Positions 1-64,000 of a DNA stretch of 64,000 nt are shown one piece after another. The DNA is from a virus. The stretch is from IMG/VR virus record IMGVR_UViG_3300009008_000003; one strand, 5' to 3'. The position numbers were made by a program, and so were the translations under genes. Numbering within the stretch: the stretch's first letter is position 1; each line of letters begins with the position of its first letter. The notes under the pieces were generated by a model. It saw only the letters and a program-made list of their open reading frames with translations, searched no databases and was not told the origin of the DNA.

Positions 1-1
1 T

Positions 2-336
2 CTCGGCGCTAGCCTTTTTATACCATCTAGTTCTACCCGATATCGGGCAAATTATAAGTATGAAAGAGCCTATACTAACAACTACAGTAGACCAACAACT
101 TCTTTCAGTGATCACATGAAAGACATAGGCGGCGTTAATATAAAAACTAAGGCGGACGCTAAAAGGGCGTATATAGACGCAGCTAAAAAATATCATCCGG
201 ATATTAACAAAGATCCAAATGCAACAAAGAAAATGCAAAAAATAAATGATGCTTGGAAAAAGCACAAGAGCATCCGGAGTTTAGCAAGCTTGCTTTTTTA
301 TTTAATAATAACCTTAAAACTTTAGGATTCAAATAA
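2..336 (+). CDS. J-domain (DnaJ-like) protein, 5'-truncated by window edge, apparent 1-nt frameshift at A5 run 257-261
   Basis: The frame is open from base 2 and contains AKRAYIDAAKKYHPDINKDPNATKKMQKINDAW (HPD motif). One extra A gives ...AWKKAQEHPEFSKLAFLFNNNLKTLGFK*, whose TAA (334-336) overlaps the next ATG. Confidence 0.8.
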
Positions 337-1019
337 TGTGGGCTCCAGTAAAATCTAAAACGCCAGAAGAGCATTATTCCCTGAAGGGGTACGGCAAAGA
401 AACTGTCAATAGAGCCCTAGCCGCGGGTGCAGGAGCTCTAGCAGGAGGCTTGCCGATAGGGTTAGCTGCTAGAGTAATAACCAGTAAAATGAAGAATCCA
501 GGACTTCGGGTAGCTTATACGACACTGGGAGCTACCATTGCAGGCGCTGCTGCGGGATTAGGAATAGCGGAATACAAGGCTACTAAAAAAGGTAATGAGG
601 CCTCCAATTCCAAACCCTATACAAAAACTACCCATGCTTTAAGAGCTGCTGGAACCTTAGCAGCTGGTACCCCGGGTGCTTTACTAACAAAACATTATTT
701 AAAACATAGACCCAAGACCTTCAAACCATTTTTACTTTCTTCAGCTGCTACTTTAGCTCCGGCCTTAGCCGCGGACTACTATATAAGAAAACACGCTGCT
801 TACTTTAATTCACAAAATATAGCAGCGCTTAAAGGCAGTAGAATATTTAAAGGGTTTGAAAAGATTCCGCATACAACAAAAGATCCAAATTTAATAAGGT
901 CGCGATCCCGCGCCGCTTCGGCTGGAAAATTTACTAATTTATATTCTACACGTAAATTAACCGGAAATGCGCCGCTAGGGGTAGAGGCTTTGAACTTGAC
1001 AGCTATATTTAAGAAATAA
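336..1019 (+). CDS. Basic Gly/Ala-rich hypothetical protein with hydrophobic GxxxG segments (putative head-internal/ejected protein)
   Basis: 227-aa ORF; composition and position in the head-gene region only. Confidence 0.55.
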   Translation: MWAPVKSKTPEEHYSLKGYGKETVNRALAAGAGALAGGLPIGLAARVITSKMKNPGLRVAYTTLGATIAGAAAGLGIAEYKATKKGNEASNSKPYTKTTHALRAAGTLAAGTPGALLTKHYLKHRPKTFKPFLLSSAATLAPALAADYYIRKHAAYFNSQNIAALKGSRIFKGFEKIPHTTKDPNLIRSRSRAASAGKFTNLYSTRKLTGNAPLGVEALNLTAIFKK

Positions 1020-1030
1020 TAGGACAAAAT

Positions 1031-1435
1031 ATGTTAAAAGAACTAGGATTTGAAAAGACGGCTCGATTACAAATGAGTGATATAGAGCGTAATATTGGTA
1101 CTTACTTTTCGGATAAGCAAGAGCCTCTTGTGCGCAGACTAATACAAGAGCAGCGCGACAAACGAGTTGCTTTGAAACACCCGGTAGCCACGGGTATAGC
1201 TACACTTGGTATTGCTCCTGCTGTTGCAAAGTCAAAGGCAGTAAATGAAGTAACCAGAAAGCTTTTGAGAAATGACGTAGTGCTCAGGAATTATTATGGA
1301 AAAAGAAAAGAGACTAGACGAAATAGGGAACTAGAATTATATCGTCTACGAACAGAGCGAGACAGGGCAAATCAATATAGACATGCCGCCTCACAGCTGG
1401 GCCAGGCATATGTGGCAGGTAAATTATGGCATTAG
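1031..1435 (+). CDS. Basic hypothetical protein with MLKELGFEKTA leader
   Basis: 134-aa ORF with AGGA upstream; leader shared with the 4690 ORF. Confidence 0.6.
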   Translation: MLKELGFEKTARLQMSDIERNIGTYFSDKQEPLVRRLIQEQRDKRVALKHPVATGIATLGIAPAVAKSKAVNEVTRKLLRNDVVLRNYYGKRKETRRNRELELYRLRTERDRANQYRHAASQLGQAYVAGKLWH

Positions 1436-1446
1436 AATACCGATAG

Positions 1447-1953
1447 ATGAGTACTATGCCAACTAAAGATTTGTTAGACAAACTAGAAGATATTTTGAAG
1501 GTTGTTGGTAAGTTACACGAAGGACAACAGGCACACTCTGCCCAGTTGGCCTCAAACGAAGCCGCTATCCAGGCTACTTCTCAAAAGGTGGAAGCAACTA
1601 AAAAAGAACTAAAAGAAGTTGTAGAGAATAAAACCGGGATATTGGAAGGAAAGCTCGAAACAACTAACGAGCGAGTAGAGTTATATAAGAATGACGGGCG
1701 TAATAAAGTTAAAGGTCTCTGGGCTCTTTTAATTATTATATTATCTACAATTGGTACTTTATGGGCGTACTCGCTGAGTACAAGCGATCACACACATAAT
1801 AATACCGCGGTATTGGCAGGTATTCAAGCTACGATTGATTCAGAACACGAAGCCATTAGAAATGAAATTGGCATAGGCACCAAACTAGACACTCTTATTA
1901 GTTTAACCAGGGAAAATCCAAATGTCACAGATGAAGACTTGTCTACTGATTGA
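1447..1953 (+). CDS. Coiled-coil protein with one predicted transmembrane helix
   Basis: Heptad-like N-terminal half, then the hydrophobic stretch GLWALLIIILSTIGTLWAYSL. Confidence 0.6.
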   Translation: MSTMPTKDLLDKLEDILKVVGKLHEGQQAHSAQLASNEAAIQATSQKVEATKKELKEVVENKTGILEGKLETTNERVELYKNDGRNKVKGLWALLIIILSTIGTLWAYSLSTSDHTHNNTAVLAGIQATIDSEHEAIRNEIGIGTKLDTLISLTRENPNVTDEDLSTD

Positions 1954-2518
1954 AATCGTTGACTTTACAAAGTTATGCGAGGAGAATATAGACAACGCCA
2001 GACATGCACAGGAGTTTTTATTTGGGGAAGAAGAAGGTTTGGTAGTTTCTATGTGCGTCGATAAAAGCGTACCTTCAACTGCTCCCGGGAATGCGCACTT
2101 GTACTTATTTGATAAGCCATTATGTGCGGTACATTGTGCCATAGATTTATTGTCAGATATTCGCAAGCACAATGCTAAAGATATCAACAAAGAATTTTTA
2201 GTGCATATAGCGCTTACGTATGGCGAGGTTTTTGAAGCTTCTGAAGGGGTCTGGACAGGCGCTTGTATAGATAACGCTTTTTCTATTATGAAAGATGCTT
2301 TACCAAATTATATTTTAGTAGATCATATGGTTTATTTGAATCTTAAGAACCAACCAATAGATTTTAGACTTGTTACGCCTGATAATGGCGCACCACAAGA
2401 GTACCCAGACGCTATTTACAGTATACGGACAAATGAGGTCATAAATGGAAGACTATCCCGCCGAATAGATGAGCTCGGCATAAAAATTAATTCCCTTAGC
2501 GAAAAGATTAATATATAA
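1922..2518 (+). CDS. Degenerate class III nucleotidyl (adenylate/guanylate) cyclase-like domain protein
   Basis: LLIEIVDFTKL...PGNAHLYLF...AVHCAIDL...VHIALTYGEV...GACIDNAFSIMKDALPNYILVD follows the class III cyclase pattern with catalytic positions substituted. Start may be the ATG at 1931. Confidence 0.6.
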   Translation: MSQMKTCLLIEIVDFTKLCEENIDNARHAQEFLFGEEEGLVVSMCVDKSVPSTAPGNAHLYLFDKPLCAVHCAIDLLSDIRKHNAKDINKEFLVHIALTYGEVFEASEGVWTGACIDNAFSIMKDALPNYILVDHMVYLNLKNQPIDFRLVTPDNGAPQEYPDAIYSIRTNEVINGRLSRRIDELGIKINSLSEKINI

Positions 2519-2985
2519 TGAGCAGTGACAACACTATGGACTATTTGAAAGACCTGCAGAGACTAGATGAGTTAACCAAGCATATCGATGAGTTAACAAC
2601 CAAGGTTGATCGTGGACCAGACGGCTGGATTTATTATAAAGATGTTAATGGAAATGAAGATGGTACACGTAGCCGCACTCTTTTTCTTGACCCCCTATTT
2701 AAGGTTAGGGTTATGCTGATAGAAGGTAAAAAAGGATTTGTATCTAATTTCCATGATTATAGAGATTCCAGGGCTATAGGTATACTATTTGAAGGTATAC
2801 AAAGAATAGAGTATTTACAGGAAGATCGTGAAGGTGAGGTTTACAGATCTCCGTCGTATGTGTACTTGAGCCCGGGGGTATCGCATAGAAATATTGTAGA
2901 AGAAGATATGAGGGGTGTAGTGGTTACTATGCCAGCTATACTTGGTTACCACGCTGACCCAAAACCGCCTCAACAAGAAAATTAA
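2518..2985 (+). CDS. Cupin-like (double-stranded beta-helix) protein with N-terminal coiled coil
   Basis: FHDY...IGILFEG...YVYLSPGVSHR...GVVVTMP resembles the two cupin motifs. Confidence 0.5.
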   Translation: MSSDNTMDYLKDLQRLDELTKHIDELTTKVDRGPDGWIYYKDVNGNEDGTRSRTLFLDPLFKVRVMLIEGKKGFVSNFHDYRDSRAIGILFEGIQRIEYLQEDREGEVYRSPSYVYLSPGVSHRNIVEEDMRGVVVTMPAILGYHADPKPPQQEN

Positions 2986-2996
2986 GGACGAGAACG

Positions 2997-3497
2997 ATGA
3001 GCAGATTTAAGACACCGCCCGTAGATATAAATACTGTTGACCTTTATCACATCAAGGGGAATATAGTATTTTATAGACCTAATGGCGTAGCTGGAAAAGC
3101 TATACTATTATTTGCAAAAAAATACAGCCACACAGCTCTAATTCTGGACAAGGATCACGAGCTGGACGCCGAATGGAAGCGCGGAGTAACAATCAATGCT
3201 CCAGATTGGTCACGCAAGATTGACATGGTCAAGCTTCCGTTTGATAAGGTAGCGTATGACCTTACCTGGAAAAAGTACAAAGACGGCGGCTATGGCAAGC
3301 GCCAACTCTTTGGTATGGCATTCCGTAGGTGGCGTATTATTAGTACCAAGGGTGCGGTCTGCTCAGAGCTAATGGCCTTTTACCTGATGAATCATAGATG
3401 GATTAAAGAAAAGGGCATTAAACTTGACGAGAAGGATCCTAACTATTATACTCCATATATGGTTTACAAGTTAGCAAGAAAAATGAGAGATGCTTAA
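2997..3497 (+). CDS. Permuted papain-like NlpC/P60 (YiiX/C92-like) amidase/peptidase
   Basis: GNIVFY...YSHTAL (His) precedes VCSEL (Cys), the permuted order. Confidence 0.7.
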   Translation: MSRFKTPPVDINTVDLYHIKGNIVFYRPNGVAGKAILLFAKKYSHTALILDKDHELDAEWKRGVTINAPDWSRKIDMVKLPFDKVAYDLTWKKYKDGGYGKRQLFGMAFRRWRIISTKGAVCSELMAFYLMNHRWIKEKGIKLDEKDPNYYTPYMVYKLARKMRDA

Positions 3498-3726
3498 AAT
3501 GAATACATTTTTAGAATTATCGGAAACAAATCCGACCAAGGAACAGCTAAAGAAAAATGCTGCTCAATACCACGATACCTATCCAGAAGCTAGTCACGGG
3601 TTTGCTCACTTGACAACCTTTGATTTAATGGATGAAGCTGACCGCGATCACATGAGACTCGCGGCTAACAGGAAAGCTTCGGCTGGTCCAATAAGAAATC
3701 TAAAGGAGATCTTTAGAAATGGCTAA
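3490..3726 (+). CDS. Hypothetical protein
   Basis: 78-aa ORF overlapping both neighbours by 8 nt (translational coupling). Confidence 0.5.
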   Translation: MLKMNTFLELSETNPTKEQLKKNAAQYHDTYPEASHGFAHLTTFDLMDEADRDHMRLAANRKASAGPIRNLKEIFRNG

Positions 3727-4030
3727 CACATATTGGGAGTTAATGACCAAGGAAGCCGCTCCTGTCGGTCACCCCTTTTCCAAGACCTTTAGCGAAGAAG
3801 CTCGTGGAGCTTTCGGAAAAGCTACCACTACAGCAAAGCCGGGGGTACATCCATTTAGAGCAGCTGTTCCAAATCCAAATCTAAGTGATTTGTTCGGAAA
3901 AGCAAAACCGCGAAAATGGAAAGGTAAGCTAGGACTTGCAGGCCTCGGTTTGGGTATTGGAGCAGGCTTAATTGGCTTAAATAGTTATGCAAAGGGACAG
4001 CGTGAAGACTATAATAAGAGAGTTTTCTGA
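3719..4030 (+). CDS. Basic hypothetical protein with TYWELMTKEAA leader and C-terminal Gly-rich hydrophobic segment
   Basis: Leader shared with the 8754 ORF; GLAGLGLGIGAGLIGL segment. Confidence 0.6.
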   Translation: MANTYWELMTKEAAPVGHPFSKTFSEEARGAFGKATTTAKPGVHPFRAAVPNPNLSDLFGKAKPRKWKGKLGLAGLGLGIGAGLIGLNSYAKGQREDYNKRVF

Positions 4031-4370
4031 TTCCAAACAAACGCTTACTAAGTTAGGATTCTTGGGTATGCCTAATCCTATCTTTGGTAATTCTCGTTAT
4101 CAGGTTAAGAGTCATCTTGACCTGATAACAGAATTTAAAACCCAAAGACGCATGGCAATGGATGATGGTAGATTCAGGGATGTTGGAAAAATAGACAAAA
4201 ACATAGCCAAGACTCGTAAGAAATATGTGCGTAAATTAGAAGGCTGGAGACGAAGTAAGAGGCTAATGAAAAGTTGGGCCCCATGGACTGCTGGTATTGA
4301 AGCACCAATGGCTGTTCATGAAATAGGTAAAGCTATGAAAGCATCTAGATTAGGAGCAATAAGGTTATGA
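3987..4370 (+). CDS. Basic hypothetical protein; start uncertain (possibly ACG at 4041)
   Basis: ACG-CTT-ACT-AAG-TTA-GGA-TTC (TLTKLGF) aligns with the MLKxLGF leaders at 1031 and 4690. Confidence 0.5.
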   Translation: MQRDSVKTIIREFSDSKQTLTKLGFLGMPNPIFGNSRYQVKSHLDLITEFKTQRRMAMDDGRFRDVGKIDKNIAKTRKKYVRKLEGWRRSKRLMKSWAPWTAGIEAPMAVHEIGKAMKASRLGAIRL

Positions 4371-4690
4371 TATATTATCAACCACAAGTAGTGCAAGAAT
4401 ATCAAAGAGCACTGCCGCCTCATTACGAGACAGTATTATCTAAATTGGCTTCTAACCCGGTACTAATGACTCTTTTAGGAGCATTAATTGGGCAGTACAA
4501 AATGGATAGGCACCCCGTAAAAGGCGGCATGGCCGGTCTAGCTACAAGTCTTTTCTGGAATATAATAAAAAAGAAACAAGAGTCACAACCAGAGCAAGTA
4601 CCACCTCAACCTGTGATATATAATCCACAAGCGCAAATGCCCGTAAGTATTTTTCCACAACCGCCACAACATCGTAGGTACGGTAGATAA
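4367..4690 (+). CDS. Hypothetical protein, Gln/Pro-rich C-terminus, SKLAS motif
   Basis: 107-aa ORF coupled to both neighbours. Confidence 0.55.
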   Translation: MIYYQPQVVQEYQRALPPHYETVLSKLASNPVLMTLLGALIGQYKMDRHPVKGGMAGLATSLFWNIIKKKQESQPEQVPPQPVIYNPQAQMPVSIFPQPPQHRRYGR

Positions 4691-5412
4691 TGTTAAAGAA
4701 ACTTGGATTTTCTAGCAAAGCAGGGTATATAATTGGAGGAGCTGTAGGCGCTCCTGCACTTCTTAGTGGCTTTAATAAAGTTACTGGCGGTGGTAAAGAA
4801 TTAACGAGGTATGTACAGAAAGCAGATCCAGAATTCTCAACCTCTGCTTATGCACCGATAAATTATGTCAACAAGAAATATACAGAGAAACCTAAATCAG
4901 CTTTAATTGCTTCAGCTATTACTGGCGGTCTTTTGGGTTCTGCGCTGGATAAGCACATCAAAGCTACAGCTGCCGGCGAGGTTTTGGTAAATCCAAATAC
5001 TATATTAAGAATTAGAAATAAGAAGATCACAAAGGATTACTTAAAACGTATAAATAAGCTTTCTGGGCCAAAAGGATATATGAGAGGAGTAGGAGCTCTA
5101 GCTACATTAGGAGTATTAGCTGGGGTAGGAACTGGCATTGAAGACAAACCCAATAAAAAGAATTTAGCTTTAGCATCCGTAGGTGCGGGTACTGCAGTGG
5201 GCGGATTATATGCAGCCAACCTAAGAAAATCTCATACATTTAGTAAGCTTAAATTACGCCCTAGAGTATTGGCCTCAAAACTTAAATATCGCCCAGTGCT
5301 GGTCGGCGCTACAGCCGCGGCCGGTGCTCTAATGCCTATATTGGGGCATAGTGTACCAAAACTAGAAAGAGCATTGAAGAGCAATGGAAAAAAAATTACT
5401 AATACCACATAA
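4690..5412 (+). CDS. Basic Gly/Ala-rich hypothetical protein with MLKKLGF leader and several hydrophobic GxxxG segments
   Basis: 240-aa ORF; composition resembles 336-1019. Confidence 0.6.
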   Translation: MLKKLGFSSKAGYIIGGAVGAPALLSGFNKVTGGGKELTRYVQKADPEFSTSAYAPINYVNKKYTEKPKSALIASAITGGLLGSALDKHIKATAAGEVLVNPNTILRIRNKKITKDYLKRINKLSGPKGYMRGVGALATLGVLAGVGTGIEDKPNKKNLALASVGAGTAVGGLYAANLRKSHTFSKLKLRPRVLASKLKYRPVLVGATAAAGALMPILGHSVPKLERALKSNGKKITNTT

Positions 5413-6301
5413 GCGCTACATTCAAGTTTTGATGGTTGGAGGTTTATCTTCTCAGGCCATAATCTATGATCTAAATCAAATGAACTTGCCTATACCCCAC
5501 CCGGCAGGTTTAATCCAAAATTTATATAAAGACTTGTATAATACCAACCCTGATCATTTTGATGAGGGGGACAAAGATAAGCCAGATATGAGCTGGCTAG
5601 AAAAACTGGGACTTGATTCTTTGTTCGCTTATAAGTTTAATAAGGGGTGTAAAAAAATGGACCCGGGAATAAAGGGAGCTTTTAAGATCCTGGAAGATCC
5701 ACTGATGCGCCGGGCTATTCAATCACTTGCGTTCGCGAAGGTTACGAACGAAGACATCGAACTTATCGTCAACGGTAAGTTTGACATAGGCTATGCCACT
5801 GAAGATTTTGAAGCCTTCCTCAAATACTTCTTCGATGTGCATGATTGGAACTACAACGAGCGTGTAGAATTTATCCAATTTGAGCAGTCTTCGGACAATA
5901 AACGTTTTTACAAGCTCGCCCTAGATGGCGATAAACCCTACCTCATGTGGAAATTAGGTCTCTCCCCAAGCCGAAGTTTTGACGACATGTTAAGGGAAAT
6001 GTTCAATGATTCGTTCTATAATTTTAAAGAACGTTCACGACATGACCCAGAACTTGCCCAGAGGTGGGGCACCCTCGCCGTTAAACTATCTGACAAGCTA
6101 GATAAACTAGACAAGGACGATCTAGACAGGGAAGAACTTTTCCAGAATTTAGAATTTGATACTGATTCATTTGAAAATAGGGAACAAACTTTCCCAGGCG
6201 CCGAAGAAATAGAAGGAGCACCTACTTCGGATGATTTAGAAATAGACGATAGTATTAGTATAGAAGATTTAATAGAACGAGGGCAGCTGCCGGATGAGTA
6301 A
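5384..6301 (+). CDS. Helical hypothetical protein with acidic tail (candidate terminase small subunit, unproven)
   Basis: 305-aa ORF two genes upstream of terL; no diagnostic motif recognised. Confidence 0.45.
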   Translation: MEKKLLIPHKRYIQVLMVGGLSSQAIIYDLNQMNLPIPHPAGLIQNLYKDLYNTNPDHFDEGDKDKPDMSWLEKLGLDSLFAYKFNKGCKKMDPGIKGAFKILEDPLMRRAIQSLAFAKVTNEDIELIVNGKFDIGYATEDFEAFLKYFFDVHDWNYNERVEFIQFEQSSDNKRFYKLALDGDKPYLMWKLGLSPSRSFDDMLREMFNDSFYNFKERSRHDPELAQRWGTLAVKLSDKLDKLDKDDLDREELFQNLEFDTDSFENREQTFPGAEEIEGAPTSDDLEIDDSISIEDLIERGQLPDE

Positions 6302-7217
6302 AATTATTTTACCTTCTGCGGCTATTTTAGGAACCGGTGTTGGAACTGCACTGGGGAATAGGTTTTTTGTTGACAGGTATAACAAGAAGCACGGTCCGAA
6401 GTCTTTCACTGAATTACAGAAACAGTATAAAGACGTTAAACCGGGCGATGTTTTAATGGTGCGTGATTCTCATATGAGAGGGCCATCACACACCGCCGTG
6501 GTTTCTAGTAAGAATAGAATCACGGAAGTATTAGTCCCACAAAGGCATAAAGAGGTAGTTAGGTCTACAACACTTAATAAGTTCCTTAAAGATAGAGCGA
6601 TTAAAGATGGTCAATTTATTCCTGATCAGGCTATCAAATTTTCAGATGCTTTTCGTCCAGAAAAAGTGAATAAGTCTAAACTCAAGCGCTTGTCGGATAG
6701 TATGGTATCAAAAGGCAAGGAGTTCAAAGTTAAATATGACCCTTTGGCTAACATAGTATACAATACTACCCTGGAAGGGGTTGAAAAGGCTAAAGCGACT
6801 TGTGTATCTTTTACTAATAGTTTATTGCGAGAAGCGGGCGCTAAGACGCCAAAGAAAGCTCCAGTGTTTCCAAGGTCTTCTGTAAAGGGCTTGAACAAAA
6901 TAACAAAAATTAAGGCAAGAGAAGCTTATACTGCGCCTCTTGGTATGATGACTGCGGCAGCAGGAGTGATAGCCTTAGCTAAAGGCAAAAAGAAAATAGG
7001 ATTACCCCTTATGGCCGCAGGCGTATTAGCCAATGCTGTTCCTGTTACTAGGGATGCAGATAATTATATATCCAGTACAGCCACCAGGATGGTAGGCCGT
7101 AACCTAAAACATACATTTTCTACTAATAAAAAGGACCAGCCTAATCTAGATATGGGCATAGGCGCTACTGCGCTTGGTGTTCCTTCTGCTTTAGGGATAG
7201 CAAAGTTACTAAAATGA
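6294..7217 (+). CDS. Second permuted NlpC/P60-like protein with hydrophobic Gly-rich termini
   Basis: VKPGDVLMV...PSHTAVV (His)...KYDP...ATCVSF (Cys)...LREAG. Confidence 0.6.
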   Translation: MSKIILPSAAILGTGVGTALGNRFFVDRYNKKHGPKSFTELQKQYKDVKPGDVLMVRDSHMRGPSHTAVVSSKNRITEVLVPQRHKEVVRSTTLNKFLKDRAIKDGQFIPDQAIKFSDAFRPEKVNKSKLKRLSDSMVSKGKEFKVKYDPLANIVYNTTLEGVEKAKATCVSFTNSLLREAGAKTPKKAPVFPRSSVKGLNKITKIKAREAYTAPLGMMTAAAGVIALAKGKKKIGLPLMAAGVLANAVPVTRDADNYISSTATRMVGRNLKHTFSTNKKDQPNLDMGIGATALGVPSALGIAKLLK

Positions 7218-8764
7218 GATCACCGCAGACGATTAAATTAAAAAAATCTCAACTAGTTGAGAGGTTATTTTACCTCAATGGCAATCCTTTGTCCTTGAAG
7301 GATTATCGTCATATGCGTCCCATTTACGACATGGATGATTCTAAACTAGTTATGCAGTTTGGAAGGCAGACTACGAAATCTTCTACTATGGCTAATATCA
7401 TGTTGGCTAATAGTATTATAAAAAACGGGTTTCACTCCATGTATGTATCTCCTACAGTGGACCAGACTAAGGTATTTTCAAATGATAGGCTAGCGCCGCT
7501 CATTGAAAGTTCCCCGTGGATTAAGAAAATGTATATTAGTTCCAAATTGGAGCAAAACGTTTTTCGTAAAAAACTATTGAATCAGTCAACAATGTATCTT
7601 AGATACGCACTTTTAAGTGCGGACAGGCTTCGTGGTTATTCGAACGACATGATTTTATATGATGAGGCACAGGATTTACTGCAGGACATAGTACCAATTG
7701 CAAACCAGTCCATGTCACGTTCTTTATACAAACGCGTAATGTTTGCTGGCACCCCTAAAAGAACTGTGGGTACTTTAGCATTCTATTGGGGCAAATCCAG
7801 TAAGAATGAGTGGATGCCAAAGTGTAGTCATTGTAATAAATACAACTATTTAGACGAAAAGAACATTGGTACTAAAGGTTTAATTTGTCGACACTGCGGC
7901 GGAGCTTTAAACCCAAATGATGGTTTGTGGGTTCGCACGGGCAAAAAAGATGCTGAGTATCAAGGTTTTAGAGTATCACAGCTTCAGTTCTTTGGCGCTC
8001 CTTGGGTTGATTGGAAAAATGATATCATAATCCCAATGGAGGATTATGGCGCTGCTCAATTCTATAACGAGGTTTTGGGCATTGCGCATGATGAAGGTGT
8101 AGCTCCTATTACAGAAGCTGAAATAAAAGCATGCTGCACCGGTGGACCAATGACAGACAAGCCTAATCAAGCTGATAAGAGTTACAAATATGCACTTGGT
8201 CTTGATTATGGTCCTGTTAACTCCAATGCCTCTTTTACATTACTTTCTGTAATGCATAAAATTCCAGGTAAAACAGATGTTGTTAAGGTTAGGTATTTAA
8301 AGAAATACGATGGCAAAGAAGCAGATTTTTCTTATATACATCAGGATATACCTAGACAATTTAATACTTGGAGAGCGACTATAGCCGGTACAGACTATGG
8401 TCTGGGCGAGGCGTCTAATTCAGAACTGCGAGACCGCCTGGGTGATGATAAGATTATAGCTTACCAACACTTAGGTACACAAAAAGACCGTATAAGATGG
8501 AACCAGCGTATGCGTGCTTATACACTTTCACGCAATACAGTAATGACACAGTTCTTTAACAAAATTAAAAAGAAGAAAATTATTTTTCCCCAATGGGAAG
8601 ATTTTAAACCATTTGCCAGAGATATCTTAGCAGTATCTATTGATTATGATGAAGATAAGGGCAAAATGGCATACATAAACTCAGAACCAGATGACGCTCT
8701 ACATTCTATGTTATACGGGGCTTTAGCGCTCGAGCTAGTGGAAGGAATGTCAGATGAGTACTAG
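7214..8764 (+). CDS. terL: Terminase large subunit (GpA-like, with Zn-finger)
   Basis: Walker A-like GRQTTKS, Walker B ILYDEAQD, CSHC...CRHC Zn-finger, nuclease-domain LGLDYG and PDDALHS. Confidence 0.88.
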   Translation: MRSPQTIKLKKSQLVERLFYLNGNPLSLKDYRHMRPIYDMDDSKLVMQFGRQTTKSSTMANIMLANSIIKNGFHSMYVSPTVDQTKVFSNDRLAPLIESSPWIKKMYISSKLEQNVFRKKLLNQSTMYLRYALLSADRLRGYSNDMILYDEAQDLLQDIVPIANQSMSRSLYKRVMFAGTPKRTVGTLAFYWGKSSKNEWMPKCSHCNKYNYLDEKNIGTKGLICRHCGGALNPNDGLWVRTGKKDAEYQGFRVSQLQFFGAPWVDWKNDIIIPMEDYGAAQFYNEVLGIAHDEGVAPITEAEIKACCTGGPMTDKPNQADKSYKYALGLDYGPVNSNASFTLLSVMHKIPGKTDVVKVRYLKKYDGKEADFSYIHQDIPRQFNTWRATIAGTDYGLGEASNSELRDRLGDDKIIAYQHLGTQKDRIRWNQRMRAYTLSRNTVMTQFFNKIKKKKIIFPQWEDFKPFARDILAVSIDYDEDKGKMAYINSEPDDALHSMLYGALALELVEGMSDEY

Positions 8765-9290
8765 AACATATTGGGAGCTTATGACGAAGAGAGCAGCTTA
8801 CGACGATAAACGTGGTAGGTACTTTATAGCAATCCCCACCATATCAGGTGGACCAGAACACATGACAATAAAATTTTTGGGGGACTTAACTGGCAGTCAA
8901 GTAGACAAAGTTAAACTCCAAATGGAAGATATAAACAAAATACAAAAAATGCCATTGGTTAGTGAAGGCGTTGGGATACTTGGTAGAAAAAATTTATTTA
9001 TGGTTAATTTTATTGAAGATAAGGACAAACGTCTAAAAGATCTTTTTAATATTTTTAATAATAAAAAATCACCTATCACGCCACACGTAACTTCGTTCAA
9101 GGTAAAAACACCTACACCGCCTTCAGGATATAATTCTGGCGGTATGCGACCAATGGATACTATATTAGCAGATAAAGTGGTACTATATAAGACATTAGGT
9201 GCCTACAAATACAAATCGGTACATGAAGTTGTGCTTAAAAAAAGAACCCCCTGGACTTGGATAAAGGACAGATTTGCAAATTGGGTGTAA
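8754..9290 (+). CDS. 2H phosphoesterase (LigT/Acb1-like) with TYWELMTKRAA leader
   Basis: Two HxT motifs: PEHMTIKFLG and TPHVTSF. Confidence 0.75.
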   Translation: MSTRTYWELMTKRAAYDDKRGRYFIAIPTISGGPEHMTIKFLGDLTGSQVDKVKLQMEDINKIQKMPLVSEGVGILGRKNLFMVNFIEDKDKRLKDLFNIFNNKKSPITPHVTSFKVKTPTPPSGYNSGGMRPMDTILADKVVLYKTLGAYKYKSVHEVVLKKRTPWTWIKDRFANWV

Positions 9291-9302
9291 AACTATTATA
9301 AT
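9274..9302 (+). promoter_or_regulatory. Sigma70-type promoter for the head morphogenesis genes
   Basis: TTGCAA-17 nt-TATAAT upstream of the GAGG RBS and ATG 9335. Confidence 0.6.
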
Positions 9303-9334
9303 CTATTTGTAATATTTTAATTCGAGGAAAAACA

Positions 9335-10072
9335 ATGGTAACACAAGCAGAATATGCAGAGTATGGTAAAAAGGCTGCTCGTAGCTATATTGATGAACAG
9401 GTACCGCTACACGACTCCCTTGTGAAGGTAGCTGAGGATTTGCAATTAAATAGACACGAGATTGACAGGCTTGTAGAGGAGGCCAACACAGCTACATATG
9501 TCAAGTTATTCGAGAATACTGTTGAGGATGATAAGTATATTGAGTTTCCTGTAGCAGAGGCGGAAAAGGTAGCAGAAGCTATTGAGCCTAAAATAGTATT
9601 TTCTAAAGTGGCTAGTTTTTCCGAGGATTATAATTCTCCGCCAGAGGAAGACGGACCTACCGATGATGAGACTATAAAAGCTATATTTGGTAATCCAGAA
9701 TCTCAGGAAATAGAAAAAACCGCAGAGATTATAGATCATGTTTCTATTGATAAGAAACGAGCTCTTAGAACTCAAATGCATGAGTTAACTTATCATTTTG
9801 ATGACAAGTCAGAGCAATTTATAGACTTTGTTAAGAAGGCCGCTTTCAACGGTGTTGATCCCGATTCATTAGGAGCTGCTATCAAAACACATGTTGATAG
9901 TAATATTATTGATTCTCTTATTGATCAGGCTAAACAACGCATTAATCCTTCGGACAGTTTAGATAAGGTTGCGTCTTTGCCAGAGACAACCGGCGTAGTC
10001 TTGTTAGCTTCAGAGCTTGTAAGTGTAGCAAAAAAATACGTTAACTTGAGGGGTAGCCAGAATGACAACTAA
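9335..10072 (+). CDS. Head morphogenesis-region protein rich in K-x-A motifs
   Basis: VKVAE, EKVAE, SKVAS, EKTAE, KKAAF, DKVAS; lies upstream of the protease. Confidence 0.6.
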   Translation: MVTQAEYAEYGKKAARSYIDEQVPLHDSLVKVAEDLQLNRHEIDRLVEEANTATYVKLFENTVEDDKYIEFPVAEAEKVAEAIEPKIVFSKVASFSEDYNSPPEEDGPTDDETIKAIFGNPESQEIEKTAEIIDHVSIDKKRALRTQMHELTYHFDDKSEQFIDFVKKAAFNGVDPDSLGAAIKTHVDSNIIDSLIDQAKQRINPSDSLDKVASLPETTGVVLLASELVSVAKKYVNLRGSQNDN

Positions 10073-10679
10073 CGATTTTATAGAACAGTATAAGCAAGGA
10101 AATATACCTAAAAGCACCATAATTAAAATGGCTGCTCTTAAGGGCGAAATTGAAAAGCTGGCTGAAGACTCAAGGATGCCTAAAAGTTGGGGAGGGTTTA
10201 AAGGTTCGGCTAAACAGCTTGGGTACATAGCTTTAATCTCTGCTTTAGCTGGCGGTGTAATGACGGCCGGAGCCAAAGGATTAGAGAAGCTTGACGAGAA
10301 GTTGTTTGATGACAAACGCAAATTAAAAGCGTTTAAAGATATGACATCTAAATTTCCAGAGTTACTAAGAGATAACGATAAGAAAGCTGTTGTTGATTAT
10401 TTCTCTTCTTTATGGCATTTTTCACCTCATATAGCTAATGACCCCATGGCGGCGAGATCATATATTAAGCATGCACTTACCTTACATGAAGTGGGCGGTC
10501 CTACTTATATGACTTATAAAGATTTGATTTCTGCCCAAGAAAAAGCAGGGAAAACAAAAGACGCCGGACCTCTTAATACAGCAATGCAGTTTCCGCTTGC
10601 ACAAGTACAGCAATTCAGCGGACCTTTTGATAAATATGATTATTATGGACAACCAAACGTTAGTCTATCAGGCTCATAA
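10062..10679 (+). CDS. Head-region hypothetical protein with K-x-A motifs and one hydrophobic segment
   Basis: IKMAA, EKLAE; LGYIALISALAGGVMTAGA. Confidence 0.55.
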   Translation: MTTNDFIEQYKQGNIPKSTIIKMAALKGEIEKLAEDSRMPKSWGGFKGSAKQLGYIALISALAGGVMTAGAKGLEKLDEKLFDDKRKLKAFKDMTSKFPELLRDNDKKAVVDYFSSLWHFSPHIANDPMAARSYIKHALTLHEVGGPTYMTYKDLISAQEKAGKTKDAGPLNTAMQFPLAQVQQFSGPFDKYDYYGQPNVSLSGS

Positions 10680-12391
10680 TGTTAAAACAACCAGAATATG
10701 AATTACATGACTTAGGTGTAAGCGTTGAGCTTCTCGACGTAGGCGGAATTGCGCCTTTGGAGAAAACGGCCGAGATGTCAACCGATCTTCAAACCGCTAT
10801 TTCTGCTATAAAGCCTACTTCTGGTAAAGTATATATTTTAGTTAACGCTCTGGGTGCTGGTGAATACTATGGCAGTAATAGAAACGGTGATTACTTTCCG
10901 GAAAGAGTTCTTAAACAATATCATAAAACATTTGAAGCCTTAGCCAGAGTATACAAGCACCATAAAAACAAAGATCCTCTTAGAAGTTATGGTAAACCTG
11001 TATTTAGCCATTACAATGACAGCATGCACCGTGTAGAGCTTATACTTGAAATAGACAAGGGCAAAGATCCTAGAATAGAACAAAAAATCAAAGATGGAGA
11101 CATTAAGGTTTCCATGGGAGCCAAGGTGCCGTTTGATATTTGTTCTATATGCGGTCATAAGTCCAGAAAGATGTCTGAATACTGTGAGCATTTACGCAGG
11201 CCGGTTCTTAATAGCACATTGTCTGACGGGCGTAAAGCGTACGCCATAAATACACAACCTAAATTTTTTGATATTTCTATTGTAACCATCCCAGCCGATA
11301 AAACAGCTTTCATGATGAAGAAGGTTGCATCTGCTGAGGTAGCTATGCCTTCAGTTGAAATTGCTCATGAACTATTTAAACGGGCTAGAGTTAAAGAAGC
11401 GGAAATAGAAAAAGAGATAGAAGGCGAACCAATTGCCGTAGACACAGATCCTAAAAAATTGGTATATGAATCACAAGACGAAATACCGAAAAAAGAATTA
11501 CTTGCTCTTGTAGATAAGTATGGTGCAGAGAATTTATTACGCGGATTGGCAGAGCTCCACATAATGCCAAAGCCTGTTGATTTTCAGCGCATAGTATTAC
11601 ATAAGAACAAGATGTTTGATTTGCTAGAGCAGCTTGAAAACGCAAAAAGAGTATTTCCTGTATTACCAGATATGGAAGAATCTCCATTCGAGTGTTCTAG
11701 AGATTCTTTACCCCATAGTTTATATAATGATATAGCCCCGTATGTACCAGATCGCGCGCTGTCCAAGCCATTAATAATTATTCGTATAATGAAAAAATAT
11801 GCGCAATATGGCCCTCAGATGCCGGAAAATGTATTTACACCGTATTCTAAGAATGAGCTTGCACAGATGGAGAGAGGTTCTCATGTGCGCACGCCTATAT
11901 ATAAAAACCCGGCTCTACCGTTGATAGGTTTGGGTGCTATGTATTTGGGGTATTCAAAATATTTTAAGAAAGCTATCAACCGCGGGAAGCTTGAAAAAAA
12001 GTTTCTTTCTAAGCCGTGGATGTTTCCATTAGTTGCTTTTGGTATCGGCGCCGGTGCAATAGGTGCCCAAAAATTACATGAGGCCAGGCTCAGTGAGATG
12101 GCTAATATGAAAAAATATGCCGCAACTAATTATTTGACTGGTCTGTTAGTATCTTTACCCGCTACGTATTATACGTCTTACAATGTCGGGGCCAAGAAAA
12201 GATATGGCCAACCTGTTGGAACTATAGAAAATACAGTGGCTAAGCATCCACTAATAACCGGCGCAATGGTCGGAACGGGAGCAGCAGCTCTTATGAAAAG
12301 GCTTACAAAAGTGGCTTCAGCTTCGCATCTGACAGAGCTAGAACCACACGAATTAGACGAATTGTATAAAAAACTTGTACTTAGAACTTGA
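10679..12391 (+). CDS. Prohead (capsid maturation) serine protease with C-terminal extension
   Basis: GEYYGSNRNGDYF...HHKNK...VSMGAKVPFDICSICG...FFDISIVTIPAD pattern; position upstream of scaffolds and MCP. Confidence 0.7.
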   Translation: MLKQPEYELHDLGVSVELLDVGGIAPLEKTAEMSTDLQTAISAIKPTSGKVYILVNALGAGEYYGSNRNGDYFPERVLKQYHKTFEALARVYKHHKNKDPLRSYGKPVFSHYNDSMHRVELILEIDKGKDPRIEQKIKDGDIKVSMGAKVPFDICSICGHKSRKMSEYCEHLRRPVLNSTLSDGRKAYAINTQPKFFDISIVTIPADKTAFMMKKVASAEVAMPSVEIAHELFKRARVKEAEIEKEIEGEPIAVDTDPKKLVYESQDEIPKKELLALVDKYGAENLLRGLAELHIMPKPVDFQRIVLHKNKMFDLLEQLENAKRVFPVLPDMEESPFECSRDSLPHSLYNDIAPYVPDRALSKPLIIIRIMKKYAQYGPQMPENVFTPYSKNELAQMERGSHVRTPIYKNPALPLIGLGAMYLGYSKYFKKAINRGKLEKKFLSKPWMFPLVAFGIGAGAIGAQKLHEARLSEMANMKKYAATNYLTGLLVSLPATYYTSYNVGAKKRYGQPVGTIENTVAKHPLITGAMVGTGAAALMKRLTKVASASHLTELEPHELDELYKKLVLRT

Positions 12392-12415
12392 CAATATACA
12401 TATACATATTACATT
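12388..12415 (+). promoter_or_regulatory. Sigma70-type promoter for the scaffold/capsid operon
   Basis: TTGACA-16 nt-TACATT, followed by the AGGAGG RBS before ATG 12469. Confidence 0.55.
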
Positions 12416-12468
12416 ACTAATGTTAAACGTTAATTAAATAACTGTTTATTTAACAGGAGGTTTTTAAA

Positions 12469-12993
12469 ATGGCTTTAGATTTACAAGAAGTTCTATCTAG
12501 TTTATCGTCAAAAACTAATCCAGAAGATAATTTTTTCGCCAAGCTTGCTGAAGATAATGAAGCTGCAGCAGAGCCGGTACAAGAACAAGATTTGGAAAAA
12601 ATTGCTGAGTTAGAGAATTTAGGACGTGAATTTGGAAGAGCTTTTGCAGAGGACCTGGAAAAGGTTGCTGTTGGTAAGGTTGGCATGACACCAGAAACTG
12701 GTGCTCCAATGAACCCAGCGGTAGCAATGCCAGCAAACAATGCGGATGTTAATCCTGAAGTATTAGCTCAAGTTATGGCACTGATTAACCAAGCAGCAAG
12801 CGGTGTTGGACAAACAGGTTCATTAGTCGCAGGGTCTGTAGGTGGGGTAGGGGCAGCAACTCCTCAAGCACCGGCAGCTCCGGACCAGTATCCGATTGCA
12901 GCTGACGCCATAGGAACTGTTGGACGTGAAAAAACGGCCGCGGATCGTGTAGTTGGTACCATTTGGGAAAATTACTTCGGAGGTGAAGAATAA
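12469..12993 (+). CDS. Acidic scaffold/internal head protein with K-x-A motifs
   Basis: AKLAE, EKIAE, EKVAV, EKTAA; strong RBS. Confidence 0.6.
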   Translation: MALDLQEVLSSLSSKTNPEDNFFAKLAEDNEAAAEPVQEQDLEKIAELENLGREFGRAFAEDLEKVAVGKVGMTPETGAPMNPAVAMPANNADVNPEVLAQVMALINQAASGVGQTGSLVAGSVGGVGAATPQAPAAPDQYPIAADAIGTVGREKTAADRVVGTIWENYFGGEE

Positions 12994-13283
12994 TGACTGG
13001 ACTATTAGACCTTTACGAAAACATGACGAAAGAAGCAGAAGTTTCTCAAGAGCAAGTTGTTGCTGACCAAGAACGCGTTGAGGTTATTGAGAAGTATGCG
13101 AGTTTCGCGGAAGATGCTTTGGTAGAAAATGGCGAACAATACACAGAGGATGACGTAATTAAGCTTGCCTGTGCGATGATTGACCATGATCTCGAAGTAG
13201 AAGACAATATGGAAAAAGTGGCCGAATTAGACGAAGCGGGAAGAATTATGGCGCGTGCTTTTCTATCCGAATTACAGGGATAA
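12993..13283 (+). CDS. Acidic scaffold-like protein with K-x-A motifs
   Basis: TKEAE, EKYAS, IKLAC, EKVAE; EKVAELDEAGRIMARAF resembles EKIAELENLGREFGRAF in the 12469 ORF. Confidence 0.6.
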   Translation: MTGLLDLYENMTKEAEVSQEQVVADQERVEVIEKYASFAEDALVENGEQYTEDDVIKLACAMIDHDLEVEDNMEKVAELDEAGRIMARAFLSELQG

Positions 13284-13312
13284 GAAAAAGCTGAATAATT
13301 CTGAGGTATAAG

Positions 13313-13693
13313 ATGGCCAATTTACAAGAGATATTAGAGGCATCCGACATTCAAACCAATCTTGACTTTGGTGATGGCCATGTTAAGGTTGCAGAGGAGT
13401 CTGCTGATACTTCTGTGAATTTAGATAAGGATTCGATAGAGAAATTAGCCGAAGTTTTGGATGCTTTGGGCGAAGAGGATTCTATCATTGATGAGATGGC
13501 TAAAATAGCTGTTTTAAAAGATATGTTAGATGTATCGGAGCTTACAGAAGATGATAAAACAATGCTGAAAGAAGCTGGGTTAATTTTACCTCCTTTTGCC
13601 GATAGAGAGCCAGATCTTAATCGTTTTAAGTATCTAGCCGAAAGGCTGGCTGATGGCGAAGCACTTTTACCTGCGGGGGAAAGTAATGAATAA
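13313..13693 (+). CDS. Acidic scaffold-like protein with K-x-A motifs
   Basis: VKVAE, EKLAE, AKIAV, LKEAG. Confidence 0.55.
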   Translation: MANLQEILEASDIQTNLDFGDGHVKVAEESADTSVNLDKDSIEKLAEVLDALGEEDSIIDEMAKIAVLKDMLDVSELTEDDKTMLKEAGLILPPFADREPDLNRFKYLAERLADGEALLPAGESNE

Positions 13694-14012
13694 TCGTGAA
13701 ATCCTTAAACAGGCAGCTGCTACTCTTCGTGGACTTTCAGGTAGAGTAGAACAGTTAGAGGCAGAGAAACATGTTTTTGACAAAGCACTTTCTCTTACTT
13801 CTAAGCTTATAGACGAGGGTCAAATATCTTCGGGTAAAGCTCTTGAAAAATTAGCTGAACTTAGAGACGAGACCTTAGATGATTTGGTTACGTTGGGCAA
13901 GGCAATCGAACTTACTAAAAACTCCGACTTTCAGGTAAAACTGGGAGAAGTTGCGGATGAAAACAGTAAAGATGGCAATGATCCTCTAACCAGTTTTTTA
14001 CTAGGCGACTAA
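13686..14012 (+). CDS. Coiled-coil capsid scaffolding protein
   Basis: Heptad pattern ending in DPLTSFLLGD; ATG 13686 overlaps the upstream stop region; two genes before MCP. Confidence 0.55.
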   Translation: MNNREILKQAAATLRGLSGRVEQLEAEKHVFDKALSLTSKLIDEGQISSGKALEKLAELRDETLDDLVTLGKAIELTKNSDFQVKLGEVADENSKDGNDPLTSFLLGD

Positions 14013-14040
14013 ACTAAAATAATATTTTGGAGGTTAAAAA

Positions 14041-14484
14041 ATGTTAAAACTTCAAACTGATCTAAATTTAATAGATCGTTTTGATGCGACTGTTATTGCA
14101 GCAGGTTCGGGTTATGACATTCTTACCAGCGGTTATCAAGGTATGTGGGCTACTCCTGCCGCAACGGGGTGGGATCTTGCTCAACAGGGCGAACATCCGG
14201 CATACTTAATTTGGACCGAAGGTAATTATGATGGAACAACCGAGTCAATCGGGTTTACCCCAGATGCTACAAATACAACTAAACTTACTTTCTTAGGTGG
14301 TAAGTTCCGTATTAAAACAAACATGTTTACGGGAACACCAACAGCTGGTCAACCTTTACAGGTTGGGGCGACTGGTGGTAAATTAACTGTTGTTTCAGAT
14401 GTAGAAACCTTAGCTAGTGGCCTTGTAGCCCATTGCTTAGAGACTACAGATGCTGATGGTTACATAACAATTCAAACACTTTAA
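14041..14484 (+). CDS. Capsid decoration/cement protein (putative)
   Basis: 147-aa Gly/Thr-rich beta protein immediately before MCP; GGAGG RBS. Confidence 0.5.
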   Translation: MLKLQTDLNLIDRFDATVIAAGSGYDILTSGYQGMWATPAATGWDLAQQGEHPAYLIWTEGNYDGTTESIGFTPDATNTTKLTFLGGKFRIKTNMFTGTPTAGQPLQVGATGGKLTVVSDVETLASGLVAHCLETTDADGYITIQTL

Positions 14485-14499
14485 TAGGAGGTACATAAT

Positions 14500-15426
14500 A
14501 TGTCTTATGATGTTGATCCTAAAGTCCTTACTGAGTTATTCTTAACTAAGATGGACACAGACATGGAAAAGACAGCTGCAGAGGCTGGTGCCTTCGTACG
14601 TATGAGATTACGTGAACTTTCGTTCATGCGTAAAATCATGCAACCGGAGTATGTGACCGCAGCGGACTGTCAACGTTCCGTGAACCATGACCAATTGGTC
14701 AAAATCGTGGATAAGGAACCCAATTCAACAGCGCAGGCGTTGAATTTCCGTGGTAAACCAAATGCCAATTATGTAACAGGCGAACGTTACGAGATTTCTT
14801 TCTATATGATCAGCTCGGATGATTTCCAGAAGACCGAGGAAGAATTACTTGCATACGAAATGCCTATTACAGACGTTATCGAAAGAAACTCTGTAAAAGA
14901 TATCCAGAAAATTGAAGACACCAAATTCATGGAAACTATTTCTGGTATTTGCTCAGGGACAGGCGGAAAAGAAGACACAATTGCTGTAGCATCTGGCACA
15001 GCTCTTAATCCTATTCCACCTAGTGTATTTAGACAAGGATTTAACTTGTTAGAAGAAACAAGTGGATCCTCACCTCACTACACTGATTTGATTCTTATGA
15101 ATCAATCCGATTACAATAAACTTATTGAGTGGAACAGTTCTCAGGTTGGCGATTCAATTGCTAACGAGATCACTATCAATGGTTTTACTTACCCAACACT
15201 GTTTGGTAAAAAAGTAATCTCTACCATTAAGGGAGAACTAGTACCAGAAAACGATCTTTACTTCTTCGCTCCAAAAGAATACTTAGGGCACGCTTATATT
15301 CTAGGCGATACTAAATTCTGGATCAAGAAAGAAAAGAATCTAGTCACCTGGGCTGCTTACGAGTTCATTGGTGTAGGTATTGGTAACATTAATGGAGTTG
15401 CAAGAATAACATATTCTGTAACATAA
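14500..15426 (+). CDS. Major capsid protein (HK97-fold, putative)
   Basis: 308 aa, AGGAGG RBS, synteny protease-scaffold-decoration-MCP-terminator; EKTAA near the N-terminus. Confidence 0.75.
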   Translation: MSYDVDPKVLTELFLTKMDTDMEKTAAEAGAFVRMRLRELSFMRKIMQPEYVTAADCQRSVNHDQLVKIVDKEPNSTAQALNFRGKPNANYVTGERYEISFYMISSDDFQKTEEELLAYEMPITDVIERNSVKDIQKIEDTKFMETISGICSGTGGKEDTIAVASGTALNPIPPSVFRQGFNLLEETSGSSPHYTDLILMNQSDYNKLIEWNSSQVGDSIANEITINGFTYPTLFGKKVISTIKGELVPENDLYFFAPKEYLGHAYILGDTKFWIKKEKNLVTWAAYEFIGVGIGNINGVARITYSVT

Positions 15427-15470
15427 TAATAAATCCCCGATCCGTCGGTTTATATACATTCACTCCCTTT

Positions 15471-15500
15471 AAAAACCCCGGGCATATGTCTGGGGTTTTT
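15471..15500 (+). terminator. Rho-independent terminator after MCP (symmetrical, possibly bidirectional)
   Basis: AAAAACCCCGGGC-ATAT-GTCTGGGGTTTTT. Confidence 0.8.
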
Positions 15501-15504
15501 ATGG

Positions 15505-15810
15505 TAAAAATGGAATCCGAGGATTCCTTTTGGTCGCCAACCTAAGCCTTCTGCTACTGAGGCTTACCCGTAGGGCCTTACGGGGAGTGTCCTTAACCTG
15601 CAGGACTAGGTGCCGCCAAAGACGGCAAATGCTGGCGTGCGTATTACTTGCCCCGGCAGTAGCTTTTAATACCGGAGGGTTTGCATGAGTCTAGGTACAT
15701 ACAAACCAATTGTTTTGTTAAACTATGAGGCCTTCCTAGAATACCACATAACCACCGTTTTCATACCTGTCAGCAGCGCAGGTAGAAAATAGCCTAAACT
15801 ATCCTCTATT
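15505..15810 (-). ncRNA. Putative ~300-nt structured RNA of unknown class
   Basis: No ORF; at least seven stems (ACCTG/CAGGT, TCTAGG/CCTAGA, TGCCGTC-TTT-GGCGGCA, GTCCT/AGGAC, CCCGTA/TACGGG, TAAGCCT/AGGCTTA, GGAATC/GATTCC plus T tract). A G-U pair favours the minus strand. Confidence 0.5.
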
Positions 15811-15832
15811 CTTCTTATACCACAAATAGGGT

Positions 15833-15860
15833 AAAAAAGAGCACCTAACTAGCGTGCTCT
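15833..15860 (-). terminator. Rho-independent terminator
   Basis: Minus strand AGAGCAC-GCTAGTTAG-GTGCTCT-TTTTT. Confidence 0.7.
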
Positions 15861-15920
15861 TATACCTGCGCGAAGCCCCCTAACGGCTGGACTCATGCCC
15901 GGGCTCGTTACGGTAATACC

Positions 15921-15953
15921 AAAAAAAAGGGCCAACTATGGAGCTTGGCCCTT
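15921..15953 (-). terminator. Rho-independent terminator
   Basis: Minus strand AAGGGCCAA-GCTCCATAG-TTGGCCCTT plus T tract. Confidence 0.8.
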
Positions 15954-16150
15954 GTCGAGCGCCAGATGGAAGTGGCACTTTCCATGCAGGAAGGTTTCTC
16001 TGTGCAATGAAATATGAAAAGAATAAATTGAACCCAGCCTTTATATGGCTGTTCTCTGCCTAGAGGCGATCTAGGCTTACCGGGACTTAGAGTCGTATAT
16101 GGCCAGTATTCGCGGGGGTCGTTCCCTCTTCCGCTCAACGACTGCTCAAT
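15950..16150 (-). ncRNA. Putative ~200-nt multibranch structured RNA of unknown class
   Basis: Closing stem TTGAGC/GCTCGA; internal stems AGTCGT/ACGACT enclosing GCGG-GGG/CCC-CCGC, GCCTAGA/TCTAGGC, AGCC/GGCT, ATGGAA/TTCCAT; followed directly by a terminator. Confidence 0.5.
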
Positions 16151-16181
16151 CTATTCCTATTGTTTATAAAAACTAATCAAC

Positions 16182-16211
16182 AAAAAAAAGAACCGCCCGT
16201 TAAGGCGGTTC
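16182..16211 (-). terminator. Rho-independent terminator
   Basis: Minus strand GAACCGCC-TTAACG-GGCGGTTC plus T8. Confidence 0.8.
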
Positions 16212-16364
16212 ATAGGAGTACTTAAAGCAACGAATCCACAATCAGAAACCAGCAGATCAACGAGCGAAGAGGCAAACGGTTAAGAGGTACAAGAAAAGGA
16301 TCTTATATGTATGGAAAAGACGTCATGTATAACCTGTTTTACATACTTCTTATACCATAAAACC

Positions 16365-16393
16365 TTGACTTTTGTACCCCATTTTTGTATATT
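16365..16393 (+). promoter_or_regulatory. Sigma70-type promoter for hsp20
   Basis: TTGACT-17 nt-TATATT. Confidence 0.65.
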
Positions 16394-16502
16394 ATATGTG
16401 TACTGTGGTTTTCATGGTTGCCTCCTTTCGGTTTGAGGGTCTCGTTGGTGGGGCCCTCTTTCACTTTCGTAAAGTGTGAATAAATAATAAGTTAAGGAAA
16501 TT

Positions 16503-16923
16503 ATGAGTGAATTATTAACAGTTGGCTATTGTTCAATTACTTACCCAGACACCAACCCGATGAAGCCCCGGACGGATCATACAGAAGGATGGAAATGGGA
16601 ACCTATAAATGCTACGGATTACTATACTGCAAGTTATCCCTGCGCTCATGAATTGGTCGAAACAAATGAATCCTTCAAAATATGGGTTAAATTACCCGGC
16701 TATCAAAAAAAAGGACATTAAGGTAAATTGCGATGGCGAATCGATTGAAATTAAGGGCGAAGTTAAATTCCCATGGGGAAGTGAAGATACCCTTAACCTC
16801 CAACTTCGCCTTACTTCTCACGTATCGAGGAAAGAAGTAAAAGCAGAACTAACCGACGGGATTTTATACATAGTCCTACCTAAGGTCCCAGAAGACAGAC
16901 CACATTCGGTCACCATTAAATAA
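16503..16923 (+). CDS. Small heat-shock protein (Hsp20/alpha-crystallin), split by a 1-nt frameshift at A8 run 16705-16712
   Basis: Frame 1 gives LVETNESFKIWVKLPGYQKK; frame 2 gives KDIKVNCDGESIEIKGE...KAELTDGILYIVLPK...SVTIK. Removing one A restores LPGYQKKDIKV. Confidence 0.8.
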
Positions 16924-16945
16924 GCCTTAATTGACTTTTACAAGG

Positions 16946-16970
16946 AGCCTCGCGATTGCGGGGCTTTTTT
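16946..16970 (+). terminator. Rho-independent terminator after hsp20
   Basis: AGCCTCGC-GATT-GCGGGGCT-TTTTT. Confidence 0.75.
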
Positions 16971-16976
16971 GTAGGT

Positions 16977-17002
16977 AAAAAAAATCGGCCCTTAAGCCGA
17001 TT
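16977..17002 (-). terminator. Rho-independent terminator for the 16992-17186 gene
   Basis: Minus strand AATCGGC-TTAAGG-GCCGATT plus T tract. Confidence 0.7.
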
Positions 17003-17186
17003 CATATTTTTTAGTTTTCTCTCGACCTCGAACTATTTCATGTCCGAGTTCACAGCGAACTACTGGAGTGAACATGCACTTAGTGCCGTTGTGCTCCTCT
17101 GGAACATGGTCATGCTCACATTTTAGGTAGCTAGCACATCCTCTCTGTAAACATTCGGGACACAGCAACGCAGTTTGGATAGTCAT
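16992..17186 (-). CDS. Small Cys/His-rich (Zn-ribbon-like) protein
   Basis: CPEC, CEHDH, CELGH; AAGGAGG RBS. Confidence 0.65.
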   Translation of the reverse strand: MTIQTALLCPECLQRGCASYLKCEHDHVPEEHNGTKCMFTPVVRCELGHEIVRGREKTKKYESA

Positions 17187-17232
17187 AGTACCTCCTTTAT
17201 ACTACTATTCTTATACCCTATTTCTTCTTATA

Positions 17233-17261
17233 TTGACTTTGCCTCTTGTATACCTTATAAT
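17233..17261 (+). promoter_or_regulatory. Sigma70-type promoter for the neck/tail operon
   Basis: TTGACT-17 nt-TATAAT. Confidence 0.75.
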
Positions 17262-17290
17262 TTAATTATAACAATTACAAGGGGTTTTTT

Positions 17291-17761
17291 ATGTCCGTTC
17301 CAACAGAATATCAAAACACTGTAGATAGATTTCGCAGGTGGTTAAATGATACCCCGGCGCTAAATCAGTTGCTTGGCGTAGAAGAGAGCTCAGACGAGTA
17401 TTTGTATGAAGCTCTAGAAGACGCCATTGATGAGGTAAACAATGAGTGGGGCTTTGAATCTAGCTATACGATAGGTAATTTTCCTAATTATAGTTTACTT
17501 AAATATGGAGCAGCTTTACAAGTGCTGATGGGTAAAGGTATTTTATCTGCCAGAAATACTCTGACATACAGAGATGCTGGTGGAATTCAAATATCCGATC
17601 TGGATACCTATGCACGCTATATGCCTATTTTTAATCAAATTATGCAGAAATGGGTTACTGGTATGCAGAAGACAATACGTAAAATAAACGTAGAAGGTGC
17701 ATACGGCGGTGTTGGTACAGAGCTTGAACAAGAAAGCTGGGATGGAAGAACGTGGTACTAA
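17291..17761 (+). CDS. Head-tail adaptor/neck protein (putative)
   Basis: Helical 156-aa protein, first structural gene after the MCP block. Confidence 0.5.
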   Translation: MSVPTEYQNTVDRFRRWLNDTPALNQLLGVEESSDEYLYEALEDAIDEVNNEWGFESSYTIGNFPNYSLLKYGAALQVLMGKGILSARNTLTYRDAGGIQISDLDTYARYMPIFNQIMQKWVTGMQKTIRKINVEGAYGGVGTELEQESWDGRTWY

Positions 17762-18522
17762 TAGAGGATCTGACTGTTCATGCCATAGGTGCTGACAGTT
17801 TATATTTAACTTTTACTCCTATAGCGGTAAATGGGGAAGATTTAGACGCATGGGACCTCTATGTACAGCGAAGCGAAATTAACACACCCAGCGGCCTCTA
17901 TTGGACCACTATAGCCACTATAAGTGGTAGTTGTACAGATTATACGGACACCAGCATATCTGGAGTGAATTTTAACCAGTTTAGAGACATTTGGTATAGG
18001 CTTCAGCCTAGCGGTTTTGATGCATGTGATCATGATGCTATTGCGTACGATCCTGACAAATATGCACTCGAGATAATCAGGCGAGAAGCTATTGCGCTTA
18101 GAGCGGATTATGCGGGACAGCCTATTTGCGTTCTTAGGAAAAGAACTCTAGAACCTACGCGATGCACATCTTGTTGGGACGCTATACTACGACGTGTAAA
18201 TGATCCTGACTGCCCGGATTGTTATGGCACTGGTTTTGTTTCTGGTTATTATTCTGCTATTAGCGGGCTTGCTACTATAACTGCGGCTTCTAGAGTAAAA
18301 CAGATGACACAGTTTGGTGAATTTGATCAATCTTATAAAGTTTTATATATGGGACCTTATCCGTTTATCTACCCGAGAGATATATTTGAAGACCAGATGG
18401 GCAGGCGCTGGAGAATAAATAAAGTTAATACAGTAGAGAAGAATGGACAGATTATTAACCAGTCTGCACAAGTTTCTGAGATAGACAGAGAAGACATAGT
18501 TTATACGATTGATATTCCGTAA
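17752..18522 (+). CDS. Head closure/neck protein with CxxC...CxxCxGTG Zn motif (putative)
   Basis: RCTSCWD...DCPDCYGTGFVSGY; GRRWRINKV; position after the adaptor. Confidence 0.5.
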   Translation: MVLIEDLTVHAIGADSLYLTFTPIAVNGEDLDAWDLYVQRSEINTPSGLYWTTIATISGSCTDYTDTSISGVNFNQFRDIWYRLQPSGFDACDHDAIAYDPDKYALEIIRREAIALRADYAGQPICVLRKRTLEPTRCTSCWDAILRRVNDPDCPDCYGTGFVSGYYSAISGLATITAASRVKQMTQFGEFDQSYKVLYMGPYPFIYPRDIFEDQMGRRWRINKVNTVEKNGQIINQSAQVSEIDREDIVYTIDIP

Positions 18523-19928
18523 TGGGCGCAGTAAAATCAGGTAATAATATATATGTCGAGGGTACTGGAAATACTCTTTCTGGTATTGTAGCCGATATAA
18601 ATGATACTGATTTTTTGGTAGAGACCAGTGCAGCTCCTTCTGGCGTGTATACAGTTAATTGTTCTACAACTAATAGATCCCTATACGTTCGTCCAAACGC
18701 AGAACTAATAATAGGTAGTGGGGAAGACTATTCCTTTAACGAAACATTAGAATATGATATAGGTGCAGCTAGTCGTGGACGCTTTTATGTTCAAGCCGGA
18801 GCCCATCTTAAAATGTATGGTGATACTACCATAGATTTTTCTAAAGATGGTACCGCTCCTTATTATGCCTATTTCTGGGGCGGGTTAACTGTAAGGGGAA
18901 ATGAAACTTATAAGCCTACTTGGAAAAATTTTTCCCGTGTTTATTTTTACGAGCAATCAGATACAGGCACTTATACCGATGATATCTGGGATGTAGATGG
19001 TATGAAGGTCGGTACGGGCTGTGCGTCTACTAACTATTTTGGTTTATTATATGGTATGGGTAAGGTAAGAGCTCATAGTTTTAAGAACATAGAATGCGAT
19101 AAAAATATAGGCCATACAACAGGCAATACCCATTATTTTTATTTAAATTATACTAGTCCATTTTGGCACAATGTTGTTTTCTCTGGCCTGACTTTTACTG
19201 ATGTATATTATGCTTTTCAGAATCTAACAGGCATTCCTATAAAACTGGAAGACTGCACTTGGACTAATACCGCTAGTTGGATAACCTATAATCATAGTTC
19301 TCCTGGTATGAGTCCATGGATAACTCAAAATGATTTTGACGGCACGGAGCCCAGGCAGCATGGTCAGCATTTTCAATTATTTAAAGGTTGCAATTTTGAC
19401 GATGCCGGTATTGGAAATTATGTAGAATGGGGGGCAGTTTGTGCTTTCGTAGACTGCACCTGGACTAACACAACATCTCCTGCGGCTGAAATTAGATATG
19501 ATGGTCGTATGATTATTTGGTCTGGTAATACCTGGAACGACGCCTCTAATCTTAACGCTAATTATGACGGGGCTGTTCTTTGGGTTAAATCTCTGAATTT
19601 AACAGTTGAAGACTCTCTGGGTACGCCAGTAGAAGGAGCAACCGTAGTAATAGAACAGAGTGACGGGCGAGAGTACTGGACATTTAAAACTAAGGCAAAT
19701 GGTAAATTAGATAATATATATGATATAGAGTGCGCATTACTAACGCACGAATATTATTATAGTGCTACGTCGTCTTATTTTTGGTCGAGTAGTGGTAACA
19801 GTACATATCATGATGTATCGGTATATAAAGATGGCTATATTCCAGTAACAAAACCTTACGCTATGGATATAGATAGAGAAGTTACTATTAAGCTGAGAAA
19901 AGTTAATAGCTTAAAGGTAGAGATGTAA
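18522..19928 (+). CDS. Virion structural protein, beta-helix-like with C-terminal Ig/carboxypeptidase-regulatory-like domain
   Basis: Repeated DCTW/GCNF beta-helix-like strands; LTVEDSLGTPVEGATVVIEQ...FKTKANG...YKDGY. Confidence 0.5.
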   Translation: MGAVKSGNNIYVEGTGNTLSGIVADINDTDFLVETSAAPSGVYTVNCSTTNRSLYVRPNAELIIGSGEDYSFNETLEYDIGAASRGRFYVQAGAHLKMYGDTTIDFSKDGTAPYYAYFWGGLTVRGNETYKPTWKNFSRVYFYEQSDTGTYTDDIWDVDGMKVGTGCASTNYFGLLYGMGKVRAHSFKNIECDKNIGHTTGNTHYFYLNYTSPFWHNVVFSGLTFTDVYYAFQNLTGIPIKLEDCTWTNTASWITYNHSSPGMSPWITQNDFDGTEPRQHGQHFQLFKGCNFDDAGIGNYVEWGAVCAFVDCTWTNTTSPAAEIRYDGRMIIWSGNTWNDASNLNANYDGAVLWVKSLNLTVEDSLGTPVEGATVVIEQSDGREYWTFKTKANGKLDNIYDIECALLTHEYYYSATSSYFWSSSGNSTYHDVSVYKDGYIPVTKPYAMDIDREVTIKLRKVNSLKVEM

Positions 19929-22900
19929 ATGAGATATCAAACAATAGGCGCAGGCGAATCTACTACTTTACTGGGCGAGTTAAGTACAGGCGATTCTCCG
20001 GAAATCACCATATATAATCTAGCTACAAGAACCGCTATAGCGCTTACACAAAGTGGGTGTGATGAACTTGAATCTACGGGTTGGTATTGCTATGATAGTT
20101 CAGGTATAGTAACCGCAGCCACCGAAAAGACAGAGTATCTATACTTAATGTCCGGTGACGCAGGAACATACCCAGGAAAATTTGTTGTGGGCGGTTACCC
20201 GGATACAATAAATACTTTAGCTACTTCAGGTGTAGTTGGGCAAATTCTCGAAGATACGGGCACTACCATCCCGGCTTTAATATCAGTTGTTGATGGAGTG
20301 GTAGACACTATTCTTGTTGATACCAACGCGCTAAATGATACAAAGATCCCTGATACTATATCTCTTGCTAATATCAATGCAGAGGTTGACACAGCTCTTA
20401 CCGATATACACCTTGATCACTTAATTGCGGCTGCACACGGGGATACTCCTGTGACTGGTTCTATTATAGCAAGTATGGTTGGAAATAATGGGGTCTGGGC
20501 TGGTTTTAGTACTAAGACTGATTCTTTGGAAATGATAGCTGAGGATACCCAGAATATAAAAACCAGATTACCTGCTGCCCTAACAATAGCCGGTAAAATG
20601 AATTCTGATGCAACAGCTATTTCAGGAGATTCTACGGCAGCTGCTAACCTTGAAGCTACCTATGACGGAACAGGCTACGCTGATTCATACGCACCTGCGC
20701 AACAGCAACAGTTAGAAAATATTGCTAACACAGGTGCAGCTATTAATACGGTTGCTGATAGTTTTACTCTAACGTCTGGAACAGTTATTGCTGGTACTTA
20801 TGAAGATACAGTAACATTGGATGGAACTTATCATCAAATAGAGGATGAGTCTGGTGACATAGAAGCCTACTATGAATTTGATGTAGGAGTTGATGGGGTT
20901 CCAACCTCTGTAACCTTTGTGGGAAGAGCAAACGGTAATAATGATGATATTAATATAAAGGCTTATCATTGGGATGATACTGACTGGGATCAGTGCGGGG
21001 TTATGTACGGTACATCCTTATCTTCGGATGATACACATACTTATACACTATTTACACGACATGTAGGCACGGGTGCGAATGTAGGAAAAGTTAGAGTTCA
21101 GGTGCAGGCTACTAGTCTTGTGTCAGCAGATCTTTATATTGATCAATTATTTTTATCTTATGCGGTTGTAAACAGATCGGTAGGTTACGCAGATGGTGCC
21201 ATCTGGGTTGATACTAATAATGGAACAGCTGGAACGACGGCTTTTATTCATGGCACAGCTGATAAGCCATGTTTAACTTGGCCCGATGCTCTTACTTTAA
21301 ACGCTACTTTGGGGTTCAATAGATTCCATGTTGCTAGTCAATCTTTTGTTCTTTTAACTGCCAACTCAGACGGGTATTATATAGATGCAGCAGAGGCTAC
21401 TATAGATCTTGGTGGGCAGTCTATAGCAGGAGCTTATATTTTTGGTGCTCTAATCAGCGGTGTTGCAACAGGCGATAACGCAAGATTTATAGACTGTAAA
21501 ATTGGAGAACTTACGGTTCCTCCTTGCGGTATGGGAAGATGCGGGTTTGGATATAATTCAGCAACCTTTACAGCAGCTAGTGCTGGACAATTTGTGTTTG
21601 TAGAATGCTTTTCAATGGTACCCGGGAGTGGAACACCTAACTTTAATTTTAGCGGTTTAGGAAGTACTACTGGTATCAATAATAGGGCATACACAGGAGG
21701 CTCGGCTTGGATACTAGACGACGACTGTACTATTTCAAACGAACCTCTTGCAGGCGGGGGTCAGACATTTACTACAAACGGAGCAAATGTAGAACTTCGT
21801 GGTATTTTTCGGTCAGCCACTTATCATGTTGATGGTGCTGCAGGAACTATTCAGCAAGTAGGTGTTACTGGTCCTATAACTATAGATGGAACTGGTACAA
21901 CAACTATTAATCTATATGGGGTGTCAGCAAGTGTTACAGATACAAGTATAGGTACAACGGTTAATGACGAAACTGTAAATAATACACTTATAGCTGCATC
22001 TGGTGAGTACACTGCAGCCCTGACTACTATCCAAGCTGATCTGGATAATCCTGATCAATACAAAGCCGATGTATCTGCTTTAGCTGCTTCAGGAGTTGTA
22101 GGACAAATCCTGGAAGATACAGGAACAACTCTACCGGCCAGTCTATCTGATATAGAGACTGATACTCAGGATATTCAGAATAGTCAGATCAGTATTTCCG
22201 GAATGGTTGATGCAATAGATATCAGTTCTCTGGAATCAGATGTAACTGCTATCCTGGAAGATACAGGAACAACTCTACCGGCCAGTCTAGTAGCAATTCA
22301 GGCTGATCTGGATAATCCTGATCAATACAAAGCCGATGTATCTGCTTTAGCAGAAGAGGCTAGTATTTCAGGTATTATAGTATACGAACACGAAACAACA
22401 AAGACTTATTTATCTGGTGTAACCGCAAATGAAGGCGGTGGCAGTGCGCCAACTGCGGGGGAAGTAGCAGATGCTGTTTGGGTAGATCCAGAGGCCGTGA
22501 TTGTAATATCAGGTGTAGTTTATAGCGGAATCGACAATGCTAATTTAGCGCCAGCTAGTGAATACGATTCAGAGCTAACAGCTATTCAAGCAGATTTGGA
22601 TAATCCGGGTCAGTATAAGGCAGATATAACAGCCCTAGCTACTTCAGGAGTTGTAGGGCTTATACAAGAAGATACAGAATATATACAAACTGTTGTCGAT
22701 AATATTGAGACAGATACGCAAGATCTACAAAGTACTCTAAGTACTCCAGACAGTTTTAAAGCGGATGTAACTGCTTTGGCTACTTCCGGTGTTGTAGGTC
22801 AAATTTTAGAAGATACGATAGATATTCAAAGCACTGTAAACGACATAGAATCTGATATTATTACAGTTCAAGCAGACTTGGATAACCCCGATCAGTATAA

Positions 22901-23387
22901 GGCTGATGTGACAGCTTTAGCTACATCTGGTATTTTAGGACAAGTACAAGAAGACACAGAAGATATTCAAAGCACTTTAAGCACCCCAAATAACTTCAAA
23001 GCTGATGTTTCTGCATTAGCCCTTGAGGCTAATATTTCTGGCTATGTAGCAGATGCTATTAATGTATACGATCCGCCTACGCGCACGGAGGCCACATCTG
23101 ATAAAGATGAAATTATTACAGATATATCAGAACTTGAGACATCTCTTTCTGGGGTAATAACCATAGACAATGGTAGTTTAGAGACGACACTATCAGGAAT
23201 TATGGTTACCAATACTAGCGGCATTGAAGGTATGGTTATAGATCTTAGAGACGAGGCTCTGGGTAAATGGGTGCTAGATACCGGCGCTGGAACATTAACT
23301 TATTATAGAATGGATGGGGTCACAGTGCTAAAAACATTTACTTTGACAGGAGATGTTACCTTGTATACGGGAAGAACCCCACAATGA
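19929..23387 (+). CDS. Long acidic fibre-like virion protein with internal tandem repeats
   Basis: 1152 aa, very low K/R; six ~35-40-aa QADLDNPDQYKADVxALAxSG-type repeats. Confidence 0.6.
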   Translation: MRYQTIGAGESTTLLGELSTGDSPEITIYNLATRTAIALTQSGCDELESTGWYCYDSSGIVTAATEKTEYLYLMSGDAGTYPGKFVVGGYPDTINTLATSGVVGQILEDTGTTIPALISVVDGVVDTILVDTNALNDTKIPDTISLANINAEVDTALTDIHLDHLIAAAHGDTPVTGSIIASMVGNNGVWAGFSTKTDSLEMIAEDTQNIKTRLPAALTIAGKMNSDATAISGDSTAAANLEATYDGTGYADSYAPAQQQQLENIANTGAAINTVADSFTLTSGTVIAGTYEDTVTLDGTYHQIEDESGDIEAYYEFDVGVDGVPTSVTFVGRANGNNDDINIKAYHWDDTDWDQCGVMYGTSLSSDDTHTYTLFTRHVGTGANVGKVRVQVQATSLVSADLYIDQLFLSYAVVNRSVGYADGAIWVDTNNGTAGTTAFIHGTADKPCLTWPDALTLNATLGFNRFHVASQSFVLLTANSDGYYIDAAEATIDLGGQSIAGAYIFGALISGVATGDNARFIDCKIGELTVPPCGMGRCGFGYNSATFTAASAGQFVFVECFSMVPGSGTPNFNFSGLGSTTGINNRAYTGGSAWILDDDCTISNEPLAGGGQTFTTNGANVELRGIFRSATYHVDGAAGTIQQVGVTGPITIDGTGTTTINLYGVSASVTDTSIGTTVNDETVNNTLIAASGEYTAALTTIQADLDNPDQYKADVSALAASGVVGQILEDTGTTLPASLSDIETDTQDIQNSQISISGMVDAIDISSLESDVTAILEDTGTTLPASLVAIQADLDNPDQYKADVSALAEEASISGIIVYEHETTKTYLSGVTANEGGGSAPTAGEVADAVWVDPEAVIVISGVVYSGIDNANLAPASEYDSELTAIQADLDNPGQYKADITALATSGVVGLIQEDTEYIQTVVDNIETDTQDLQSTLSTPDSFKADVTALATSGVVGQILEDTIDIQSTVNDIESDIITVQADLDNPDQYKADVTALATSGILGQVQEDTEDIQSTLSTPNNFKADVSALALEANISGYVADAINVYDPPTRTEATSDKDEIITDISELETSLSGVITIDNGSLETTLSGIMVTNTSGIEGMVIDLRDEALGKWVLDTGAGTLTYYRMDGVTVLKTFTLTGDVTLYTGRTPQ
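22035..23030 (+). repeat. Intragenic direct repeats
   Basis: Identical 50-bp pair 22035-22084/22302-22351 and 39-bp pair 22107-22145/22251-22289; more diverged copies to ~23030. Confidence 0.85.
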
Positions 23388-23845
23388 TAATTACCAAGGG
23401 TTATGGAGTAAATACACTAATTACACAGGGCTACGGAGGCTCTGCTAGTGAGTTTATACGAGAAGTTCTACGCTTAGCTTCTGTATTAACTCGTAATACT
23501 GTGAAGGTTGCTTCTTTAAAAATGTCAAACACACTGACTAGTGCAATGAAAAAAGTGGATACAATGACTAGCGCTATTTATAATGACGATGTTATGGCCC
23601 AATCATCTTTAAAACGTTTTTTTATTAATACTTCTTTTATTAAAGATGAAACCAGGCAAACCATTACAAGAGAATATACTGTTTCATTAATTACCAGTTC
23701 AATAATGGATGAGGTTTCAAAAACTTCATCTTTATCCAGAAGATCTATATTATCTTCTACCTTAGATAGAGAGCCTGCTGAAAGCTCTTCTACAGATACA
23801 CGTTATATTACAAAGACTTCTGCGATAGACTTAGAGGAGATTTAA
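23384..23845 (+). CDS. Ser/Thr-rich hypothetical virion protein
   Basis: N-terminal ITKGYG/ITQGYG duplication; coupled to neighbours. Confidence 0.5.
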   Translation: MIITKGYGVNTLITQGYGGSASEFIREVLRLASVLTRNTVKVASLKMSNTLTSAMKKVDTMTSAIYNDDVMAQSSLKRFFINTSFIKDETRQTITREYTVSLITSSIMDEVSKTSSLSRRSILSSTLDREPAESSSTDTRYITKTSAIDLEEI

Positions 23846-24130
23846 ATGAGTAAAATATATGTAGGCGATGTTGGAACAGTTATATTAGTTAATATGGGTG
23901 AAGATATATCGGGTGCTACTACTACTAATTTAATAGTGCTTAAACCTGGGGACTCTACTGAATATACTTGGTCCGGCTCAGTATATAACGATAACTATTT
24001 GAAATATACAACGTTATCTGGTAATATTAGTGTAGAAGGTGAATATAAATTACAACCTTATATAGTCTTGTCAACTTGGTCTGGAAAAGGGGAAACGGTT
24101 ACTATACGCGTTTACGATGAGTTCGAATAA
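23846..24130 (+). CDS. Small Ig-like baseplate/fibre-associated protein (BppU N-domain-like)
   Basis: IYVGDVGTVILVNMGEDISGAT...KPG...W...LKYTT...GEYKLQPYI. Confidence 0.5.
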   Translation: MSKIYVGDVGTVILVNMGEDISGATTTNLIVLKPGDSTEYTWSGSVYNDNYLKYTTLSGNISVEGEYKLQPYIVLSTWSGKGETVTIRVYDEFE

Positions 24131-27100
24131 ATGAAAATAAAGAGTACACAATTATCTCAGACATGGAATCATCTTGGAGATTTCTGGGGCAAATTTGAAG
24201 ATAGAGATATTGTAGACAATTGGTGGGAAGCCGCCATGTCAGCTATAACTGACATGTACAAAAAAAGTTACTGGACAAGCTACAGTAGAAGTATTAAATA
24301 TTTAGATCCAATCATTAGTGGTTTGGATTATTATTTTCCTGTTTATTATGGCGACACAATTCCTTCTATGTCTGGGTTACTTAACATTAATGTTAGCGGT
24401 GAATACAATCCTGGTATCGGTTCTATATTAAACATAGATAGTCTTGTAAATGTATATTACCAGAACGAAGAGAATCCGTTTACTGAAGAAGTTATAGAAA
24501 GTGGAACACAATATAATTTAAGCACCAATAGAGAATACATAACTTTTGAAGACCACGAAACCGATTTAACCACCAATGCTAATCAGTCCAACATAAATTA
24601 TTCCATGCTTTATGCATCTGGAACTTCTATAATAAATCCTTTCTTATTTAATTATTGGGGTAGGTTAGTAGACGTTGATATAAATAATTATTTAGACGGA
24701 GATTATAATAGCTATTTAACAAGTATAAATAGCCGCCTTTGCACAACAAATGAAAAAGATTTAATTTTTTATAAATACTTTATATGGGCATTAATACATT
24801 TACGTAAAAAAGCCTATACTTTAGATACCATTGAAAACCTATTAGGCATTTCTTATGGCTTGCCGTTCGCATTCGAAAGCGGCGTAGTAACAGATATAAG
24901 TGCCAGCGGAGACGATACCGCTATTACAATCTCAGGCGAACTTGGTAACATTGTATATACCATCCCAAATATAGTAGATAATTATATCATCTTGGGAGAA
25001 GATGACGCAGTAGATACATTCCAATTATTGGTATCTGGATTTATTTTGGACGATTATATTTCTGATTTATCTTTGATAGATACCTACGCTAGTGGTACTG
25101 CTAGGAAATTTAGTACATTAGTTTTAACCATACCATCAGCGTTAAGCGGCTTGTCGTATAAAGAAACTATAGCAAGCGGTGTGGTGGAAGACGTTATTGG
25201 TGAAGGTGTTCAGTTATTTTATTATAACCCATTAACTGCGTTTGAAGGTTTCCTAGAGGAAGAAAGTGCGCTGGATTTTGGAGCTACTTATTCCGGGGAA
25301 ACTACCTTTAGACAAGCTTTGTACTTATCTAATCTATCGTCTAATGCTTTAGATGATATAACGTACGAATTCTCTAATTCAGATTTCTCGTGTGAAGCAA
25401 CTGTACCATCAGGTCTAGTAGCTAGCGGCGAAATAGTAGTACCTGTAGTCTTTACTCCCTCTTCTTTGGGACGAAGTACGACAGATCTAACCGTAGAGTA
25501 TACCACCGGTAGTGTTGATTATTATAATACATTTACAGACGTGGCAGTTGGCAGCGGCATCTCCGCTGACACTCTTAGCGGCGTATTTGTAGCTACTACA
25601 GGGGATAATGATACCGGAGATGGTACAAAGGCCAATCCGTATGCTTCTGTTTGTACAGGTATATTTAATGCTAATTTAGGCGATACTGTTTATATTAGAG
25701 AAGGTACCTATGCGGAGGAAATAAGAGATATATTACCTAACAGTGGCACCAGTTGGGGGAGCGGCTTATCGGTATGGGGGTACCCCGGCGAGACGGTGGA
25801 AATTAGACCAGATATAACGCCTACTGGTTATGCAGTATTAGTTGATAGTGGTTGTGCTTATATAGACTTTTATAATATTCATTTTAACGCAGTAAACATG
25901 CAAGATTACGGAAGAGCGGCCTCTAATAATGGTTATGCTCATCATATAACCTATTCAGGTTGTATTTTTGAGGGCAGCTTAGTGGCGAGCGGCTCGGTAT
26001 TCTCTAGCTATGCTCACCACCTGAATCTTATTGACTGCGAACTATATAATGCTACTAGCCATGCTATTTATCTAGCAGGTTCTAGAACAGTAGGTTATGC
26101 CGCTTCTAGCGGGTTAATTGATAATTGCTATATTCACAATGTTGGAAAATATGGGATTCATTGTAATAATGAAGATCGCCCTGCTGAAGGTTCTCATCCT
26201 GACGAGAGTTGGGAACATACAGTTACGATGAATGACAATATATTCCGAAATAACAGAATAGAGTATTGCGCAAGTGGAAGTGCAATCATATTTGCGGGGG
26301 CTAGGCGCGCACAAGCATATAACAATGTTATCAACAACTGTTATGGCGGTGTATATTTTACATGGAGTAGAAATTATGATTGTGAGGTTTATAATAATAC
26401 CATTGCCCCTACCGGGAGGGCAGGTATCTATATAGATAATTACCGCACTAATGGTGCTATTATATACAATAATATAATAGGCTCTGGTTATACTGACGAT
26501 GGCTTCGGATCAATATCCGAATATAATGTATCGGGGGCATTAGACGCAGATATAAAAAATAATTTACTGCAAACCGACTATAGAGTAGATGGAGTAATAT
26601 CCGGGGTAGATGCTTCCAATATTATAGAAGCAGATCTTGGGGTTGCTGAAGAGGAGAGCAATGTTTATACTCTTAATCCTACCTCCTCTGGCATAGATGC
26701 AGGATATAATGTAAGTACGGTCCGTATACCTGATTATTATGGCAGAGTGCCAAAAGGCGATGGTTACGACTTAGGAGCCTTTGAATTTGAGGCAGATTTA
26801 GTTTATATAACAGGAGCTACTTATGTTTTAACTGTTGATGCTGAGCAAGACATAAGCCATACCAATGAGCACACAGCTAGTGGTGCTTTTAGATCCATAG
26901 ATGCACGCTACGCCGACATAGTTGCTTCTGGCTATGAAACTATCAATATAACTTTCGCAAAAGAAGACTTTACCGGCGAAGATAATCTTAATCGAATACA
27001 CCTTCCTTCGGGCGGTACAGTCCCCATAACTATTCAGGGTACAGGCGCAGAGGCTGGGAATAGAACCAGATTAACAGCTGTGACAACTTTGTCCGGAATA

Positions 27101-30100
27101 CAGGATTACTTTGATACTAATCATGCCGGGTGGCGTGATTATATGGCGACAGGAGTTATTTGGGATTGGGGTAAGTTCACATCCGATGATTACTCCCCCT
27201 TGGGCAGCGGTGAACGGTTTCGTCCATACCCTTATAAAACTGCTGATGAAATAGGCTTTATGCCCTATGTAGAATATTCTGGTGCTTACAGGTGGGATTT
27301 TGACGCGGAGGAACATGTTTGGGAAGCTTTTGACGGGTATACAATTTTATTCTTCCCGGCTTTTTCATATTCGTCGCACCGAGCTTATACTCAGGTGGAG
27401 TCCCCTGTCGTAATCAATAAATCCACAGGCGAAGTTTTTGATCAATATTATTATTCGTCACTTCGGGTTGATAGTGGTTTAGTCTACCCACAATTACAAC
27501 ACCCCTGTTCTACTTTTTGGCAAGATGATGAATACCAAGAAGTTACTCCTTGGATGTTTACTCCGCTGGGAAGTGGAGAAACTCATAAGTTAATTTATTA
27601 TCATCCTGGGTCCACAAGCGTGGCTGCTTCTGGTATATTTAGTAATATCAATACCTACTCTTTATGGCTTTACTGGCGTGGCCAATATCTTAAAATATCA
27701 GGCGGAGTAGACCCAGATGACCATTATGATTTTGCTTGGAATGGAACCTCGGACGGCTATGATGCACCTGGCTCCGATGAAGAAAAGTATGCCGCGTATA
27801 GAGACGCTTGGATTATTTCTGGTAATGCTCAAAATTTAACAATACGTAATATAGATTTTTATGGACCGTTATCCGCTAATTTTCTTTCGTTAGGCAAGAT
27901 AAACGATTGGGGCAATATATACGGATTTAATGCGGATGATGATTATCATAACTACCCCGGAGGGGGAACTGGGGATTCTCACGGTATTATAAGAATGGAG
28001 CCAGCGCGTACAGAATCAGGAAACACCCTTGATAGTATAGCTATTCCTTCAGGAATTACTTTTAGCGATGTGTCTATTGCTGGTACATATGTAGGATTAG
28101 TTGGCTGGGCTACTGATCTTACAATAAATGATTGTAATTTCAGTGGTGTAGTAAACTATGGTCTTAGAATTGGTAATACAGGCCCTGTTACCTACGGTAG
28201 TTACGATCCGGTAGGGGAAGAGTGGGAATACAATCATGATATGTTAAGAAATTTAAATATGACTAATTGTAATTTCTTTAATATCGGTATTCATGGGTGT
28301 AGAATATCCGACTTTTCTGGGGGTGTTTTAGATGGCCTAACCTTTAGTGGCATGCTCAGCTCTTGGGCACCTATAACCAGCCAATGGGGATTTCAGGGAG
28401 GTTTTCAAGCAATGCGCTGCTCCGGCGTGCATATACTTGATTCTTATTTTGAGGATGTTGCGTTTCAAATGGGTGGCGTCGATATGGTAATGAGTGGCTG
28501 TACTCTTCACGACACCTTGCCAGAATCAGTACAACCTCTTGTTTTTCAAATTGGCGGTCCAGGTTTTCCTGGCGATCATTGGGGATCTGACCAGACTAGT
28601 TGGAGAATAAATACTAATCGTATAATCGATAGTTGTAATTTCTTAGATTGTATAGGAGATGTATTATTTGAAGGTAGTCCTGCTAGCAATTACCCAGATG
28701 GAGTAATAATAGATAATAGTGGTGTTACTTTTATTAATAATTTCATAAGAGGAAAACAATGGAATGTAGAATCTGTCATAACAGGTAAAGGCACAAGTAG
28801 TCCAAGCGAACATGATTACACGGGTAAAGTAGATACCGGAAATCCACCTCTATGGGTATCTGATACCCACGGATTTACAATGAGTGGTAATGTAATTGTA
28901 GGCGGTGACCCTATAGCCTGGGATGCTTATGATAATACAAAATCACTATTTCCTACAATTGCGCTTTTTGATGGTGTGTCTGAATTTAAGATACAAGATA
29001 ATAAATTCGCCTATGGTCTTGGAGCTATTAATTTTACCCCTTATAGTGGCGCCAGGTACTTTGGCGGAATAGGACCTGGTATAATTGAGAATAACACATT
29101 CTATAATATGAGTTGGTATTATCTTGGTTTTAATTTACGGCCTTGGGTGCATTTAACTAGAACAGGTAATAGCGGGTTTGTAGAGTATGATGACAGGCCT
29201 GATATCAGTCCTAATGATGTATTAGCCGGGGCGTATTTTGGTGTAAAAGGCCATGCTGGCGATCCTTATAATATGCTTAGTGGGTATGCTCACGATCAGT
29301 TACAAATAAGTAATAATAAGTTTATCTATCAACCAGCCGATTGCCCCGAATGGTCAGGGCAGGCTCTTAACTACTATGGAACTGATTGGTCGTTGTATCC
29401 GAGAACATCAAATGTAGAAAACAGCGGATTAACTCATCTACCTGTATTGTTCGATGTTAAAGCTTATGATAGTTCATTTAGTAGCAGCGTATCTGGTGTA
29501 TTTGGTGATTTTCCTTATTATGACGAACTAATTTGGGAATGCGGGGCAGCAGCGTTACAACCACTTGATCAATTAGCTAACAAAGATAGGCCTTATCCGA
29601 TTAATAGTGGTTCTACATTTACAGATAATGTAACTTATGGAATGAGTGGTAATTATTCTACCTGGATTGAATATAGACCATCTGGTTATTATTATACTCA
29701 AATTTCTGGTACATGGTATCCTCCATTTGATGGTTATGCAAGTAATTATGGCGGTGGAGTACATGCTTATACTTTTACTGTAGGTGAACCTTATGATGAG
29801 TTTTTGGCGTTAGCTAGTGGTAACGTGTATTGGTTTAGAGGACCAACTCCGTATCCTGATAGGTATCAGTTTGGTACGAGCGCATATTTAACTTATACTG
29901 GTACAGGAACTTATACAGCAATTCCGCAATATGACAGGGTGAGAACAGATCCAAAAGATTTAACGACATACCCCTCAATGCCTACGGTTTCTGGTTTGTT
30001 CTATTACCTGGACAATGAAAACGAAGGGGACTTTGTAGGGACAGGGAATACTGTATCTGGAACTATAACATTTACAAGCACAGATGTTAACAACGCAAGT

Positions 30101-30118
30101 TTCTTGGATGAGGCTTAA
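24131..30118 (+). CDS. Large baseplate/tailspike-like protein: ~470-aa N-domain plus right-handed beta-helix (pectate lyase-like) domains
   Basis: 1995 aa; VATTGDNDTGDGTKANPYAS...GDTVYIREGTY (DUF1565-like), YNNVI/YNNTI repeats, YDLGAFEF end motif, second beta-helix region. Confidence 0.65.
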   Translation: MKIKSTQLSQTWNHLGDFWGKFEDRDIVDNWWEAAMSAITDMYKKSYWTSYSRSIKYLDPIISGLDYYFPVYYGDTIPSMSGLLNINVSGEYNPGIGSILNIDSLVNVYYQNEENPFTEEVIESGTQYNLSTNREYITFEDHETDLTTNANQSNINYSMLYASGTSIINPFLFNYWGRLVDVDINNYLDGDYNSYLTSINSRLCTTNEKDLIFYKYFIWALIHLRKKAYTLDTIENLLGISYGLPFAFESGVVTDISASGDDTAITISGELGNIVYTIPNIVDNYIILGEDDAVDTFQLLVSGFILDDYISDLSLIDTYASGTARKFSTLVLTIPSALSGLSYKETIASGVVEDVIGEGVQLFYYNPLTAFEGFLEEESALDFGATYSGETTFRQALYLSNLSSNALDDITYEFSNSDFSCEATVPSGLVASGEIVVPVVFTPSSLGRSTTDLTVEYTTGSVDYYNTFTDVAVGSGISADTLSGVFVATTGDNDTGDGTKANPYASVCTGIFNANLGDTVYIREGTYAEEIRDILPNSGTSWGSGLSVWGYPGETVEIRPDITPTGYAVLVDSGCAYIDFYNIHFNAVNMQDYGRAASNNGYAHHITYSGCIFEGSLVASGSVFSSYAHHLNLIDCELYNATSHAIYLAGSRTVGYAASSGLIDNCYIHNVGKYGIHCNNEDRPAEGSHPDESWEHTVTMNDNIFRNNRIEYCASGSAIIFAGARRAQAYNNVINNCYGGVYFTWSRNYDCEVYNNTIAPTGRAGIYIDNYRTNGAIIYNNIIGSGYTDDGFGSISEYNVSGALDADIKNNLLQTDYRVDGVISGVDASNIIEADLGVAEEESNVYTLNPTSSGIDAGYNVSTVRIPDYYGRVPKGDGYDLGAFEFEADLVYITGATYVLTVDAEQDISHTNEHTASGAFRSIDARYADIVASGYETINITFAKEDFTGEDNLNRIHLPSGGTVPITIQGTGAEAGNRTRLTAVTTLSGIQDYFDTNHAGWRDYMATGVIWDWGKFTSDDYSPLGSGERFRPYPYKTADEIGFMPYVEYSGAYRWDFDAEEHVWEAFDGYTILFFPAFSYSSHRAYTQVESPVVINKSTGEVFDQYYYSSLRVDSGLVYPQLQHPCSTFWQDDEYQEVTPWMFTPLGSGETHKLIYYHPGSTSVAASGIFSNINTYSLWLYWRGQYLKISGGVDPDDHYDFAWNGTSDGYDAPGSDEEKYAAYRDAWIISGNAQNLTIRNIDFYGPLSANFLSLGKINDWGNIYGFNADDDYHNYPGGGTGDSHGIIRMEPARTESGNTLDSIAIPSGITFSDVSIAGTYVGLVGWATDLTINDCNFSGVVNYGLRIGNTGPVTYGSYDPVGEEWEYNHDMLRNLNMTNCNFFNIGIHGCRISDFSGGVLDGLTFSGMLSSWAPITSQWGFQGGFQAMRCSGVHILDSYFEDVAFQMGGVDMVMSGCTLHDTLPESVQPLVFQIGGPGFPGDHWGSDQTSWRINTNRIIDSCNFLDCIGDVLFEGSPASNYPDGVIIDNSGVTFINNFIRGKQWNVESVITGKGTSSPSEHDYTGKVDTGNPPLWVSDTHGFTMSGNVIVGGDPIAWDAYDNTKSLFPTIALFDGVSEFKIQDNKFAYGLGAINFTPYSGARYFGGIGPGIIENNTFYNMSWYYLGFNLRPWVHLTRTGNSGFVEYDDRPDISPNDVLAGAYFGVKGHAGDPYNMLSGYAHDQLQISNNKFIYQPADCPEWSGQALNYYGTDWSLYPRTSNVENSGLTHLPVLFDVKAYDSSFSSSVSGVFGDFPYYDELIWECGAAALQPLDQLANKDRPYPINSGSTFTDNVTYGMSGNYSTWIEYRPSGYYYTQISGTWYPPFDGYASNYGGGVHAYTFTVGEPYDEFLALASGNVYWFRGPTPYPDRYQFGTSAYLTYTGTGTYTAIPQYDRVRTDPKDLTTYPSMPTVSGLFYYLDNENEGDFVGTGNTVSGTITFTSTDVNNASFLDEA

Positions 30119-30120
30119 TA

Positions 30121-32802
30121 ATGAAAATTAGGAATACCCAGCTATCTCAGATATGGAATCATCTTGGAGATTTCTGGGGTAAATTTGAAGATAAAGATAC
30201 GATTGAGAATTGGTGGGAATCGTTTAATTCTTTGGTTTCAGATTTATATAAAAAAAGTTACTGGACACATTATAGCAAAAGTATTAAATATTTATCACCC
30301 ATAATAAGTGGTTTAGATTTTTATTTGCCTGTATACTATGGGGATACTATACCCAATTTATCGGGGCTATTAAACATTAACGTTAGTGGGGAATACAATC
30401 CACAGATAGGCGCTATAGCCGATATAGGAAATTTAATAAATATTTATTATGAAAGTGAATCTGTTCCCTTTGCCGAAGAAGAATTAGTTGAAAATACCAA
30501 TTATACTATTAGTGCTAATAAAGAATATATAACCTTCGTTGATTACCCTGATACTGATCCTTTTACTGCCACGGCGAACCAGTCTAATGTGAACTATGGT
30601 TTACTGTATATGTCAGGCGTGTCAATTGTAAACCCGTTTTTATTTAATTATTGGGGGCGAATAGCAAATGTGGATATTGATTTATATCTAGATTCTACAT
30701 ATAACAATTATGTAACTACTGTAAATGGTATAGAGTATACTCAAATTCAAAAAGATTTAACTTTTTATAAATATTTTATATGGTCTTTAATATATCTTCG
30801 TAAAAAAGCTTATACTTTTGATACTATTGAAAACTTATTAGGTATAGTATACGGATTCCCCTTTGCTTATGAATCTGGCCTAGTAACCGATATTTCAGCA
30901 TTGGGCATGGGGCATACTATAACTATATCCGGTGAAATAGGTGAAATAGTTTATTCACTTGATGAGCCGCTTGATAATTTTATAGCTGTTTCTGAAGCAG
31001 ACGAAATTAGCTCTTTTCAACTACTTGTATCTGGCTTTGAGTACAATGATTATATTTCTGATTCTGGGTTAATCTGCACCTATGCCAGTGGGGAGGTTGA
31101 TAGGTATAGTACTACAGTTATTACTATCCCAGATATTATTAGCGGAACATTAAGCGAAGCAAACGCTATTAGTGGGTTAATAGAAAGTGTAATACCGGAA
31201 GGCTTATTAGTATATCACCATTATTCTTCTGTTACATTTAGTTATTTAGAGGAAGAAAGTTCTATTGTATTTGAAGACCAATACAAAACAAGCACAAGCC
31301 CAGCAAAAGTTTTATATTTATCTAATATTACGAATCAGCCTTTAAGTAATATTACTTACACTCTTTCAAATTCTAACGCATTTTCTTACGGAGCGGTTCC
31401 TACTGATTTGGCGGCTAGTGGCGAAATAGTAATACCCGTAGAATTTAGCCCATATCATACTTACTCGTATACGTCGGATCTCACAGTCGATTATGAAATT
31501 AATGGTATTACTTATAGTAGTACATTTACAAACATAGTTTCTGGTATGGGATTAGTTAGACCCCAGTGGGATGACTTTATATTGGTTGCAATGAATGGTG
31601 ACGATGGTAACGATGGTACTTGGGCTGGTGGGGCAGTTAAGACTATAGCTACAGGTATTGCGTTAGCGACAGTACCTGGTAAAGATTACATAGGCACAGT
31701 ATATATAAGAGAAGGAACGTTTGATGCGCAGCTAAAAGATATTTTCCCATCTGGTGCAACTTGCTGGGAAAGTGGGCTAACTTTGGCATCGTACCCTGGG
31801 GAGACCGCAGAACTAAAGCCAACTGCTTGGGGGTACGGAATAGAGAGTAGCGATAACCCATTTTATGTAATTAATGTTGGTTCGGGTATAAATTACTTAA
31901 GATTTGAAGATTTAACGTTAAATGCTTTATACGCAGGAGATTATGGAGTAGCGGCAGTGATTAGTGGCGGTGCTCATAATATAATTTTTTCCGGATGTAC
32001 TTTTATAGGAGATATAGAAGCTTTTACTGAATGTCCCGTGGTTGCTTCTTTTGCAACTGATAATCATTTCCAGGATTGTATAATTTGCTCTGGAAACGAT
32101 AATGGTTTATACTTAGGTAGTGATTCTTCAGGAACATTTACTAGCGGTATTATAGAAAATTGTACATTTTATACTTTTAGTGGTAGTGCAATTCGTTTTA
32201 ACAACGATGGTACAGAGCCATTAATACAAAATACAATAATACGAAATAACGTTATTTGGGATACGGGGGATTATGCATTAGGAATGGCGGGAGCTAGCGG
32301 TACACACATATATAACAATGTAATGTATGATTGTTATCAGGGTATATACTTTGGGGATCATGATCAATATGATATTAAATTTTATAATAATACTATAAAT
32401 CATACTACTGTGGGTACCCCAGTTATTTATATACATGATTCTTATTCCCATAACTTAGAAATTATAAATAATATTGTAGCAGATTTAGAAGGCGCCTGGG
32501 CTACGCCTATTCTTAATTTACCTGCCTCTGTTACACCGCCGGCGTCTGCAACTATTACTTATAACTTCATAGGCGGTGGATTGCCGTTTACATATGATTC
32601 CAGCAATATAACATCAGGGGATACAGGTGAGCGTGATCCAGGTTTTGTAGATGCAGATTTAAATATTTATACACTTAATCCTTTATCTTGTTGCGTAGGT
32701 TCAGCAACTGCCACAGTGTCTGGAATTCGTTCAACAGACTTTTATGGTCGTGACCCCGGAACTGATAATTGGGATATAGGAGCTTTTGAATTTAGGAATT
32801 AA
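30121..32802 (+). CDS. Paralogue of 24131-30118 with a single beta-helix module
   Basis: N-terminus MKIRNTQLSQIWNHLGDFWGKFED nearly identical to the upstream gene; ends WDIGAFEF. Confidence 0.65.
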   Translation: MKIRNTQLSQIWNHLGDFWGKFEDKDTIENWWESFNSLVSDLYKKSYWTHYSKSIKYLSPIISGLDFYLPVYYGDTIPNLSGLLNINVSGEYNPQIGAIADIGNLINIYYESESVPFAEEELVENTNYTISANKEYITFVDYPDTDPFTATANQSNVNYGLLYMSGVSIVNPFLFNYWGRIANVDIDLYLDSTYNNYVTTVNGIEYTQIQKDLTFYKYFIWSLIYLRKKAYTFDTIENLLGIVYGFPFAYESGLVTDISALGMGHTITISGEIGEIVYSLDEPLDNFIAVSEADEISSFQLLVSGFEYNDYISDSGLICTYASGEVDRYSTTVITIPDIISGTLSEANAISGLIESVIPEGLLVYHHYSSVTFSYLEEESSIVFEDQYKTSTSPAKVLYLSNITNQPLSNITYTLSNSNAFSYGAVPTDLAASGEIVIPVEFSPYHTYSYTSDLTVDYEINGITYSSTFTNIVSGMGLVRPQWDDFILVAMNGDDGNDGTWAGGAVKTIATGIALATVPGKDYIGTVYIREGTFDAQLKDIFPSGATCWESGLTLASYPGETAELKPTAWGYGIESSDNPFYVINVGSGINYLRFEDLTLNALYAGDYGVAAVISGGAHNIIFSGCTFIGDIEAFTECPVVASFATDNHFQDCIICSGNDNGLYLGSDSSGTFTSGIIENCTFYTFSGSAIRFNNDGTEPLIQNTIIRNNVIWDTGDYALGMAGASGTHIYNNVMYDCYQGIYFGDHDQYDIKFYNNTINHTTVGTPVIYIHDSYSHNLEIINNIVADLEGAWATPILNLPASVTPPASATITYNFIGGGLPFTYDSSNITSGDTGERDPGFVDADLNIYTLNPLSCCVGSATATVSGIRSTDFYGRDPGTDNWDIGAFEFRN

Positions 32803-32804
32803 TT

Positions 32805-33503
32805 ATGGGTTTATTTACGCCAATAAAATCTACACTTTGCCCGGATGTGTTTAATAAACAAGACAAATTAAACACGTATGTACGCAAAGTATTGATGCAG
32901 GGAGCTTTAACTATAGTGGCGCAAGAGCATATAGGTGGCATTTTCCTTCGTGGTTCTGTTATAGATTATAAATGGTCGGCCACCTCTGATATAGATGTTA
33001 ATGTATTGCTTAAACAGGAATATGCCGAACTTAAACCGCAGTATCATAAATTATCCAAATTGGCTAGTGGTAAAGCATTTATTAAAAGTCATCCAATTAA
33101 CTATTTTGTAGATATAATGCCAGATGAATGGAACATGGTGCATCTACGTCGATTATACGACGTATTGAATAACAAATGGGTAGCTAAGCCCTTGCGTGCA
33201 AATGCCATAACTCGCGAGAAGGCACTAGAAATTGCTTCACCTATTGCTAGTATAGCGGCTGGTAATTCTGAGCTACAAATAGACCAACTTGCAGCAGCAA
33301 TTAGGTCTGGTAATATGGATAGAATTTTACACGAGGCAAAAGACGTAAAAGATTTTTATAAAAAATTGGACAGATTACGCAAGCGTGGTTATAATATAGG
33401 AGCAGGCACACAATCTTATCAGAATGCTTTGTATAAGTATGTGGAGCACGAAGGTAAATATCCTGGCTTGTTAGGAAAGCTTTACGAGCTGCTTAGGAAA
33501 TAA
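32805..33503 (+). CDS. Pol-beta-superfamily nucleotidyltransferase
   Basis: LRGSVIDYKWSATSDIDVNV (GS-x10-DxD) plus a candidate third Asp in PINYFVD. Confidence 0.7.
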   Translation: MGLFTPIKSTLCPDVFNKQDKLNTYVRKVLMQGALTIVAQEHIGGIFLRGSVIDYKWSATSDIDVNVLLKQEYAELKPQYHKLSKLASGKAFIKSHPINYFVDIMPDEWNMVHLRRLYDVLNNKWVAKPLRANAITREKALEIASPIASIAAGNSELQIDQLAAAIRSGNMDRILHEAKDVKDFYKKLDRLRKRGYNIGAGTQSYQNALYKYVEHEGKYPGLLGKLYELLRK

Positions 33504-33506
33504 ATA

Positions 33507-34859
33507 ATGTCAAACGAAGTTGTAGAACGCTATAAAAAATCTAGACAGGGCTTACTAGTTGTAAGACCTACTGGGTCTGGTAAGACCAGGCTTGCCCTTA
33601 AAGCTACCCGCGAAGCGCCCAAGAACACTGTCGTAGGCACAGCTTCTTTGACTAAGAATTTTACTAACGAAGAACTAAAGGTATTCAAAAAAGAGACGCC
33701 TAGAAAAGTTACAACTTATTCTAGCGTAGCTAGAGGAAAAGAGCTGGCTGGTGGTGATAATTTAATACTAGATGAATCTCATTATATAAGGAATCCTCAA
33801 ACTAGTACTGCTAAAAACTTAAAAGAACAAAGAAGCAAGTATAATAAGGCGCTTCTTTTAACAGCTACTCCAATAGTTAATGAGCCCTATGACTTAGCTT
33901 CACAAGTTAATTTGGTAGCAAACCGTGAGGTAATGCCAAAAATAAGAAAAGAGTTTTATAATAAGTATTATAAGGATGTTCGTGTAAAACCGGGTATTTG
34001 GGGCAGATTACTGGGAGTTAAATCTGGTACTGTCCGGAAGTTAAGAAGCGCCGATAAAGTAAGATCAGATGCGGCTCATTTGGTGGATATTGCTCCTAAG
34101 AAAGAGTTTGAAAAGTATATGCCTAAGACAAAGCATGAAAAAGTTCACGTGCCAATGTCTTCAGAACAAATTAAATTATATAAGTATGTAGAAGGCAAAC
34201 TGCCGTATCATATACGCTATAAAATTAAAAAAGGCTTACCACCCTCAAAGACTGAAGCCAAGAATTTAAATGCTTATATGTCTGGTTTACGGCAGACCTC
34301 GAATACCACAGCCAATTTTGTTAAAGGCGATGTAAAGCCCGTTAGCTCTAAAATGGATAAAATTATAGACGATATACAGGCAGAAGTTAATAAAAAAGGT
34401 AAGGTGATTACTTATTCTAATTTCTTGGGTTCTGGAACCAGCAGGATCAAATCCAGATTAGATGCTAAGGGCATAAGTTATAGCGAAGTGCATGGAGCAC
34501 TAAGCAAAAAAGAACGTGCTGCACAGGTAAAGAAATACACAGATAAGAATAAAACGAACGTATTTGTATTTAGTGGCGCTGGTTCAGAGGGTATTAATTT
34601 ACCTAAAACCACTATGGTTCAAATAACAGAACCACACTGGAACAATGCTCGTGTATATCAGGCGGCTTCTCGTGGAGTTCGTAGAGGAGACGATCCTAAT
34701 AGAACAGTAAATGTTAAGCATTATTTATCTACGTTTCCTAAATCAAGGTTAAACAGGATGGGATTTGGTAAACCTAGAAAATCTGCAGACCAATATTTAC
34801 ATGAATTAAGTCAGCGTAAAAAAGAAGAATCGGCCAATATATTGAAAGCTTTGGAATGA
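33507..34859 (+). CDS. SF2 (SNF2-like) helicase/ATPase
   Basis: PTGSGKT, LILDESH, LLTATP, AGSEGINL, QAASRGVR. Confidence 0.85.
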   Translation: MSNEVVERYKKSRQGLLVVRPTGSGKTRLALKATREAPKNTVVGTASLTKNFTNEELKVFKKETPRKVTTYSSVARGKELAGGDNLILDESHYIRNPQTSTAKNLKEQRSKYNKALLLTATPIVNEPYDLASQVNLVANREVMPKIRKEFYNKYYKDVRVKPGIWGRLLGVKSGTVRKLRSADKVRSDAAHLVDIAPKKEFEKYMPKTKHEKVHVPMSSEQIKLYKYVEGKLPYHIRYKIKKGLPPSKTEAKNLNAYMSGLRQTSNTTANFVKGDVKPVSSKMDKIIDDIQAEVNKKGKVITYSNFLGSGTSRIKSRLDAKGISYSEVHGALSKKERAAQVKKYTDKNKTNVFVFSGAGSEGINLPKTTMVQITEPHWNNARVYQAASRGVRRGDDPNRTVNVKHYLSTFPKSRLNRMGFGKPRKSADQYLHELSQRKKEESANILKALE

Positions 34860-36190
34860 AAGAATACGCTCCAGGACTTCCTAACTCCAAGATAACCACA
34901 CCTGTTCCGTTATCTACTTATAAAACATGGGATTATACTATACAGAAACATCAGGCCGACAAGGCTGGGCTACACTATGATTTGCGTATTGCTAGCCCTG
35001 CTGGCGTAGCTCATTCTTGGGCAACTCGTAATTTGCCCGTTCCCGGGCAAAAAGTGCTTGCTGTAGAGCAGCCAGACCACACTGTTGAATATATGAAATT
35101 TTCAGGTAACCTAAAGGGCGGTTATGGAAAAGGACGTGTAGACGTAATAGAAGCTGGAAAAATGGAAGTATTGGAATCCAGCTCTGGTAAAATTGTTTTT
35201 AATATTTATAAAGGGGCGGACACACAACGTTATGTGTTGCTAAGAACGAATGGTAAGAATTGGCTTTTCTACAATACGACTAATACGAGAGATCGTGTCA
35301 AAATACCAGACAAGAAGAGGTCTTATAAAGAAATAAAAATAGAGGATTTAGACCCAAATAAACCTGACACGATATGGTCTCCTAAAATAGACGGTGCTCA
35401 TAATCTCTTTTACTTAAAAAAAGGTCGTCGACCCGAAGTCTTCTCGTACAGAGTATCGAGAAGGGATAAGAATAAGCTCATAGAGCATACTTATAAAACT
35501 GATCTTTATAAGCAAAGGGTTCCAGATTCGCTCGGGGAAACAATTCTCCGGGGTGAACTATATGCCACAGACGAAAGAGGCAAAGTAAAGACCAGCGCGG
35601 AAACTGCCGGAATACTTAACTCAAATGTTTGGAAAGCCCGATCCGGAAAGCTATCCGGAAATTTCCGGGTAGAGCACGTTGTATTCGATATAGACAAGTA
35701 TCGTGGCAAAGATGTAAGCGATGCCCCTTATAGCCAGAAACTTTTAATGCTTAAAGAGGTGCAAAAGGAAATGCCTGCTATTAAATTGGCACCTATGGTA
35801 TCTACTCCTGCACAGAAGGAACATCTTTTAAAGAACATAAAAGCAGGTACTAATCCTTTAAGCCGTGAGGGCATAATTGAAATTGATTTAAATAAATCAA
35901 CGCCAATTAAAGCTAAAATAAAAAAAGATATAGATGTATTTGTAGTTAGTGTATTTTCAGGTTCTGGTAAGTATTCAGGCAACGCGGCTGGTGGGTTTTT
36001 GGCGTCTCGTACGCACGGAGGCGCGGCTACTATAAGAGTTGGCAGCGGCTTTACAGATGCTGAACGGATACATATGTGGAACAACCGCACAAAATACGTT
36101 GGGCGATTAGCAAAAATAGAGATTCAAGATGAGCTGCCATCCGGAAAAGTGCGTGCTCCGGTGTTTAAAGAATGGCGTAGCTATATCTAA
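34856..36190 (+). CDS. LigD-type 3'-phosphoesterase domain fused to an ATP-dependent DNA ligase
   Basis: IQKHQADKAGLHYDLRI...HSWA...QPDH...GYGKG (PE domain); SPKIDG, LRGELY, VFDI, EGII, and OB-fold VGSGFTD...RAPVF. Confidence 0.85.
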   Translation: MKEYAPGLPNSKITTPVPLSTYKTWDYTIQKHQADKAGLHYDLRIASPAGVAHSWATRNLPVPGQKVLAVEQPDHTVEYMKFSGNLKGGYGKGRVDVIEAGKMEVLESSSGKIVFNIYKGADTQRYVLLRTNGKNWLFYNTTNTRDRVKIPDKKRSYKEIKIEDLDPNKPDTIWSPKIDGAHNLFYLKKGRRPEVFSYRVSRRDKNKLIEHTYKTDLYKQRVPDSLGETILRGELYATDERGKVKTSAETAGILNSNVWKARSGKLSGNFRVEHVVFDIDKYRGKDVSDAPYSQKLLMLKEVQKEMPAIKLAPMVSTPAQKEHLLKNIKAGTNPLSREGIIEIDLNKSTPIKAKIKKDIDVFVVSVFSGSGKYSGNAAGGFLASRTHGGAATIRVGSGFTDAERIHMWNNRTKYVGRLAKIEIQDELPSGKVRAPVFKEWRSYI

Positions 36191-36195
36191 AAAAC

Positions 36196-36223
36196 TTGAC
36201 AAAGTCTAGTAAATTCGTATACT
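36196..36223 (+). promoter_or_regulatory. Sigma70-type promoter for the tail terminator/sheath/tube genes
   Basis: TTGACA-16 nt-TATACT. Confidence 0.65.
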
Positions 36224-36235
36224 TAACAAGTAGAG

Positions 36236-37363
36236 GTGCATACTGTGAGCGTGGTAATAGATGTAAAACATAAAATCTTGTCATTTTTACAGACTTACTT
36301 CGCGAATAAGAGTAGTGCCTATCCGTGGTCTTCGACATATTCTCAAAGTAAGATTGTAATTGCAGATAAATTTGCAGTAGATTTAGAGTCTATTCAAAAG
36401 AAACCTGCGATTATAATGGCTCGTGGCCAAACTCGTTGGGCTAAGCTTACGCTAGATCAGCGAGATTCTTCTAGTATAACTACTCACGATAAGGTCTTTA
36501 AAGACTTGGTGAGGGTGTCCTTTACCTTAAATGTATTAGGTAAAAATGGAATAGCGCTAGAAAATATAGCTGGTACTTTATTTGATATTTTAGTTGGGTA
36601 TAAAGACGTCCTAAAGGAAGTTGGAATACACCAAATCAATGCCATTGAGGTTGGCCAAGAAGAGGCTGTACAGGTTACTTCGGAAATTGATTTAACTAGG
36701 GTACCTGTTAGTGTAGTTGTTTCTATGGCTAGGAAAGTATCTTCTTACGAGGATTTTTTCTGCTCTACGGTAACAGCTTCTGGTGAAACTTTGCCAGAGA
36801 CAGAAAAAGTTGACTATGATATAGTTGGCCAAACTATTGTTTTTTATACAGCGTCTGGCGTGGAAGGTGAAGAAACATATTCTATAAATTATTTAGATAA
36901 TGTGGATCTTTCAGAGCATACAGAAACGTTAGCTCCATCAGGAGTAGGTTATTATCTACCATTAACGTTTCCAGCTTTTGCAAGCTCTGGAGTTGAAGTT
37001 AGGGCTTCTAATTCTTCTGCCGTGGATCATATAGAATATTTAATTAGTGGAAATTATATAACCACTATAGAAAATCCATCAGATGCTACCGAAATAACAA
37101 ATATTAAATTAGCCAGTGGGTATGTAGTTGGCTTGCCAAGCGGTGTAACCGCTGATAATATTTATGATGTATTTAAAGTAAATTATTATTTAGATGCTGA
37201 TACTCACGTACAACGATATATACTATTAAGATCGGGTACAGTAGATTATGCCGGTTCTGGTATTTATGGTGATTATTACGCGGGTAGTTGGGGATATGAC
37301 TCAGATGAAACACTTTCTACTTATACTTATGTGAGTGGTATAGTAGGAGTTATTAGTAATTGA
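36236..37363 (+). CDS. Tail completion/terminator-like protein with an appended Ser-Gly-rich acidic C-terminal domain
   Basis: GTG start after GAGG; position directly before the sheath; 10 SG dipeptides, all in the C-terminal half. Confidence 0.5.
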   Translation: MHTVSVVIDVKHKILSFLQTYFANKSSAYPWSSTYSQSKIVIADKFAVDLESIQKKPAIIMARGQTRWAKLTLDQRDSSSITTHDKVFKDLVRVSFTLNVLGKNGIALENIAGTLFDILVGYKDVLKEVGIHQINAIEVGQEEAVQVTSEIDLTRVPVSVVVSMARKVSSYEDFFCSTVTASGETLPETEKVDYDIVGQTIVFYTASGVEGEETYSINYLDNVDLSEHTETLAPSGVGYYLPLTFPAFASSGVEVRASNSSAVDHIEYLISGNYITTIENPSDATEITNIKLASGYVVGLPSGVTADNIYDVFKVNYYLDADTHVQRYILLRSGTVDYAGSGIYGDYYAGSWGYDSDETLSTYTYVSGIVGVISN

Positions 37364-37382
37364 TTAAAATAGGAGACTTATA

Positions 37383-39017
37383 ATGTCTTATACAAAACCA
37401 GGTGTTGAAATTACCCAGGTTCAAAAAACTGTCTCTCCAAATCTGCAGGCACCTGCTTTACCTGTAGGGTTGATTGGTCCCGGTTATTATATAAGCCATG
37501 TCGTTGAAAATCCTGAATCTGCATTTATGCATAATGGTATAACTGTGGCTGGTACGGGTAGGCATACTATTGATTTAGAGGCTATCCGAACAAGTGGTTT
37601 AACTGATATGCCATCTGGATTAACAGCGCCAGATGCAATTTATGCTGGAGTATACGTAACCAATGCCGCTGCTGGCAGTTCTTACGCACAAACTATGATA
37701 CCGGTTATTTCTGGAACAACTTGCGATACTTTTGAGTATGATTCTGACGAAGAGCATTTTGTGATTTCCGGATTAGCGGGGGTTACTTCTGGTTTAGTTT
37801 ATATAGGATTCCGTTCTTTGCGTAACGACCAGGCAGGAGATGTAATAGAGTTTGATAGTGCTGATAAGATTGAATATAAATTAGGAGCTATATCAGTATT
37901 TAACCCATTGGCAAAAGCTGCTTATTTAGCTATGCAAGCTGCCGGTTCTTCGGTGTATGGCTTTGCTATTAGTGGACTTACAGCGGGTTATTGGACAGGA
38001 GGAGTTGGCGTAGGTAGTGGAAAATATGAAAATGTGGAAGCGTATAGTATGGTGCCCCTTACCCAGGCGGCTACCCAAACTACTGAAGTAGAATCTCATT
38101 GCACAAGCATGTCAACTGCCGCGAATAAAAAAGAACGTATTATGATTTATAGTCATGAGCTAACAGATACTGGTACAGCTAGTACGTGGGCTACGGCTAT
38201 AGCTTCTTATGCAGGCTCAGTCATGAATAAACGTTCTATTCACGTATGGCCTACTGTCATGTACATACGAGAGAGATTATTTAGTGCTCAATACAAGCCT
38301 TCTTATATTTCTTCGTACATGCAGCCGGTTCCTGAAACTACTCCTAGCACAACAATGCAGTATACTAACGCGCTGTTAACCGGTAATTTAACCCTAGCAG
38401 ATGGCACAAAGTATTATAAGGGTGAAGCAATTACAGCTGCTAATTGGAGCGGCCTATTCGCTGAATACCCATTCTTAACAGTAGATGTACCAGTACCTGG
38501 TTGGTATGGGGCAGCTATTGTAGCAGGCCAAATTGCTGGAGAGAACCCGGAGCAAAGTTTAACTAACTTACCCGTTCTCGGCATTAGCAAGCTAAAATAC
38601 GTTGCTGACCATTTCTCAGAATCACAATTGAACACAATTGCTGGCGGCGGTAATTACTTGTTCTGGCAAGCTAATGAGTACACTAGAGTAGTGTGTAGAC
38701 ATCAACTTTCTACAAATACAATGAGTACTGAAACAAAAGAACTTAGCATAACTAAGACAATTGATTATGTATCTAAGTTTGTTAGAACCTCATTGTTACC
38801 GTTCGTGGGAAGATGGAACATAAACGATAATTTAATTTCAATAGTATTCTCTCATATGAACGCAATCGGAGAATATTTAAAGAATAACGGAACAGTAGAC
38901 GACTTTGTGGTTGAGAAGGTAGAACAGGACGCTAATCAAAAAGACGTTCTAAGAGTTACCATAAACGTAAAACCACTTTATCCTGCTAATTACATCCGTG
39001 TAACTTTAACATTTTAA
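37383..39017 (+). CDS. Contractile tail sheath protein
   Basis: 544 aa; C-terminal RHQLST...ELSITKTIDYV...FVGRWNI...VTINVKPLYPANYIRVTLTF sheath pattern. Confidence 0.8.
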   Translation: MSYTKPGVEITQVQKTVSPNLQAPALPVGLIGPGYYISHVVENPESAFMHNGITVAGTGRHTIDLEAIRTSGLTDMPSGLTAPDAIYAGVYVTNAAAGSSYAQTMIPVISGTTCDTFEYDSDEEHFVISGLAGVTSGLVYIGFRSLRNDQAGDVIEFDSADKIEYKLGAISVFNPLAKAAYLAMQAAGSSVYGFAISGLTAGYWTGGVGVGSGKYENVEAYSMVPLTQAATQTTEVESHCTSMSTAANKKERIMIYSHELTDTGTASTWATAIASYAGSVMNKRSIHVWPTVMYIRERLFSAQYKPSYISSYMQPVPETTPSTTMQYTNALLTGNLTLADGTKYYKGEAITAANWSGLFAEYPFLTVDVPVPGWYGAAIVAGQIAGENPEQSLTNLPVLGISKLKYVADHFSESQLNTIAGGGNYLFWQANEYTRVVCRHQLSTNTMSTETKELSITKTIDYVSKFVRTSLLPFVGRWNINDNLISIVFSHMNAIGEYLKNNGTVDDFVVEKVEQDANQKDVLRVTINVKPLYPANYIRVTLTF

Positions 39018-39034
39018 ATAAAGGAGTAATATAA

Positions 39035-39664
39035 ATGCCATTAGATAATGATTATCCAGCAGTAAGTGATTGGACGCAGACATTTACTTCTAGACATGTG
39101 GATTCGGATGTAGAGGACGGGGAATTTATTTCCGGTGAATCTATCGTTGTTGCTGCTTTACAAGATGACGGTAATCCACAAAGTCCGGCTGAATATATTG
39201 CTATTGGTTTGTTAGAAACTGGACAACTTAGACAGGATAAACAGATTCAACAACTTTTCGAGTTGGGGTCTGCCTTGCCTTATTTCGTACCAGGTCATAC
39301 TATGATTTCTATGTCATTAAACAGAGTTATGTTTAATGGTGAATCTCTATTAAGAGTTTTATATGGTGATCGTAGCGCTACTGGCATAAACCCAGCTCCC
39401 GGAGCTCAGTTAAGTCTGCACGACGATAGGCAAGTTGGGTTTTATGTGAATTTAGCTTCTACGTTCTTTAATTCACCTACTACTCTTGGTTTTTTCATGT
39501 GTGATAACAATAATAACTTCGTTGGAGGCTTTGGTCTCGAAGGCTGTTATGTACAAAGCCATGTTTTAGCATTCAGTAGCAGGCAAGTTGTCATTGCAGA
39601 AAACGTTGCTATTAGGGCAACTAAGTTGATTGGATTCAGCACTGCGGTGCCTTCGGGTACTTAA
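39035..39664 (+). CDS. Tail tube protein (putative)
   Basis: Follows the sheath; QQLFELGS...ISMSLNRVMF...LEGCYVQSHVLAF tube-like pattern. Confidence 0.65.
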   Translation: MPLDNDYPAVSDWTQTFTSRHVDSDVEDGEFISGESIVVAALQDDGNPQSPAEYIAIGLLETGQLRQDKQIQQLFELGSALPYFVPGHTMISMSLNRVMFNGESLLRVLYGDRSATGINPAPGAQLSLHDDRQVGFYVNLASTFFNSPTTLGFFMCDNNNNFVGGFGLEGCYVQSHVLAFSSRQVVIAENVAIRATKLIGFSTAVPSGT

Positions 39665-39674
39665 GATAAAAAAG

Positions 39675-39702
39675 AAAGGCGGGTTAATCCCCGCCTTTTT
39701 TT
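39675..39702. terminator. Bidirectional terminator between the convergent late and early arms
   Basis: AAAGGCGGG-TTAATC-CCCGCCTTT with an A tract before and a T tract after. Confidence 0.85.
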
Positions 39703-40531
39703 ATTTTTTATCTTTTATTTCTGGGTCGTATCTAGCATACAAATCCATAAATTCATCACAATCCCAGCAACGATCACCCCCTATCGCTGTTATAGAATCT
39801 CGCATGATACCCTCTTCTTCGTTGTATCTCTTCTTGCCCTTTGTTGTTGAAAAACCATAGATCTTTATACCTATTTCTGACATTTTGTTGCGCGTTTCTT
39901 TAGTAGATTTAAAGAACGACCCGCGAAATGTTGCGTACTTTGTTATGAATTCTTTTTCTTGTAAGAATCCACCTATACTTATAGCTACTATTTTATAAGT
40001 ATCATTGTTATCTTTTACATCTTTTAAGCTATGATACGCATACTGTGGCCACCGATTTTTGGGGTTAGTTGTGCAACCACATTTTATAGGTGCACCATTT
40101 GCTCGGTCTTGTATCCAATATACGATCTCATCCCACAGCCGTTTATCCATACCAGTTAATAGACAATACTCGTTTAACATATTATTAACTTTAGCCCATA
40201 CTCCGCCAGCTATAAGGTATTGGAATAGGTTTGTGTAGCTTTTAAAGCTGAAATCCGTCATGTCAGGTACCGGCCCGTGATTGCTCTTCCTACAGCCTCT
40301 TAGATATTCTATACACGCGCTTACGTATGTGATGGTAATTGGAGCTCCATTTATTCTTCCATGAGTCTCCGGGCTCTCTGCTGCCCTATTAAGAATTGTT
40401 TTCATGGACTCGCCTTTATTCTTGCGAGAACCAACACTTATTCTTCTATAGTCGCCTTTTTTACGAGTTTCAACTTTTGTAAATGTTACAAAGTCTCTCA
40501 TCTTCTCGATTTGTTTTTGAAGATTGAACAT
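39701..40531 (-). CDS. Hypothetical protein with Cys pairs (ORF track start 40576; ATG 40531 more likely)
   Basis: ORF; KCGC and CWDC; no family recognised. Confidence 0.55.
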   Translation of the reverse strand: MFNLQKQIEKMRDFVTFTKVETRKKGDYRRISVGSRKNKGESMKTILNRAAESPETHGRINGAPITITYVSACIEYLRGCRKSNHGPVPDMTDFSFKSYTNLFQYLIAGGVWAKVNNMLNEYCLLTGMDKRLWDEIVYWIQDRANGAPIKCGCTTNPKNRWPQYAYHSLKDVKDNNDTYKIVAISIGGFLQEKEFITKYATFRGSFFKSTKETRNKMSEIGIKIYGFSTTKGKKRYNEEEGIMRDSITAIGGDRCWDCDEFMDLYARYDPEIKDKK

Positions 40532-40563
40532 GATAATTTTCTTTCTTATAATTGTTTTTAAAC

Positions 40564-42393
40564 TCAATGAATCCAACAGTCTCCAACATTTGATTCCGCA
40601 ACCATTGGGACTGTTTTGATTAATTCGTACGCTGCTTGTACCATCTCATTTTCTATGAGGGCGCAAACTTCGTCTACTTGCGATGCATGTACTTCAACTA
40701 AAATTTCATCGTGAACTACATTTATAATTTTTGCATCAAAATCATTCTCTTCTAGTTTACTCTTTACCCTATACAATGCTATTTTTGTTATCGTTGCATT
40801 GCCCCCTTGGAATGGTAGGTTCTTTGCTTCATTTGAAGCATGTGCTTTTTCTGATGGTACTCCCCAGTCAGTGTGTGTTAAGTAACGTCTTCTTCCATCT
40901 AACGGGCTATAGGCGTACCCATTTTTCTCAGCATCTTTTACTAGTTTGTCTAGTAACTCTTTAATAGCCGGGAATTTTTCCCAGAATTGATTTAACAGTT
41001 TCTGTGCTTTTCTTTGCTCAATATCTAATTCCTTAGCTAGGCGGTGCGCGCCCATACCATAAGCAACCCCGAAATTAATTGACTTGGCTTGTTGCCTAAG
41101 TTCTTTATATTTTTTCTTAATTACATTATTTTCAGTCAATTCTTTATACTCTATCTCGAAAATAACCGAAGCGACATAACTATGCAAGTCATAACCTTTT
41201 TCAAGTGCTTCCATCCAACCTGCTTCTTGTGATAGTTCAGCAATTTCACGAAGTTCGCATCCTGCATAGTCGGCAGCTATTATTTTATAACCATCAGGGG
41301 CAACAAAGGCTGCTCGGTATTCACTTGCTCTTGGTATGTTTTGCATGTTAGGATCGCTGCTGGAATATCTTCCTGTAACGGCTCTTACCTGGTTGAAGTT
41401 GGCATGTACGCGCCCGGTATCGGCTCTTACATGTTTATCGTAGAATACTGTGCCGTATGTACTTATTTTTTTAGCAGCTTTTCTCCAAGCTAATACTCCA
41501 GATACTATTTCGTTACTTGAATATCTTTTTAGTACCTCATCCCCGGTACCGGGTAAGGCATGTCCTACAGCCTTTTCTAAAACCGGTTTTACCTGCAACG
41601 GTGAGCCGTAATTTATCACTTTTTTAAAAGCATCCCCGAAATCCAGCTCTCCTTGTGCTGGTTTATCTACTAACGGCTCTACCAACTTATCTAGCTCTAT
41701 GCGTATTTTTTCTTCTTCTTCCTTAGCTATGGTTTCCAGCGCTTGCCATTTAACTTTATCTAGCTTAATACCATTAAGTTCCATATCACCGGTAACTGCT
41801 ATAGCTTGGCATTCTATTTCAAGTAATCTTAATACTTTCGGATCTCTTAGTTCTCTTGCGAATCCTAACTGTCTTTTAAATAAGGGGATAAGTACTTCTA
41901 CATCGTAAGCGGCATATTCTATTTGTTCATCAGTAAATGTATCACCATAAGACATATCCTGAAAAGATGATCTCTCTTCTTTGGACATTGGTCTATTTTC
42001 AGGTAACCACCTTTCTACTAGATCTGCTAAACCGAAGCCTTTTTGCCTCCTACCCTTATTGAGAATATGTTCAATTATAAAGGTATCTCTCATATGCTTT
42101 AGCTCTACGCCAAAGTTTGTTTTGATCATTTTATAATCAAATTTTATATTCTGTCCTATCCATCTTATTTTTGGGTGGGCTAAGAATTCGCCAAGTTTAA
42201 TATATTCTAAAGCACTAAGCCGAGCAACATCGAATACGTATTGGTGTTCGACGGTGCCGGCTTGTACTAAAAGTATTTTATCTGTTAATGCATCAAGTCC
42301 TGTAGTTTCTGTGTCTAGCCCTAGTGCTGGATATTTATCCAGCCAGTCTAGTGCGGCTTGTAGCTCTTTTCCATTACGTACTTCATATTTCAT
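40564..42393 (-). CDS. polA: Family A DNA polymerase (3'-5' exonuclease plus polymerase, no 5'-3' exonuclease)
   Basis: LDTETTGL (ExoI), GQNIKFD, YAAYDV; TGRYSSSDPNMQNIP, ADYAGCELR (motif A), RQQAKSINFGVAYG (B), VHDEI (C). Confidence 0.95.
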   Translation of the reverse strand: MKYEVRNGKELQAALDWLDKYPALGLDTETTGLDALTDKILLVQAGTVEHQYVFDVARLSALEYIKLGEFLAHPKIRWIGQNIKFDYKMIKTNFGVELKHMRDTFIIEHILNKGRRQKGFGLADLVERWLPENRPMSKEERSSFQDMSYGDTFTDEQIEYAAYDVEVLIPLFKRQLGFARELRDPKVLRLLEIECQAIAVTGDMELNGIKLDKVKWQALETIAKEEEEKIRIELDKLVEPLVDKPAQGELDFGDAFKKVINYGSPLQVKPVLEKAVGHALPGTGDEVLKRYSSNEIVSGVLAWRKAAKKISTYGTVFYDKHVRADTGRVHANFNQVRAVTGRYSSSDPNMQNIPRASEYRAAFVAPDGYKIIAADYAGCELREIAELSQEAGWMEALEKGYDLHSYVASVIFEIEYKELTENNVIKKKYKELRQQAKSINFGVAYGMGAHRLAKELDIEQRKAQKLLNQFWEKFPAIKELLDKLVKDAEKNGYAYSPLDGRRRYLTHTDWGVPSEKAHASNEAKNLPFQGGNATITKIALYRVKSKLEENDFDAKIINVVHDEILVEVHASQVDEVCALIENEMVQAAYELIKTVPMVAESNVGDCWIH

Positions 42394-43201
42394 CTATAAA
42401 TTCTTTTAATTGGTTGTCTTGATCTTCAGCCAGCTTTTCTAGAACGGCTTTCTTTATTTGTCTTACCCGTTCTCTGGTAATTCCGAATAAATTACCTATC
42501 TCTTCTAGAGTAAGGGGGTGTATATCAGCTATACCATAGTATAGTCTTAAAATATCCTTTTCTCTAGGCTCTAACTCGCGTATAACGCGCTCTACCTGGT
42601 TAAGTTTTTCGTCCTGTTGGAGAAAATATTCTGGTCCGGGTTCTTCTGACTGTATAGTATCTTTTAATTCAACACCATCCTGGTTTGGATCATATAAACT
42701 TATAGGAGTTAAACTTCCGTGTAATAATTCAAAGGTATCGACAGATTTGCCAAGCTCATCTTGAATCTCTGTGGCAGTTGGAGTTCTCCCCAAGTTTTTA
42801 GATAGTGCTTCTAGTTTATTTTTATATTTACTTATATCTATATTTTTATTAGCTGGTAACCTAATAAGGCGGCTTTGATCAGCTATAAATTTCAAGATAG
42901 ATTGTCGTATCCACCAAGTGGCATACGTTATTAATCTGAATCCGCGGAAGGGGTCGAAGCGCTCTACGGCTACTATTAGTCCCTCGTTTCCAGCTTGTAT
43001 AAGATCGTCTAGGTCTAGTTTTGGTCCTTCGTATTTCTTCGCTAGTGTAATAACATAGCGTAAATTGCATACGATTAGGCGTTCTTTAGATGGCGGATCC
43101 TGGTCTTCGTTATACTTCAGTGCTAATTCTAATTCCTTTTCAGGGGTTAGTAGCGGGTAACCAGATATTTGACGTAGGTATATTTTTATATTATTATCCA
43201 T
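42383..43201 (-). CDS. Phage-encoded sigma70-family factor (RpoD/RpoS-like, regions 1.2-4)
   Basis: YLRQISGYPLLT, NLRYVITLAKKY, DLIQAGNEGL...FDP, TYATWWIRQSI, TLEEIGNLFGITRERVRQI. Confidence 0.92.
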   Translation of the reverse strand: MDNNIKIYLRQISGYPLLTPEKELELALKYNEDQDPPSKERLIVCNLRYVITLAKKYEGPKLDLDDLIQAGNEGLIVAVERFDPFRGFRLITYATWWIRQSILKFIADQSRLIRLPANKNIDISKYKNKLEALSKNLGRTPTATEIQDELGKSVDTFELLHGSLTPISLYDPNQDGVELKDTIQSEEPGPEYFLQQDEKLNQVERVIRELEPREKDILRLYYGIADIHPLTLEEIGNLFGITRERVRQIKKAVLEKLAEDQDNQLKEFIDEI

Positions 43202-43700
43202 TAGTGATCCCTCTTAATATTTCTGTGAAGGGCACAGGCGTGTTTTTCCATAGGCTTTGATCTACATTTATAACCGTCTTTTTAAGAAGGTACATGTAAT
43301 CATGGCCTACTATTCGCTGTCCTGCATATTTATGGGTCCAATCGCTATCTGCTTCACCAACTACTTCAGGTTTGTTAGAGTCAGTTAAGTTTTCAGCAGA
43401 GGTATTTAAGACACATAGAACTTTTTTATCCGGGTTTTTGCGTTGGGAAAAAGTAAGATCATCATAAAGAAACAAGTTTTTAAATTTAGTTCCTTTTAGG
43501 TCTGAATTTGAACTGTTTGTAATATATACAGTTAGACCATTTAAAACGCTCTGAAAGTATTCAATATTATCTTTTGCAAATTCCCCTATATGTATCACCA
43601 TATCTCCCCTGCCGACAGCTTTGTTCCAGTTTTCTACAAGTCTATCTGAAGATTTCTTATCAGACATTGAAAACTTTGCGTTGCCCACTATAAATATCAT
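43194..43700 (-). CDS. Degenerate calcineurin-like metallophosphoesterase
   Basis: LVENWNKAVGRGDMVIHIGEF...LNG matches the phage phosphoesterase scaffold, but the DxH, GD and GNHD motifs are altered. Confidence 0.55.
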   Translation of the reverse strand: MIFIVGNAKFSMSDKKSSDRLVENWNKAVGRGDMVIHIGEFAKDNIEYFQSVLNGLTVYITNSSNSDLKGTKFKNLFLYDDLTFSQRKNPDKKVLCVLNTSAENLTDSNKPEVVGEADSDWTHKYAGQRIVGHDYMYLLKKTVINVDQSLWKNTPVPFTEILRGITNG

Positions 43701-43996
43701 TAATTAGCTTTTTCCTCAAAGAAAGAGGGATCAGTGTCGTCATCTAATTCTATACCATATTCGTCAATATATTCTTTTGTGAGAGTAAACAGAGCGGGGC
43801 GCAAGATAGCTAATGTTGCTGACAGCGCTTCTTTTTCTGATAGCATTTCGCCTGTTTCTTCATCGGTTACTAATTGTTCATTCACTTCAACTTTAATATT
43901 TCTGTCGGGCGTTAAATATATTTGTATTGCTATCACATCTTCGTCTGTTACATCGCCCTGGTCTGTAAAGTCTTCGTTAATATTTTCTTTTGCCAT
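43700..43996 (-). CDS. Highly acidic hypothetical protein
   Basis: 98-aa ORF; GGAG RBS. Confidence 0.6.
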   Translation of the reverse strand: MAKENINEDFTDQGDVTDEDVIAIQIYLTPDRNIKVEVNEQLVTDEETGEMLSEKEALSATLAILRPALFTLTKEYIDEYGIELDDDTDPSFFEEKAN

Positions 43997-44003
43997 GAGT
44001 CTC

Positions 44004-44714
44004 CTAGTGCTTTATAAATACTACATCTTTAACGGTCTTTCCGCTAAAGCATAACTTACATTTTTCACATGCCCCAGCCATTTCGGCTTTGCCGTTGGTG
44101 GCTGGACATACAAATGATCTCTTGGGCAGGTCTTTATCCTTGTCCCAAGGGCCGTAAGCTAATTTAAGCTTATACTTTGTGGCAAATTTCTTTGCCTCTA
44201 CTATATTATAATCATCTATTGATACAAGTAAACTAAAGTTGGGTAACTTTACTATATTCTTATACCCTAAATTAAACGATCTTGTATAAGCCCAGAATGT
44301 AACATCAGGGCGAGACTTAATAACTTCTATCCAAACGGATATTGAAAATTGACTGTGGAAATCTCCGGATTCGTGTATACGGAATATCTTTGCTTTTTTA
44401 GGTATCATTTTACCCAAAGAATCAGCGCAAGGTTTGATACCTTTTTTACCCAAGGCTTCAAACTGCACCAACAAATTCCAATTCATTAGAAAGAGAGACT
44501 GTACGTTATAGAACACATGTCTTCCTTTCATGGCATAACAACCTTCACAGGCTTTTGTTTCGCCAGGACAGGAATACTGCGCACTCGCGGGAAGCGAGAA
44601 AGCGCATCCTTTAGTCTTAGATATTTTCTCCGGGGAAGATGCTTTAAATTTATCTATAACAGTTCCACATTTAGCTAAACTGTTCATTTTATTAATATAT
44701 GTATTAGTTATCAT
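44004..44714 (-). CDS. GP88-like Cys-rich (Fe-S/radical-SAM-like) phage protein
   Basis: FSLP...CPG...CEGCYA, FRIHESGDF, FWAYTR, CPAT...CEKCKLC. Confidence 0.7.
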   Translation of the reverse strand: MITNTYINKMNSLAKCGTVIDKFKASSPEKISKTKGCAFSLPASAQYSCPGETKACEGCYAMKGRHVFYNVQSLFLMNWNLLVQFEALGKKGIKPCADSLGKMIPKKAKIFRIHESGDFHSQFSISVWIEVIKSRPDVTFWAYTRSFNLGYKNIVKLPNFSLLVSIDDYNIVEAKKFATKYKLKLAYGPWDKDKDLPKRSFVCPATNGKAEMAGACEKCKLCFSGKTVKDVVFIKH

Positions 44715-44763
44715 TGTTGTCCTTGTAGTTAAGTGTATTAAACACTTAAACTTACACTAGGAC

Positions 44764-45243
44764 TTAAACATCGTCTTCGTCTTTGTTTTTCTTATATGTT
44801 GGTTTATTAAGCAAATCGCTTATTCTTGTATTCATTATGCTTTTTTCGAAAGCGTCGTTTGCTTCCCTAACTGCGTCTATTGCCTGGTCACCAAATTCAA
44901 ATGTTCTTGAGGTAGTACCCCCACCGCCATAAATTTCAGGGGGCGAATCAGGCGGATCCCAGGTTTTCATACCAGGATCATGTCCTAATTTTTTAAACAT
45001 CTCTTCTAGTTCGTTATTTGTTATTACCTCGGGGGAAGCTTTTTTAATTATTTCCATTAATTCATTAATTATCTTAGCTTTGTCGTCTACTAAAGGCATC
45101 GTTAATTCTATTCCCTCCCGCGCCCCTGCAAGCTCTAAAACATCCATTAATAATAATTCACAAAGAGCTTTAGCCCAATCTGGGATATCTGGATACTCTG
45201 CCCCTTCTATATAATCTTTTGTATAATCGCCGTATTCATTCAT
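44764..45243 (-). CDS. NEYG-motif family protein 4
   Basis: Begins MNEYGDYTKDYIEG; the ATG overlaps the upstream stop (ATGAATGA). Confidence 0.65.
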   Translation of the reverse strand: MNEYGDYTKDYIEGAEYPDIPDWAKALCELLLMDVLELAGAREGIELTMPLVDDKAKIINELMEIIKKASPEVITNNELEEMFKKLGHDPGMKTWDPPDSPPEIYGGGGTTSRTFEFGDQAIDAVREANDAFEKSIMNTRISDLLNKPTYKKNKDEDDV

Positions 45244-45463
45244 TGTTATCACTTGCTAATCTAGTAGTTACATTTAGGTAGGATACCGGGGCAGGCAATT
45301 TACAAGTCATGGTAATATTTAAGGTGGAGCCAGACATCGTTGCTTCGGAAAAACTAAATTGAGGAGTGCCTGCGCTTATACCAGACATTGTGAAAGCATA
45401 AGCCGGTTCTGGGGCTTCTTTGCCTTCGACAAAGTTTTCTATATAATTTCCATACTCATTCAT
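45236..45463 (-). CDS. NEYG-motif family protein 3
   Basis: Begins MNEYGNYIENFVEG. Confidence 0.6.
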   Translation of the reverse strand: MNEYGNYIENFVEGKEAPEPAYAFTMSGISAGTPQFSFSEATMSGSTLNITMTCKLPAPVSYLNVTTRLASDNNE

Positions 45464-45761
45464 GATTACTTTGCCCAATAACTGGTTTTAAAGCTGGTAA
45501 ACTATCAACCTCTATTACTTGTTGCACAGAAATTTCTTCTTTACCAATTTTTGCGCTAACGGTTACTCGAACGAATCGTCTTTCTTGTGACTCCATACCG
45601 GGCACATCATATTGCTCTATTTTGATATTCTGGCCCATATCTATCTGCTCCAATGCCCAACTCTTCAGGTCTTCTTTCATTCTATTTAATACATAATAAG
45701 CTCTTCCTTCTATGGCCTTTAACTCATTATCAGAAAAAAAATGGCGATTCTCCCTCCACAA
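45456..45761 (-). CDS. Hypothetical protein
   Basis: 101-aa ORF in the operon, start uncertain. Confidence 0.5.
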   Translation of the reverse strand: MWRENRHFFSDNELKAIEGRAYYVLNRMKEDLKSWALEQIDMGQNIKIEQYDVPGMESQERRFVRVTVSAKIGKEEISVQQVIEVDSLPALKPVIGQSNHE

Positions 45762-45798
45762 ACTTTTCTGTGTAGTCTCCGTATTCGTTACTCATGGT

Positions 45799-46200
45799 TT
45801 AGGACTCCGCATCTGTATAGGTTACAGCTGGTCCAGCGTTAGTATTCCAAGTGTATGTTATACTACCATCTATTGCGTTGGAGCTGTAGGATGTCCATAT
45901 TGCCCCAGCTGCAGGTTGAGTGGTAATCATGCCAGAGTAGCCAAATGCAATATCTGTTACCGAGACTGGTGGTACTATTTCATTTAATTTTTTTATTAAT
46001 TCATTTATTTTATCTTTGTTGGGATCATCTTTATCTACCTCAGCTAACGATATTACGAAACCCTCACTGAGTGATAAGCCTACACTAGCTGCCCCCATCA
46101 GTAACAGCTCACTTAATATTTGTTTATCTTCGCTTAACTCAAGGAAATCTTCTCCTTCTATGAAGCGCTCTAAATAATTTCCGTATTCGTTTTCACTCAT
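45799..46200 (-). CDS. NEYG-motif family protein 2
   Basis: Begins MSENEYGNYLERFIEG; shares ELLLM...INEL with 44764-45243. Confidence 0.65.
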   Translation of the reverse strand: MSENEYGNYLERFIEGEDFLELSEDKQILSELLLMGAASVGLSLSEGFVISLAEVDKDDPNKDKINELIKKLNEIVPPVSVTDIAFGYSGMITTQPAAGAIWTSYSSNAIDGSITYTWNTNAGPAVTYTDAES

Positions 46201-46435
46201 CTATTTCCCAAATGTCCATGTTAAATTTTGCTTGAAATTCTTTCTCCATAGCTCCTATGCAACTGTTTGTGTGGATTGTTAGGTCGTTATCATGCGCGTT
46301 TTTTAAGTCCTTGGCAAGCAACTCTCGCATTTTTCTGTAAGTAGTAGTTTCCCCTTTCCAGGTTAGCACCTCACAATTAAAGTTTAGTGGGCTGCCTTCA
46401 GTATATTCATTTATATAATTTCCGTATTCATTCAT
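46193..46435 (-). CDS. NEYG-motif family protein 1
   Basis: Begins MNEYGNYINEYTEG. Confidence 0.65.
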   Translation of the reverse strand: MNEYGNYINEYTEGSPLNFNCEVLTWKGETTTYRKMRELLAKDLKNAHDNDLTIHTNSCIGAMEKEFQAKFNMDIWEIDE

Positions 46436-46644
46436 GTTCTATTACGTTTGAATACTTTAAATAGGCTTCCAAAAGCTTGTTCGTTACCCATAAAGCAAAA
46501 TGACCATCTAGTATTTTCCAGCTCTGTTACCTCTTGTCTAAAATCCTTCTGACCAATACCTTCGGTTGATACCATTGCGTATTCAACGCCTTTGTTTAAT
46601 TCTCTGATCTTTTTATTTATATAAAATTCTACTAATTCACTCAT
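46432..46644 (-). CDS. Small DUF4177-like protein
   Basis: GVEYAMV...ELENTRWSF...FKR resembles the EY...L...GWE...FKR pattern. Confidence 0.4.
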   Translation of the reverse strand: MSELVEFYINKKIRELNKGVEYAMVSTEGIGQKDFRQEVTELENTRWSFCFMGNEQAFGSLFKVFKRNRT

Positions 46645-47108
46645 TGTTTAATTCTCATATATACGTGATAGTTTGTTAGACTCCCATCTAGCATATTAAA
46701 AGCAAAGATCCATTTTTCTTTCTCTAGCTTTTCTAGTAAATTTTTAAGATCGTGATCCCTATGATTTACCGCTCTATACTCTACCCCATTCATAAGAACA
46801 CCAAGAAATTCGGTAAGTTTTTGCTCTATAGTTGCTTCAATATTCTTTTTTAGCTCTCGTGGTTTTATTTCGTGAGTACCAGCTAATTTTTTTATTAAAC
46901 GATTAGAAGAAGCCTCAGTCATTTTTATTTCATCAGTTTCTGGCTCTTCTTTAACCTTTTTTGGGGATTTAGCAGTACCTTTAACTGGTGATTTTTTCTT
47001 GGCAGTTTTAGCTGGTTTCTTCTTGGCGGCCTCTCTTCGTTCAAGAGCCTCCTCGGCTGATAATCCTAGTTTTATTTCTTCTTTTGTTCGTCTAAATTTC
47101 TTGGCCAC
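46641..47108 (-). CDS. Protein with Lys/Ala/Pro-rich histone H1-like N-region and DUF4177-like C-domain
   Basis: KKKPAKTAKKKSPVKGTAKSPKK; GVEYRAV...LEKEKWIF; GTG start with AGGAGG. Confidence 0.55.
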   Translation of the reverse strand: MAKKFRRTKEEIKLGLSAEEALERREAAKKKPAKTAKKKSPVKGTAKSPKKVKEEPETDEIKMTEASSNRLIKKLAGTHEIKPRELKKNIEATIEQKLTEFLGVLMNGVEYRAVNHRDHDLKNLLEKLEKEKWIFAFNMLDGSLTNYHVYMRIKQ

Positions 47109-47121
47109 TTATCCTCCTATT

Positions 47122-47147
47122 AAAAAAAGGGGTACACGCAGTACCCC
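47122..47147 (-). terminator. Rho-independent terminator ending the JAB-E1 unit
   Basis: Minus strand GGGGTAC-TGCGT-GTACCCC-TTTTTTT. Confidence 0.8.
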
Positions 47148-47155
47148 ATATCATG

Positions 47156-47767
47156 CTACCCAAAGTTGTGAACAAATTTACTAAAATATTGGTCACCTCG
47201 TATCATGTGCAGAAAAATTTGAGTGCCTATAGTTGCGACTATTTTGTTTCCTTGTTGTATGATTCCCTGGTCTAATTCAAATTGTCGTTGGCAACTCATA
47301 TCTTCTTTATCTGTTTTTACGGTCGCCATTAGCGATTCTGTTGTTGTTCGTTCATGTGATGTAAATACCGCAATAGCTGTGCCTTCAGATCTCATATCAA
47401 TAAACTTAAATTTATGTTTATCCCATAGCTCGAACATATGCTTTCTGAATTTTGTGTTGTCCACGCAGCAGATAACATAATCATAGCCTTTATCTAGATA
47501 TTCTTGTAGGTTTTCTACTTTCTTAACCTCTGCTTTGAATATTTGCAGATGATCTTTCCACCTATCCTTTAAAGCTTCTACTTTATGCTTACCGATATCA
47601 TCTTTGGTGAATTTTTGATATTTTATATTCTTTTTTTCAACCGAATCGTTATCCACCATTGTAAAAATATATTCATCTGGAATTTGTTCGGCAATTATTA
47701 ATTCCACAATTTCAAACAGGAACCGGCTACCAATACCGCCCGCCCCTACTACTAATACTTTTTTCAT
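47156..47767 (-). CDS. ThiF/MoeB/E1-like adenylyltransferase
   Basis: VLVVGAGGIGS, VDNDSVEKKNIKYQ, GKHKVEAL, DYVICCVDN, candidate catalytic Cys in MSCQ. Confidence 0.88.
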   Translation of the reverse strand: MKKVLVVGAGGIGSRFLFEIVELIIAEQIPDEYIFTMVDNDSVEKKNIKYQKFTKDDIGKHKVEALKDRWKDHLQIFKAEVKKVENLQEYLDKGYDYVICCVDNTKFRKHMFELWDKHKFKFIDMRSEGTAIAVFTSHERTTTESLMATVKTDKEDMSCQRQFELDQGIIQQGNKIVATIGTQIFLHMIRGDQYFSKFVHNFG

Positions 47768-48228
47768 ACTATTTCTACCTCTACTTCGATAAAATCATCA
47801 AGCCCTCTATCCCATTTCCATAAATGTGGCACACCATCAGCTCCTCCAAGAATACAGTATGGCATATCTAAACCTTTGCCGAGTCTAAATGCATTCTTAT
47901 CTATTTCTGATGGAATCCCTAAACTGCGCGGGTGGTTATGCACTGCTATTGGATGCATATTTGATTTGGGATTCATGGCAGAGGTGGTGAACAATACGTT
48001 CATCATTTGCTGAGGATGCATTTGATAATCAATAATATTGGTTTCTAGAGGTTTGATGTTATCCACCCAACTAAAATTCTGAACAGCCATTCTATGTCTG
48101 TCAGCGTCTTTGTACCGCCCTGTAAAAAATCCACAAAATTCTCTCCCATACATAGTATCTAAAATGATAAGATGCTTTATTAAAGATTCTGGGATACTTG
48201 CTTTTCTTATACTTAGTGTCTCTAACAT
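47764..48228 (-). CDS. JAB/MPN+ metallopeptidase
   Basis: Upstream Glu in REFCG and an exact HxH-x7-S-x2-D (HNHPRSLGIPSEID). Confidence 0.88.
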   Translation of the reverse strand: MLETLSIRKASIPESLIKHLIILDTMYGREFCGFFTGRYKDADRHRMAVQNFSWVDNIKPLETNIIDYQMHPQQMMNVLFTTSAMNPKSNMHPIAVHNHPRSLGIPSEIDKNAFRLGKGLDMPYCILGGADGVPHLWKWDRGLDDFIEVEVEIV

Positions 48229-48247
48229 GTGTTTTCCTTATACTTAT

Positions 48248-48276
48248 AAAAATAGGAGGGCCATTTCTGGCCCTCC
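48248..48276 (-). terminator. Terminator-like hairpin between the Ubl and JAB genes
   Basis: Minus strand GGAGGGCC-AGAAAT-GGCCCTCC-TATTTTT. Confidence 0.6.
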
Positions 48277-48304
48277 CTGGTAGCGATACTTTATGTACCC
48301 GCAA

Positions 48305-49012
48305 TTAGATGCGTAAAGCCTTGGCCAGTTGGTGAGCATGTTGCTGCACAGTGCCTTCCAGCTGTTTCTTGATAGCTGCTAGAATATGTTTACGGGCATT
48401 TAATACATCGTAACGTTCTTCTGTACTTACGCGTAAGGTGAGAGCCTTATGCGCGGAATCGAAGCCTATTACAACCTGGGCGGCGGGTTTGATAGCATCT
48501 GCAAAACTTGCATTCACTGATGTCCCTTTGGCCCAGTCTCTGGTACACATAGTGTCTTCACCGATAGATTCCATTACAGAATTATATTCTTCGGAAACCA
48601 GGTTATTAAACCCAGTTTCTATAAGACCGTATAAAACAGATCTCCACATGAAGATCTCTTTTACTCTTTTACCGTTGGCTACGATGTCGATAACATCGGG
48701 CTCTGTTCCTAATTTTATCGCCAATACAGTATTGCCAGTGTATTTAAAATCATCTGCGACGTTAAATACCACAGCATATTGCTCAGCACCCCCTTCTAAC
48801 GCAGCTGAAAGCAAGATGCTTTCTGCTCTCTCTAATTCTCCGGTAGAAATCTGTCCCGGATCCTTTAGTTCCCCATCCAGAAATACCCACTTGTCTTCAT
48901 CGTCTGCGATTGCTTTGATTTTTGTTAATGCGGCCTCTGGCAGCATATCGTATGGGGTATCACCTTGTGAGCTCATCACTGCGAAATGGATTAATTTTGT
49001 TTCTTTTGCCAT
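48305..49012 (-). CDS. Ubiquitin-like (beta-grasp) precursor: 75-aa domain ending in LEGG plus ~160-aa C-terminal extension
   Basis: GG at residues 74-75 (ILLSAALEGG); adjacent to JAB and E1. Confidence 0.6.
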   Translation of the reverse strand: MAKETKLIHFAVMSSQGDTPYDMLPEAALTKIKAIADDEDKWVFLDGELKDPGQISTGELERAESILLSAALEGGAEQYAVVFNVADDFKYTGNTVLAIKLGTEPDVIDIVANGKRVKEIFMWRSVLYGLIETGFNNLVSEEYNSVMESIGEDTMCTRDWAKGTSVNASFADAIKPAAQVVIGFDSAHKALTLRVSTEERYDVLNARKHILAAIKKQLEGTVQQHAHQLAKALRI

Positions 49013-49033
49013 TAGTACTTATTCCTTAAATTA

Positions 49034-51217
49034 TTATAGTGTTGTAACTTTATGCGCAACTCTTGAATCGTTTGCAACAGTTAACATTCTTGCTACGAGT
49101 ATATCTTGTCCCACGACCCTATGCCCTTTGTCTACAATACAGATATGACTCTTATCTTCTCCGTATACTTCGTGGTTTCCTTCTCTATCTACATAGTAAG
49201 TTTGTTTCTTACCCTTAACTTCGTACGCATTTATGGTTCCATTGTACGTTGTGTTTATTTGCACTTCTTTGGCTTTTAGCATTTTTACTGTGCTTTGTAA
49301 TAATTTTTCTGAGCGTTTAAGTGCTTCTTTGTAAGTTTTGATACCCTCTTTCATCAGATCTATTATTTTATCTGCTGGGATATCGACGATTTTTTCATCA
49401 CTAAATACTGAGGTCATATCTTGCAGTGAGTACGACTGTCGTAATTTTGATTTAAAACTGTTTATATTTCTAATTCTATATTTTGCGTTTTTGAGGCCTT
49501 TAACGTAATTCTTTCCTTTGGTTCTGTACAGGTGGAAAGTATAATTAATGTGCTGGTTGAAGAAGTTATCGTAGTAGTTAACTGAAATGCCTGTAGCTAT
49601 TAGTTTGTGTATAGCTATAGAACAGGATGTTATAGATTTTAGAAATGCGTTGAAAGTGTCATCCGAATCATAACAAATCATTGTTTCTATAACTTCGCCT
49701 AGTTCAGATATGTTAACTCTGATGTCGTTTATAGTTAATCTTCCAATAGTTTTTCCGGAATCGCTAGTCTTGTTTGTTTTTGCCACCTTAGCTGTTATGG
49801 TACCAACAGTTATGTCAAAGGATGCGGTACGACTTTTTACCATGCTTTGCAAATATTGTGCAACGGCTTCTAATACATGATTAAAATTAACATCTGCTAG
49901 CCCAGTTGATCTGTATCCATTTATTTTATTTCTTAACCAGGCTCCGATGATATCTTCATCAACGTCTACTGTGCCATGTTTCATGTTCTCTACTTTTATG
50001 ATTTGATTTTCGTAAGTAAGAATCTTATCTTCGAAAACCATATCATTGAACACTAGTTTTGATTTGTCCTTCAACCTTGTTTTTAGGTTCTTTTTTATAG
50101 AAGTATTCAGCTCTTCTTCTTTTTTCTGTTTTTCTTGAGCTATTAATACTGGAAACAGTGCTTCTTCTAATTCGGAGGTTTTTATCAAAATGGAGTTAGC
50201 TGCTCCTACATGATTAATGTAGGCGTCTATTTGTTGATTCCAATTTACAGCTTTTTTGCACTTTAACATTGTGTCTATATCAAAATCATTAAAGTCTAAA
50301 TATAACGTATTGTGATGCCTATTATCATAGTCATCCTGGTGCAGATAAAGTCTTCCTAGATCAATATAATTGTAATCAACAGTGTTTGCTTTAAACTCTA
50401 AATTTTTTAATGCCAGGTGTTTTCTGAGATTTGCATAGAACTCTTCCGACCCAACTTCTAATTTACGATATCTATAATTATAGGCGGCGCTCGATATTGA
50501 TGCTACCAACGCTCTTCTTATATCGTCTTTTTCTGCTATTCTGATTATTATATGAGGCGAAGAAACATAATCTCCACAATCATTTAACCGATATAAGATG
50601 TTAAGTTGGTCGTCAGTTAATTCTTCTATCTCTGAATATAAAAATCCTTTATCAGTGAGAATTTCCTTCGTGTTATTCAGCCTAAGATCTATAGATACTC
50701 GTTGGTTCATCCCTGCAGTCAGTTTTTGTATTCCATTATTATTATGATAATTATCATTTACACTGCAATATGATAATAAGTTTTTTAATACCTGTAGATC
50801 TTTTGTGTCTTGTTCTGCGTTTAGAACTTTTGTAGACCACCCAATAGAATAATAATGATTAATGCTTAAGTCGTTGCCCCATTTGTCTTTCTTTTCTTCA
50901 CCTTTTCCGTGCGGAGACAAGGTTACCTTAAAAGTATTTTTTATTTGGTGGGGTCTATAGTTGTTTATATTAACTTCTACTTCATCTTCAGTTACGTAAG
51001 AACAGCCTACTACTAATGGGGAATCATTGAGTTGATAGTCCTTAGTAATAGTTACAACATAATTATCTTCGAATAAAGGTTGTATTTTTTTTATATAAGC
51101 TTGTATAACTTCTACTTCTTTATATAAAGAGGTAATGCGTCTTTTGTGATTGAATTCATAAAGACTGGCCATAGTTCTTAATTGTGTCTCGTTTAAACGG
51201 CTTTTATCATTGTACAT
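49034..51217 (-). CDS. Large hypothetical protein (727 aa) heading the Ubl cassette
   Basis: ORF; C-terminal HICIVDKG...DILVARML...NDSRVAHKVTTL segment. Confidence 0.65.
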   Translation of the reverse strand: MYNDKSRLNETQLRTMASLYEFNHKRRITSLYKEVEVIQAYIKKIQPLFEDNYVVTITKDYQLNDSPLVVGCSYVTEDEVEVNINNYRPHQIKNTFKVTLSPHGKGEEKKDKWGNDLSINHYYSIGWSTKVLNAEQDTKDLQVLKNLLSYCSVNDNYHNNNGIQKLTAGMNQRVSIDLRLNNTKEILTDKGFLYSEIEELTDDQLNILYRLNDCGDYVSSPHIIIRIAEKDDIRRALVASISSAAYNYRYRKLEVGSEEFYANLRKHLALKNLEFKANTVDYNYIDLGRLYLHQDDYDNRHHNTLYLDFNDFDIDTMLKCKKAVNWNQQIDAYINHVGAANSILIKTSELEEALFPVLIAQEKQKKEEELNTSIKKNLKTRLKDKSKLVFNDMVFEDKILTYENQIIKVENMKHGTVDVDEDIIGAWLRNKINGYRSTGLADVNFNHVLEAVAQYLQSMVKSRTASFDITVGTITAKVAKTNKTSDSGKTIGRLTINDIRVNISELGEVIETMICYDSDDTFNAFLKSITSCSIAIHKLIATGISVNYYDNFFNQHINYTFHLYRTKGKNYVKGLKNAKYRIRNINSFKSKLRQSYSLQDMTSVFSDEKIVDIPADKIIDLMKEGIKTYKEALKRSEKLLQSTVKMLKAKEVQINTTYNGTINAYEVKGKKQTYYVDREGNHEVYGEDKSHICIVDKGHRVVGQDILVARMLTVANDSRVAHKVTTL

Positions 51218-51220
51218 TAC

Positions 51221-51604
51221 TTACCTTTTAAAATTATCGTGCTTGCAGGCAATGGCTACTTTGTATCCATTATCTTTGGGCCAGGTTGATATTTTCGTGC
51301 CCACTAATTTAGCAGGCGTACTTACACTTACAAAATTTAATAGCTGAACTAGCGTACTTCGCGAGTCTAGCTTCCCTTCTGGGTCTCTGGATATCCATAA
51401 TCCTTTGTGAGTCGGCTCTTGTGTTTTATAGTCTATTACCCATGCTTCGTCTATCTGGTAATCAATACCGCCAACATCAGAGCAAGTTAAAACTACTTTT
51501 GTTGCGTTTTTACTACTGCCGGCGGTTTGTACTATTTTTGTATCAACTGCAATTATTTCTAGGTCTTTCTTTGGAGAACCAATTTCAGTATCTAGTATTC
51601 CCAT
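51221..51604 (-). CDS. Hypothetical beta-rich protein (possible OB-fold)
   Basis: AAGGAG RBS before ATG 51604. Confidence 0.55.
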   Translation of the reverse strand: MGILDTEIGSPKKDLEIIAVDTKIVQTAGSSKNATKVVLTCSDVGGIDYQIDEAWVIDYKTQEPTHKGLWISRDPEGKLDSRSTLVQLLNFVSVSTPAKLVGTKISTWPKDNGYKVAIACKHDNFKR

Positions 51605-51614
51605 GTATGTCTCC

Positions 51615-52100
51615 TTAATTTTTATTATCTGTGCTGCCGAAGCCGCCTGCACCGCGTTCTGTTTCTGTTAATTTTTCTGTCCATTCGAATTTTGCATCTA
51701 TTCTATGGTGCAGCACAAATTGTGCTATTTTTTCTCCAAGGTCTATGTCTATGGGGGTTGCCCCGTGGTTTGCTAAAACTACGCTGACTTCTCCTCTATA
51801 GTCTGGGTCTATAACCCCAGCTTTTATAAAAATATTTTCTCGAACTGCTAACCCGCTTCGTTCAGATATTTGAACGTAATAATCATGTGGTATTTCTAGC
51901 GATATACCAAGAGGAGCTTTCTTTTTACTATATCCTGGTATTCTAAAACTAGTTGTGGAAAATACGTCGAAGCCTACGGCGGTTGGGGTTGCTTGCAGGG
52001 GTAGCTGTGCCCTGGGATTATTTTTTAAAACTTTAACCTTGAGTGGTTTTAGACTTATCCCTTTGCTCGTCATATTTGTCGATTGCTTCGTTTCTTTCAT
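51615..52100 (-). CDS. dut: Trimeric dUTPase
   Basis: AVGFDV, ERSGLA, GVIDPDYRGEV, KIAQFV, TERGAGGFGST. Confidence 0.95.
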   Translation of the reverse strand: MKETKQSTNMTSKGISLKPLKVKVLKNNPRAQLPLQATPTAVGFDVFSTTSFRIPGYSKKKAPLGISLEIPHDYYVQISERSGLAVRENIFIKAGVIDPDYRGEVSVVLANHGATPIDIDLGEKIAQFVLHHRIDAKFEWTEKLTETERGAGGFGSTDNKN

Positions 52101-52365
52101 CCATTTCCTTATCTGTTATTAATTTATTTGTGCTTTTTATACTTTTTATGTCTATCAGCGTTTCTGCGTAGACTATTAACTTTTCTCCTGGTGATACGAA
52201 ACCACTCTGAGCATATTCTAGTTTTTTTGTAGGTAAAGGAAAGATATTGATGAACCTGGATAACCCCTGCTCGTCATTGTAAATTTCTCCCATTAAACCT
52301 ATATAACTTATACCATAATCTGTGTAAATTGACACAGGGGTATCCTTTGAAAACATATAAATCAT
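52033..52365 (-). CDS. Hypothetical protein
   Basis: 110-aa ORF coupled to recU. Confidence 0.5.
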   Translation of the reverse strand: MIYMFSKDTPVSIYTDYGISYIGLMGEIYNDEQGLSRFINIFPLPTKKLEYAQSGFVSPGEKLIVYAETLIDIKSIKSTNKLITDKEMDERNEAIDKYDEQRDKSKTTQG

Positions 52366-52838
52366 TATAATAATCCTAAGTAATCTTCTAACGAAACTAA
52401 CCAGTCATCGTTGAATTCGTGTATTGGAATGCTTTTTCTTCCTTCATCATCGTAGGCTTTGTCCCAGTAATCGCATATAAGGCTCATAGGAGCCCTGTGA
52501 GCGTGTCTTTCATATAAACTGTAAAAGTGTACTAGAAAAAACCCATCGCCTCCTAGAGCGTCCCACAGGCGCAAAAATTCGACCTGGTGTTGCTTAAAGT
52601 AACTAAGCGGAAGAGACGTTTCAGATTTGCATTCTTTGGCGTCAAAGGCAATGGCTTTACCCCCGGATAAAACACCTATAAAATCCACTGTGCTCAACTG
52701 CGGAATCAAACCAGCTTTGGTTGGTACAATGGGTGTTTCTATCTTCTGGATCTGTGCTAATCGTTTCTTCCGGTATTCACGGTTGCACTTTTGTACTGCT
52801 TTTTCAAGCGTTTTACCTTTGGGGGTTTTTTTAGCCAT
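52365..52838 (-). CDS. recU: RecU-like Holliday junction resolvase
   Basis: STVDFIGV...AIAFDAKE...HQVEFL...GGDGFFLVHF. Confidence 0.85.
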   Translation of the reverse strand: MAKKTPKGKTLEKAVQKCNREYRKKRLAQIQKIETPIVPTKAGLIPQLSTVDFIGVLSGGKAIAFDAKECKSETSLPLSYFKQHQVEFLRLWDALGGDGFFLVHFYSLYERHAHRAPMSLICDYWDKAYDDEGRKSIPIHEFNDDWLVSLEDYLGLL

Positions 52839-53607
52839 TTTTATAAAATTTCCTAAAATCTCTTATTTTAATTAGTGGAGATTCTTCTATGAGTTTTGGG
52901 TGATTATTTGTGTACACAAATAGATCTCCATTGTCCGTTTTCATTCCGCCCTTAATGAACATATCGAAGTTATAGTTGTCTTCTAAATAAGAATCGAGCC
53001 ACTTTATTTTGTTTTTTTGTGGTGAATTATATTCTGTGCTCCAGAAATCCCTTTTCATGTACGGGTTCTGCAGCATGCTATAATGAAACATACCATGACC
53101 ATCGATGTGGTAAGGGTTTCGACCTGGCCAATTATTAGTAGGAGTAAATTTATGAGCGGTGTTTTCTATTCTCCATAATCTCATTCTATTGCTTTTTAGA
53201 TAGCGAGTCATATTAACGAAAAAGAACTTTTCGTTAGTTTCAATTGCGTTATATTTTCCTGATTCGATGATTTTCTTTATTCTTAAAATTTCATCATCAA
53301 AATAGAATTCGTCTGCGTCTAGTAACCATATCCAATTTCCTTCTTCATATAACTCACTATATTGCAGCATAGAATTCATAGTAGCTGCTTTTGTGGTACT
53401 ATGGTTATTTTTAAATACTACATCCACTAAAGACACCGGGTAGTTTTTGCATAAGTCCAATGTACCGTCTTCGAATTTTTCCAAAGAGATGCTATGCGCT
53501 CCCACAGATACTAACACTTCATCGCACATGCTAATGGCTTGTTTAAGAGCCACTTCGATCCAATGTTCACAGCCCCAGGCGGTCATTATACCAATTATTT
53601 TATTCAT
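52831..53607 (-). CDS. GT2-like (GT-A fold) glycosyltransferase
   Basis: DEVLVSVG, WIWLLDADEF (DxD), RMRLWR, FHYS. Confidence 0.7.
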   Translation of the reverse strand: MNKIIGIMTAWGCEHWIEVALKQAISMCDEVLVSVGAHSISLEKFEDGTLDLCKNYPVSLVDVVFKNNHSTTKAATMNSMLQYSELYEEGNWIWLLDADEFYFDDEILRIKKIIESGKYNAIETNEKFFFVNMTRYLKSNRMRLWRIENTAHKFTPTNNWPGRNPYHIDGHGMFHYSMLQNPYMKRDFWSTEYNSPQKNKIKWLDSYLEDNYNFDMFIKGGMKTDNGDLFVYTNNHPKLIEESPLIKIRDFRKFYKNG

Positions 53608-54382
53608 TTATTAGTAATTTTTTTATTTTTTCTTTATTTAAATTGAAATACACGTTATTAATTTTATCATAGGTGAAAGCTTCTTCTATCACTTTTTCGA
53701 TGTCTATAATATTTTTTAAATCTTTGATATCGTCTTGTTCAAACAGGTGATTGGTTGTTATCTGGGTTATGGGCTTTAGTTTCGAGATTAAAAAGCCTAA
53801 AGCAGCTCCGTGGCTAATTCCATAAAAACCTGTTATTGGGTAGGATAGCGCGTGTAATAGATTGGTACCTGTTATCTCTATGGCCCCGCCTGCTAAAATT
53901 CCAGCGCCTACAATAAGTATATTAGTAGGGTAACCGGTAAGAAGACTCATTGCATCGGTCGCTTGTATAGCGCTATGATTAGTGATATTTTTAGAAAGTA
54001 AGCTATCTATACAATGGGCTATTATATCAAATTTTGTATCCGCCCATACCTGATATGGTACAGTTTTTAAATAGTTTTCAATTATTTCTACTGTTTTTGG
54101 TCTGTGTCTTTTTATGCTATGTTTTCTATGTTTATCCCAGTACACCGCCCAGGAAGTAGAACTTGCGCCTGCTCCGGTAGTAGGGTAACAAGTGATGGGA
54201 TTCTTTGCCAATATTTTGGCGGTATCTATAACTGCCCCACCCCCGACAGCAACTACGTCTTCTTCGCTGTCAATCTCTGCCAAAAGAGAAATATCTGGAG
54301 CTTCTGTTACTATTCGTGCGCGGTCGTATTCAGGTAGTAAATCTCTGGTAGATTTAGAACATACGAGTAATGTATTATTCAT
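53600..54382 (-). CDS. Iron-containing alcohol dehydrogenase, likely phosphonoacetaldehyde reductase (shortened)
   Basis: VGGGAVIDTAK, YPTTGAGAS, DIIAHCIDS, HALSY...SHGAA; directly downstream of ppd. Confidence 0.8.
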   Translation of the reverse strand: MNNTLLVCSKSTRDLLPEYDRARIVTEAPDISLLAEIDSEEDVVAVGGGAVIDTAKILAKNPITCYPTTGAGASSTSWAVYWDKHRKHSIKRHRPKTVEIIENYLKTVPYQVWADTKFDIIAHCIDSLLSKNITNHSAIQATDAMSLLTGYPTNILIVGAGILAGGAIEITGTNLLHALSYPITGFYGISHGAALGFLISKLKPITQITTNHLFEQDDIKDLKNIIDIEKVIEEAFTYDKINNVYFNLNKEKIKKLLINE

Positions 54383-54839
54383 TTAATTCCCTTTTTATTA
54401 TTACAGCATTTGTGGCGCCTTCAAGAAGTACACGGGCTTTTTTGCCTTCTTTGTTTATTTTTATTATGGAAGTAATCCCAGGATAGGTTCCTTCTAAAGG
54501 AGCACATGCGTAGCCACCTACAGATTCATGGCACCCGTTATCTAGAATATATACAAACAAATTATCCGGAGCCTCGTCTCGTATCGTGTGGGTTATTCCT
54601 AAATGCATAAGCAGGGCGGCATCTCCGCTTATTACTACTACGGGCTTGTTTGTGTTGAGGGCCATACCCAAACCTATACAAGGAGCCAGTCCCATACTGC
54701 CCTGCATGTAGAATATGTTTTTGTTGTGCGGGTACTTATCGTACATCGCCCTTGATATATAGCCCGTGCTAGTGATGTAAATAGCTTTATCCCCGTGTGT
54801 AGAATAAATATGAGTTAATGCTCGATCTCTACTTAGCAT
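54375..54839 (-). CDS. ppd: Phosphonopyruvate decarboxylase, TPP-binding (beta) subunit
   Basis: FYMQGSMGLA...IGLGMA...SGDAALLM...LDNGCHESVGG. Confidence 0.85.
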   Translation of the reverse strand: MLSRDRALTHIYSTHGDKAIYITSTGYISRAMYDKYPHNKNIFYMQGSMGLAPCIGLGMALNTNKPVVVISGDAALLMHLGITHTIRDEAPDNLFVYILDNGCHESVGGYACAPLEGTYPGITSIIKINKEGKKARVLLEGATNAVIIKRELNE

Positions 54840-55218
54840 TATTACTACCTTTCACAATAATGTAATTATCGTAATTAATTAGTGTAAGTAAGGACTCATC
54901 TACTTTGCCCATAACCGCATGCTGGGGGAGAGAATGTCGATGTCCGATTATTAGTAATGGTTTTATATTATGAGGTATACATAAGCTTGTTAGCGGGTTT
55001 ATTGTGTTGCCCAAGCCGGAATTTTGCAGGTATACGCAGCTTTTCTTCCCAGCCAACTCAGCCCCAAAAGCAATGCCTATGGCTTGTCCTTCATTAGCGG
55101 CTATTATGTGTTTTATTTCGCTGTCTATTATTTCGTCTATAAGAGGCTTTAGCCCGCTGTCCGGAACACCTACAAAGAAATTATAGCCCCTGTCAAGTAA
55201 ATGTTGTAATTTAATCAT
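54829..55218 (-). CDS. ppd: Phosphonopyruvate decarboxylase, N-terminal (alpha) subunit
   Basis: FFVGVPDS...[12 protein letters not shown]...[17 protein letters not shown]. Confidence 0.85.
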
Positions 55219-56494
55219 GAGGTATTAACTTTAATATTTCTTTAATTGGTAAGCAAAGATTATTAGCTTCCCAAGATCTTTTATGTTTTAGTATAGAAGT
55301 TGCTGTAGTTAGCATAGCGGGGTATGAGCTACGCAATAAATGATTAGCATATATAACTATATCTACGCCCATGCTAATTAGCTCTTCTTCAGTAATAGTG
55401 TTATAGGTAGAAGGGACTACTACTAAGGGTACTTTTATTTTAAGCTTCTTGTACTCGTTACAAAATGCTTGGATTTCATCGGGTTTGGGGCTCTTGCTGT
55501 GTATCATAATACCATCGGCTCCGGCCTTGATATAAGCTTTAGCTCTTTTTACGGCGTCTTTTAGTCCTTTGCCCAATATAAAACTTTCTATTCGAGCTAT
55601 TATCATAAAATCTTTTGTGATTAATGACTTTTTACCTTCTAGTATTTTATAGCTAAACTCTTTTATGGTATCTTGTTTCTGCGAAGACGTGTCGGCATGT
55701 AGAGAATTTCGTTTATTACCTATTTTATCTTCTATTATAACTGCGGAAACTCCTAGCCTTTCTAAGTGCCTAACAGTAAATTTAAAATGTTCTACAAGAC
55801 CTCCGTTGTCTGCATCTACTATCATAGGCTTTGTAGTTACGTTAAAGATTTCATTTAGGGTTTGATTGATGGTAGTTATATCTACATATTGGATATCTGG
55901 TTTACCTTTTGACGTAGAATGAGTTAAGCTGCTTAGCCACATTCCGTCAAATTCACTTCGTTCATGCTGTACCTTTTCGACTATTAGGCCAGTTAACCCG
56001 TTATGTACTTCTAATATTTTAACAATAGGCTTTGCTTCGATTAGTCTTTTAAGAGTTTTTATTCTGACATTGGGAGTTATGCCGAGGTCCTTTTCATAGT
56101 TTTGTAATTTTGTAGATGATATATCTGAGGTATATGGTACATCTATAACCTGGCCGCCCCATTCGCTTAGTTTGTCTATAACAGCTTGTCTGGTTTGTTT
56201 TTGTACTCCTTTTTTCCAATCATCTCCGTGTACGACATAATCTGGTTTTAATAGTTCTAAATTTGGTATATAATCCAGGGTAGTTTGCGGCACTACCTTA
56301 TCTATGCCTTTAATATTTTCTACTACTGTTTTGCGCTGCTCATAGTTCAGCACGGGTAGTCTTTTGTAGCTAGCAATAGCTGCGTCGGTTAGTAATCCTA
56401 TGGTAACACTGCCATGCTGCCTGGCTACTTTAATAATATTTAGGTGTCCGTGGTGTATTATATCCGCACACATCCCAATGTATACAGTTTTCAT
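55211..56494 (-). CDS. pepM: Cytidylyltransferase-phosphoenolpyruvate mutase fusion
   Basis: N-domain [10 protein letters not shown]...VVHGDDW; C-domain with the PepM signature EDK-x5-NS ([10 protein letters not shown]), [20 protein letters not shown]. Confidence 0.93.
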
Positions 56495-56495
56495 A

Positions 56496-57542
56496 TTAAT
56501 CTACATAATTTAAGTCGTGTTCTAATAAGTTATCTATAACGGCTAATATGCGGCTAGCGCAAGCTCTTCCAGTATAATCTATATATTTAGTAGTAACTCT
56601 TTTTCTTTCTTCTCTATAACCGTCATCAGTACTTGCCTTGTCAATGGCGGGTAACAAATCTTGAAATTCGCTTATAATTTTACCTGCACGGTCTTCTAGT
56701 TCCCAGGCTACTCCCCTTGCAGGAAGCGTTTTAGTTTTAAAGGGGGCAAGTCCTAGATGAATTACAGGTTTATCCATAAGATAGAAATAGCTATTAACGC
56801 TGGATAAATCGCCTATTAACATGTCTGAATATCTAAAATATGGAAACCCATAGCGGTCATCGTTTACATGATGTGCGTATACATTGTAAGCCTTAAAGAT
56901 ATCCTTGTACACAGATACCCAGTTTTTTGTGTATCTATGCGACTCGTGTAAACGTATTACAAAATTAGCGTCGTGTTTATTTACTACGTGATTACAAAGG
57001 ATTTCTACACGTTCCTTTTCTTTTCCGTCTTCCCACCAATCTACAAACAGACCTCTTTCTTGCTCTTGGTTCCACGTAGGCGCGTACAGAATAGTCTTTT
57101 TGTCTGGGGCTAGCCCCCGATCACTTAAGAATTGATTTTTAAGTGACACATCTTCATGCTTTAGCAAATCTATGGATAGAGGCATGCCAATTACTATTAC
57201 ATCATTATAACCTATTTTAGCATATTCTTTCTTCATATACTCGCCGTATACCAATAGGTATCTTTGGCATTTCTTTTCATTTTGTACCTGGGCTTTTTGA
57301 TCTTGATTTTTTAGCCAACCGATTCCGCCAAAACCATGGCCTACATGGAGTACTTTATTTACTGGGTAGGGACCAGGAGTTAGATGTGAGGTTATTATAA
57401 GATCTGCGCCTTCTCCTGACCCTTGCTTTTCTTTTGTCCTGACATCGTGCCAGGTTATTTTATATCTACTCGCTTCGCCCAATAGGTTTTTAATTGAATA
57501 TGCATCCCCCATTTTAGAGGCATAAAAGTGTATGTGTTTCAT
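56496..57542 (-). CDS. TagF/TagB-like CDP-alcohol phosphotransferase (candidate CMP-phosphonate transferase)
   Basis: [29 protein letters not shown]...DKPVI. Confidence 0.75.
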
Positions 57543-58258
57543 AGCTTTATCTCATCTAAATCAGTTATAAAGTCAACATACCAATCTGGGTGATATCTTT
57601 TTTCCCAGTTAGGTTCTTTTGTAGAGTATATTTTTTTGCGCGACAGCCCCGCTACGTATACTATAAATCCTGGATGTCCAATAATTATTTTGGCATTATG
57701 AATTAGAGACATAGCCTGTGGTATTGAAGTAGTGTTCATGTAATTAAAGCAATTCTCTATATTAAACGCAGGCAAATCTCCGGGCTCGCATGTTCCAACT
57801 AGTCCTATTTTGTACTCTTTGTTATGTTTGTTTATAAAATTCTTAATAGAGTTTACGCTGAATCTTCGAGTACTATTTCTGCCTGCGTATGGAGAAATTA
57901 TTATGTCAATATCTGTTAATCCCTTATCATTGTTTTTCACATTTACTATGCTATCAACAAAAGGGTCTGTTTCCCAAGATATGGGGTCGCCTTCGCTTTC
58001 TGCTCGCCACCCCGGGCCTATCTGGTAATCAGCTATATTTGTATAATTTTCTATGTCTGCATCAGTAGTAACTGGAACAACTAAGTGATTTATTTCGTGA
58101 TACAGGTAAAAAGCATTTATAGCGGGCAGCAGTTTTAAAGGGCGCATTGTGTGCGTCAACAAAACGTCTTTCTTTTTGACCGGAGAATTTTTAGAGTATA
58201 ATTTTGCTACCATCATAGCCGCGTCTCCAAGACCTCCTCCTCCCCATATATTAGTCAT
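57539..58258 (-). CDS. GT9-like (GT-B) glycosyltransferase
   Basis: GGLGDAAM, IIISPYAG, IGLVG, LIHNAKIIIG. Confidence 0.6.
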   Translation of the reverse strand: MTNIWGGGGLGDAAMMVAKLYSKNSPVKKKDVLLTHTMRPLKLLPAINAFYLYHEINHLVVPVTTDADIENYTNIADYQIGPGWRAESEGDPISWETDPFVDSIVNVKNNDKGLTDIDIIISPYAGRNSTRRFSVNSIKNFINKHNKEYKIGLVGTCEPGDLPAFNIENCFNYMNTTSIPQAMSLIHNAKIIIGHPGFIVYVAGLSRKKIYSTKEPNWEKRYHPDWYVDFITDLDEIKL

Positions 58259-58905
58259 CTATCTCTCTTTTCTTTAGTACAATCATAGTGTCGAGTCTAT
58301 CTATCTGTGTATACAGTGAGAAGATAGATTCCCCAAAATCAACTTCACCTCTTGTTTTATTTCCGTATGATTTTCTGAAAAAATCGTCTATAAATAAGAT
58401 ACCACTATCGTTCATAAATTCGTGTACCTTATAAGCACAGAAAGTACGTGCGCGCCCGTCTATTAATATCTTGTCGAATATCTTTACTCCTAAATCGTTA
58501 ATTTTGTTGACATAATCTCTATATTGCCAATATCTACAAATTGATGAATATGGTCCCTCTTTGGCGTATGGGTATTGATTCAGTATATCATTATATTCTT
58601 TTTTTTGGTATTGTCCAAATTCCATGTACCTTTTCATCAAATATTTCTTCTAATTTATTACCCGGGTCTATTTCTTTGCTGTACGCCTCTCCGCCATAGT
58701 TAGGCGATACGAAGTAATAATGTATATTTTGGCGTTTGCTTGTTTCAGGTACTAATTTATTGTACCATTCTTTTTCGTGCTCTATTGAATAATACTGTTT
58801 TGACCAGTTTGAAAATTGTAAGGTGCTTCCACCAGATCCGTATTCTAGCATAATGTCTTCAGGGGTTAAGTAATTTTCTATTCCGTTTACCTGTGCTTTA
58901 GACAT
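58251..58905 (-). CDS. Class I SAM-dependent methyltransferase, split by a 1-nt frameshift at the A8 run (T8 at 58599-58606)
   Basis: The upstream frame has MLEYGSGGST...SIEHEKEW; the downstream frame has FDKILIDGRAR...GILFIDDF. Removing one A joins WTIPKKEYNDIL. Confidence 0.75.
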
Positions 58906-59626
58906 GAATACTTGCATCTGTATCACCCCATATTTTTTTATAATCTATTTTCATTTGTTCGTATCTATTATTAATATCTTTATCAAATACACCTTTACCT
59001 GCGTAATGAATTATGTATGAAGAAAACCTATCTTCTTTATTATTCCAGGACTCAGAAAACATGGTCATATGATTCCACATATAGGACAACTCTTTGATTC
59101 TGAATCCCTGATTGTGTATTTGATAGCCCAGTAGGGAACAGTCATAACCAGTGTTAAGCCACCATTCCCCATTTATTGGCTTAAAGATATTTCTATGCAT
59201 TTTTGAGGTCAAAAAAGTCCCAACGTTTGGGTAGCCATCGTGCCAATTTACTGACCCAAATTTGTTTTGAATATCGGTAATACGTCGTTTTCTATCTTCT
59301 TTTCTACTGCCAACATCTTCGTAAATTACGCCTATTTTATCTACTGGTACAAAGTCGAACGGGTTAGGACATTTATTTGTTATAATCATATCCGAGTCTA
59401 GATAAAGTACCCTATCGTAATGTTCATACAGATCATATATGTTTAATATCCTATAATGGTCTGTGTTGGCGTAGCCTGCCCCGTGTCTTTTACAACATTC
59501 CGACGGGTTCGATATCACTTCAAAATCTGCGTTCCACAAAGCTGCAAATTTTTTGAATAACGGATGCGTTATATCCGTAATAGGCTTTATAAATTCATCT
59601 GCTTGAGTAGTTACCAATAGCTTCAT
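58898..59626 (-). CDS. GT8-like glycosyltransferase
   Basis: VLYLDSDMII (DxD), NVGTFL, WNH, IIHYAGK. Confidence 0.7.
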   Translation of the reverse strand: MKLLVTTQADEFIKPITDITHPLFKKFAALWNADFEVISNPSECCKRHGAGYANTDHYRILNIYDLYEHYDRVLYLDSDMIITNKCPNPFDFVPVDKIGVIYEDVGSRKEDRKRRITDIQNKFGSVNWHDGYPNVGTFLTSKMHRNIFKPINGEWWLNTGYDCSLLGYQIHNQGFRIKELSYMWNHMTMFSESWNNKEDRFSSYIIHYAGKGVFDKDINNRYEQMKIDYKKIWGDTDASIHV

Positions 59627-60543
59627 ACTAGGTGAGGTTTTACATTATTTATAATATGAGTTATCTCGTCGTCACTTAGCTTCTCGTTGAACGGAATGCT
59701 TAGTGTTTGTTTTTCTGCTATTTCTGATTTCTCCAGAACGGTGTTCTGGGCGTAAACTGGGTGTTTGTGTAAGCATTTATAATGAAGACCGGTAGCGATA
59801 TCTCTGCTGTGCAGGTTTTTGCTGATTGTTTCATTATTTACTACATTAATTCTGTATAAATGGTTACTAGTATTATTACAACCGAAATTATAATTATAAT
59901 GTATTCTAATATCTTTTAACTTTTTTAATTTTAATTCATAGGTTCTAAAATTATTGAGTATAACAACGGCCTGGACACTATTCATGTACATTTTCCAGCC
60001 GGGGAATTTTATATCCCTGTTCCACGAATTATGACCAGTACCCATGCCGTTGAAAACAGCCTCTCTAAACCAGTTAATTTTTTCTTTATCATTGCTAACC
60101 ACGAGTCCTCCGTCTATACCGGCAAGCGGCTTAGTCGGGTAAAAGCTAAAGATCATTAGGTCGTGTGCGTTAGCTTCCTGGGCAAATTGATTGTGTTCTA
60201 GCTTTTGAGCAGAGTCTATTATTTTATAGTCTCCGAAATTGTGAAGTGTGTAGGATCCTCCTACCCAATTTATATCATCTATAAAATTGACTTTGTTACC
60301 GGAAGTTATTATGGCGTTGGCTACTACCGGCGGCAGTAAGGACGGGGCATTTATAACTAAATCTTTATTTCTTACCAAGGCTAAGAAAATAGCGCTCGTA
60401 GCACTGTTTACAGCGCAAGCATATTTAGCCCCCACGTATCGTGCCAACAGGGTTTCAACTAACCCTACTCTCGGATCGTGAAGCATGTGCGAAAACGAGC
60501 TAGTGTCTATTATATGATTTTCTATATGAAATAGCTTTATCAT
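59623..60543 (-). CDS. DegT/DnrJ/EryC1/StrS PLP-dependent sugar aminotransferase (compact)
   Basis: AVNSATSAIFLAL, IIDSAQ, FSFYPTK (PLP Lys), GGLVV, LSIPF. Confidence 0.85.
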   Translation of the reverse strand: MIKLFHIENHIIDTSSFSHMLHDPRVGLVETLLARYVGAKYACAVNSATSAIFLALVRNKDLVINAPSLLPPVVANAIITSGNKVNFIDDINWVGGSYTLHNFGDYKIIDSAQKLEHNQFAQEANAHDLMIFSFYPTKPLAGIDGGLVVSNDKEKINWFREAVFNGMGTGHNSWNRDIKFPGWKMYMNSVQAVVILNNFRTYELKLKKLKDIRIHYNYNFGCNNTSNHLYRINVVNNETISKNLHSRDIATGLHYKCLHKHPVYAQNTVLEKSEIAEKQTLSIPFNEKLSDDEITHIINNVKPHLV

Positions 60544-61292
60544 TTTCTGTAAATTTCTAAATATTTTATCGTATCACCTGACCCCCATTGGGGTATCTTG
60601 TCGACTAGTGTTAGCCCGAGTTCTTGTAAAACGATGCATAGATTATCATGATACTTAGCATTGGTATCCAAGGCTAATTTATAGTTATTGATGAATCTAG
60701 CGGTTAGTAGCAATATCCCATCGTTGTTTAAAGCATCAAATAAAAGATTAATTGTAGATATTAAATTAGGAACATGCTGCAGCACCTCAAAGCAGGTGAT
60801 GGCGTCATATTGTTCTAGTTTAGGTGATTCCCCAAATTCTATATCAATAGTATGTATGTCTAAATTTCTATTTGTAAACCGCCATTTTGCGAAATCAAAA
60901 GTTAGTCCTGGTATATCACAAGCACAGGCAGTTAGGCCCGCTTCGTTTTGTTTGATGCTGTCTTGCCCTATACCACACCCAAAATCTAATACGGTTTTAC
61001 AGTTATTTTCTATCAGCAGGTTCACACAACTTTGGACTAGACGTTTTTTCTTTTCGCCCGAATGATATTCTATACATTCTGGTATATAGTTTTCAGTGGT
61101 GCTATAAAAATTATATATTGATTTTAAATCGGAAGTGGATACAGTGTCTAGCCATTCTTTTTCAGTCAAATGCTGCCATTTAGTATAACCTTTATAATAG
61201 TTGTCTATTTTTTTAAAGCATTTTTCTAGATCATCTTCTGGTATCTTTAAAAATTTAGCAGCCTCTTGTAATAATTCATTATCTATTAGCAT
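60540..61292 (-). CDS. Class I SAM-dependent methyltransferase
   Basis: VLDFGCGIG, YDAITCFEVLQHV, LNNDGILLL. Confidence 0.85.
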   Translation of the reverse strand: MLIDNELLQEAAKFLKIPEDDLEKCFKKIDNYYKGYTKWQHLTEKEWLDTVSTSDLKSIYNFYSTTENYIPECIEYHSGEKKKRLVQSCVNLLIENNCKTVLDFGCGIGQDSIKQNEAGLTACACDIPGLTFDFAKWRFTNRNLDIHTIDIEFGESPKLEQYDAITCFEVLQHVPNLISTINLLFDALNNDGILLLTARFINNYKLALDTNAKYHDNLCIVLQELGLTLVDKIPQWGSGDTIKYLEIYRK

Positions 61293-61665
61293 TTTTTATC
61301 CTTATGAATTCATCTTTATTTAGGATATAATCATTTATATCATACTCAGTCGAGCATATGGATAAGAGTACATCATTGCCGGTATGAAAAATTTGGGAAT
61401 CCCATATTAATTTATCTAAAAAGAAGCTATCCCCGGATTTTAGGAATTTGGAAACAGTATTTATGCCATCGAAGGCTATAACTTCTATAACACCTTGGAC
61501 GCATATTAACACTTGTTGGGTGTTATAATGCGCGTGGTTTCCTCTTTCCTGGCCCTGTGGCACGTTGTAAATATAGAAAAGTCTTTTAGGTATAAATGGT
61601 AAAGTTAATAAATTTACGGGCACTAAAGTGCCGTCAGCCGCTTCGAATTTATTTAGTGGTTTCAT
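61279..61665 (-). CDS. FdtA/QdtA-like cupin NDP-sugar 3,4-ketoisomerase
   Basis: PFIPKRLFYIYNVP...RGNHAH...LICVQG. Confidence 0.85.
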   Translation of the reverse strand: MKPLNKFEAADGTLVPVNLLTLPFIPKRLFYIYNVPQGQERGNHAHYNTQQVLICVQGVIEVIAFDGINTVSKFLKSGDSFFLDKLIWDSQIFHTGNDVLLSICSTEYDINDYILNKDEFIRIKNANR

Positions 61666-62626
61666 AATGATTTTTCCAAAAATCTATCATTTCATCTAAT
61701 AAGGTTTCGAACGTATATTCAGGCACCCAATTAAAAGTTTTATTAAATTTTGTTGAATCGCCTTTTAAATATTTAAGTTCTTCCGGTCTAATGTGTTTGG
61801 GGTCTTGTATTACATAGTCCTCATAATTTAATCCTACTTTTGTAAATACGTACTCACAGAGATCTCTAATAGAGAAAGCTTGCCCGGTGGCCACTACAAA
61901 GTCATCTGGAATACTATGTAACATTATTAAATTCATGGCTTTTACATAATCTTTTGCATGTCCCCAATCTCTGCAAGAGTCTAAATTGCCCAATTCTAAT
62001 TTATCTTGTAACCCTTTTCGTATTCTAACTGCTGCCTTCACGATTTTATTTGTAACAAAGTTTGAACCCCTTCTCGGAGATTCGTGATTAAATAGTATAC
62101 CATTGCATGCAAATAGTTTGTACGCATTTCTATAGTGCTTTACTAAACTATAAGAAAAAAGTTTGGCACAGCCATAAGGGCTTGTCGGGCTCATGGGTGT
62201 ATTTTCATTTTGAAATCCGTTTGGATTAATATTGTTACCAAACATTTCTGATGATGATGCTTGGTAAAATTTCGCTCTAGGTGAATGGTTGCGGTAGGCT
62301 TCCAGTATATTTAAAGTACCCAATGCGTCTGTTTTTACCGTAAATTGTGGTATTTCAAAACTTATTCTTACGTGGCTTTGTGCGGCAAGGTTATATATTT
62401 CACTTGGTTGTATGGTCTTTATTAATCGATTTAATGCCGATTCGTCTAAAAGGTCGCAATAGTCCGTGTTAATTTTACCATTTAGATGCGAGATGCGTGT
62501 TTTCTGATGTTCCGGCGTGGAATTTCTCCTAAGTGTTCCATAAACCTCATATCCCTTATCCAATAAAAATTCAGAAAGGTAGCTCCCGTCTTGTCCAGCA
62601 ATACCAGTTATAAATGCTTTTTTCAT
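61649..62626 (-). CDS. gmd: GDP-mannose 4,6-dehydratase
   Basis: AFITGIAGQDGSYLSE, YNLAAQSHV, FYQASSSEMFG, SPYGCAK, LFNHESPRRG, RDWGHAKDY. Confidence 0.95.
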   Translation of the reverse strand: MKKAFITGIAGQDGSYLSEFLLDKGYEVYGTLRRNSTPEHQKTRISHLNGKINTDYCDLLDESALNRLIKTIQPSEIYNLAAQSHVRISFEIPQFTVKTDALGTLNILEAYRNHSPRAKFYQASSSEMFGNNINPNGFQNENTPMSPTSPYGCAKLFSYSLVKHYRNAYKLFACNGILFNHESPRRGSNFVTNKIVKAAVRIRKGLQDKLELGNLDSCRDWGHAKDYVKAMNLIMLHSIPDDFVVATGQAFSIRDLCEYVFTKVGLNYEDYVIQDPKHIRPEELKYLKGDSTKFNKTFNWVPEYTFETLLDEMIDFWKNHYETTK

Positions 62627-63582
62627 TTAATTATACCCTCCCCCCTGCTTTTTAAAAAAGCTACCCAAGCCATCTTTATCCCATCTTCCAATGAAATAGA
62701 TGCTTTCCAACCTAGCGATGTTAACCTACTAACGTCTAAATGTTTTCTGGGAGTACCGTCCGGTTTGGAGTCGTCCCAGACAATTTCACCCGTGTGACCG
62801 GCGATGCGCTGGATCAGCTCAGCCAGTTCACGAATGGTGATATCGCTGCCGGTGCCGACATTAAGCGGCAGGCTGTCGGAGTAGTTTTCCATCAGGAAGA
62901 GACAGGCATCTGCCAGATCGTCCACGTGCAGGAATTCCCGGTAGGGAGAACCGCTGCCCCAGAGGGTGACCGGCTGCTGGCCGGCTTCCACGGCCAGGTA
63001 AAACCTGTGCAGCATCGCCGGCAGCACGTGTGAACTTTCAAGGTCGAAGTTGTCGCCGGGACCGTAAAGGTTGGTCGGCATAGCGGCGATGAAGTTTTTA
63101 TTATACTGTTCGCGGTAAGCCTGAACCCCCTGTATACCAGCGATTTTAGCTAAAGCATAACTACGATTAGTTTCTTCTAGCGGGCCTGTCATTAAAGCTT
63201 CTTCTTGTATAGGTTGTTTAGCTAGCCGTGGATAAATACAGGAACTACCTAAAAATAGTAATTTTTTAACATTTGTATCGTGGGCCGCCCGCATAACATT
63301 AATTTGAATCAGTAGGTTTTGTTCCAAAAATTCTACAGGAAATGTAGAATTAGCTAGTATTCCTCCAACTTTAGCGGCCGCTAGAAAAACATATTCTGGC
63401 AGTTCTGTTTCAAATAAATTCCTTACTTGTTTTAAACAGGTAAGGTCATAATCAGTTCTTTTTGGTGTAACTAAATTTTCATATCCGTTCCGTTTTAGGG
63501 CGCGTACTATAGAAGATCCCACCATACCGGAGCAACCTGCTATATAAATTTTACTTTTTTTATCCATATTTAATCGTTCCAA
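62623..63582 (-). CDS. fcl: GDP-L-fucose synthase
   Basis: IYIAGCSGMVGS, LAAAKVGGI, LGSSCIYP, YALAK, MPTNLYGPGDNF, REFLHVDD, PDGTPRK. Confidence 0.95.
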   Translation of the reverse strand: MERLNMDKKSKIYIAGCSGMVGSSIVRALKRNGYENLVTPKRTDYDLTCLKQVRNLFETELPEYVFLAAAKVGGILANSTFPVEFLEQNLLIQINVMRAAHDTNVKKLLFLGSSCIYPRLAKQPIQEEALMTGPLEETNRSYALAKIAGIQGVQAYREQYNKNFIAAMPTNLYGPGDNFDLESSHVLPAMLHRFYLAVEAGQQPVTLWGSGSPYREFLHVDDLADACLFLMENYSDSLPLNVGTGSDITIRELAELIQRIAGHTGEIVWDDSKPDGTPRKHLDVSRLTSLGWKASISLEDGIKMAWVAFLKSRGEGIIK

Positions 63583-64000
63583 ACTGTCACACCAATTACG
63601 GGATAATCAGTTTTTACTATTTCTTCTTCTATAATATTGTTAAAATACGGCTTTATAAAGTGTTTAATAGTTTCGATGGTATACCCCCACTTATGTGTAT
63701 TATATTCATTTTTATAAGAGCCATAAATAAGCCTGATAGCCCAATCAGCGGAAGATATAGTTCTTTCGGTATCAATTAATGCCAATGATTTCTCAAGGTC
63801 AGGAAAATTAAAATGAAATTTGCATTTCGGCTTTAGGATGATTTTAAGTTGATTTAAAATGCTTTCAGCTTCTTTTTTAGTAAAATGCTCGAAAGACGAT
63901 AGCATTAAAGCGTAATCCGCGCTATTTTCTTGGTAATGTTCTGAAAGATTTCTTACATCAACAAATTTATCTGCTATGCATTTTTTTATTGGGTTTTGTC
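63570..64000 (-). CDS. SAM-dependent methyltransferase-like protein, 5'-truncated by window edge
   Basis: The frame is open to base 64000; ENSADY...SFEHF...ILKPK...FPDLE...HKWGY. Confidence 0.65.
   Translation of the reverse strand, partial: QNPIKKCIADKFVDVRNLSEHYQENSADYALMLSSFEHFTKKEAESILNQLKIILKPKCKFHFNFPDLEKSLALIDTERTISSADWAIRLIYGSYKNEYNTHKWGYTIETIKHFIKPYFNNIIEEEIVKTDYPVIGVTVWND

Follow-up and report, generated by a model that had tools for sequence, protein, structure and literature searches.

To our knowledge, few stand-alone non-coding RNA genes have been described in virulent phages, and almost none of them with a function. Phage T4 has two stable RNAs, C and D, which sit in its tRNA cluster, are processed from the precursor of that cluster, and have no assigned function. 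The locus that we describe here would also be a case of small RNAs in a large tRNA-encoding phage; but here the RNAs are only predicted, they are about 55 kb away from the tRNA cluster, and they have terminators of their own. We label its four segments A to D.

In Pseudomonas phages, transcriptomics has identified the non-coding RNAs ncRNA1 and ncRNA2 of PAK_P3, and a number of RNAs derived from 5′UTRs in phiKZ, all with function unassigned (PMC10914365). Like the units reported here, these RNAs are short (about 100-200 nt), they come from large virulent phages, and they do not belong to any Rfam family. On the other hand, they have been detected experimentally and they result mostly from UTR processing (PMC10914365), while the units here are predicted. 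The units here are also different in being clustered, antisense to the late operon, and stand-alone, with their own promoter and terminator. We would place them within this general kind of small phage RNAs, as predicted RNAs with orphan sequences.

Two other comparisons are informative. Unit A resembles the trans-acting sRNAs of bacteria and prophages that end in a Rho-independent terminator (Hfq/ProQ type, for instance DicF and IsrK) in having its own promoter, a seed-like single-stranded body, a GC-rich terminator and a U8 tail, and it is by this architecture alone that A would belong with them. Phage morons, in turn, are cassettes of promoter, ORF and terminator placed between late genes; they have the same insertion logic and use the same promoter and terminator parts, and intact examples are found 0.9 kb away and in relatives. 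A to D differ from them in lacking an ORF and codon periodicity, and B to D also in their high GC content and folding.

The gap behind the capsid gene

The window (the whole stretch of 64,000 nucleotides that was analyzed) corresponds to bases 32869-96868 of the genome of an uncultured phage, which is complete, 189,182 bp long, and has direct terminal repeats. All positions are window positions unless preceded by "genome" or by the name of a related locus. The product of the capsid gene matches the solved Gp27 major capsid protein (PDB 6wkk, E-value 3.9e-5, residues 68-303), and has more than 1,100 metagenomic homologues; the protein search also returned three near-identical contigs (P0001), one of them of 189,633 bp, and one contig of 136,612 bp with 83% identity (P0002). 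The gene is part of a plus-strand late block, which a crude gene map places at genome 19-72.5 kb. The RNA genes encoded by the phage, about 22 tRNAs and a tmRNA, are all on the minus strand, at genome 104-121 kb.

The capsid gene stops at 15426, and the plus strand has no further real gene until 16503. The gap of 1,076 bp in between (15427-16502) is the longest one without a credible ORF in this genome, of which about 90% is coding. The predicted non-coding units in the gap are on the minus strand, that is, opposite to the late structural operon. A replication origin was considered for this place and rejected: the cumulative GC skew follows the transcription blocks, with no turning point at genome 48-49 kb. 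The features of the region are the following, where L002 is the closest available relative, with 79-85% capsid identity.

14500-15426, plus strand: major capsid protein gene; weak PHROG major-head match, and match to the solved Gp27.
15500-15470, bidirectional: terminator closing the capsid gene (3′ end); its 16-nt palindromic arm pair has an A-run and a T-run as flanks; conserved in L002.
15527-15505, bidirectional: terminator at the 3′ end of unit D; reported on both strands by the terminator scan; conserved in L002.
15505-15808, minus strand: unit D, a predicted RNA of about 300 nt (start at about 15807), with promoter P_D upstream, a terminator downstream, and no ORF bearing a Shine-Dalgarno (SD) site.
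15811-15826, minus strand: putative promoter P_D, TTTGTGGTATAAGAAG; -10 hexamer at 15819-15814; PWM score 31.4 bits, 16.2 for the flanks only.
15860-15833, minus strand: terminator of segment C; hairpin and T-run.
15833-15920, minus strand: segment C, 88 nt; a small GC-rich hairpin cluster plus its terminator (15860-15833), with a non-promoter copy of GGTATAAGA.
15951-15921, minus strand: terminator of segment B; hairpin and T8.
15921-16181, minus strand: segment B, about 260 nt; a multibranch domain, two hairpins and a T8 terminator; promoter not recognizable.
16211-16182, minus strand: terminator of unit A; 9-bp stem (16211-16190) and T8 (16189-16182).
16182-16343, minus strand: unit A, a predicted RNA of about 160 nt (start at about 16342), with P_A upstream, a terminator, and no ORF.
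16346-16361, minus strand: putative promoter P_A, TTTATGGTATAAGAAG; -10 hexamer at 16354-16349; PWM score 26.4 bits, 11.2 for the flanks only.
16365-16393, plus strand: divergent sigma70-type promoter TTGACT-17-TATATT, upstream of the hsp20-like gene.

An earlier interpretation of this DNA, made by inspecting the letters alone (hereafter the sequence-only reading), had claimed that the region has no credible ORF, and three different measures applied to 15427-16502 agree with it. None of the ORFs of at least 15 amino acids in the gap has both a Shine-Dalgarno site and a hexamer score resembling that of coding sequence (their scores per codon go from -0.39 to +0.40, compared to 0.63 ± 0.11 for real genes). 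The six longest ORFs, scanned individually, have no Pfam match. And the period-3 signal of the gap is 0.41, where coding sequence has a median of 6.8 and its 5th percentile is 3.0. A moron cassette has a protein-coding ORF between its promoter and its terminator; for units A to D there is none.

The same reading had divided the region by four intrinsic terminators on the minus strand. We find all four where it placed them, and we add a fifth, bidirectional, at 15500-15470, which is also the final stop for minus-strand transcription. This terminator and the one at 15527-15505 additionally serve the capsid gene. A terminator scan of the region 14-18 kb reports 12 sites, compared to 3.3 ± 2.0 in shuffled sequences, and genome-wide (189 kb) there are only 38 minus-strand terminator candidates, three of them here within 360 bp. 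The internal hairpins of the A to D stretch carry T6-T8 tails.

The promoters proposed for A and D belong to a class that is found throughout the genome. The motif GGTATAAGA has 6 copies in the window where 0.7 are expected, and genome-wide it is strand-biased, with 17 minus-strand copies and 2 plus-strand copies. It usually appears within TGGTATAAG, preceded by an AT-rich stretch, as an extended -10 type promoter class, and most copies of the class are 36-60 nt upstream of the SD and ATG of minus-strand genes (early or middle block). Using a PWM built from 22 genome sites outside the gap region, both P_A (motif copy at 16357) and P_D are in the top 0.005% of positions, with the P_D copy (15822) in the top 0.002% of genome positions; the mean flank score of the class is 10.2. 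Only these two copies in the gap, in front of A and D (26.4 and 31.4 bits), have promoter-like flanks; a third copy of GGTATAAGA, at 15866-15858, is not a promoter, as its flank score is -25 and it overlaps a terminator stem. Upstream of B and C, the best PWM matches only reach the 99.5-99.7th percentile (99.5th for B), which is the level expected by chance. The same 25-nt string of P_A is present in the relatives G002 and G003 (54% capsid identity), where it drives an ORF of about 60 amino acids followed by a terminator.

A stand-alone sRNA gene is expected to have a promoter, and a terminator with no ORF in between. A and D have all of these elements, while B and C do not have the promoter. 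Where three to four independently terminated RNAs had been proposed, there are then two promoter-to-terminator units, A and D, and two segments, B and C, with terminators but without a recognizable promoter. The lengths change little, to about 160, 260, 90 and 300 nt for A, B, C and D, from the proposed 170, 230, 90 and 300.

Predicted folds of the four segments and the search for homologues

The best-structured piece is B, which sits behind a strong terminator and has no recognizable promoter. Its predicted fold has a multibranch domain (16158-16019), in which a 15-bp closing helix with three G·U pairs leads to a junction of four hairpins. Including its terminator, B has a folding z-score of -4.7 to -4.9 on the minus strand vs. 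-1.8 on the plus strand. Without the terminator, the core has a z-score of -4.16 on the minus strand vs. -0.82 on the plus strand, and the G·U pairs are needed; because of this dependence, the helices of B work only as minus-strand RNA. As controls, the phage tmRNA has a z-score of -4.4, and 24 random coding windows have a mean of -0.8 (standard deviation 1.3, minimum -3.4). These computed folds strongly suggest that B is a genuinely structured, strand-specific candidate RNA, with a fold strength comparable to that of the phage tmRNA.

For unit D, the predicted fold has a hairpin in its 5′ part and a multibranch domain in its 3′ part, and the GC content is 0.49. Its z-score is -3.0 on the minus strand vs. 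-1.2 on the plus strand with the terminator, and -1.9 without it, values that are inside the tail of the coding controls. The fold is suggestive, and D is probably a structured RNA. Segment C has a z-score of -1.8, but its body alone has -0.07, and it is probably just a terminator or a spacer. The 129-nt body of unit A is pyrimidine-rich and unstructured (z-score +0.8), with a GC content of 0.395 that equals the background.

The sequence-only reading had described the whole region as structured RNAs with GC content well above the background. This description is accurate for the GC content of the bodies of B, C and D (0.49-0.63, where the genome has 0.39 and intergenic DNA 0.395) but not for that of the body of A. 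As for structure, it applies clearly to B and moderately to D; the body of A is unstructured, and C is hardly more than its terminator.

We have also looked for known families. A comparison to the Rfam covariance models, which the sequence-only reading had put forward as a check, matched no family. There is no match in the gap at the gathering thresholds of Rfam 15, which includes RNase P RNA, 6S, pRNA, GOLLD, ROOL, OLE, riboswitches and ribozymes, and with E-values up to 10 the region 15000-17200 reports only sub-threshold, terminator-driven matches (the best with 31 bits vs. 52 required). None of them is to RNase P RNA, and an RNase P-like identity of D is rejected for this reason. ARAGORN finds no tRNA or tmRNA in the gap. 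There are also no tandem direct repeats of about 28-37 nt there, of the kind found in CRISPR, RNA anti-CRISPRs or ToxI-like type III antitoxins; the only direct repeats in the gap are the promoter strings and the T-runs. All of these scans bear out the earlier remark that the region has no tRNA, tmRNA or CRISPR hallmarks.

The search for homologues of A to D gave none by blastn against INPHARED, none among 76 family loci, and none in scans of IMG/VR and GTDB genomes for exact 21-27-mer patterns. Within the phage genome itself, a search for paralogues or antisense targets of A to D reports only chance matches of 10-17 nt. A covariance model of the B domain matches only itself in its own genome, and has no match in any of 50 records of related phages, of which 11 have a completeness of 90% or more. 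As none of these searches gives a homologue, A to D have no support from conservation or covariation.

Possible non-coding RNA genes, or decayed cassettes

The related loci tell us about the place where these units are found. Across 65 of them, the post-capsid gap is usually 100-220 bp long and has a single plus-strand terminator, which makes this phage an outlier. L002 keeps both flanks of the gap: next to the capsid gene, its tandem terminators, and at the far end the sigma70-type promoter together with the first 34 nt or so of its leader, which are 100% identical. The sequence enclosed by these flanks in L002 is an unrelated one of about 220 nt with a degenerate promoter, GGCATAAG, and weak structure (z-score -1.1), and when this unit is aligned to A to D, only the shared terminator aligns. 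The differences suggest, from this sequence comparison, a rapid turnover of the content of the slot. In another relative, the same post-capsid slot has a truncated reading frame similar to GIY-YIG homing endonucleases (L085:1560-1680). Based on the content of L002 and on this remnant, the post-capsid slot appears to be an insertion hot spot with fast turnover.

The reading that we favor, to which we give about an even chance, is that of lineage-specific non-coding RNA genes with promoters of the early type, inserted antisense in the post-capsid hot spot. A viral small-RNA locus, as originally proposed, continues to be the best description, with A and D as complete units and with the fold of B, but it is not a homogeneous array of structured RNAs. 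The particular roles put forward in the sequence-only reading (sponge, anti-defence or packaging RNA) gain no direct support from the analysis. The RNA-gene view is supported by the presence of a further ORF-less unit (genome 10063-9874), and by the many RNA genes on the same strand.

According to this proposal, an insert of 1.1 kb would have arrived at the usual slot for accessory genes, after the capsid-gene terminator, and the host RNA polymerase would transcribe A and D early in infection. Unit A may be built as a trans-acting, base-pairing sRNA, with a single-stranded CU-rich body followed by a terminator hairpin and a U8 tail, and its CCUCUU and CCUUUUCUU would be complementary to purine-rich ribosome-binding sites. 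An RNA duplex scan of unit A against all translation-initiation regions of the phage was indistinguishable from that of shuffled A. D and B, as structured RNAs, would more plausibly bind proteins, acting as decoys or as scaffolds. B and C could be produced by read-through of the terminator that precedes them (for B, that of A), by processing, or from a promoter of a type that we do not recognize. The stacked terminators would keep antisense transcription out of the capsid gene.

The alternative that survives best, although we judge it somewhat unlikely, is that the units are decayed promoter-ORF-terminator cassettes which have lost their ORFs, such that any RNAs are by-products and the remnants only insulate the capsid gene from antisense transcription. 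The first 45 nt or so of unit A align with the 5′ UTR of the G003 cassette, with the Shine-Dalgarno site of A degraded and with the ORF of about 60 amino acids behind the same promoter string in G003; and the body of A has background GC content and no structure. An intact cassette also exists nearby (a 64-aa ORF at 17186-16992, with the promoter at 17217 and the terminator at 17003-16982), and decay agrees with the content turnover between the window and L002 and with the slot being an insertion hot spot, as seen in the GIY-YIG remnant of L085. Other observations speak against decay. The GC content of B, C and D is 10-24 points above that of both coding and intergenic DNA, and the strand-specific fold of B equals that of the tmRNA control, a fold that decay would not create. 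A residual period-3 signal and a coding score are both absent, and the two promoters are still perfect members of the consensus.

At the opposite extreme, B, and possibly also D and the similar unit at genome 10063-9874, could be the founders of new classes of structured phage RNAs, expressed early from host-type promoters, and acting as protein decoys (for instance against a factor of the host for defence or RNA binding). We regard this more ambitious proposal as unlikely; if true, together with the tRNAs and the tmRNA it would make for an unusually RNA-rich virus.

The locus makes precise predictions, namely where transcription starts (two sites), where the RNAs end (four 3′ ends), and a single fold that is well defined. 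Expression of the units would make them new phage RNA families, and also an example of early RNA genes that lie antisense within a late operon. Without expression, the locus would be an instance of accessory cassettes decaying into terminator stacks at a post-capsid hot spot.

Could all of this be one long structured RNA of the GOLLD or ROOL kind, either B-C-D (about 680 nt) or all of A to D, in which what we call terminators are structural hairpins? The joint folds are indeed stronger than those of the parts (z-score -4.5 for C+D; -5.0 for B+C+D, compared to -2.4 on the plus strand), and long-range helices between C and D are predicted. But the complementarity of C and D is not above that of shuffled sequences (P 0.36), as is the case for pairing between units in general; the internal hairpins have the T6-T8 tails that are typical of real terminators; a perfect promoter would lie inside the supposed RNA; and there is no Rfam match to GOLLD, ROOL, OLE or any other family. 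A single long RNA is therefore improbable.

It is even less probable that the function lies in very small peptides, from micro-ORFs shorter than 15 codons: examples are one of 7 codons where unit A starts and one of 13 codons in D, but none has a Shine-Dalgarno site in a phage that uses strong AGGAGG-type sites, and none is conserved in L002. Finally, we give the least credit to a DNA-level element (a replication origin, a packaging site or a cruciform), which the large non-coding region with many inverted repeats could bring to mind, since there are no iterons or direct-repeat arrays, the T-runs of the hairpins are one-sided, the helices of B need G·U pairs and work only as minus-strand RNA, and the direct terminal repeats that form the ends of the genome lie elsewhere.

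Other observations in the genome and next to the gap

We describe here several observations made along with the analysis. At genome 9874-10077 (L024:9874-10077, minus strand) there is a TGGTATAAG promoter followed by an ORF-less, GC-rich predicted RNA of about 190 nt (10063 to 9874) and a T8 terminator. This unit has z-scores of -3.5 (minus strand) and -2.3 (plus strand), and an Rfam search with E-values up to 1 reports nothing beyond noise. A second stretch, at genome 121040-121534 (L027:5541-6035, minus strand), is located just upstream of the tmRNA, and it has a TGGTATAAG promoter, about 270 nt without ORFs, and an internal consensus sigma70 promoter. Next to it, L027:5473-5544 has an extra tRNA-like match (42 bits) that appears only under permissive filters. 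And an intergenic segment of 160 nt at genome 173114-173273 is predicted to fold very strongly (z-score -8.4 for the minus strand, -5.6 for the plus strand).

The intact antisense cassette at 16982-17217 (minus strand) consists of a GGGTATAAGA promoter, an AGGAGG site, the 64-aa ORF, which is rich in Cys and His, and an intrinsic terminator. It is flanked by plus-strand late genes. The ORF (17186-16992) has no match in Pfam or in PHROG.

On the capsid side of the gap, L002 has a 12-base C/G homopolymer between its two capsid terminators (L002:5000-5012), possibly a variable tract, or possibly an artefact of the assembly. On the other side, the leader is fully conserved with L002 from about 16400, even though the capsid protein is only 79-85% identical and the first downstream gene is different. 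The leader includes CCUCCUUUC, which looks like an anti-Shine-Dalgarno sequence; the opposite strand reads as a perfect SD and ATG with an ORF of 6-7 codons. A terminator-like hairpin at 16435-16458 (plus strand) differs in sequence from that of L002 and keeps its shape. Such a leader could act in attenuation or in the control of translation.

In the gene that follows, an HSP20/alpha-crystallin gene at 16503-16923 (plus strand), the frame changes by one base at an A8 run (16705-16712), which splits the gene into two ORFs that overlap (16503-16721 and 16609-16923). The first of these has KLPGYQKK as its end, and the second continues with KKDIKV into the crystallin domain (Pfam HSP20, E-value 4e-8). 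Possible explanations of the split are an error of sequencing, a slippery site, or a pseudogene. In L002, the HSP20 is intact, with 129 amino acids, and its gene is preceded by a cupin gene of the mannose-6-phosphate isomerase type.

Follow-up and report, generated by a model that had tools for sequence, protein, structure and literature searches.

Turn motifs are known from beta-solenoids and fibers, including the Asn ladders of pectate-lyase-fold helices and the VxGxxxxx repeat of the T4 gp5 needle. The modification of virion proteins by the phage's own glycosyltransferases is also a known phenomenon, and Freeman et al. (2023) reportedly described virion O-glycosylation in the mycobacteriophages Che8, Corndog, and Myrna, on capsid and tail-tube subunits. 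Such O-glycosylation of mycobacteriophage virions is echoed in a further article (PMC11256854). Among bacterial proteins, the autotransporters AIDA-I and TibA are hyper-glycosylated by Aah and TibC (BAHT family, TIGR04414) on many serines at strand-loop-strand positions of a beta-helix, and what these enzymes recognize is believed to be the arrangement of the structure, not a linear sequon (PMC5000012, PMC4358343). Our literature searches turned up no work on Ser-Gly in the tails of phages, nor any on phosphonate genes of phages that act on virions.

Here, we analyzed a stretch of 64,000 nucleotides (hereafter the window) from the 189-kb genome of an uncultured phage (G000 in the comparisons below), whose tail, neck, and fiber proteins contain the dipeptide Ser-Gly (SG) at approximately three times the chance level. 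The features concerned are as follows, with window coordinates, strand, and SG and Gly-Ser (GS) counts.

17752..18522, + strand: 256-aa neck or tail-junction protein; SG 6 vs 0.9 expected, GS 1
18522..19928, + strand: 468-aa tail protein; SG 7 vs 3.2 expected, GS 1; weak Pfam matches only
19929..23387, + strand: 1152-aa fiber; SG 24 vs 8.4 expected, GS 6
23846..24130, + strand: 94-aa protein; SG 4 vs 1.0 expected, GS 1
24131..30118, + strand: 1995-aa giant tail protein with predicted right-handed beta-helix segments; SG 61 vs 18.2 expected, GS 19, z 11
30121..32802, + strand: 893-aa paralogue of residues 1-887 of the giant protein; SG 25 vs 7.2 expected, GS 4
32805..36190, + strand: block of nucleotidyltransferase, SF2 helicase, and LigD-type ligase; SG in basic context, outside the motif
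36236..37363, + strand: 375-aa protein preceding the sheath; SG 10 vs 2.8 expected, GS 2
37383..39017, + strand: tail sheath, 544 aa (Pfam Phage_sheath_1C); SG 8 vs 3.6 expected, GS 4
52831..63582, - strand: phosphonate and sugar gene cluster assigned with Pfam (PepM-cytidylyltransferase fusion, Ppd, Fe-ADH, TagF-like transferase, glycosyltransferases, DegT, and GDP-mannose dehydratase)

Ser-Gly enrichment in tail proteins

The eight tail-module proteins (17752-39017) contained 145 SG against approximately 45 expected (z ~16), and only 38 GS (binomial p 6e-16). A sequence-only reading of the window had counted these dipeptides by hand, in every case correctly to within one, and had argued that the asymmetry of SG over GS exceeds what composition explains; this was confirmed by shuffling inside blocks of 10, 20, or 40 residues, after which z was still 15.7-16.8. 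The excess persisted when the paralogue was left out (120 vs 38 expected) and when all 13 ORFs of the region were pooled with the enzymes counted (SG 161 vs 51 expected, z 15.9; GS 45). In this pool, the runner-up dipeptide reached a z of only 4.5, and NG, GG, and DG fell below expectation. Within the tail block, NG and DG occurred 19 and 32 times (35.6 and 42.9 expected, respectively) and TG showed no enrichment, whereas the remainder of the window showed no depletion of NG or DG and had 44 SG against 50 expected. The deficit of NG was marked in the 1995-aa protein (3 vs 13.6 expected) and in its orthologue P0028 (5 vs 12).

Ser and Gly codons were used within SG as they were outside it, both Ser codon families appeared at normal frequencies, and the SG nucleotide pattern was enriched in frame 0 only (145 occurrences; the two other frames had 26 and 10). 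The bias therefore acts at the level of the protein and not of the DNA.

The excess was absent from TerL (no SG), the portal, the replication proteins (one SG in the polymerase), and the conserved 2034-aa and 1069-aa proteins. A second SG-rich block, comprising baseplate and fiber proteins, lies beyond the window at genome positions 152921-164129, outside the span considered by the sequence-only reading. That reading had cautioned that the ligase and helicase also contain SG (about 10 and 5), which was borne out by recounts of 9 and 5; the context there is a differing, basic one (GSGKT of the Walker A motif, SGK, and SGN), and judged by their flanking residues these sites are outside the motif described below. 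The ligase orthologues contain 4-6 SG.

The three largest SG-rich proteins have no relative in Pfam, PHROG, or the PDB except for a beta-helix segment. One of them, the 1152-aa fiber, for which none of these libraries gave a relative, contains five copies of a repeat around LA[TA]SG[VI][VL]G (LATSGVVG type). In the 1995-aa protein, SG occurs approximately once per 32 residues and is evenly spaced, with a coefficient of variation of 0.61 against 0.96 under random placement. All 10 SG of the 375-aa protein lie at residues 182-367, and much of this C-terminal half is a lineage-specific extension.

Sequence context and predicted structural position

The sites share the consensus hydrophobic-S-G-[L/V/I]-[V/T]. 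Hydrophobic residues were enriched at positions -3 to -1 and +2 to +4, and D, K, R, and P were depleted. In confidently predicted regions of AF2 models, approximately half of the SG sites had the serine closing a strand and the glycine opening a coil, including sheath residues 110, 129, and 197 and approximately five sites in the beta-helix of the 893-aa protein. The sheath model (pLDDT 77) agreed with solved sheaths and placed seven of the eight SG within the variable domain (residues 60-220); four of the eight were predicted away from strand ends, two within helices modeled with confidence and two in a loop of low confidence. The model of the 893-aa protein, built from three sequences, had a pLDDT of 39 and was usable at residues 590-790 only; in its beta-helix part (pLDDT only 45-80), SG was predicted at the ends of strands, and the spacing of SG in helix segments was approximately 23-25 residues. 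In line with the earlier proposal of exposed turns, the sites resemble outward-facing positions of virion tail proteins, located in loops, in turns, or where strands end.

Conservation and ancestry of the excess

The paralogue and the giant protein are 46-48% identical and have 15 of 28 SG sites in common, compared with 28% of all dipeptides. P0028, which is 51% identical to the 1995-aa protein, retains 36 of its 61 SG sites and is itself equally enriched (49 SG vs 14 expected, or 3.5x, compared with 3.3x in the 1995-aa protein). Retention of SG in these two comparisons was thus 54-59% against a background of 28-30%, approximately twice that of the average dipeptide. Orthologues of the 256-aa protein in four relatives contained 2-4 SG (0.7-1.5 expected), with two SG columns in common. 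In orthologues at approximately 30% identity, the second SG column was occupied by G or A in 55% of cases and the first by a small or polar residue in 77%, which fits turn positions. The first column held T, D, A, E, or G in the diverged orthologues (N in 4 of 156 residues at SG columns), so the serine appears to be newly chosen in this lineage.

Five tail proteins common to the clade had SG at 2.8x expectation in G000 and at 1.4-2.0x in four relatives, i.e., the excess in G000 was approximately double that of orthologues with the same fold. SG exceeded GS 1.3-1.6 fold in the sheath relatives. By comparison, SG was at 1.07x expectation in 122 large proteins (>=400 aa) of distant myoviruses and at 1.04x in T4 tail proteins; together with two whole distant genomes, these rule out a general trait of tail proteins. 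The strength of the excess follows ancestry rather than gene content. One 492-aa protein of a relative (G015) owes its 18 SG to tandem repeats such as TVVASGVDPF and TVILSGIEFT, plainly a structural repeat. For the 893-aa and 1995-aa proteins, homologue searches gave no hits beyond these proteins themselves and P0028. The sole other phage with an extreme SG content is the closest relative, the source of P0002 and P0028, whose 90% clusters contain that phage alone, and scans for further members of the extreme-SG lineage yielded a 1-kb fragment and nothing more.

Interpretation

We consider the chances about even that SG is a strand-end or turn motif inherited within the lineage and strongest in the proteins peculiar to it. 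Exposed, beta-rich parts of the tail would be built with the hydrophobic-S-G-[L/V/I]-[V/T] motif, the serine being the final, outward-facing residue of a short strand and the glycine the start of a tight turn, with one motif per coil in beta-helix segments. Purifying selection would retain the motif, since SG would set the geometry of the turn, and the motif would be commonest in the lineage-specific giant proteins and fibers, which may be composed nearly wholly of short strand-turn units. We infer this structural role from the hydrophobic flanks, the strand-end positions of Ser and Gly in the models, and the G or A at the second column, which support a structural motif, while the two-fold retention and the ancestry-graded excess indicate inheritance with the protein families. 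The tandem repeats of G015 and the five fiber repeats support the same reading, and the lack of a clade-wide glycosyltransferase and of any TibC/Aah homologue was counted in its favor. The preference for Ser alone, with TG flat and NG and DG depleted, argues against it because S, T, N, and D would all be able to cap a turn, as do the four sheath sites away from strand ends and the new choice of Ser in this lineage where orthologues differ. The low overall pLDDT of the 893-aa model also counts against this reading. Furthermore, the excess crosses unrelated folds (the sheath outer domain, neck protein, baseplate wedge, fibers, and beta-helix), which, with the two-fold difference from orthologues, points to a lineage-wide pressure and not to the need of one fold.

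An artifact of composition, low complexity, a DNA motif, or repeat amplification has a negligible chance of being the explanation. Although the five fiber repeats and the paralogue pair slightly inflate the counts, BLAST found the paralogue as the sole internal repeat; block shuffling, which keeps local composition, excludes local composition and low complexity, and the codon and frame analyses exclude a DNA-level motif or codon effect. It is also very improbable that the bias reflects chemical stability, with tail proteins shunning Asn-Gly (deamidation) and Asp-Gly (isomerization) at turns and taking Ser-Gly as the nearest stable substitute. NG and DG are indeed depleted in the tail block only, and NG is low in both the giant protein and its orthologue, but the missing NG and DG (~27) are too few for ~110 surplus SG, the NG deficit is largely arithmetic because Ser precedes a quarter of all Gly, N is rare in orthologues at SG columns, and T, A, and E, which are equally stable before G, are not enriched. 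Very improbable, in our estimate, is the proposal of the sequence-only reading that the serines carry a phosphonate-bearing glycan made by the phage's own PepM/Ppd/Fe-ADH/TagF-like/glycosyltransferase cluster, coating the virion. The cluster is real and complete-looking, and G000 combines it with the strongest SG excess; moreover, two unrelated PepM phages (G040 and G041) have SG at 1.5-1.7x expectation in their large proteins. However, PEP mutase was found in none of 37 sheath relatives (18 of them at least 90% complete), and SG in this clade is still above GS, albeit with a weaker excess. The co-occurrence of excess and cluster expected under that proposal likewise failed to appear among six unrelated phages with the PepM-cytidylyltransferase fusion, compared as whole records because no large structural genes lay within 10 kb of PepM: three showed no asymmetry (SG/GS 0.98, 0.88, and 1.10 in G042, G044, and G046, respectively) and three a moderate one (1.48-1.59; G040, G041, and G043). 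At least 25 IMG/VR contigs from unrelated phages carry the fusion, and G000 does not share its TagF-like transferase with the three whole records compared, so the PepM module appears to move on its own. A link between the cluster, as writer, and the SG excess is not supported.

A tentative possibility is that hydrophobic-S-G-hydrophobic is the acceptor for a Ser-specific modification of the tail (glycosyl, phospho-type, or other) by an enzyme outside the phosphonate pathway. Such an enzyme would recognize a strand-loop-strand shape, as is proposed for Aah and TibC; the O-glycosyltransferases of E. coli are believed to read a structural arrangement and not a linear motif (PMC5000012). The more specific claim that the outward serines of SG corners are modified by an unrecognized enzyme, at approximately one site per 30 residues over the whole tail surface, seems unlikely to us. 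In favor of modification, the bias is Ser-specific, one-directional, and at the protein level, is limited to tail, baseplate, and fiber proteins, and extends across unrelated folds above the level of orthologues; the sheath sites are concentrated in the variable domain, and matched sheaths of 350-385 aa leave residues for an extra domain. In addition, the sites are evenly spaced, they are replaced or displaced by one residue from one paralogue to the other at a retained density, and the genome has approximately nine genes with glycosyltransferase domains. Nevertheless, our searches found no candidate writer, i.e., no protein O-glycosyltransferase of TibC/Aah or other type: TIGR04414 had no match at E <= 0.01 in G000 or four relatives, and a GT9-like 271-aa protein matched LPS heptosyltransferase models only, far under the cut-offs, with 3tov and 1psw, not TibC, as its top PDB matches. 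By BLAST, no glycosyltransferase was common to the clade having the excess, and G021, a distant phage with many GT2 domains, lacked the excess, a comparison confounded by phylogeny. The glycan genes lie on the replication-gene strand, and the repeats of G015 look structural. The tail-operon nucleotidyltransferase (32805-33503), clade-conserved and with a GS...SDIDV motif, was considered as writer and set aside; its PDB matches are weak (minimal nucleotidyltransferase, E 0.02; DrrA, 0.1). The general O-glycosylation motif of Bacteroidota, D-[S/T]-[A/I/L/V/M/T], was not enriched in the tail proteins (43 vs 48.4 expected), and only three DSG occurred there.

A three-fold, one-directional, and conserved bias limited to outer tail proteins is a strong sign of selection, and we know of no published rule that explains such a bias. 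If the motif is structural, it would offer an easy way to recognize strand-turn units from sequence in fiber proteins, a class with which today's family libraries and structure predictors have difficulty. Should it instead mark a modification, a new virion-coating system would be indicated, an undescribed way of coating phage tails with consequences for the stability of the phage, its recognition of hosts, and its escape from tail-directed defenses. With the SG question separated from the phosphonate cluster, the cluster needs another target.

Comparison with known systems

The sequence-only reading had compared SG with the glycosaminoglycan site of animal proteoglycans, which is the substrate of xylosyltransferase; the likeness does not go beyond the Ser-Gly dipeptide, and the analogy was not upheld. 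The flanks here are hydrophobic, with an acidic fraction of 0.108 within six residues (background 0.123) and a deficit of D at -3 to -1. Only 7 of 214 sites read SGxG, and we saw no gene resembling a xylosyltransferase. Mycobacteriophage virion glycosylation is not known to follow a dispersed dipeptide motif across tail fibers such as the one seen here. The giant proteins are predicted to contain right-handed beta-helices, and in the low-pLDDT model of the paralogue SG falls where strands end, which would resemble AIDA-I and TibA, although other sites lie in helices and loops. Unlike those systems, G000 and four relatives have no TibC/Aah homologue, there is no 19-residue repeat, and the motif is also present in non-helix proteins. 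T4 shows no SG excess. As in beta-solenoid ladders, a small residue and a Gly occupy the same corner of successive coils, with inward hydrophobic neighbors; unlike them, a single dipeptide recurs at 3x expectation over many unrelated tail proteins of one lineage.

Ser-Gly excess in the tail module

The phage genome (189,182 bp; IMG/VR) is complete and uncultured, with direct terminal repeats, and the window covers its bases 32869-96868; its TerL shares <30% identity with any cultured phage. The features considered here are as follows.

Features of the phage (window positions unless marked as genome positions)
~330 to 39,664 (+): head, neck and tail genes
19929-23387 (+): 1152-aa fibre
23384-23845 (+): 153-aa protein between the fibre and the 94-aa protein; 24 Ser (16%), no Ser-Gly
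32805-33503 (+): 232-aa Pol-beta-fold nucleotidyltransferase within the tail operon
beyond 39,664 (-): replication genes and the sugar/phosphonate cluster
55211-56494 (-): cytidylyltransferase-PEP mutase (PepM) fusion of that cluster
genome 96438-101523: glycan island beyond the window, with GT1-like, GT9-like (heptosyltransferase family), GT2 and putative rhamnosyltransferase genes
genome 152921-164129: second Ser-Gly-rich block, with a baseplate wedge subunit, unknown 770-aa and 520-aa proteins and a collagen-like fibre
genome 177231-183335 (+): 2034-aa protein outside the window, kept at 41-46% identity across the clade
genome 185163-187718: 851-aa protein with N-terminal GT2 and C-terminal GT1 domains

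Translations of 74 ORFs were each set against 1000 shuffles; the Ser-Gly (SG) and Gly-Ser (GS) counts of the sequence-only reading were all within one of the recomputed values. In the 13 ORFs at 17752-39017, pooled with enzymes included, SG occurred 161 times vs 51 expected (z 15.9) and GS 45 times (52 expected). The next most deviant dipeptide reached z 4.5, and NG, GG and DG were depleted, while the rest of the window showed no SG excess (44; 50 expected). Under block shuffling of 10-40 residues, which preserves local composition, the eight tail-module proteins still had 145 SG against 44-47 expected (z ~16), at an SG:GS ratio of 145:38 (p 6e-16), and leaving out the 893-aa paralogue gave 120 against 38. 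The asymmetry of SG over GS, read earlier as exceeding composition, thus survives composition-preserving shuffles. The motif used all six Ser and four Gly codons at their usual frequencies, and the nucleotide pattern (TCN or AGY)GGN was enriched in frame 0 alone (145 vs 26 and 10 in the other frames); selection for SG is therefore at the protein level.

A genome-wide scan revealed the second SG-rich block, and Ser was followed by Gly in 26% of cases in both tail blocks vs 6.5% in the remaining genome. No excess was found in TerL (no SG), the portal (one), any replication protein, the conserved 2034-aa protein (8 vs 9.0 expected) or a Ser/Gly-rich 1069-aa protein (6 vs 11). Proteins of 2057-2213 aa, comparable in length to the 2034-aa protein, also lacked the excess in four unrelated PepM-carrying phages (G040, G041, G042 and G044).

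Sequence context and structural placement

The consensus in both tail blocks was [P/L/I/A]-[V/T/A]-[I/A/M/W/P]-S-G-[L/V/I]-[V/T]-[Y/F], with D, K, R, Q and P strongly depleted around SG; this context was absent from SG elsewhere in the genome. SG does occur in the ligase and helicase, as the sequence-only reading had cautioned, yet these are a different kind of site (GSGKT Walker A, SGK and SGN) common to their orthologues. Around the tail motif, residues alternate, with inward-type residues at -3 and -1, a beta-branched residue at -2 and L/V/I at +2, a pattern that fits Ser as the final residue of a strand, facing outwards.

In the AF2 model of the sheath (23 sequences, pLDDT 77), which matches solved sheaths, strands end exactly at SG sites 110, 129 and 197, whereas site 136 lies within a strand, 71 and 78 in a low-confidence loop, and 212 and 356 within helices. 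Seven of the eight belong to the variable domain at residues 60-220, where SG reaches 3.8 times expectation, and the conserved core has none. The 893-aa protein was modelled poorly (pLDDT 39); within the beta-helix portion of its model (pLDDT 45-80), SG sites mostly end a strand. Spacing of SG along the 1995-aa protein was regular (CV 0.61 vs 0.96 +/- 0.11 at random; equally regular placements, 0/2000). Residues ~700-1050 of the 1152-aa fibre form ~47-residue repeats (...LDNPDQYKADVTALATSGVVGQILEDT...IETDTQDLQ...), which may be coiled-coil segments broken by an SG kink. The fibre also gives a Pfam PEP_mutase match below threshold at residues 931-967, which looks spurious.

Conservation and distribution among phages

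The 893-aa protein and residues 1-887 of the 1995-aa protein are paralogous (46-48% identity) and share 15 of 28 SG sites, vs 28% for all dipeptides, with several shifted by one residue. The sole orthologue found for the 1995-aa protein (P0028; 51% identity) comes from a sister phage with a 78% identical sheath; it contains 49 SG vs 14 expected (z 10) and 8 GS, and retains 36 of the 61 SG sites, against a 30% background. On the sister's P0002 contig (ENA ERZ24794647), the gene call for DNA polymerase A is split into pieces of 355, 94 and 163 aa that flank an HNH endonuclease gene, which suggests an intein or homing-endonuclease insertion that the 609-aa polymerase of this phage does not have.

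The neck, 375-aa, sheath, wedge, capsid and ligase proteins were compared with orthologues at ~30% identity. At SG columns, the second position was G in 41% and A in 14%, and the first was S in 28%, otherwise T, D, A, E or G; lineage-specific insertions held a quarter of the compared sites. These residues suggest that many SG sites are ancient turns at which this lineage came to use Ser.

The SG excess is not a general property of tail proteins. T4 tail, baseplate and fibre proteins showed none (SG 73, GS 70, expected 70), distant myovirus contigs had SG at 1.07 times expectation over 122 large proteins (SG/GS 1.04), and two whole distant genomes gave 1.25 and 0.93 times. Within the clade, defined by a full-length sheath match, the excess was moderate, at 1.56 times for tail-neighbourhood loci and 1.28-1.40 times over four near-complete genomes, and five clade-wide tail proteins reached 1.4-2.0 times in relatives vs 2.8 times in this phage. 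Only one of 339 large proteins of relatives exceeded z 5. Taken together, these comparisons indicate a trait that the clade inherited and that grew stronger in the branch of this phage and its sister. The one protein above z 5, a 492-aa protein with 18 SG in the relative G015 (92927-94405, -; locus L102:12927-14405), is a tandem array of alternating TVVASGVDPF and TVILSGIEFT units spaced by 14, 9 and 23 residues. With no relative in Pfam or PDB, it may represent a fibre repeat not described before.

Phosphonate and glycan genes

The proposed phosphonate/glycan cluster is real by its gene content: besides the PepM fusion, it includes a TPP decarboxylase, Fe-ADH, TagF-like transferase, GT2, GT8-like protein, DegT, methyltransferase, GDP-mannose dehydratase and epimerase. 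Its proposed tie to the SG excess did not hold in the co-occurrence check. PEP mutase was found in none of the 37 relatives searched (18 of them >=90% complete), and these PepM-less relatives retain the excess (SG/GS 1.28-1.61). Among six PepM-carrying records with large structural proteins, SG/GS was 1.48, 1.59 and 1.50 in G040, G041 and G043, and 0.98, 0.88 and 1.10 in G042, G044 and G046. Homologues of the fusion (56-73% identity) occur on at least 25 IMG/VR viral contigs with GC of 28-47% (loci L127-L130 and L178-L206), and three unrelated carriers (G038, G040 and G041; whole records, BLAST) have only ~10 genes in common with this phage, so that, on gene content, the phosphonate module is apparently passed horizontally between large uncultured phages.

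By BLAST, no glycosyltransferase was common to the whole clade. GT2 presence was confounded with phylogeny, and one GT2-rich distant phage lacked the excess; the 851-aa GT2-GT1 protein had no homologue in four relatives. TibC/Aah models gave no match, and the GT9-like protein bears a weak likeness to LPS heptosyltransferases. The 232-aa nucleotidyltransferase, with a conserved GS...SDIDV motif, was present in 4/4 near-complete relatives (25-28% identity); its PDB profile matches were weak (minimal nucleotidyltransferase, E 0.02; AMPylator DrrA, E 0.1).

Interpretation of the motif

We favour, with moderate confidence, SG as a selectively maintained structural motif of strand ends and turns. 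The lineage would build exposed, beta-rich tail parts with it, and its giant lineage-specific proteins are the richest in it. Replacement of NG/DG by SG for stability is very improbable, since avoidance of these dipeptides accounts for no more than a quarter of the extra SG, and with z ~16 under block shuffling an artefact is scarcely conceivable. That the SG serines bear the phage's own phosphonoglycan, as originally proposed, we regard as very improbable given the excess in PepM-less relatives.

Four features go beyond geometry alone: Ser is strictly preferred, the pairs occur in folds that are unrelated to one another, their excess is about twice that of same-fold orthologues, and some sites lie within helices and loops. 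These features give Ser-directed modification by some other enzyme a tentative standing, as a less likely alternative to the structural motif. The glycosaminoglycan attachment site, to which SG had been likened, differs from the phage motif in its flanking residues and SGxG, and the analogy fails. The closest known analogue for such modification, although its defining enzyme is absent in this phage, is recognition by the AIDA-I/TibA heptosyltransferases, for which structural recognition of a strand-loop-strand has been proposed (PMC5000012, PMC4358343).

Follow-up and report, generated by a model that had tools for sequence, protein, structure and literature searches.

A large uncultured aquatic phage (IMG/VR record IMGVR_UViG_3300009008_000003) carries a four-gene cassette that we read, with a probability of roughly 60%, as a self-contained phage-encoded protein-tagging module made up of an E1, an E2-like domain, a ubiquitin-like protein (Ubl) and a JAB peptidase. 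In the window, by which we mean the whole 64,000-nucleotide stretch analysed, the four genes are tightly packed on the minus strand. They encode a multidomain partner protein of 727 aa (49034..51217), a tag with its extension of 235 aa (48305..49012), a JAB/MPN+ (JAMM) metallopeptidase of 154 aa and minimal JAMM1 type (47764..48228) and a minimal ThiF-type E1 adenylating enzyme of 203 aa (47156..47767), the last two genes overlapping by 4 bases. The cassette is closed by a terminator-like hairpin and T-tract on the same strand (47122..47147), in which the stem-loop GGGGTAC-TGCGT-GTACCCC (47129-47147) is followed by TTTTTTT. The genes, motifs and coordinates of the original prediction, this terminator included, were all borne out by the sequence. 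Terminator-like sites number nine in the region compared with 3.6 +/- 1.8 in shuffles, and a strong hairpin (10 pairs, 7 G-C) with a T-run between the tag and JAB genes (48254..48277, minus strand) is a candidate internal terminator or attenuator. The surroundings are DNA-metabolism genes (dUTPase, RecU and DNA polymerase).

A neighbourhood survey in viral genomes, as suggested by the original prediction, found the partner, tag and E1 genes, usually with the JAB gene, together in some 100 loci from phages and metagenomes, which represent 49 distinct cassettes with varied neighbourhoods. Almost all loci have a partner homologue beside the tag gene (8 + 25 + 68 loci). Wherever a locus is long enough to show them, it has partner, tag and E1 linked, and the JAB is present in 43 of the 49 distinct cassettes. 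The linkage persists across altered gene orders and unrelated neighbourhoods, and the cassette is kept in dozens of phage lineages. Because the Gly-Gly of the tag is invariant (see below) and synteny extends over these independent loci, the four-gene arrangement is far beyond chance. Upstream of the partner gene, most loci also have a conserved ORF of 143 aa (51221..51652, minus strand) whose family is unassigned and for which no relative was found in Pfam or PDB. It is missing from the divergent cassettes L044, L053, L063, L082, L089, L096 and L098, and it is outside the cassette core, going with one sub-clade only. Pfam contains none of the tag, partner and extension families, and PHROGs gave no match to any of them; a literature search found no paper that describes the cassette.

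The 235-aa protein has 61 relatives in an exhaustive HMMER profile search, and their sequences support the proposal that residues 1-75 (48788..49012, minus strand) are an independent module ending in an invariant Gly-Gly. Residues 72-75 read LEGG (Gly codons 48788-48793), with 160 residues following. G74 and G75 are invariant across 57 aligned relatives, as are M1 and W42 in the tag family. Stand-alone tag proteins of 70-89 aa, ending in GG or GG plus 1-13 residues, account for 21 of the 61 relatives, and five are tandem-repeat tags in which every repeat ends in GG. The predicted beta-grasp fold of residues 1-75 was left unconfirmed: an AF2 model from a two-sequence input reached a pLDDT of 32, and tag sequence profiles gave no match to ubiquitin, ThiS or any Pfam Ubl (hhalign probability against ThiS, 0.4%). 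In the ESM Atlas, residues 1-75 resemble 78-aa and 88-aa viral clusters (TM 0.76-0.82). The 160-aa extension after the GG (48305..48787, minus strand) consists of two copies of a beta-beta-alpha 'ext' module of about 80 aa, the first of them weak; the ext80 HMM scores 71.8 bits at residues 159-235 and 13.3 bits at 96-148. Elsewhere the module is encoded by its own small gene (loci L044, L063, L075/76 and L081-83) or, in L037 and L039, as a fusion with the tag; no relative of it was found in PDB or Pfam. The extension is presumed to be the leaving group of JAB cleavage.

The JAB active site is intact, with E30, H97-N-H99, S107 and D110 forming the E...HxH-x7-S-x2-D signature, and an alignment of 25 members shows no variation at any of the five motif residues (E30, H97, H99, S107, D110). 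The Pfam Prok-JAB model scores the 154-aa protein at 24.9 bits (cut-off 25), and the NCBIfam desampylase model at 26.5 bits, under its cut-off of 130. When the profile of the 25 members was compared with PDB, it matched Pyrococcus (P. furiosus) JAMM1 (5lda) over its full length (6.9e-18), followed by BRCC36, Rpn11 and AMSH. The JAB had been proposed to release the tag from its precursor, and a role as maturase only does not agree with the survey: in 30 of 49 distinct cassettes the tag already stops at GG and the JAB is nevertheless kept, a sign that it may take tags off as well as trim them. Removal of the tag from something is thus suggested as a more general JAB role than maturation. Every one of the 13 cassettes in which the tag continues past GG has a JAB, and the tag ends in GG in all six that are JAB-less, an association that is not significant (p about 0.1-0.14).

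The E1 carries the motif G8-A-G-G-I-G13 and matches Pfam ThiF at 67.8 bits (cut-off 28.1; 1e-18). Its invariant residues are G8, G10, G11, D39, D41, N47, K62, D103, R108, D124, R126, C159 and R190, and Cys159 (codon 47291-47293) is unchanged in all 27 aligned members. In an hhalign comparison with E. coli ThiF (probability 96.4%), D103 aligns with ThiF D127; Cys159 lies 56 residues past D103, and ThiF Cys184 lies 57 past D127. Both canonical arginines of MoeB-type E1s are absent, with Tyr50 in place of the Arg of NLxRQ and the N-terminal helix missing. The E1 profile matched 9egc (ThiF-type, 1.3e-8) in PDB, then UBA3, UBA2, UBA6, MccB, UBA5, ThiF, MoeB and Cap2. The best NCBIfam match is PRTRC_ThiF (56 bits, cut-off 144.75), with ThiF and MoeB also among the best curated matches.

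A minimal, single-domain, ThiF/MoeB-like enzyme with these matches and a conserved cysteine at the ThiF Cys184 position could serve carrier-protein biosynthesis rather than tagging, which we regard as unlikely. The E1 would then adenylate the GG end, the tag would serve as carrier of sulfur (in thiocarboxylate form) or of an acyl or aminoacyl group, the partner would use this to modify a small molecule or nucleic acid (DNA or RNA), and the JAB would trim the precursor or release the product. Parallel JAB-carrier pairs are Mec+ with CysO and QbsD with QbsE. The location among DNA-metabolism genes counts in favor of such a pathway, and operons coupling a JAB to a sulfur carrier are already established (Iyer et al. 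2006, PMC1779556, rows 4a-4e). However, no rhodanese domain, cysteine desulfurase, sulfurtransferase or other biosynthetic enzyme was found in or beside the cassette at any locus. In agreement with the original prediction, ORFs and Pfam matches yielded no thiamine, Moco, thiolation or sulfur-transfer genes within the cassette or its flanks. The tandem tags, each GG-ended, resemble polyubiquitin rather than sulfur carriers, and both the negligible hhalign probability against ThiS and the UBC-like domain predicted at the end of the partner also count against such a pathway.

That domain emerged from the structure model of the partner, for which no match was found in Pfam, PHROGs, NCBIfam or PADLOC. 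The AF2 model has a mean pLDDT of 74 and about 90 over residues 380-720, and was run with VIA-align against 48,161 PDB representatives. Eight of the top 50 rows cover residues 634-723 (49049..49318, minus strand), and seven of these eight are UBC-superfamily folds. The matches are Vps23 UEV (Z 4.9), BubB E2 (9eav_D 242-361, 4.6), VPS37A (4.5), Tsg101 UEV (4.5), FANCL (4.0), Ubc9 (4.0) and the Cap2 E2 domain (3.9), low scores for a predicted model (3.9-4.9) that, as the tool warns, may mean a common arrangement. RWD domains of Ctf19/Mcm21 are also among the structural matches. Residues 634-723 are therefore probably a UBC/UEV/RWD-like, E2-like domain. No HPN motif is found in it; Cys693 (codon 49139-49141) sits in the motif Y-I-C-I-V-D-K and is kept in all 46 sequences. 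The claim that the cassette has no recognisable E2 holds by sequence, as Pfam, NCBIfam and PADLOC gave no E2 match in the cassette, but probably not by fold. Alternatively, C515, C532, H537 and C693 could be the ligands of a zinc site.

The 727-aa product had been put forward as a possible target of the tag. Its UBC-like end and invariant Cys693 make a role as carrier or ligase more likely than that of a mere target. We think it quite improbable that the partner, or the released extension, is the sole tagged substrate, with the tag switching its activity or assembly on and off, a role that has reportedly been proposed for the lambda tail-assembly Ubl. Such a closed circuit would fit the almost constant adjacency of the partner and tag genes and the conservation of the non-UBC parts of this large multidomain protein, and auto-modification is common among E2-like proteins. 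The predicted UBC-like end and two invariant cysteines nevertheless look enzymatic, unlike a passive target, and the nine positions invariant in the 46-sequence alignment (A6; R234, D286, C515, G543, Y674, C693, R710, D717 and T726) include no lysine.

In the tagging module that we favor, the 235-aa product would be a precursor that the JAMM1-type JAB cuts after G75, freeing a 75-residue tag with a Gly-Gly end and the 160-residue extension. There is precedent in the BubCD JAB, which cleaves the BubAB fusion directly after a conserved Gly (PMC11601596). The GG carboxylate would be adenylated by the 203-aa E1, whose residues for this chemistry are conserved, and the tag would probably move onto the invariant crossover-loop Cys159 and then to Cys693 in the UBC-like end of the partner, a step suggested by the fold resemblance of the model. 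The roughly 630 partner residues before this domain, with the second invariant cysteine, Cys515, may choose the substrate or pass the tag on, the partner acting like an E2-E3 hybrid. The tag would be joined to one or more phage or host proteins during the replication phase of infection and taken off again by the same JAB, which would explain why the JAB is kept where the tag gene already stops at GG. Conjugation by the cassette, like any anti-defence role, is at this stage an inference. It is very doubtful that the JAB serves to strip Ubl marks made by the host (Bil conjugates on phage tail proteins, Cap2-made cGAS conjugates) while the tag and E1 are decoys or competitors for host machinery with no phage-directed conjugation: host Bil, Bub and CBASS do deploy these enzyme classes against phages (PMC11601596; PMC10097602) and PADLOC Cap2 models match the phage E1 with their E1 part, but a decoy needs no invariant E1 active site, E1 Cys and partner Cys across 46-51 divergent lineages, five distinct cassettes without a JAB still have tag, E1 and partner, and the JAB is nearest archaeal JAMM1, not Cap3 or BilC.

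Among known systems, the PRTRC cassette (ParB-related, ThiF-related) of plasmids and ICEs is likewise carried by mobile elements, and among NCBIfam models its ThiF is the one that the E1 matches best. The score of that match is far under the cut-off, however, and neither ParB nor any of the PRTRC A-F proteins was detected with NCBIfam. Acinetobacter phage ME3 has a PRTRC-like set without the tag or partner described here. Type II CBASS (Cap2 E2-E1 fusion, Cap3 JAB) shares the E1 adenylation domain (PADLOC, 7.7e-9, E1 part only), a minimal UBC-type E2 (Cap2 residues 9-149 match 634-723) and a JAB. Whereas CBASS conjugates the C-terminus of the CD-NTase and has no separate tag, the phage cassette has a dedicated tag, no CD-NTase, and its E2-like and E1 parts on different proteins.

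Archaeal sampylation (SAMPs, the E1 UbaA and the desampylase JAMM1/HvJAMM1) and Thermus TtuB/TtuC also pair a small modifier ending in GG with a ThiF-type E1 and a minimal JAMM peptidase that stands alone, and P. furiosus JAMM1 is the best solved relative of the phage JAB family. In contrast, sampylation works without an E2, and the phage tag is always linked to a predicted UBC-like domain with an invariant Cys. The desampylase and SAMP-E1 scores (the latter 31.2 against 450) are far under the NCBIfam cut-offs. SAMPs double as sulfur carriers and their E1 bears a rhodanese, which the phage cassette does not have. In Type I Bub (6E.1) operons, which encode BubAB (Ubl-E2 fusion), BubCD (JAB-E1 fusion) and BubE (PMC11601596), the tag is also made as a fusion, and JAB cleavage just after the conserved Gly would be common to both. 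Also alike are a minimal, homodimer-type E1 and a minimal UBC fold without the last two helices, BubB (9eav_D) being among the best matches to residues 637-723 of the partner model. Bub differs in using Ser/Tyr oxyesters and no catalytic cysteines, whereas Cys159 and Cys693 are invariant here; the phage tag is fused to the non-E2 'ext' module, its JAB and E1 are separate proteins, and a Pfam search found no DUF6527 protease in the cassette.

The bacterial anti-phage Bil operons (BilA Ubl, BilB E2, BilC JAB, BilD E1; class 6d of Iyer et al. 2006) are host-encoded, whereas this cassette is phage-encoded. The Bil E1 has an IAD-AAD-CYS architecture and the phage E1 a single adenylation domain of 203 aa (PADLOC BilD, 12.9 bits); the phage E2-like domain ends a protein of about 700 aa outside known families, and Pfam has no entry for its tag family. 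Both systems lack a separate E3, the E2 being thought to pick the target (PMC11601596), and both bring four activities together in one operon: a Gly-ended tag, an E2-type carrier with a catalytic Cys, which in the phage is predicted, a JAB and an E1.

The cassette at 47122-51217 (minus strand) is a real, conserved, phage-encoded ubiquitin-like module, and we estimate a probability of roughly 60% that it functions as a protein-tagging system. It comes from a virus record that is 189 kb long, complete and bounded by direct terminal repeats, in which each part of the cassette is present in a single copy. The ORF of the 727-aa partner protein (49034-51217, minus strand) is followed by that of the 235-aa tag precursor (48305-49012, minus strand), which starts 21 bases past the partner stop, and then by the ORFs of the 154-aa JAB peptidase (47764-48228, minus strand) and the 203-aa E1 (47156-47767, minus strand), which overlap by 4 bases. 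A hairpin and T-tract at 47129-47147 mark the end of this tightly packed group of four genes. Between the tag and JAB genes, at 48254-48277, a stronger hairpin with 10 pairs, of which 7 are G-C, could keep the yield of tag above that of the enzymes. All motifs named in the original prediction were recovered: LEGG at residues 72-75 of the tag, E30 together with H97-x-H99-x7-S107-x2-D110 in the JAB, and G8-A-G-G-I-G13 with a downstream Cys in the E1.

A survey of gene neighbourhoods, as called for in the original prediction, showed the cassette to be conserved. Scans of IMG/VR and JGI metagenomes identified 8 + 25 + 68 loci. Viromes of marine, lake and sediment origin contain at least 49 cassettes that differ from one another; 49 distinct ones have both tag and E1, and 43 of these also have the JAB. 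In essentially all loci of sufficient length, the partner (640-870 aa) is followed by the tag, in some cases by an inserted gene, and then by the JAB and the E1. The order is altered at loci L063 and L076, where the E1 precedes the tag, and at L089, L096 and L098, where the tag precedes the partner. That the set stays intact under changed gene order and among unrelated neighbours argues for functional linkage rather than mere common ancestry.

When 50,697 deposited phage genomes were searched at the DNA and protein level, neither the cassette DNA nor the tag nor the JAB had a relative among them; only generic ThiF-like genes were found, in crAss-like, Bacillus, Acinetobacter, Salmonella and Vibrio phages, and their neighbourhoods are without the tag and partner of the cassette. 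The partner had no relative in a pattern scan that covered 185,579 prokaryotic species by one genome each. Locus scans started from one protein were empty for the tag-fusion protein, the E1, a tandem tag (P0015) and a fused tag (P0005), and a literature search of incomplete coverage found no description of this cassette. Two of the named phages carry gene sets of their own. In uncultured crAss-like phage cr126_1 (MT774391; L001, 3382-5648), a gene for a 416-aa protein annotated with a metalloprotease domain is directly upstream of a 337-aa ThiF-like gene, and the pair lies within the replication module. These may be another phage protease-plus-E1 pair; the tag and partner HMMs have no match at this locus. 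In the cultured jumbo phage Acinetobacter phage vB_AbaM_ME3 (KU935715; L106, 1736-7747), a gene annotated as 'PRTRC system protein A' occurs with genes for a ThiF of 350 aa, a small protein (72 aa) with the C-terminus IIVLG and a 549-aa protein of unknown kind; together they look like a different, PRTRC-like set of small protein and E1.

Directly upstream of the cassette is a 143-aa gene (51221-51652, minus strand) with a conserved I-S-D-x-W...G-L-W motif, found at the same position in most relatives; its product has no Pfam match and a PDB profile search was empty. We rejected it as a core part, since it is missing from divergent cassettes and accompanies one sub-clade only. On the other side, a Cys-rich 236-aa protein of the Pfam GP88 family (9.6e-30) is encoded at 44004-44714 (minus strand), between the cassette and genes for a sigma factor and a DNA polymerase. 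Four successive small genes at 44764-46435 (minus strand; 80, 133, 80 and 162 aa) have the near-identical start MNEYG[ND]Y, divergent remainders and no Pfam match for any member. As judged from ORF translations, phosphonate-biosynthesis-like genes at 54375-56494 (minus strand) encode a cytidylyltransferase/PEP-mutase-like protein of 427 aa and, after it, two decarboxylase-like halves; they adjoin glycosyltransferase-like genes.

The tag defines a family of its own. While a word-indexed search found a single relative of the 235-aa protein, which is 57% identical to it, shares its architecture and keeps the GG, an exhaustive HMMER search of 1.84 billion representatives gave 62 matches including the query, and hence 61 relatives. 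Stand-alone tags of 70-89 aa account for 21 of the 61; 10 of these stop exactly at GG, and the other 11 have 1-13 residues beyond it. Five relatives are tandem repeats with a GG at the end of each unit, like polyubiquitin, and about 35 have a C-terminal extension, 40-255 residues long. Across 57 aligned sequences G74 and G75 are invariant, and K41-W42, S14, G17 and A28 are nearly so. The occurrence of stand-alone, tandem and extended forms together with the invariant GG indicates that residues 1-75 are an independent module defined by its Gly-Gly end, and this end agrees with ubiquitin-like modifiers (Ub, SAMP, ThiS/MoaD, BilA, BubA), in which a C-terminal Gly or Gly-Gly is free or becomes exposed by processing. 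By profile, the tag has no match in Pfam, PHROGs or the PDB. A low-confidence AF2 model of the 235-aa protein from a two-sequence alignment (pLDDT 32) has an order of helix and strands from residue 26 that is compatible with a beta-grasp (beta-beta-alpha-beta-beta-(helix)-beta). In the ESM Atlas, residues 1-75 fall near small viral clusters (TM 0.76-0.82), with ubiquitin, Rad60-SLD and ThiS clusters among the structural neighbours at low TM only. Residues 29-79 align to ubiquitin by phmmer without gaps and with GG in register, at just 0.2-3.3 bits per repeat, and hhalign of the tag with E. coli ThiS gives a probability of 0.4%.

The 160 residues past GG hold a beta-beta-alpha module of about 80 residues with a conserved C-terminal helix, referred to here as ext. 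An HMM of this module matches residues 159-235 strongly and 96-148 weakly, and no relative was found in Pfam or in a PDB profile search. The module is encoded by a separate small gene within the cassette at L044, L063, L075/76 and L081-83 and is fused to the tag at L037 and L039, so the tag fusion is one arrangement of a recurrent fifth component. Its recurrence both as a gene and as a fusion elsewhere also rules out that the tag-extension fusion is a sequencing artefact. A further gene of 226-273 aa is located between tag and JAB at L006 (8370-9191), L007 (8321-9010) and L010 (8291-9097); it is unrelated to ext, and no known family was found for it.

On its own the JAB scores 24.9 bits against Pfam Prok-JAB, borderline to the cut-off of 25. 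A 25-member profile matches the archaeal desampylase JAMM1 (5lda) over the whole length at 6.9e-18, followed by BRCC36, Rpn11 and AMSH, and the residues of the JAMM motif E...HxH-x7-S-x2-D (E30, H97, H99, S107 and D110) are invariant in all 25. A JAB is present in 13 of 13 cassettes whose tags have residues past GG, and in the JAB-less cassettes the tag ends in GG in six of six. This pattern is in line with a processing role, with a split that is not statistically significant (p ~0.1-0.14). The JAB is also retained beside a tag already ending at GG in 30 of the 49 distinct cassettes, which suggests that it may remove the tag as well; the maturation role originally assigned to it was too narrow. 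Variants without a detectable JAB (L053, L065, L074, L088 and L103) have the E1 directly after the tag, and in four of them the tag terminates not with GG but with GGG (DMLGGG or DILGGG).

The E1 is a clear member of the ThiF/MoeB/E1 superfamily, which is defined by a Rossmann-type GxGxxG nucleotide loop, an acidic residue after beta-2, a Lys, the Mg-binding Asp of a DN motif and a Pfam ThiF score above the cut-off. It scores 67.8 bits for Pfam ThiF (cut-off 28.1), with G8, G10, G11, D39, D41, K62 and D103-N104 invariant or nearly so. Alignment with E. coli ThiF by hhalign has a probability of 96.4% and pairs D103 with ThiF D127. Across 27 aligned relatives the nucleotide loop, D39, D41, N47, K62, D103, R108, D124, R126, R190 and Cys159 are invariant; Cys159 is 56 residues past D103, and the crossover-loop Cys184 of ThiF is 57 residues past D127. 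In MoeB/ThiF-type enzymes the Arg of an NLxRQ motif and an N-terminal arginine finger both serve ATP binding. Both are missing here: in the family motif N-L-x-Y50-Q the Arg is replaced by a Tyr that at least 90% of members have, and the protein begins at beta-1. The best curated E1 matches (PRTRC ThiF, ThiF, MoeB and SAMP E1) are all far under their cut-offs, the E1 half of CBASS Cap2 models matches the phage protein, and the E1 has no additional domain.

The partner belongs to no family recognizable at the sequence level in Pfam, PHROGs, NCBIfam, PADLOC or a word-indexed protein search, which retrieved only the protein itself with either the single sequence or a nine-sequence profile. An alignment of 46 sequences has nine invariant positions, including Cys515 and Cys693, with Cys532 in 43 of 46. 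The AF2 model built from this alignment has a mean pLDDT of 74, and of about 90 over residues 380-720; the ESM Atlas model (pLDDT 0.38) was too poor for use. Foldseek of the partner model against the PDB returned nothing at E<=1e-3, and RWD domains of Ctf19/Mcm21 appeared in Foldseek-based lists. We rejected a SMC/RecF-head ATPase for residues 403-514 (rmsd 6-7 A, no Walker A motif). Only three viral proteins in BFVD match the partner model (A0A516M0H5, A0A516MG04 and A0A516LSW3; 416-452 aa, E 2e-7 to 5e-5), and these may be shorter versions of it.

The C-terminal part of the partner may have the fold of the UBC/E2 superfamily, which includes UEV and RWD domains and the prokaryotic E2-like proteins BubB, Cap2-E2 and BilB. 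This fold has a helix at the N-terminus, a sheet of four antiparallel strands and a crossover helix. The model of residues 615-715 (pLDDT ~90) has a helix at 615-647, four strands, Cys693 and a helix at 705-715. VIA-align against 48,161 PDB representatives placed eight rows covering residues 634-723 among its best 50, seven of the eight from the UBC superfamily, with Z of 3.9-4.9, which is low and in a range that, as the tool warns, common arrangements can yield. The seven are the Vps23 UEV (Z 4.9, 86 residues aligned), BubB, a bacterial E2 (9eav_D 242-361, Z 4.6; identified via PMC11601596), VPS37A, the Tsg101 UEV, FANCL, Ubc9 and the E2 domain of Cap2. Pfam E2, UEV and RWD have no match to the partner or its C-terminal domains. 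Pfam DUF7737 matches below the cut-off in 8 of 35 partner C-terminal domains (best 3.1e-4) and is present in Deinococcus and Bacteroides control genomes; a literature search found nothing on DUF7737, and nothing identifying PDB entries 9egb-d. Cys693 is conserved in 46 of 46 sequences; it lies past the last strand and ahead of helix 705-715, in the motif Y-P-x-G-x-Y-I-C-I-V-D-K. In E2s the catalytic Cys follows the sheet and comes after an HPN-type loop. By eye, the partner motif resembles the HPN...G-x-I-C-L-D loop of E2s, and there is no HPN motif ahead of Cys693. Because the matches converge on one superfamily and Cys693 is invariant, we lean slightly towards an E2-like role for the partner despite the low Z values. 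The original claim that the cassette has no E2 is, on the same grounds, probably wrong.

Beyond the observed parts, the conservation of their active sites, their linkage and the invariant GG, a pathway can be proposed whose outline is that of the original prediction, with a candidate E2 added and the JAB acting twice. The JAB would cut after G75, for which the BubCD JAB, cutting BubAB after a conserved Gly, offers a precedent (PMC11601596). Adenylation of the GG end by the E1 would come next, perhaps with the tag held on Cys159, and the tag would then pass to Cys693 of the partner. The large N-terminal part of the partner would select what is tagged, and the JAB could take the tag off again. 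The tag could instead be a sulfur or acyl carrier, as the ThiF-like E1 and the DNA-metabolism setting would allow. Sulfur-carrier systems (ThiS/ThiF, MoaD/MoeB, CysO/MoeZ/Mec+, QbsE/QbsC/QbsD), however, have a sulfur donor and a downstream biosynthetic enzyme in the operon, whereas no rhodanese, cysteine desulfurase/sulfurtransferase or biosynthetic enzyme is present in the window flanks or the divergent loci, and no locus has a sulfur donor or biosynthetic partner. A carrier role also leaves the tandem tags and the UBC-like domain unexplained, and we regard it as unlikely. A closed self-modification switch and a pure counter-defence decoy or deubiquitinase each account for fewer of the conserved features and are less probable still.

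Protein tagging, the reading we prefer, can be taken one step further, tentatively and with the odds slightly against it. Large aquatic phages may encode a complete cysteine-thioester cascade resembling ubiquitination, in which the E2 ends a multidomain protein of ~700 residues from a new family as a built-in E2-E3 hybrid, a second invariant Cys maybe serves as a relay, and host or phage proteins are reversibly tagged during replication. To our knowledge, the ubiquitin-like conjugation systems characterized to date in the bacterial world (Bil, Bub, CBASS Cap2/Cap3) are weapons of the host against phages. If the cascade is real, ubiquitin-type signalling would be an offensive or regulatory tool of phages, extending beyond bacterial defence. 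Should the cassette conjugate proteins, its targets would reveal what the phage must tag during replication, and mechanistic work would gain an E1 and a JAB of very small size (203 and 154 aa), along with a new E2-bearing architecture. The tag family, the partner family and the extension module are new in being outside Pfam and unmatched in PHROGs.

Operon classes 4a-6e of Iyer et al. 2006 (PMC1779556) do not include the cassette, and it fails to show the defining features of Bil, Bub, CBASS type II, PRTRC and sulfur-carrier operons. PRTRC ThiF scores 56 bits on the E1 against a cut-off of 144.75, and none of the other PRTRC models (ParB-related, PRTRC A-F) match the four proteins. The proposed functional likeness to Bil consists of a tag, a putative E2, a JAB and an E1 with no E3, but the E1 here is a single domain of 203 aa that PADLOC BilD matches at 12.9 bits over residues 2-111 only, and the BilA, BilB and BilC models have no match in the cassette. 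With type I Bub it would share a tag fusion cut by a JAB and a minimal UBC fold. Bub (6E) joins the E2 to either the Ubl or the E1, includes a serine protease of the DUF6527 type and has Ser/Tyr where a catalytic Cys would stand, whereas the cassette is without DUF6527, has an invariant Cys in both E1 and partner, and fuses the tag to a module other than an E2. Overall the cassette follows a logic of the Bil, Bub and CBASS type, but on the side of the phage.

Follow-up and report, generated by a model that had tools for sequence, protein, structure and literature searches.

Whether a virus can make and activate its own phosphonate and attach it to a glycan is a question raised by five coupled genes in an uncultured phage (IMG/VR virus record IMGVR_UViG_3300009008_000003). 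The original prediction, made from the letters of the DNA, read them as a complete module for synthesis, activation and transfer of 2-hydroxyethylphosphonate (HEP). We analysed a stretch of 64,000 nucleotides of this record (the window) together with the complete genome and related viral and cellular loci. We consider it likely that phosphoenolpyruvate is turned into CMP-2-HEP by a streamlined pathway of the phage's own, with HEP then put on a glycan by a TagF-like enzyme.

The module had been described as not a characterised viral pathway, and we likewise found no description of a phage-borne HEP cassette in the literature searched. Li & Horsman 2022 (PMC8942020), in a survey of RefSeq viruses and 364 huge phages, place Ppm only in one giant-virus (NCLDV) MAG. 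There too, a virus-borne Ppm lies beside aminosugar genes and was read as a viral phosphonoglycan, whereas that giant virus is eukaryotic, fuses Ppm to Ppd and follows the AEP branch. The phage cassette and its sugar island suggest that marine viruses themselves make phosphonate-tagged glycans.

Carrier genome and gene order

The carrier is a complete uncultured tailed phage. Its record spans 189,182 bp with direct terminal repeats (DTR), is 100% complete according to CheckV, and encodes TerL, prohead protease, tail sheath and DNA polymerase. All five predicted ORFs were recovered on the minus strand at 53600-57542 (Table 1), with neighbours 1 nt apart or overlapping by 8-11 nt. This tight packing extends past the cassette into the GT2-like gene, which overlaps the ADH gene and recU by 8 nt each. 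The flanks also agreed with the original description: recU and dut lie downstream, and the sugar genes upstream encode Gmd, Fcl, an FdtA-like isomerase, a methyltransferase and a DegT aminotransferase. A ThyX gene is located upstream of the island.

Table 1. Features of the phosphonate cassette and the surrounding glycan island in the window
Feature	Position	Strand	Length (aa)	Basis
GT2-like glycosyltransferase (weak)	52831-53607	minus	258	PF00535 E 1e-4, PF13704 E 2e-4, both just below cut-offs
Miniature group-III Fe-alcohol dehydrogenase, predicted phosphonoacetaldehyde reductase	53600-54382	minus	260	TIGR03405
Phosphonopyruvate decarboxylase beta (PP-domain core)	54375-54839	minus	154	TIGR03297
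Phosphonopyruvate decarboxylase alpha (PYR-domain core)	54829-55218	minus	129	TIGR03297
Bifunctional Fom1-type cytidylyltransferase + PEP mutase	55211-56494	minus	427	TIGR02320, PF01467
TagF-like CDP-alcohol-type phosphotransferase, candidate HEP (phosphonyl) transferase	56496-57542	minus	348	PF04464
Short GT-B protein (GT9/heptosyltransferase-like)	57539-58258	minus	239	Atlas neighbours
Gene without assigned function, two overlapping frames	58251-58926	minus	111 + 129	Successive matches to one ORF
GT8-like glycosyltransferase	58898-59626	minus	242	PF01501 E 1e-5, 25.4 bits vs cut-off 24.3
DegT/PseC-family sugar aminotransferase (short)	59623-60543	minus	306	PF01041 E 1e-28, TIGR03588 E 2e-26
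SAM-dependent methyltransferase	60540-61292	minus	250	PF13489 E 2e-13 and related models
FdtA/WxcM-like sugar 3,4-ketoisomerase	61279-61665	minus	128	PF05523 E 5e-27
GDP-mannose 4,6-dehydratase (Gmd)	61649-62626	minus	325	TIGR01472 E 1e-114, 383 bits (cut-off 415); PF16363 E 2e-113
GDP-L-fucose synthase-like epimerase/reductase (Fcl)	62623-63582	minus	319	NF047922 E 2e-134, 448 bits (cut-off 500)

A chimeric join to host DNA, against which the prediction itself had cautioned, is unlikely, because the virus record is CheckV-complete and has TerL, a tail sheath and direct terminal repeats. GC content is uniform across the region (0.35-0.39), an unbroken chain of overlapping ORFs links the island to recU, and independent assemblies carry PepM and TagF-like proteins identical to these, both on other contigs of ~189 kb and on short ones from two additional JGI samples.

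Cassette enzymes and their miniature forms

The PEP mutase (PepM) fusion consists of a cytidylyltransferase (CyTase) domain (residues 1-135) and a PEP mutase domain (residues 146-427). It scored 374.4 bits against TIGR02320, above the NCBIfam equivalog cut-off of 319.55. The PEP mutase domain scored 155 bits against PEP mutase 1m1b. The fusion itself had been correctly recognised: the N-terminal domain matched PF01467 (E 4e-15), the EDKx5NS signature is present in the alignment (E255 D256 K257 ... N263 S264), and the HxGH and ISST motifs are invariant. The closest PDB match of the N-terminal domain is the Fom1 CyTase domain 5x3d (186 bits over 133 aa), which, according to Rice et al. 2019 (PMC6697681, citing Cho et al. 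2017), cytidylylates 2-HEP.

The predicted identities of the two Ppd subunits and the Fe-ADH held as well. Ppd alpha was best matched by TIGR03297 (E 8e-34, model positions 2-123) and, in the PDB, by 9iz3_A, a split Ppd alpha; it keeps the catalytic Glu (ANEG) and YxQNSGxGN, and lacks ~50 residues at the end of the domain. TIGR03297 was also the best family for Ppd beta (E 1e-28, model positions 171-286), which matched 9iz3_B with E 2e-18 and keeps the thiamine-diphosphate/Mg motif GD(A/G)...LMHxG...DNGxHESVGG, with GDA in this phage versus GDG in relatives; compared with cellular Ppd it lacks ~40 residues at the C-terminus. The best family of the ADH was TIGR03405 (phosphonate Fe-ADH). Five deletions were mapped relative to cellular cassette ADHs, with which GGG, D53, K56, D119, H177 and H191 are invariant. 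Its AF2 model (pLDDT 95, pTM 0.92) matched 1o2d (E 1.5e-16, TMq 0.78) and sulfoacetaldehyde reductase 6jko (TMq 0.80) in Foldseek, and the modelled protein can confidently be assigned the Fe-ADH fold.

The original remark that these proteins look shortened was borne out by comparison with 80 cellular loci, in which Ppd is a single chain of ~375 aa and ADH has ~365-385 aa (~370 aa typically). About 25-30% of each fold is deleted, and the scores fall far below the equivalog cut-offs (117 and 100 vs 312.5 bits for the Ppd halves, 60 vs 423.7 bits for the ADH). Such figures could mean that Ppd and ADH are decaying remnants of a dead pathway, leaving active PepM/CyTase at most, or nothing. The neighbouring gene at 58251-58926 fits decay too: its two ORFs match, one after the other, positions 32-80 and 97-166 of one 207-aa ORF from a different viral contig, so that it is evidently one gene split by a frame change. 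Against decay, ~27 contigs in IMG/VR and many from marine metagenomes carry the mini form with the same lengths, at 40-78% identity and without stops (Ppd halves 114-153 and 151-169 aa; ADH 207-289 aa), and the short ADH family has ~75 representatives at the 50% clustering level. In addition, dN/dS among viral copies is 0.10-0.33 for all four biosynthetic genes, all family-invariant residues are kept, and the mini-ADH is modelled with the high pLDDT given above. We regard decay as very unlikely; the comparison supports a conserved viral form under purifying selection, and the shrunken gene set apparently still works.

The order PepM fusion, Ppd, ADH was found in 66-76 of the 80 cellular loci, across many phyla, with carriers including a Stackebrandtia relative, many Bacteroidota, Alteromonadaceae and DPANN genomes. 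The cellular HEP cassette (CyTase-PepM / Ppd / PhpC-type ADH), situated in surface-polysaccharide loci, thus resembles the phage cassette in gene order and fusion, and in having glycosyltransferases and a CDP-alcohol-type phosphotransferase (PF04464 or LicD) as neighbours. It differs in its unsplit, full-length enzymes, whereas the carrier here is a virus without membrane export genes. PepM is 58-66% identical to cellular cassette PepM. By these sequence comparisons, the viral cassette is a miniature version, distinct from the cellular one, and some viruses with the mini cassette have almost no other genes in common with this phage.

The phylogeny called for by the original prediction placed most viral PepM proteins, including that of this phage, in one clade (support 100) that took in none of the cellular rows from the 80 best species-genome hits; viral copies L004/L005 and L003 branch apart. 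Since membership was judged among the matches listed, further cellular members are possible, the relatives are uncultured contigs, and the marine copies, with GC ~0.31-0.34, might conceivably be cellular islands that have been streamlined. Nevertheless, the island of one marine relative ends in small ORFs and a Mom-family gene, and considering also the genome evidence above, it is extremely improbable that the cluster is misassembled cellular DNA or that the related "viral" contigs are cellular islands.

Predicted product of the cassette

We infer the activities of the cassette enzymes from sequence. The C-terminal PEP mutase domain would convert phosphoenolpyruvate to phosphonopyruvate, and the two-subunit mini Ppd would decarboxylate it to phosphonoacetaldehyde, drawing the unfavourable equilibrium forward. 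The mini Fe-ADH would then reduce phosphonoacetaldehyde to 2-HEP, from which the N-terminal Fom1-type cytidylyltransferase would form CMP-2-HEP with CTP.

HEP rather than AEP had been proposed from the missing AEP transaminase in the cluster. This absence extended to the complete genome, in which no Aminotran_5 (PhnW-type) gene was found while positive controls were detected, and the HEP branch is predicted on that ground. The complete genome also lacked a radical SAM gene (positive controls detected) and a ThyA-family hydroxymethylase (control detected in 10/14 genomes). From these three absences, CMP-2-HEP is the predicted product.

The same four activities make up the early fosfomycin pathway of Streptomyces wedmorensis (Fom1, Fom2 Ppd, FomC Fe-ADH), in which Fom1 likewise fuses a PF01467 cytidylyltransferase to PEP mutase and whose product at these steps is CMP-2-HEP according to PMC6697681. 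This likeness, and a B12-binding radical SAM gene that adjoins the cassette in one related contig, would suit a free small-molecule phosphonate, either a fosfomycin-like antimetabolite or a HEP phosphorus sink, with cytidylylation as a transient handle as in Fom1. The phage also differs from the fosfomycin pathway in its short, two-part Ppd and its ADH of 260 aa. Against a free phosphonate, it has no Fom3-type radical SAM gene, and no later tailoring genes (epoxidase, peptide ligase) were seen. Its context is glycan synthesis rather than antibiotic synthesis, as the cassette is translationally packed with glycosyltransferase and sugar-nucleotide genes and the TagF-like gene lies 1 nt upstream. 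A free phosphonate therefore seems quite improbable.

The logic proposed for the phage is shared by the Pnt pathway, in which a phosphonate is made, activated with CMP and transferred to a surface glycan. As described by Rice et al. 2019 (PMC6697681), AEP is handled there by PntC cytidylyltransferases together with LicD-like transferases, in Treponema denticola, Atopobium rimae and Olsenella uli. The Pnt pathway uses the PhnW transaminase and PF12804 (LicC-type) cytidylyltransferases, whereas the phage lacks the transaminase, its cytidylyltransferase domain belongs to PF01467 and its transferase is TagF-like.

Transfer to a glycan and possible acceptors

The TagF-like identity of the last enzyme was confirmed by PF04464 (E 9e-19, 68 bits, cut-off 22.1) and by its AF2 model (pLDDT 81), whose top Foldseek match was TagF 3l7x (E 4e-14, TMq 0.70), followed by TarL and TagF-like capsule polymerases; a profile search found no PDB sequence match. 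Like the wall teichoic acid polymerases TagF and TarL, it is proposed to transfer a phospho(no)-alcohol with CMP leaving, whereas it comprises the catalytic GT-B core alone (348 aa) and its presumed donor is CMP-HEP instead of CDP-glycerol. The enzyme would most likely attack the phosphonate phosphorus and release CMP, yielding a sugar-O-P(O)(O-)-CH2CH2OH phosphonate ester by the chemistry of TagF on CDP-glycerol.

CMP-HEP is the donor that we infer to be most likely. No TagF-like gene was found within 4 kb of the cassette in ~27 other IMG/VR copies, so the enzyme is a non-obligate partner and could use another donor, e.g., CDP-glycerol. Several viral copies instead have an unannotated 375-408-aa gene directly upstream of PepM (fused to PepM in L002), with language-model features resembling sulfatase/BcsG-type phosphotransferases, and two TagF-like relatives adjoin stand-alone cytidylyltransferases without PepM. 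It is thus conceivable, if unlikely, that host CDP-glycerol or CDP-ribitol serves as donor for the TagF-like enzyme, in a teichoic-acid-like manner, and that HEP is attached by another, unrecognised enzyme. Three points speak against this. The gene occupies the exact slot upstream of PepM in this phage and its closest relative (a homologue with 53% identity in a 136.6-kb contig also directly precedes PepM); the island showed no cytidylyltransferase for glycerol-3-phosphate or ribitol-phosphate; and the Stackebrandtia-type cellular HEP locus has PF04464 too, as well as Rhamno_transf genes. From Stackebrandtia, a HEP conjugate has been purified from exopolysaccharide, according to PMC8942020.

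For CMP-HEP transfer, the island would offer a glycan. It extends ~6 kb past the window end, where five more glycosyltransferases are encoded, and in total contains at least nine soluble glycosyltransferases and GDP-fucose/aminosugar genes, with Gmd and Fcl forming the GDP-fucose route. The 239-aa GT-B protein had no Pfam or NCBIfam match, and its atlas feature and structure neighbours were GT9 clusters and viral clusters (TM 0.76 by query). Among ~30 island proteins, 0 transmembrane segments were found. Cytoplasmic assembly of the glycan would fall to the soluble glycosyltransferases encoded nearby, with GDP-fucose-type and aminosugar precursors as building blocks, and HEP from CMP-2-HEP is probably transferred onto it. 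Virion proteins are our tentative choice of acceptor, host envelope precursors on the cytoplasmic face are a slightly weaker candidate, and DNA or something else is a rather unlikely one.

Placing glycan and phosphonate on phage DNA would amount to base hypermodification against host nucleases, like glycosylated hydroxymethyl-pyrimidines. The island does lie among nucleotide/replication genes (dUTPase and RecU downstream, ThyX upstream), all its enzymes are soluble, and in one other contig a TagF-like and CTase pair adjoins a 5-hmdU DNA kinase domain. Multi-sugar DNA glycans are known to be built by virus glycosyltransferases (Pyle et al. 2024, cited in PMC12619734). But the absence of a ThyA-family hydroxymethylase from the complete genome weighs against this reading, as do 0 HMUDK matches, in a search where the control gave no match either. 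Moreover, the glycosyltransferases and fucose/aminosugar synthesis far exceed the needs of any known DNA glycan. DNA hypermodification is accordingly improbable.

The chlorovirus PBCV-1 encodes its own GMD/fucose synthase and glycosyltransferases, and its virions are glycosylated in the cytoplasm by virus-encoded enzymes. We know of no phosphonate in the glycans of PBCV-1 or mycobacteriophages. Capsid and tail glycosylation is reported for mycobacteriophages (Freeman et al. 2023, cited in PMC12619734). This phage, for which virion glycosylation is tentatively proposed, shares with these systems soluble virus glycosyltransferases and GDP-fucose genes without a flippase or polymerase.

The cassette and its predicted product

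Five ORFs, all on the minus strand, were recovered exactly where the original prediction had placed a module for phosphonate synthesis, activation and transfer; the five-gene observation is confirmed, and the interpretation attached to it is supported. Neighbouring genes are separated by a 1-nt gap or overlap by 8-11 nt, and the next genes downstream, a GT2-like gene and recU, are packed just as closely.

Coordinates of the cassette genes, of the sugar-nucleotide gene pair and of the alternative genes upstream of PepM
Feature	Contig	Coordinates	Strand	Family or basis
Fe-ADH	window	53600-54382	-	TIGR03405 (phosphonate Fe-ADH), best family
Ppd beta	window	54375-54839	-	TIGR03297, best family
Ppd alpha	window	54829-55218	-	TIGR03297, best family
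CyTase-PepM fusion	window	55211-56494	-	PF01467 + PF13714; TIGR02320, 374.4 bits
TagF-like protein, 348 aa	window	56496-57542	-	PF04464
Gmd + GDP-L-fucose synthase-like enzyme	window	61649-63582	-	NCBIfam
375-408-aa gene upstream of PepM	L007	8899-10035		
375-408-aa gene upstream of PepM	L010	8778-10004		
375-408-aa gene upstream of PepM	L002	6867-7991		

The PEP mutase (PepM) assignment held in the HMM comparison, with a score above the TIGR02320 equivalog cut-off (374.4 versus 319.55 bits) and well over those of the sister models for phosphonopyruvate hydrolase (Pphn_pyruv_hyd, 143 bits, cut-off 374) and methylisocitrate lyase (prpB, 103 bits). The EDKx5NS signature was present as predicted (E255, D256, K257, N263 and S264, aligned to the motif of the Mytilus PEP mutase), and its residues were invariant in 10 relatives. 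The enzyme is predicted to convert PEP to phosphonopyruvate. The domain fused to the N-terminus of PepM matched the cytidylyltransferase (CyTase) family PF01467 with an E value of 4e-15, and H14, G16 and H17 of the nucleotide-binding HxGH motif as well as S126, S127 and T128 were invariant. Its closest PDB sequence was the CyTase domain of Fom1 (5x3d, 186 bits over 133 residues), which joins CTP with 2-hydroxyethylphosphonate (2-HEP) (Rice et al. 2019, PMC6697681). Considering this homology, the presence of the ADH and the absence of a transaminase, we infer that the CyTase is specific for 2-HEP and CTP.

The complete genome contained no Aminotran_5 (PhnW-type), radical SAM or ThyA-family gene in searches that found positives in control genomes. 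The AEP branch, Fom3-type methylation and the usual route to hydroxymethyl-pyrimidine DNA were therefore removed, and the absence of an Aminotran_5 gene bears out the earlier choice of HEP over AEP. CMP-2-HEP is the compound that the four biosynthetic genes are predicted to yield.

Other contigs showed different surroundings of the fusion. In L003, a 23.9-kb IMG/VR contig (the same as L128), a 460-aa ORF with a weak cupin match (2921-4303) was located directly upstream of a PepM fusion and a mini ADH, and no Ppd was detected. This ORF could be an MpnS/HEPD-type enzyme, that is, part of a viral route to methylphosphonate or a related compound. On a 136.6-kb contig with the island's closest relative, the cassette was flanked by a B12-binding radical SAM protein of 413 aa and a second radical SAM protein. 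Fom3 methylates CMP-HEP, and because these two proteins recall Fom3, a different phosphonate may be made there.

Miniature enzymes and the distribution of the cassette

Both Ppd halves scored below the TIGR03297 cut-off of 312.5 bits, with alpha reaching 117 bits at positions 2-123 and beta 100 bits at positions 171-286 of the ~360-position model; this family still outscored sulfopyruvate decarboxylase for both. Alpha keeps ANEG, with the catalytic Glu of the PYR domain, and YLQNSGLGN, and beta keeps the thiamine-diphosphate/Mg motif of the PP domain (GDA...LMHLG...DNGCHESVGG, with GDG in relatives). The ADH, a predicted phosphonoacetaldehyde reductase of the PhpC/FomC type (group III Fe-ADH), scored 59.7 bits with TIGR03405, below the cut-off of 423.7, and this was still the top-scoring NCBIfam family. 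Its residues G47-G49, D53, K56, D119, H177 and H191 were invariant across the viral and cellular cassette ADHs, and both the GGG dinucleotide loop and the Asp and His residues that bind the metal were retained. The predicted structure (pLDDT 95, pTM 0.92) had the two-domain Fe-ADH fold and matched Fe-ADH structures, including sulfoacetaldehyde reductase, with a TMq of ~0.8 (1o2d, E value 1.5e-16, TMq 0.78).

Mapped against their cellular counterparts, the losses are a 5-residue loop and the final ~50 residues of the PYR domain in alpha, the final ~40 residues in beta, and five deletions of ~110 residues in total in the ADH. In pairwise comparisons of the viral copies, all four genes gave a dN/dS of 0.10-0.33, at dS values close to saturation. 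An exhaustive ADH search of 1.84 billion cluster representatives returned 31 relatives at E <= 1e-30, and ~75 mostly short representatives (200-290 aa) ranked ahead of the first full-length forms. Ppd and the ADH would be a natural minimal thiamine-dependent decarboxylase and Fe-ADH, ~25-30% smaller with all family-invariant residues checked retained, and would help to delimit the smallest catalytic core of either fold. Other enzymes of the surrounding island were often shorter than typical cellular homologues as well (GT9-like 239-271 aa, DegT 306 aa, GT2 228 aa), both in the window (52831-63582) and in L006 (2439-8792). These lengths suggest that miniaturisation affects the island as a whole and is not confined to Ppd and the ADH.

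Among prokaryotic genomes, sampled at one per species, at least 80 cellular loci encoded a fusion of 58-66% identity. Of the 80 listed, 66-76 had the phage gene order, with a single-chain Ppd (~375 aa) and then an Fe-ADH (~365-385 aa) behind the fusion, and the cassette is therefore a widespread cellular one. The locus of a Stackebrandtia relative contained PF04464 and Rhamno_transf genes, two families also found in the phage island, whereas that of Paraglaciecola had LicD in place of PF04464. A HEP conjugate of Stackebrandtia has been purified from exopolysaccharide (PMC8942020). The split Ppd (114-153 and 151-169 aa) with an ADH of 207-289 aa was found in the phage, in six related contigs and in ~27 of the 46 IMG/VR loci recovered with the alignment query.

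In the PepM tree (FastTree, midpoint root), the window fell in a 25-row clade with support of 100 and no cellular row among the matches listed. Besides the window, this clade contained one IMG/VR contig and, at 72-77% identity, sequences from marine metagenomes; DPANN and Marinimicrobia PepM fell outside it, and the contigs L004 and L005 formed a second viral clade. Whole-record comparison revealed that, the cassette aside, three to four other IMG/VR records that carry it have hardly any genes in common with this phage, indicating that the cassette moves between unrelated viruses. Searches of four such records for TerL, sheath, Gp23 and NCLDV capsid proteins found none. Two further IMG/VR records, L139 (425 kb) and L141 (115 kb), contained a PepM fusion of 50% identity followed by a full-length, single-chain 377-aa Ppd, with no ADH match. 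The cassette of these very large viral contigs is a different one, cell-like and possibly of the AEP type.

The putative transferase and the glycan island

The TagF-like protein, encoded upstream of PepM, scored 68 bits with PF04464, above the gathering threshold of 22.1. A profile of its family returned only noise and no TagF match from PDB sequences, so a fold search was needed for the assignment. With the predicted structure (pLDDT 81), Foldseek ranks 1-10 were TagF, followed by TarL and TagF-like capsule polymerases. In a sequence comparison, residues H69, H199 and H262, candidates for the counterparts of the TagF catalytic histidines H444 and H584, were invariant in 8 relatives. The adjacency of the gene to the PepM fusion suggests that the enzyme draws on a CDP-activated alcohol, in this case CMP-HEP. 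Because this compound is a CDP-alcohol analogue with a phosphonate group, a TagF-type attack on it, with CMP as the leaving group, would be chemically straightforward.

Most other viral copies of the cassette had no TagF-like neighbour. In several of them, and in most marine relatives, the same slot was occupied by an unannotated gene encoding 375-408 aa, fused in frame to PepM in L002. Its product had no Pfam match at E values up to 1, and only a sulfatase/BcsG-like resemblance in the language-model search (Atlas), a lead to the sulfatase superfamily; it is a candidate alternative phosphonyl transferase. Since either a TagF-like or a 375-408-aa gene is found in this one position, the slot seems to be filled by different families. 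In another contig, L114 (1471-2631 and 7001-8454), a TagF-like gene and a stand-alone cytidylyltransferase were located near a gene with a 5-hmdU DNA kinase domain (HMUDK_hel). This gives a hint that DNA hypermodification might involve some of the TagF-like enzymes of phages.

The island runs from 52831 to ~6 kb past the window end, and its products include Gmd, Fcl, an FdtA-like isomerase, a methyltransferase, a DegT aminotransferase and at least nine glycosyltransferase-like proteins. The dehydratase and epimerase were considered as RmlB-type dTDP-sugar enzymes, and this was rejected as NCBIfam assigned them to Gmd and Fcl, a pair used by chloroviruses for capsid glycans. No transmembrane segments were found in any of the ~30 island proteins and no multi-spanning flippase- or polymerase-like ORF in the genome, so we infer that glycan assembly takes place on an acceptor in the cytoplasm. 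Candidates are virion proteins, which are also glycosylated in chloroviruses and mycobacteriophages, host lipid-linked precursors on their cytoplasmic face and, with lower probability, DNA.

The neck and tail proteins (17752-39017, plus strand) contained the SG dipeptide ~3-fold over expectation, with GS at expectation; a 1995-aa protein had 61 SG versus 19 GS and 18 expected. The SG flanks were hydrophobic and beta-branched without a clear motif, and the excess was for this reason discounted as acceptor evidence. It may reflect a structural repeat and not a glycosylation sequon. Within the island, two overlapping minus-strand ORFs of 111 and 129 aa (58251-58926) corresponded to the N- and C-terminal parts of a single 207-aa ORF in one other viral contig, G004/L005. 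The gene is split here by a frame change, which may stem from sequencing error, pseudogene formation or programmed frameshifting.

The carrier genome and marine phosphonates

The window corresponds to bases 32869-96868 of a 189,182-bp IMG/VR record with direct terminal repeats and a CheckV completeness of 100%. PHROGs matches placed TerL, a prohead protease-like protein and the tail sheath on the plus-strand arm and a family-A DNA polymerase on the minus-strand arm. With terminal repeats and virion and packaging genes on one complete molecule, the carrier is a tailed phage, and its TerL was only 29% identical to that of the best cultured relative. GC content was uniform over the cassette region, and an unbroken chain of ORFs led from the sugar genes to recU and dut. 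Identical PepM and TagF-like proteins are also encoded by other contigs of ~189 kb and, in two further JGI samples, by short contigs. The 136.6-kb contig, from a separate assembly, carried a TagF-like gene (53% identity) followed by PepM, alpha, beta and ADH in the same order, with the same glycosyltransferase run upstream. Even GC, continuous ORFs and recurrence in other assemblies thus speak against a chimeric join to host DNA, which had been raised as a possible flaw, and make it very unlikely.

A DNA-level search of 50,697 phage records gave no match to the module; at the protein level, a full-length fusion turned up only in two short, unannotated 'Bacteriophage sp.' fragments from the gut. 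In full-text literature searches that paired pepM, phosphonate or PEP mutase with phages or viruses, no account of a phosphonate pathway encoded by a phage emerged. A PepM-CTase fusion has been described in Borg elements. A published search that covered RefSeq viruses and 364 huge phages found Ppm in no virus other than one giant-virus MAG, where it belongs to the AEP type (Li & Horsman 2022, PMC8942020). The pathway is known, but its carrier is new and its miniaturised architecture is distinct, and this would be the first phage to synthesise a C-P compound for its own glycan.

Roughly a fifth to a quarter of the high-molecular-weight (HMW) dissolved organic phosphorus in the sea consists of phosphonates, whose producers are known only in part. 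The most abundant of them in this pool are 2-HEP and methylphosphonate (Acker et al. 2022, PMC8931226), and the same authors propose that phosphonoglycoproteins help cells to defend themselves against phages. As carriers of a recurrent HEP cassette, viruses would become an additional phosphonate source. A broader reading, which we consider unlikely, is that diverse marine viruses produce 2-HEP glycans via miniature enzymes, display phosphatase-resistant phosphonate on virions or infected-cell surfaces and feed the 2-HEP pool on lysis. If it were true, viral lysis would add 2-HEP to marine HMW dissolved organic phosphorus, and methylphosphonate too where MpnS-like genes co-occur. In a sharper variant of this reading, the TagF-like enzyme might use the free hydroxyl of HEP to polymerise it into a teichoic-acid-like poly(hydroxyethylphosphonate). 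If phages make phosphonoglycans as well, the idea of cells evading phages by them needs revision.

A promoter scan of the region gave results at chance level. From the glycan island into the minus-strand genes at 47156-51217, no strong minus-strand terminator appeared before 48277; the first ones lie downstream, at 48277-48254 and 47147-47129. A 727-aa protein is encoded within 47156-51217, directly downstream of dut.
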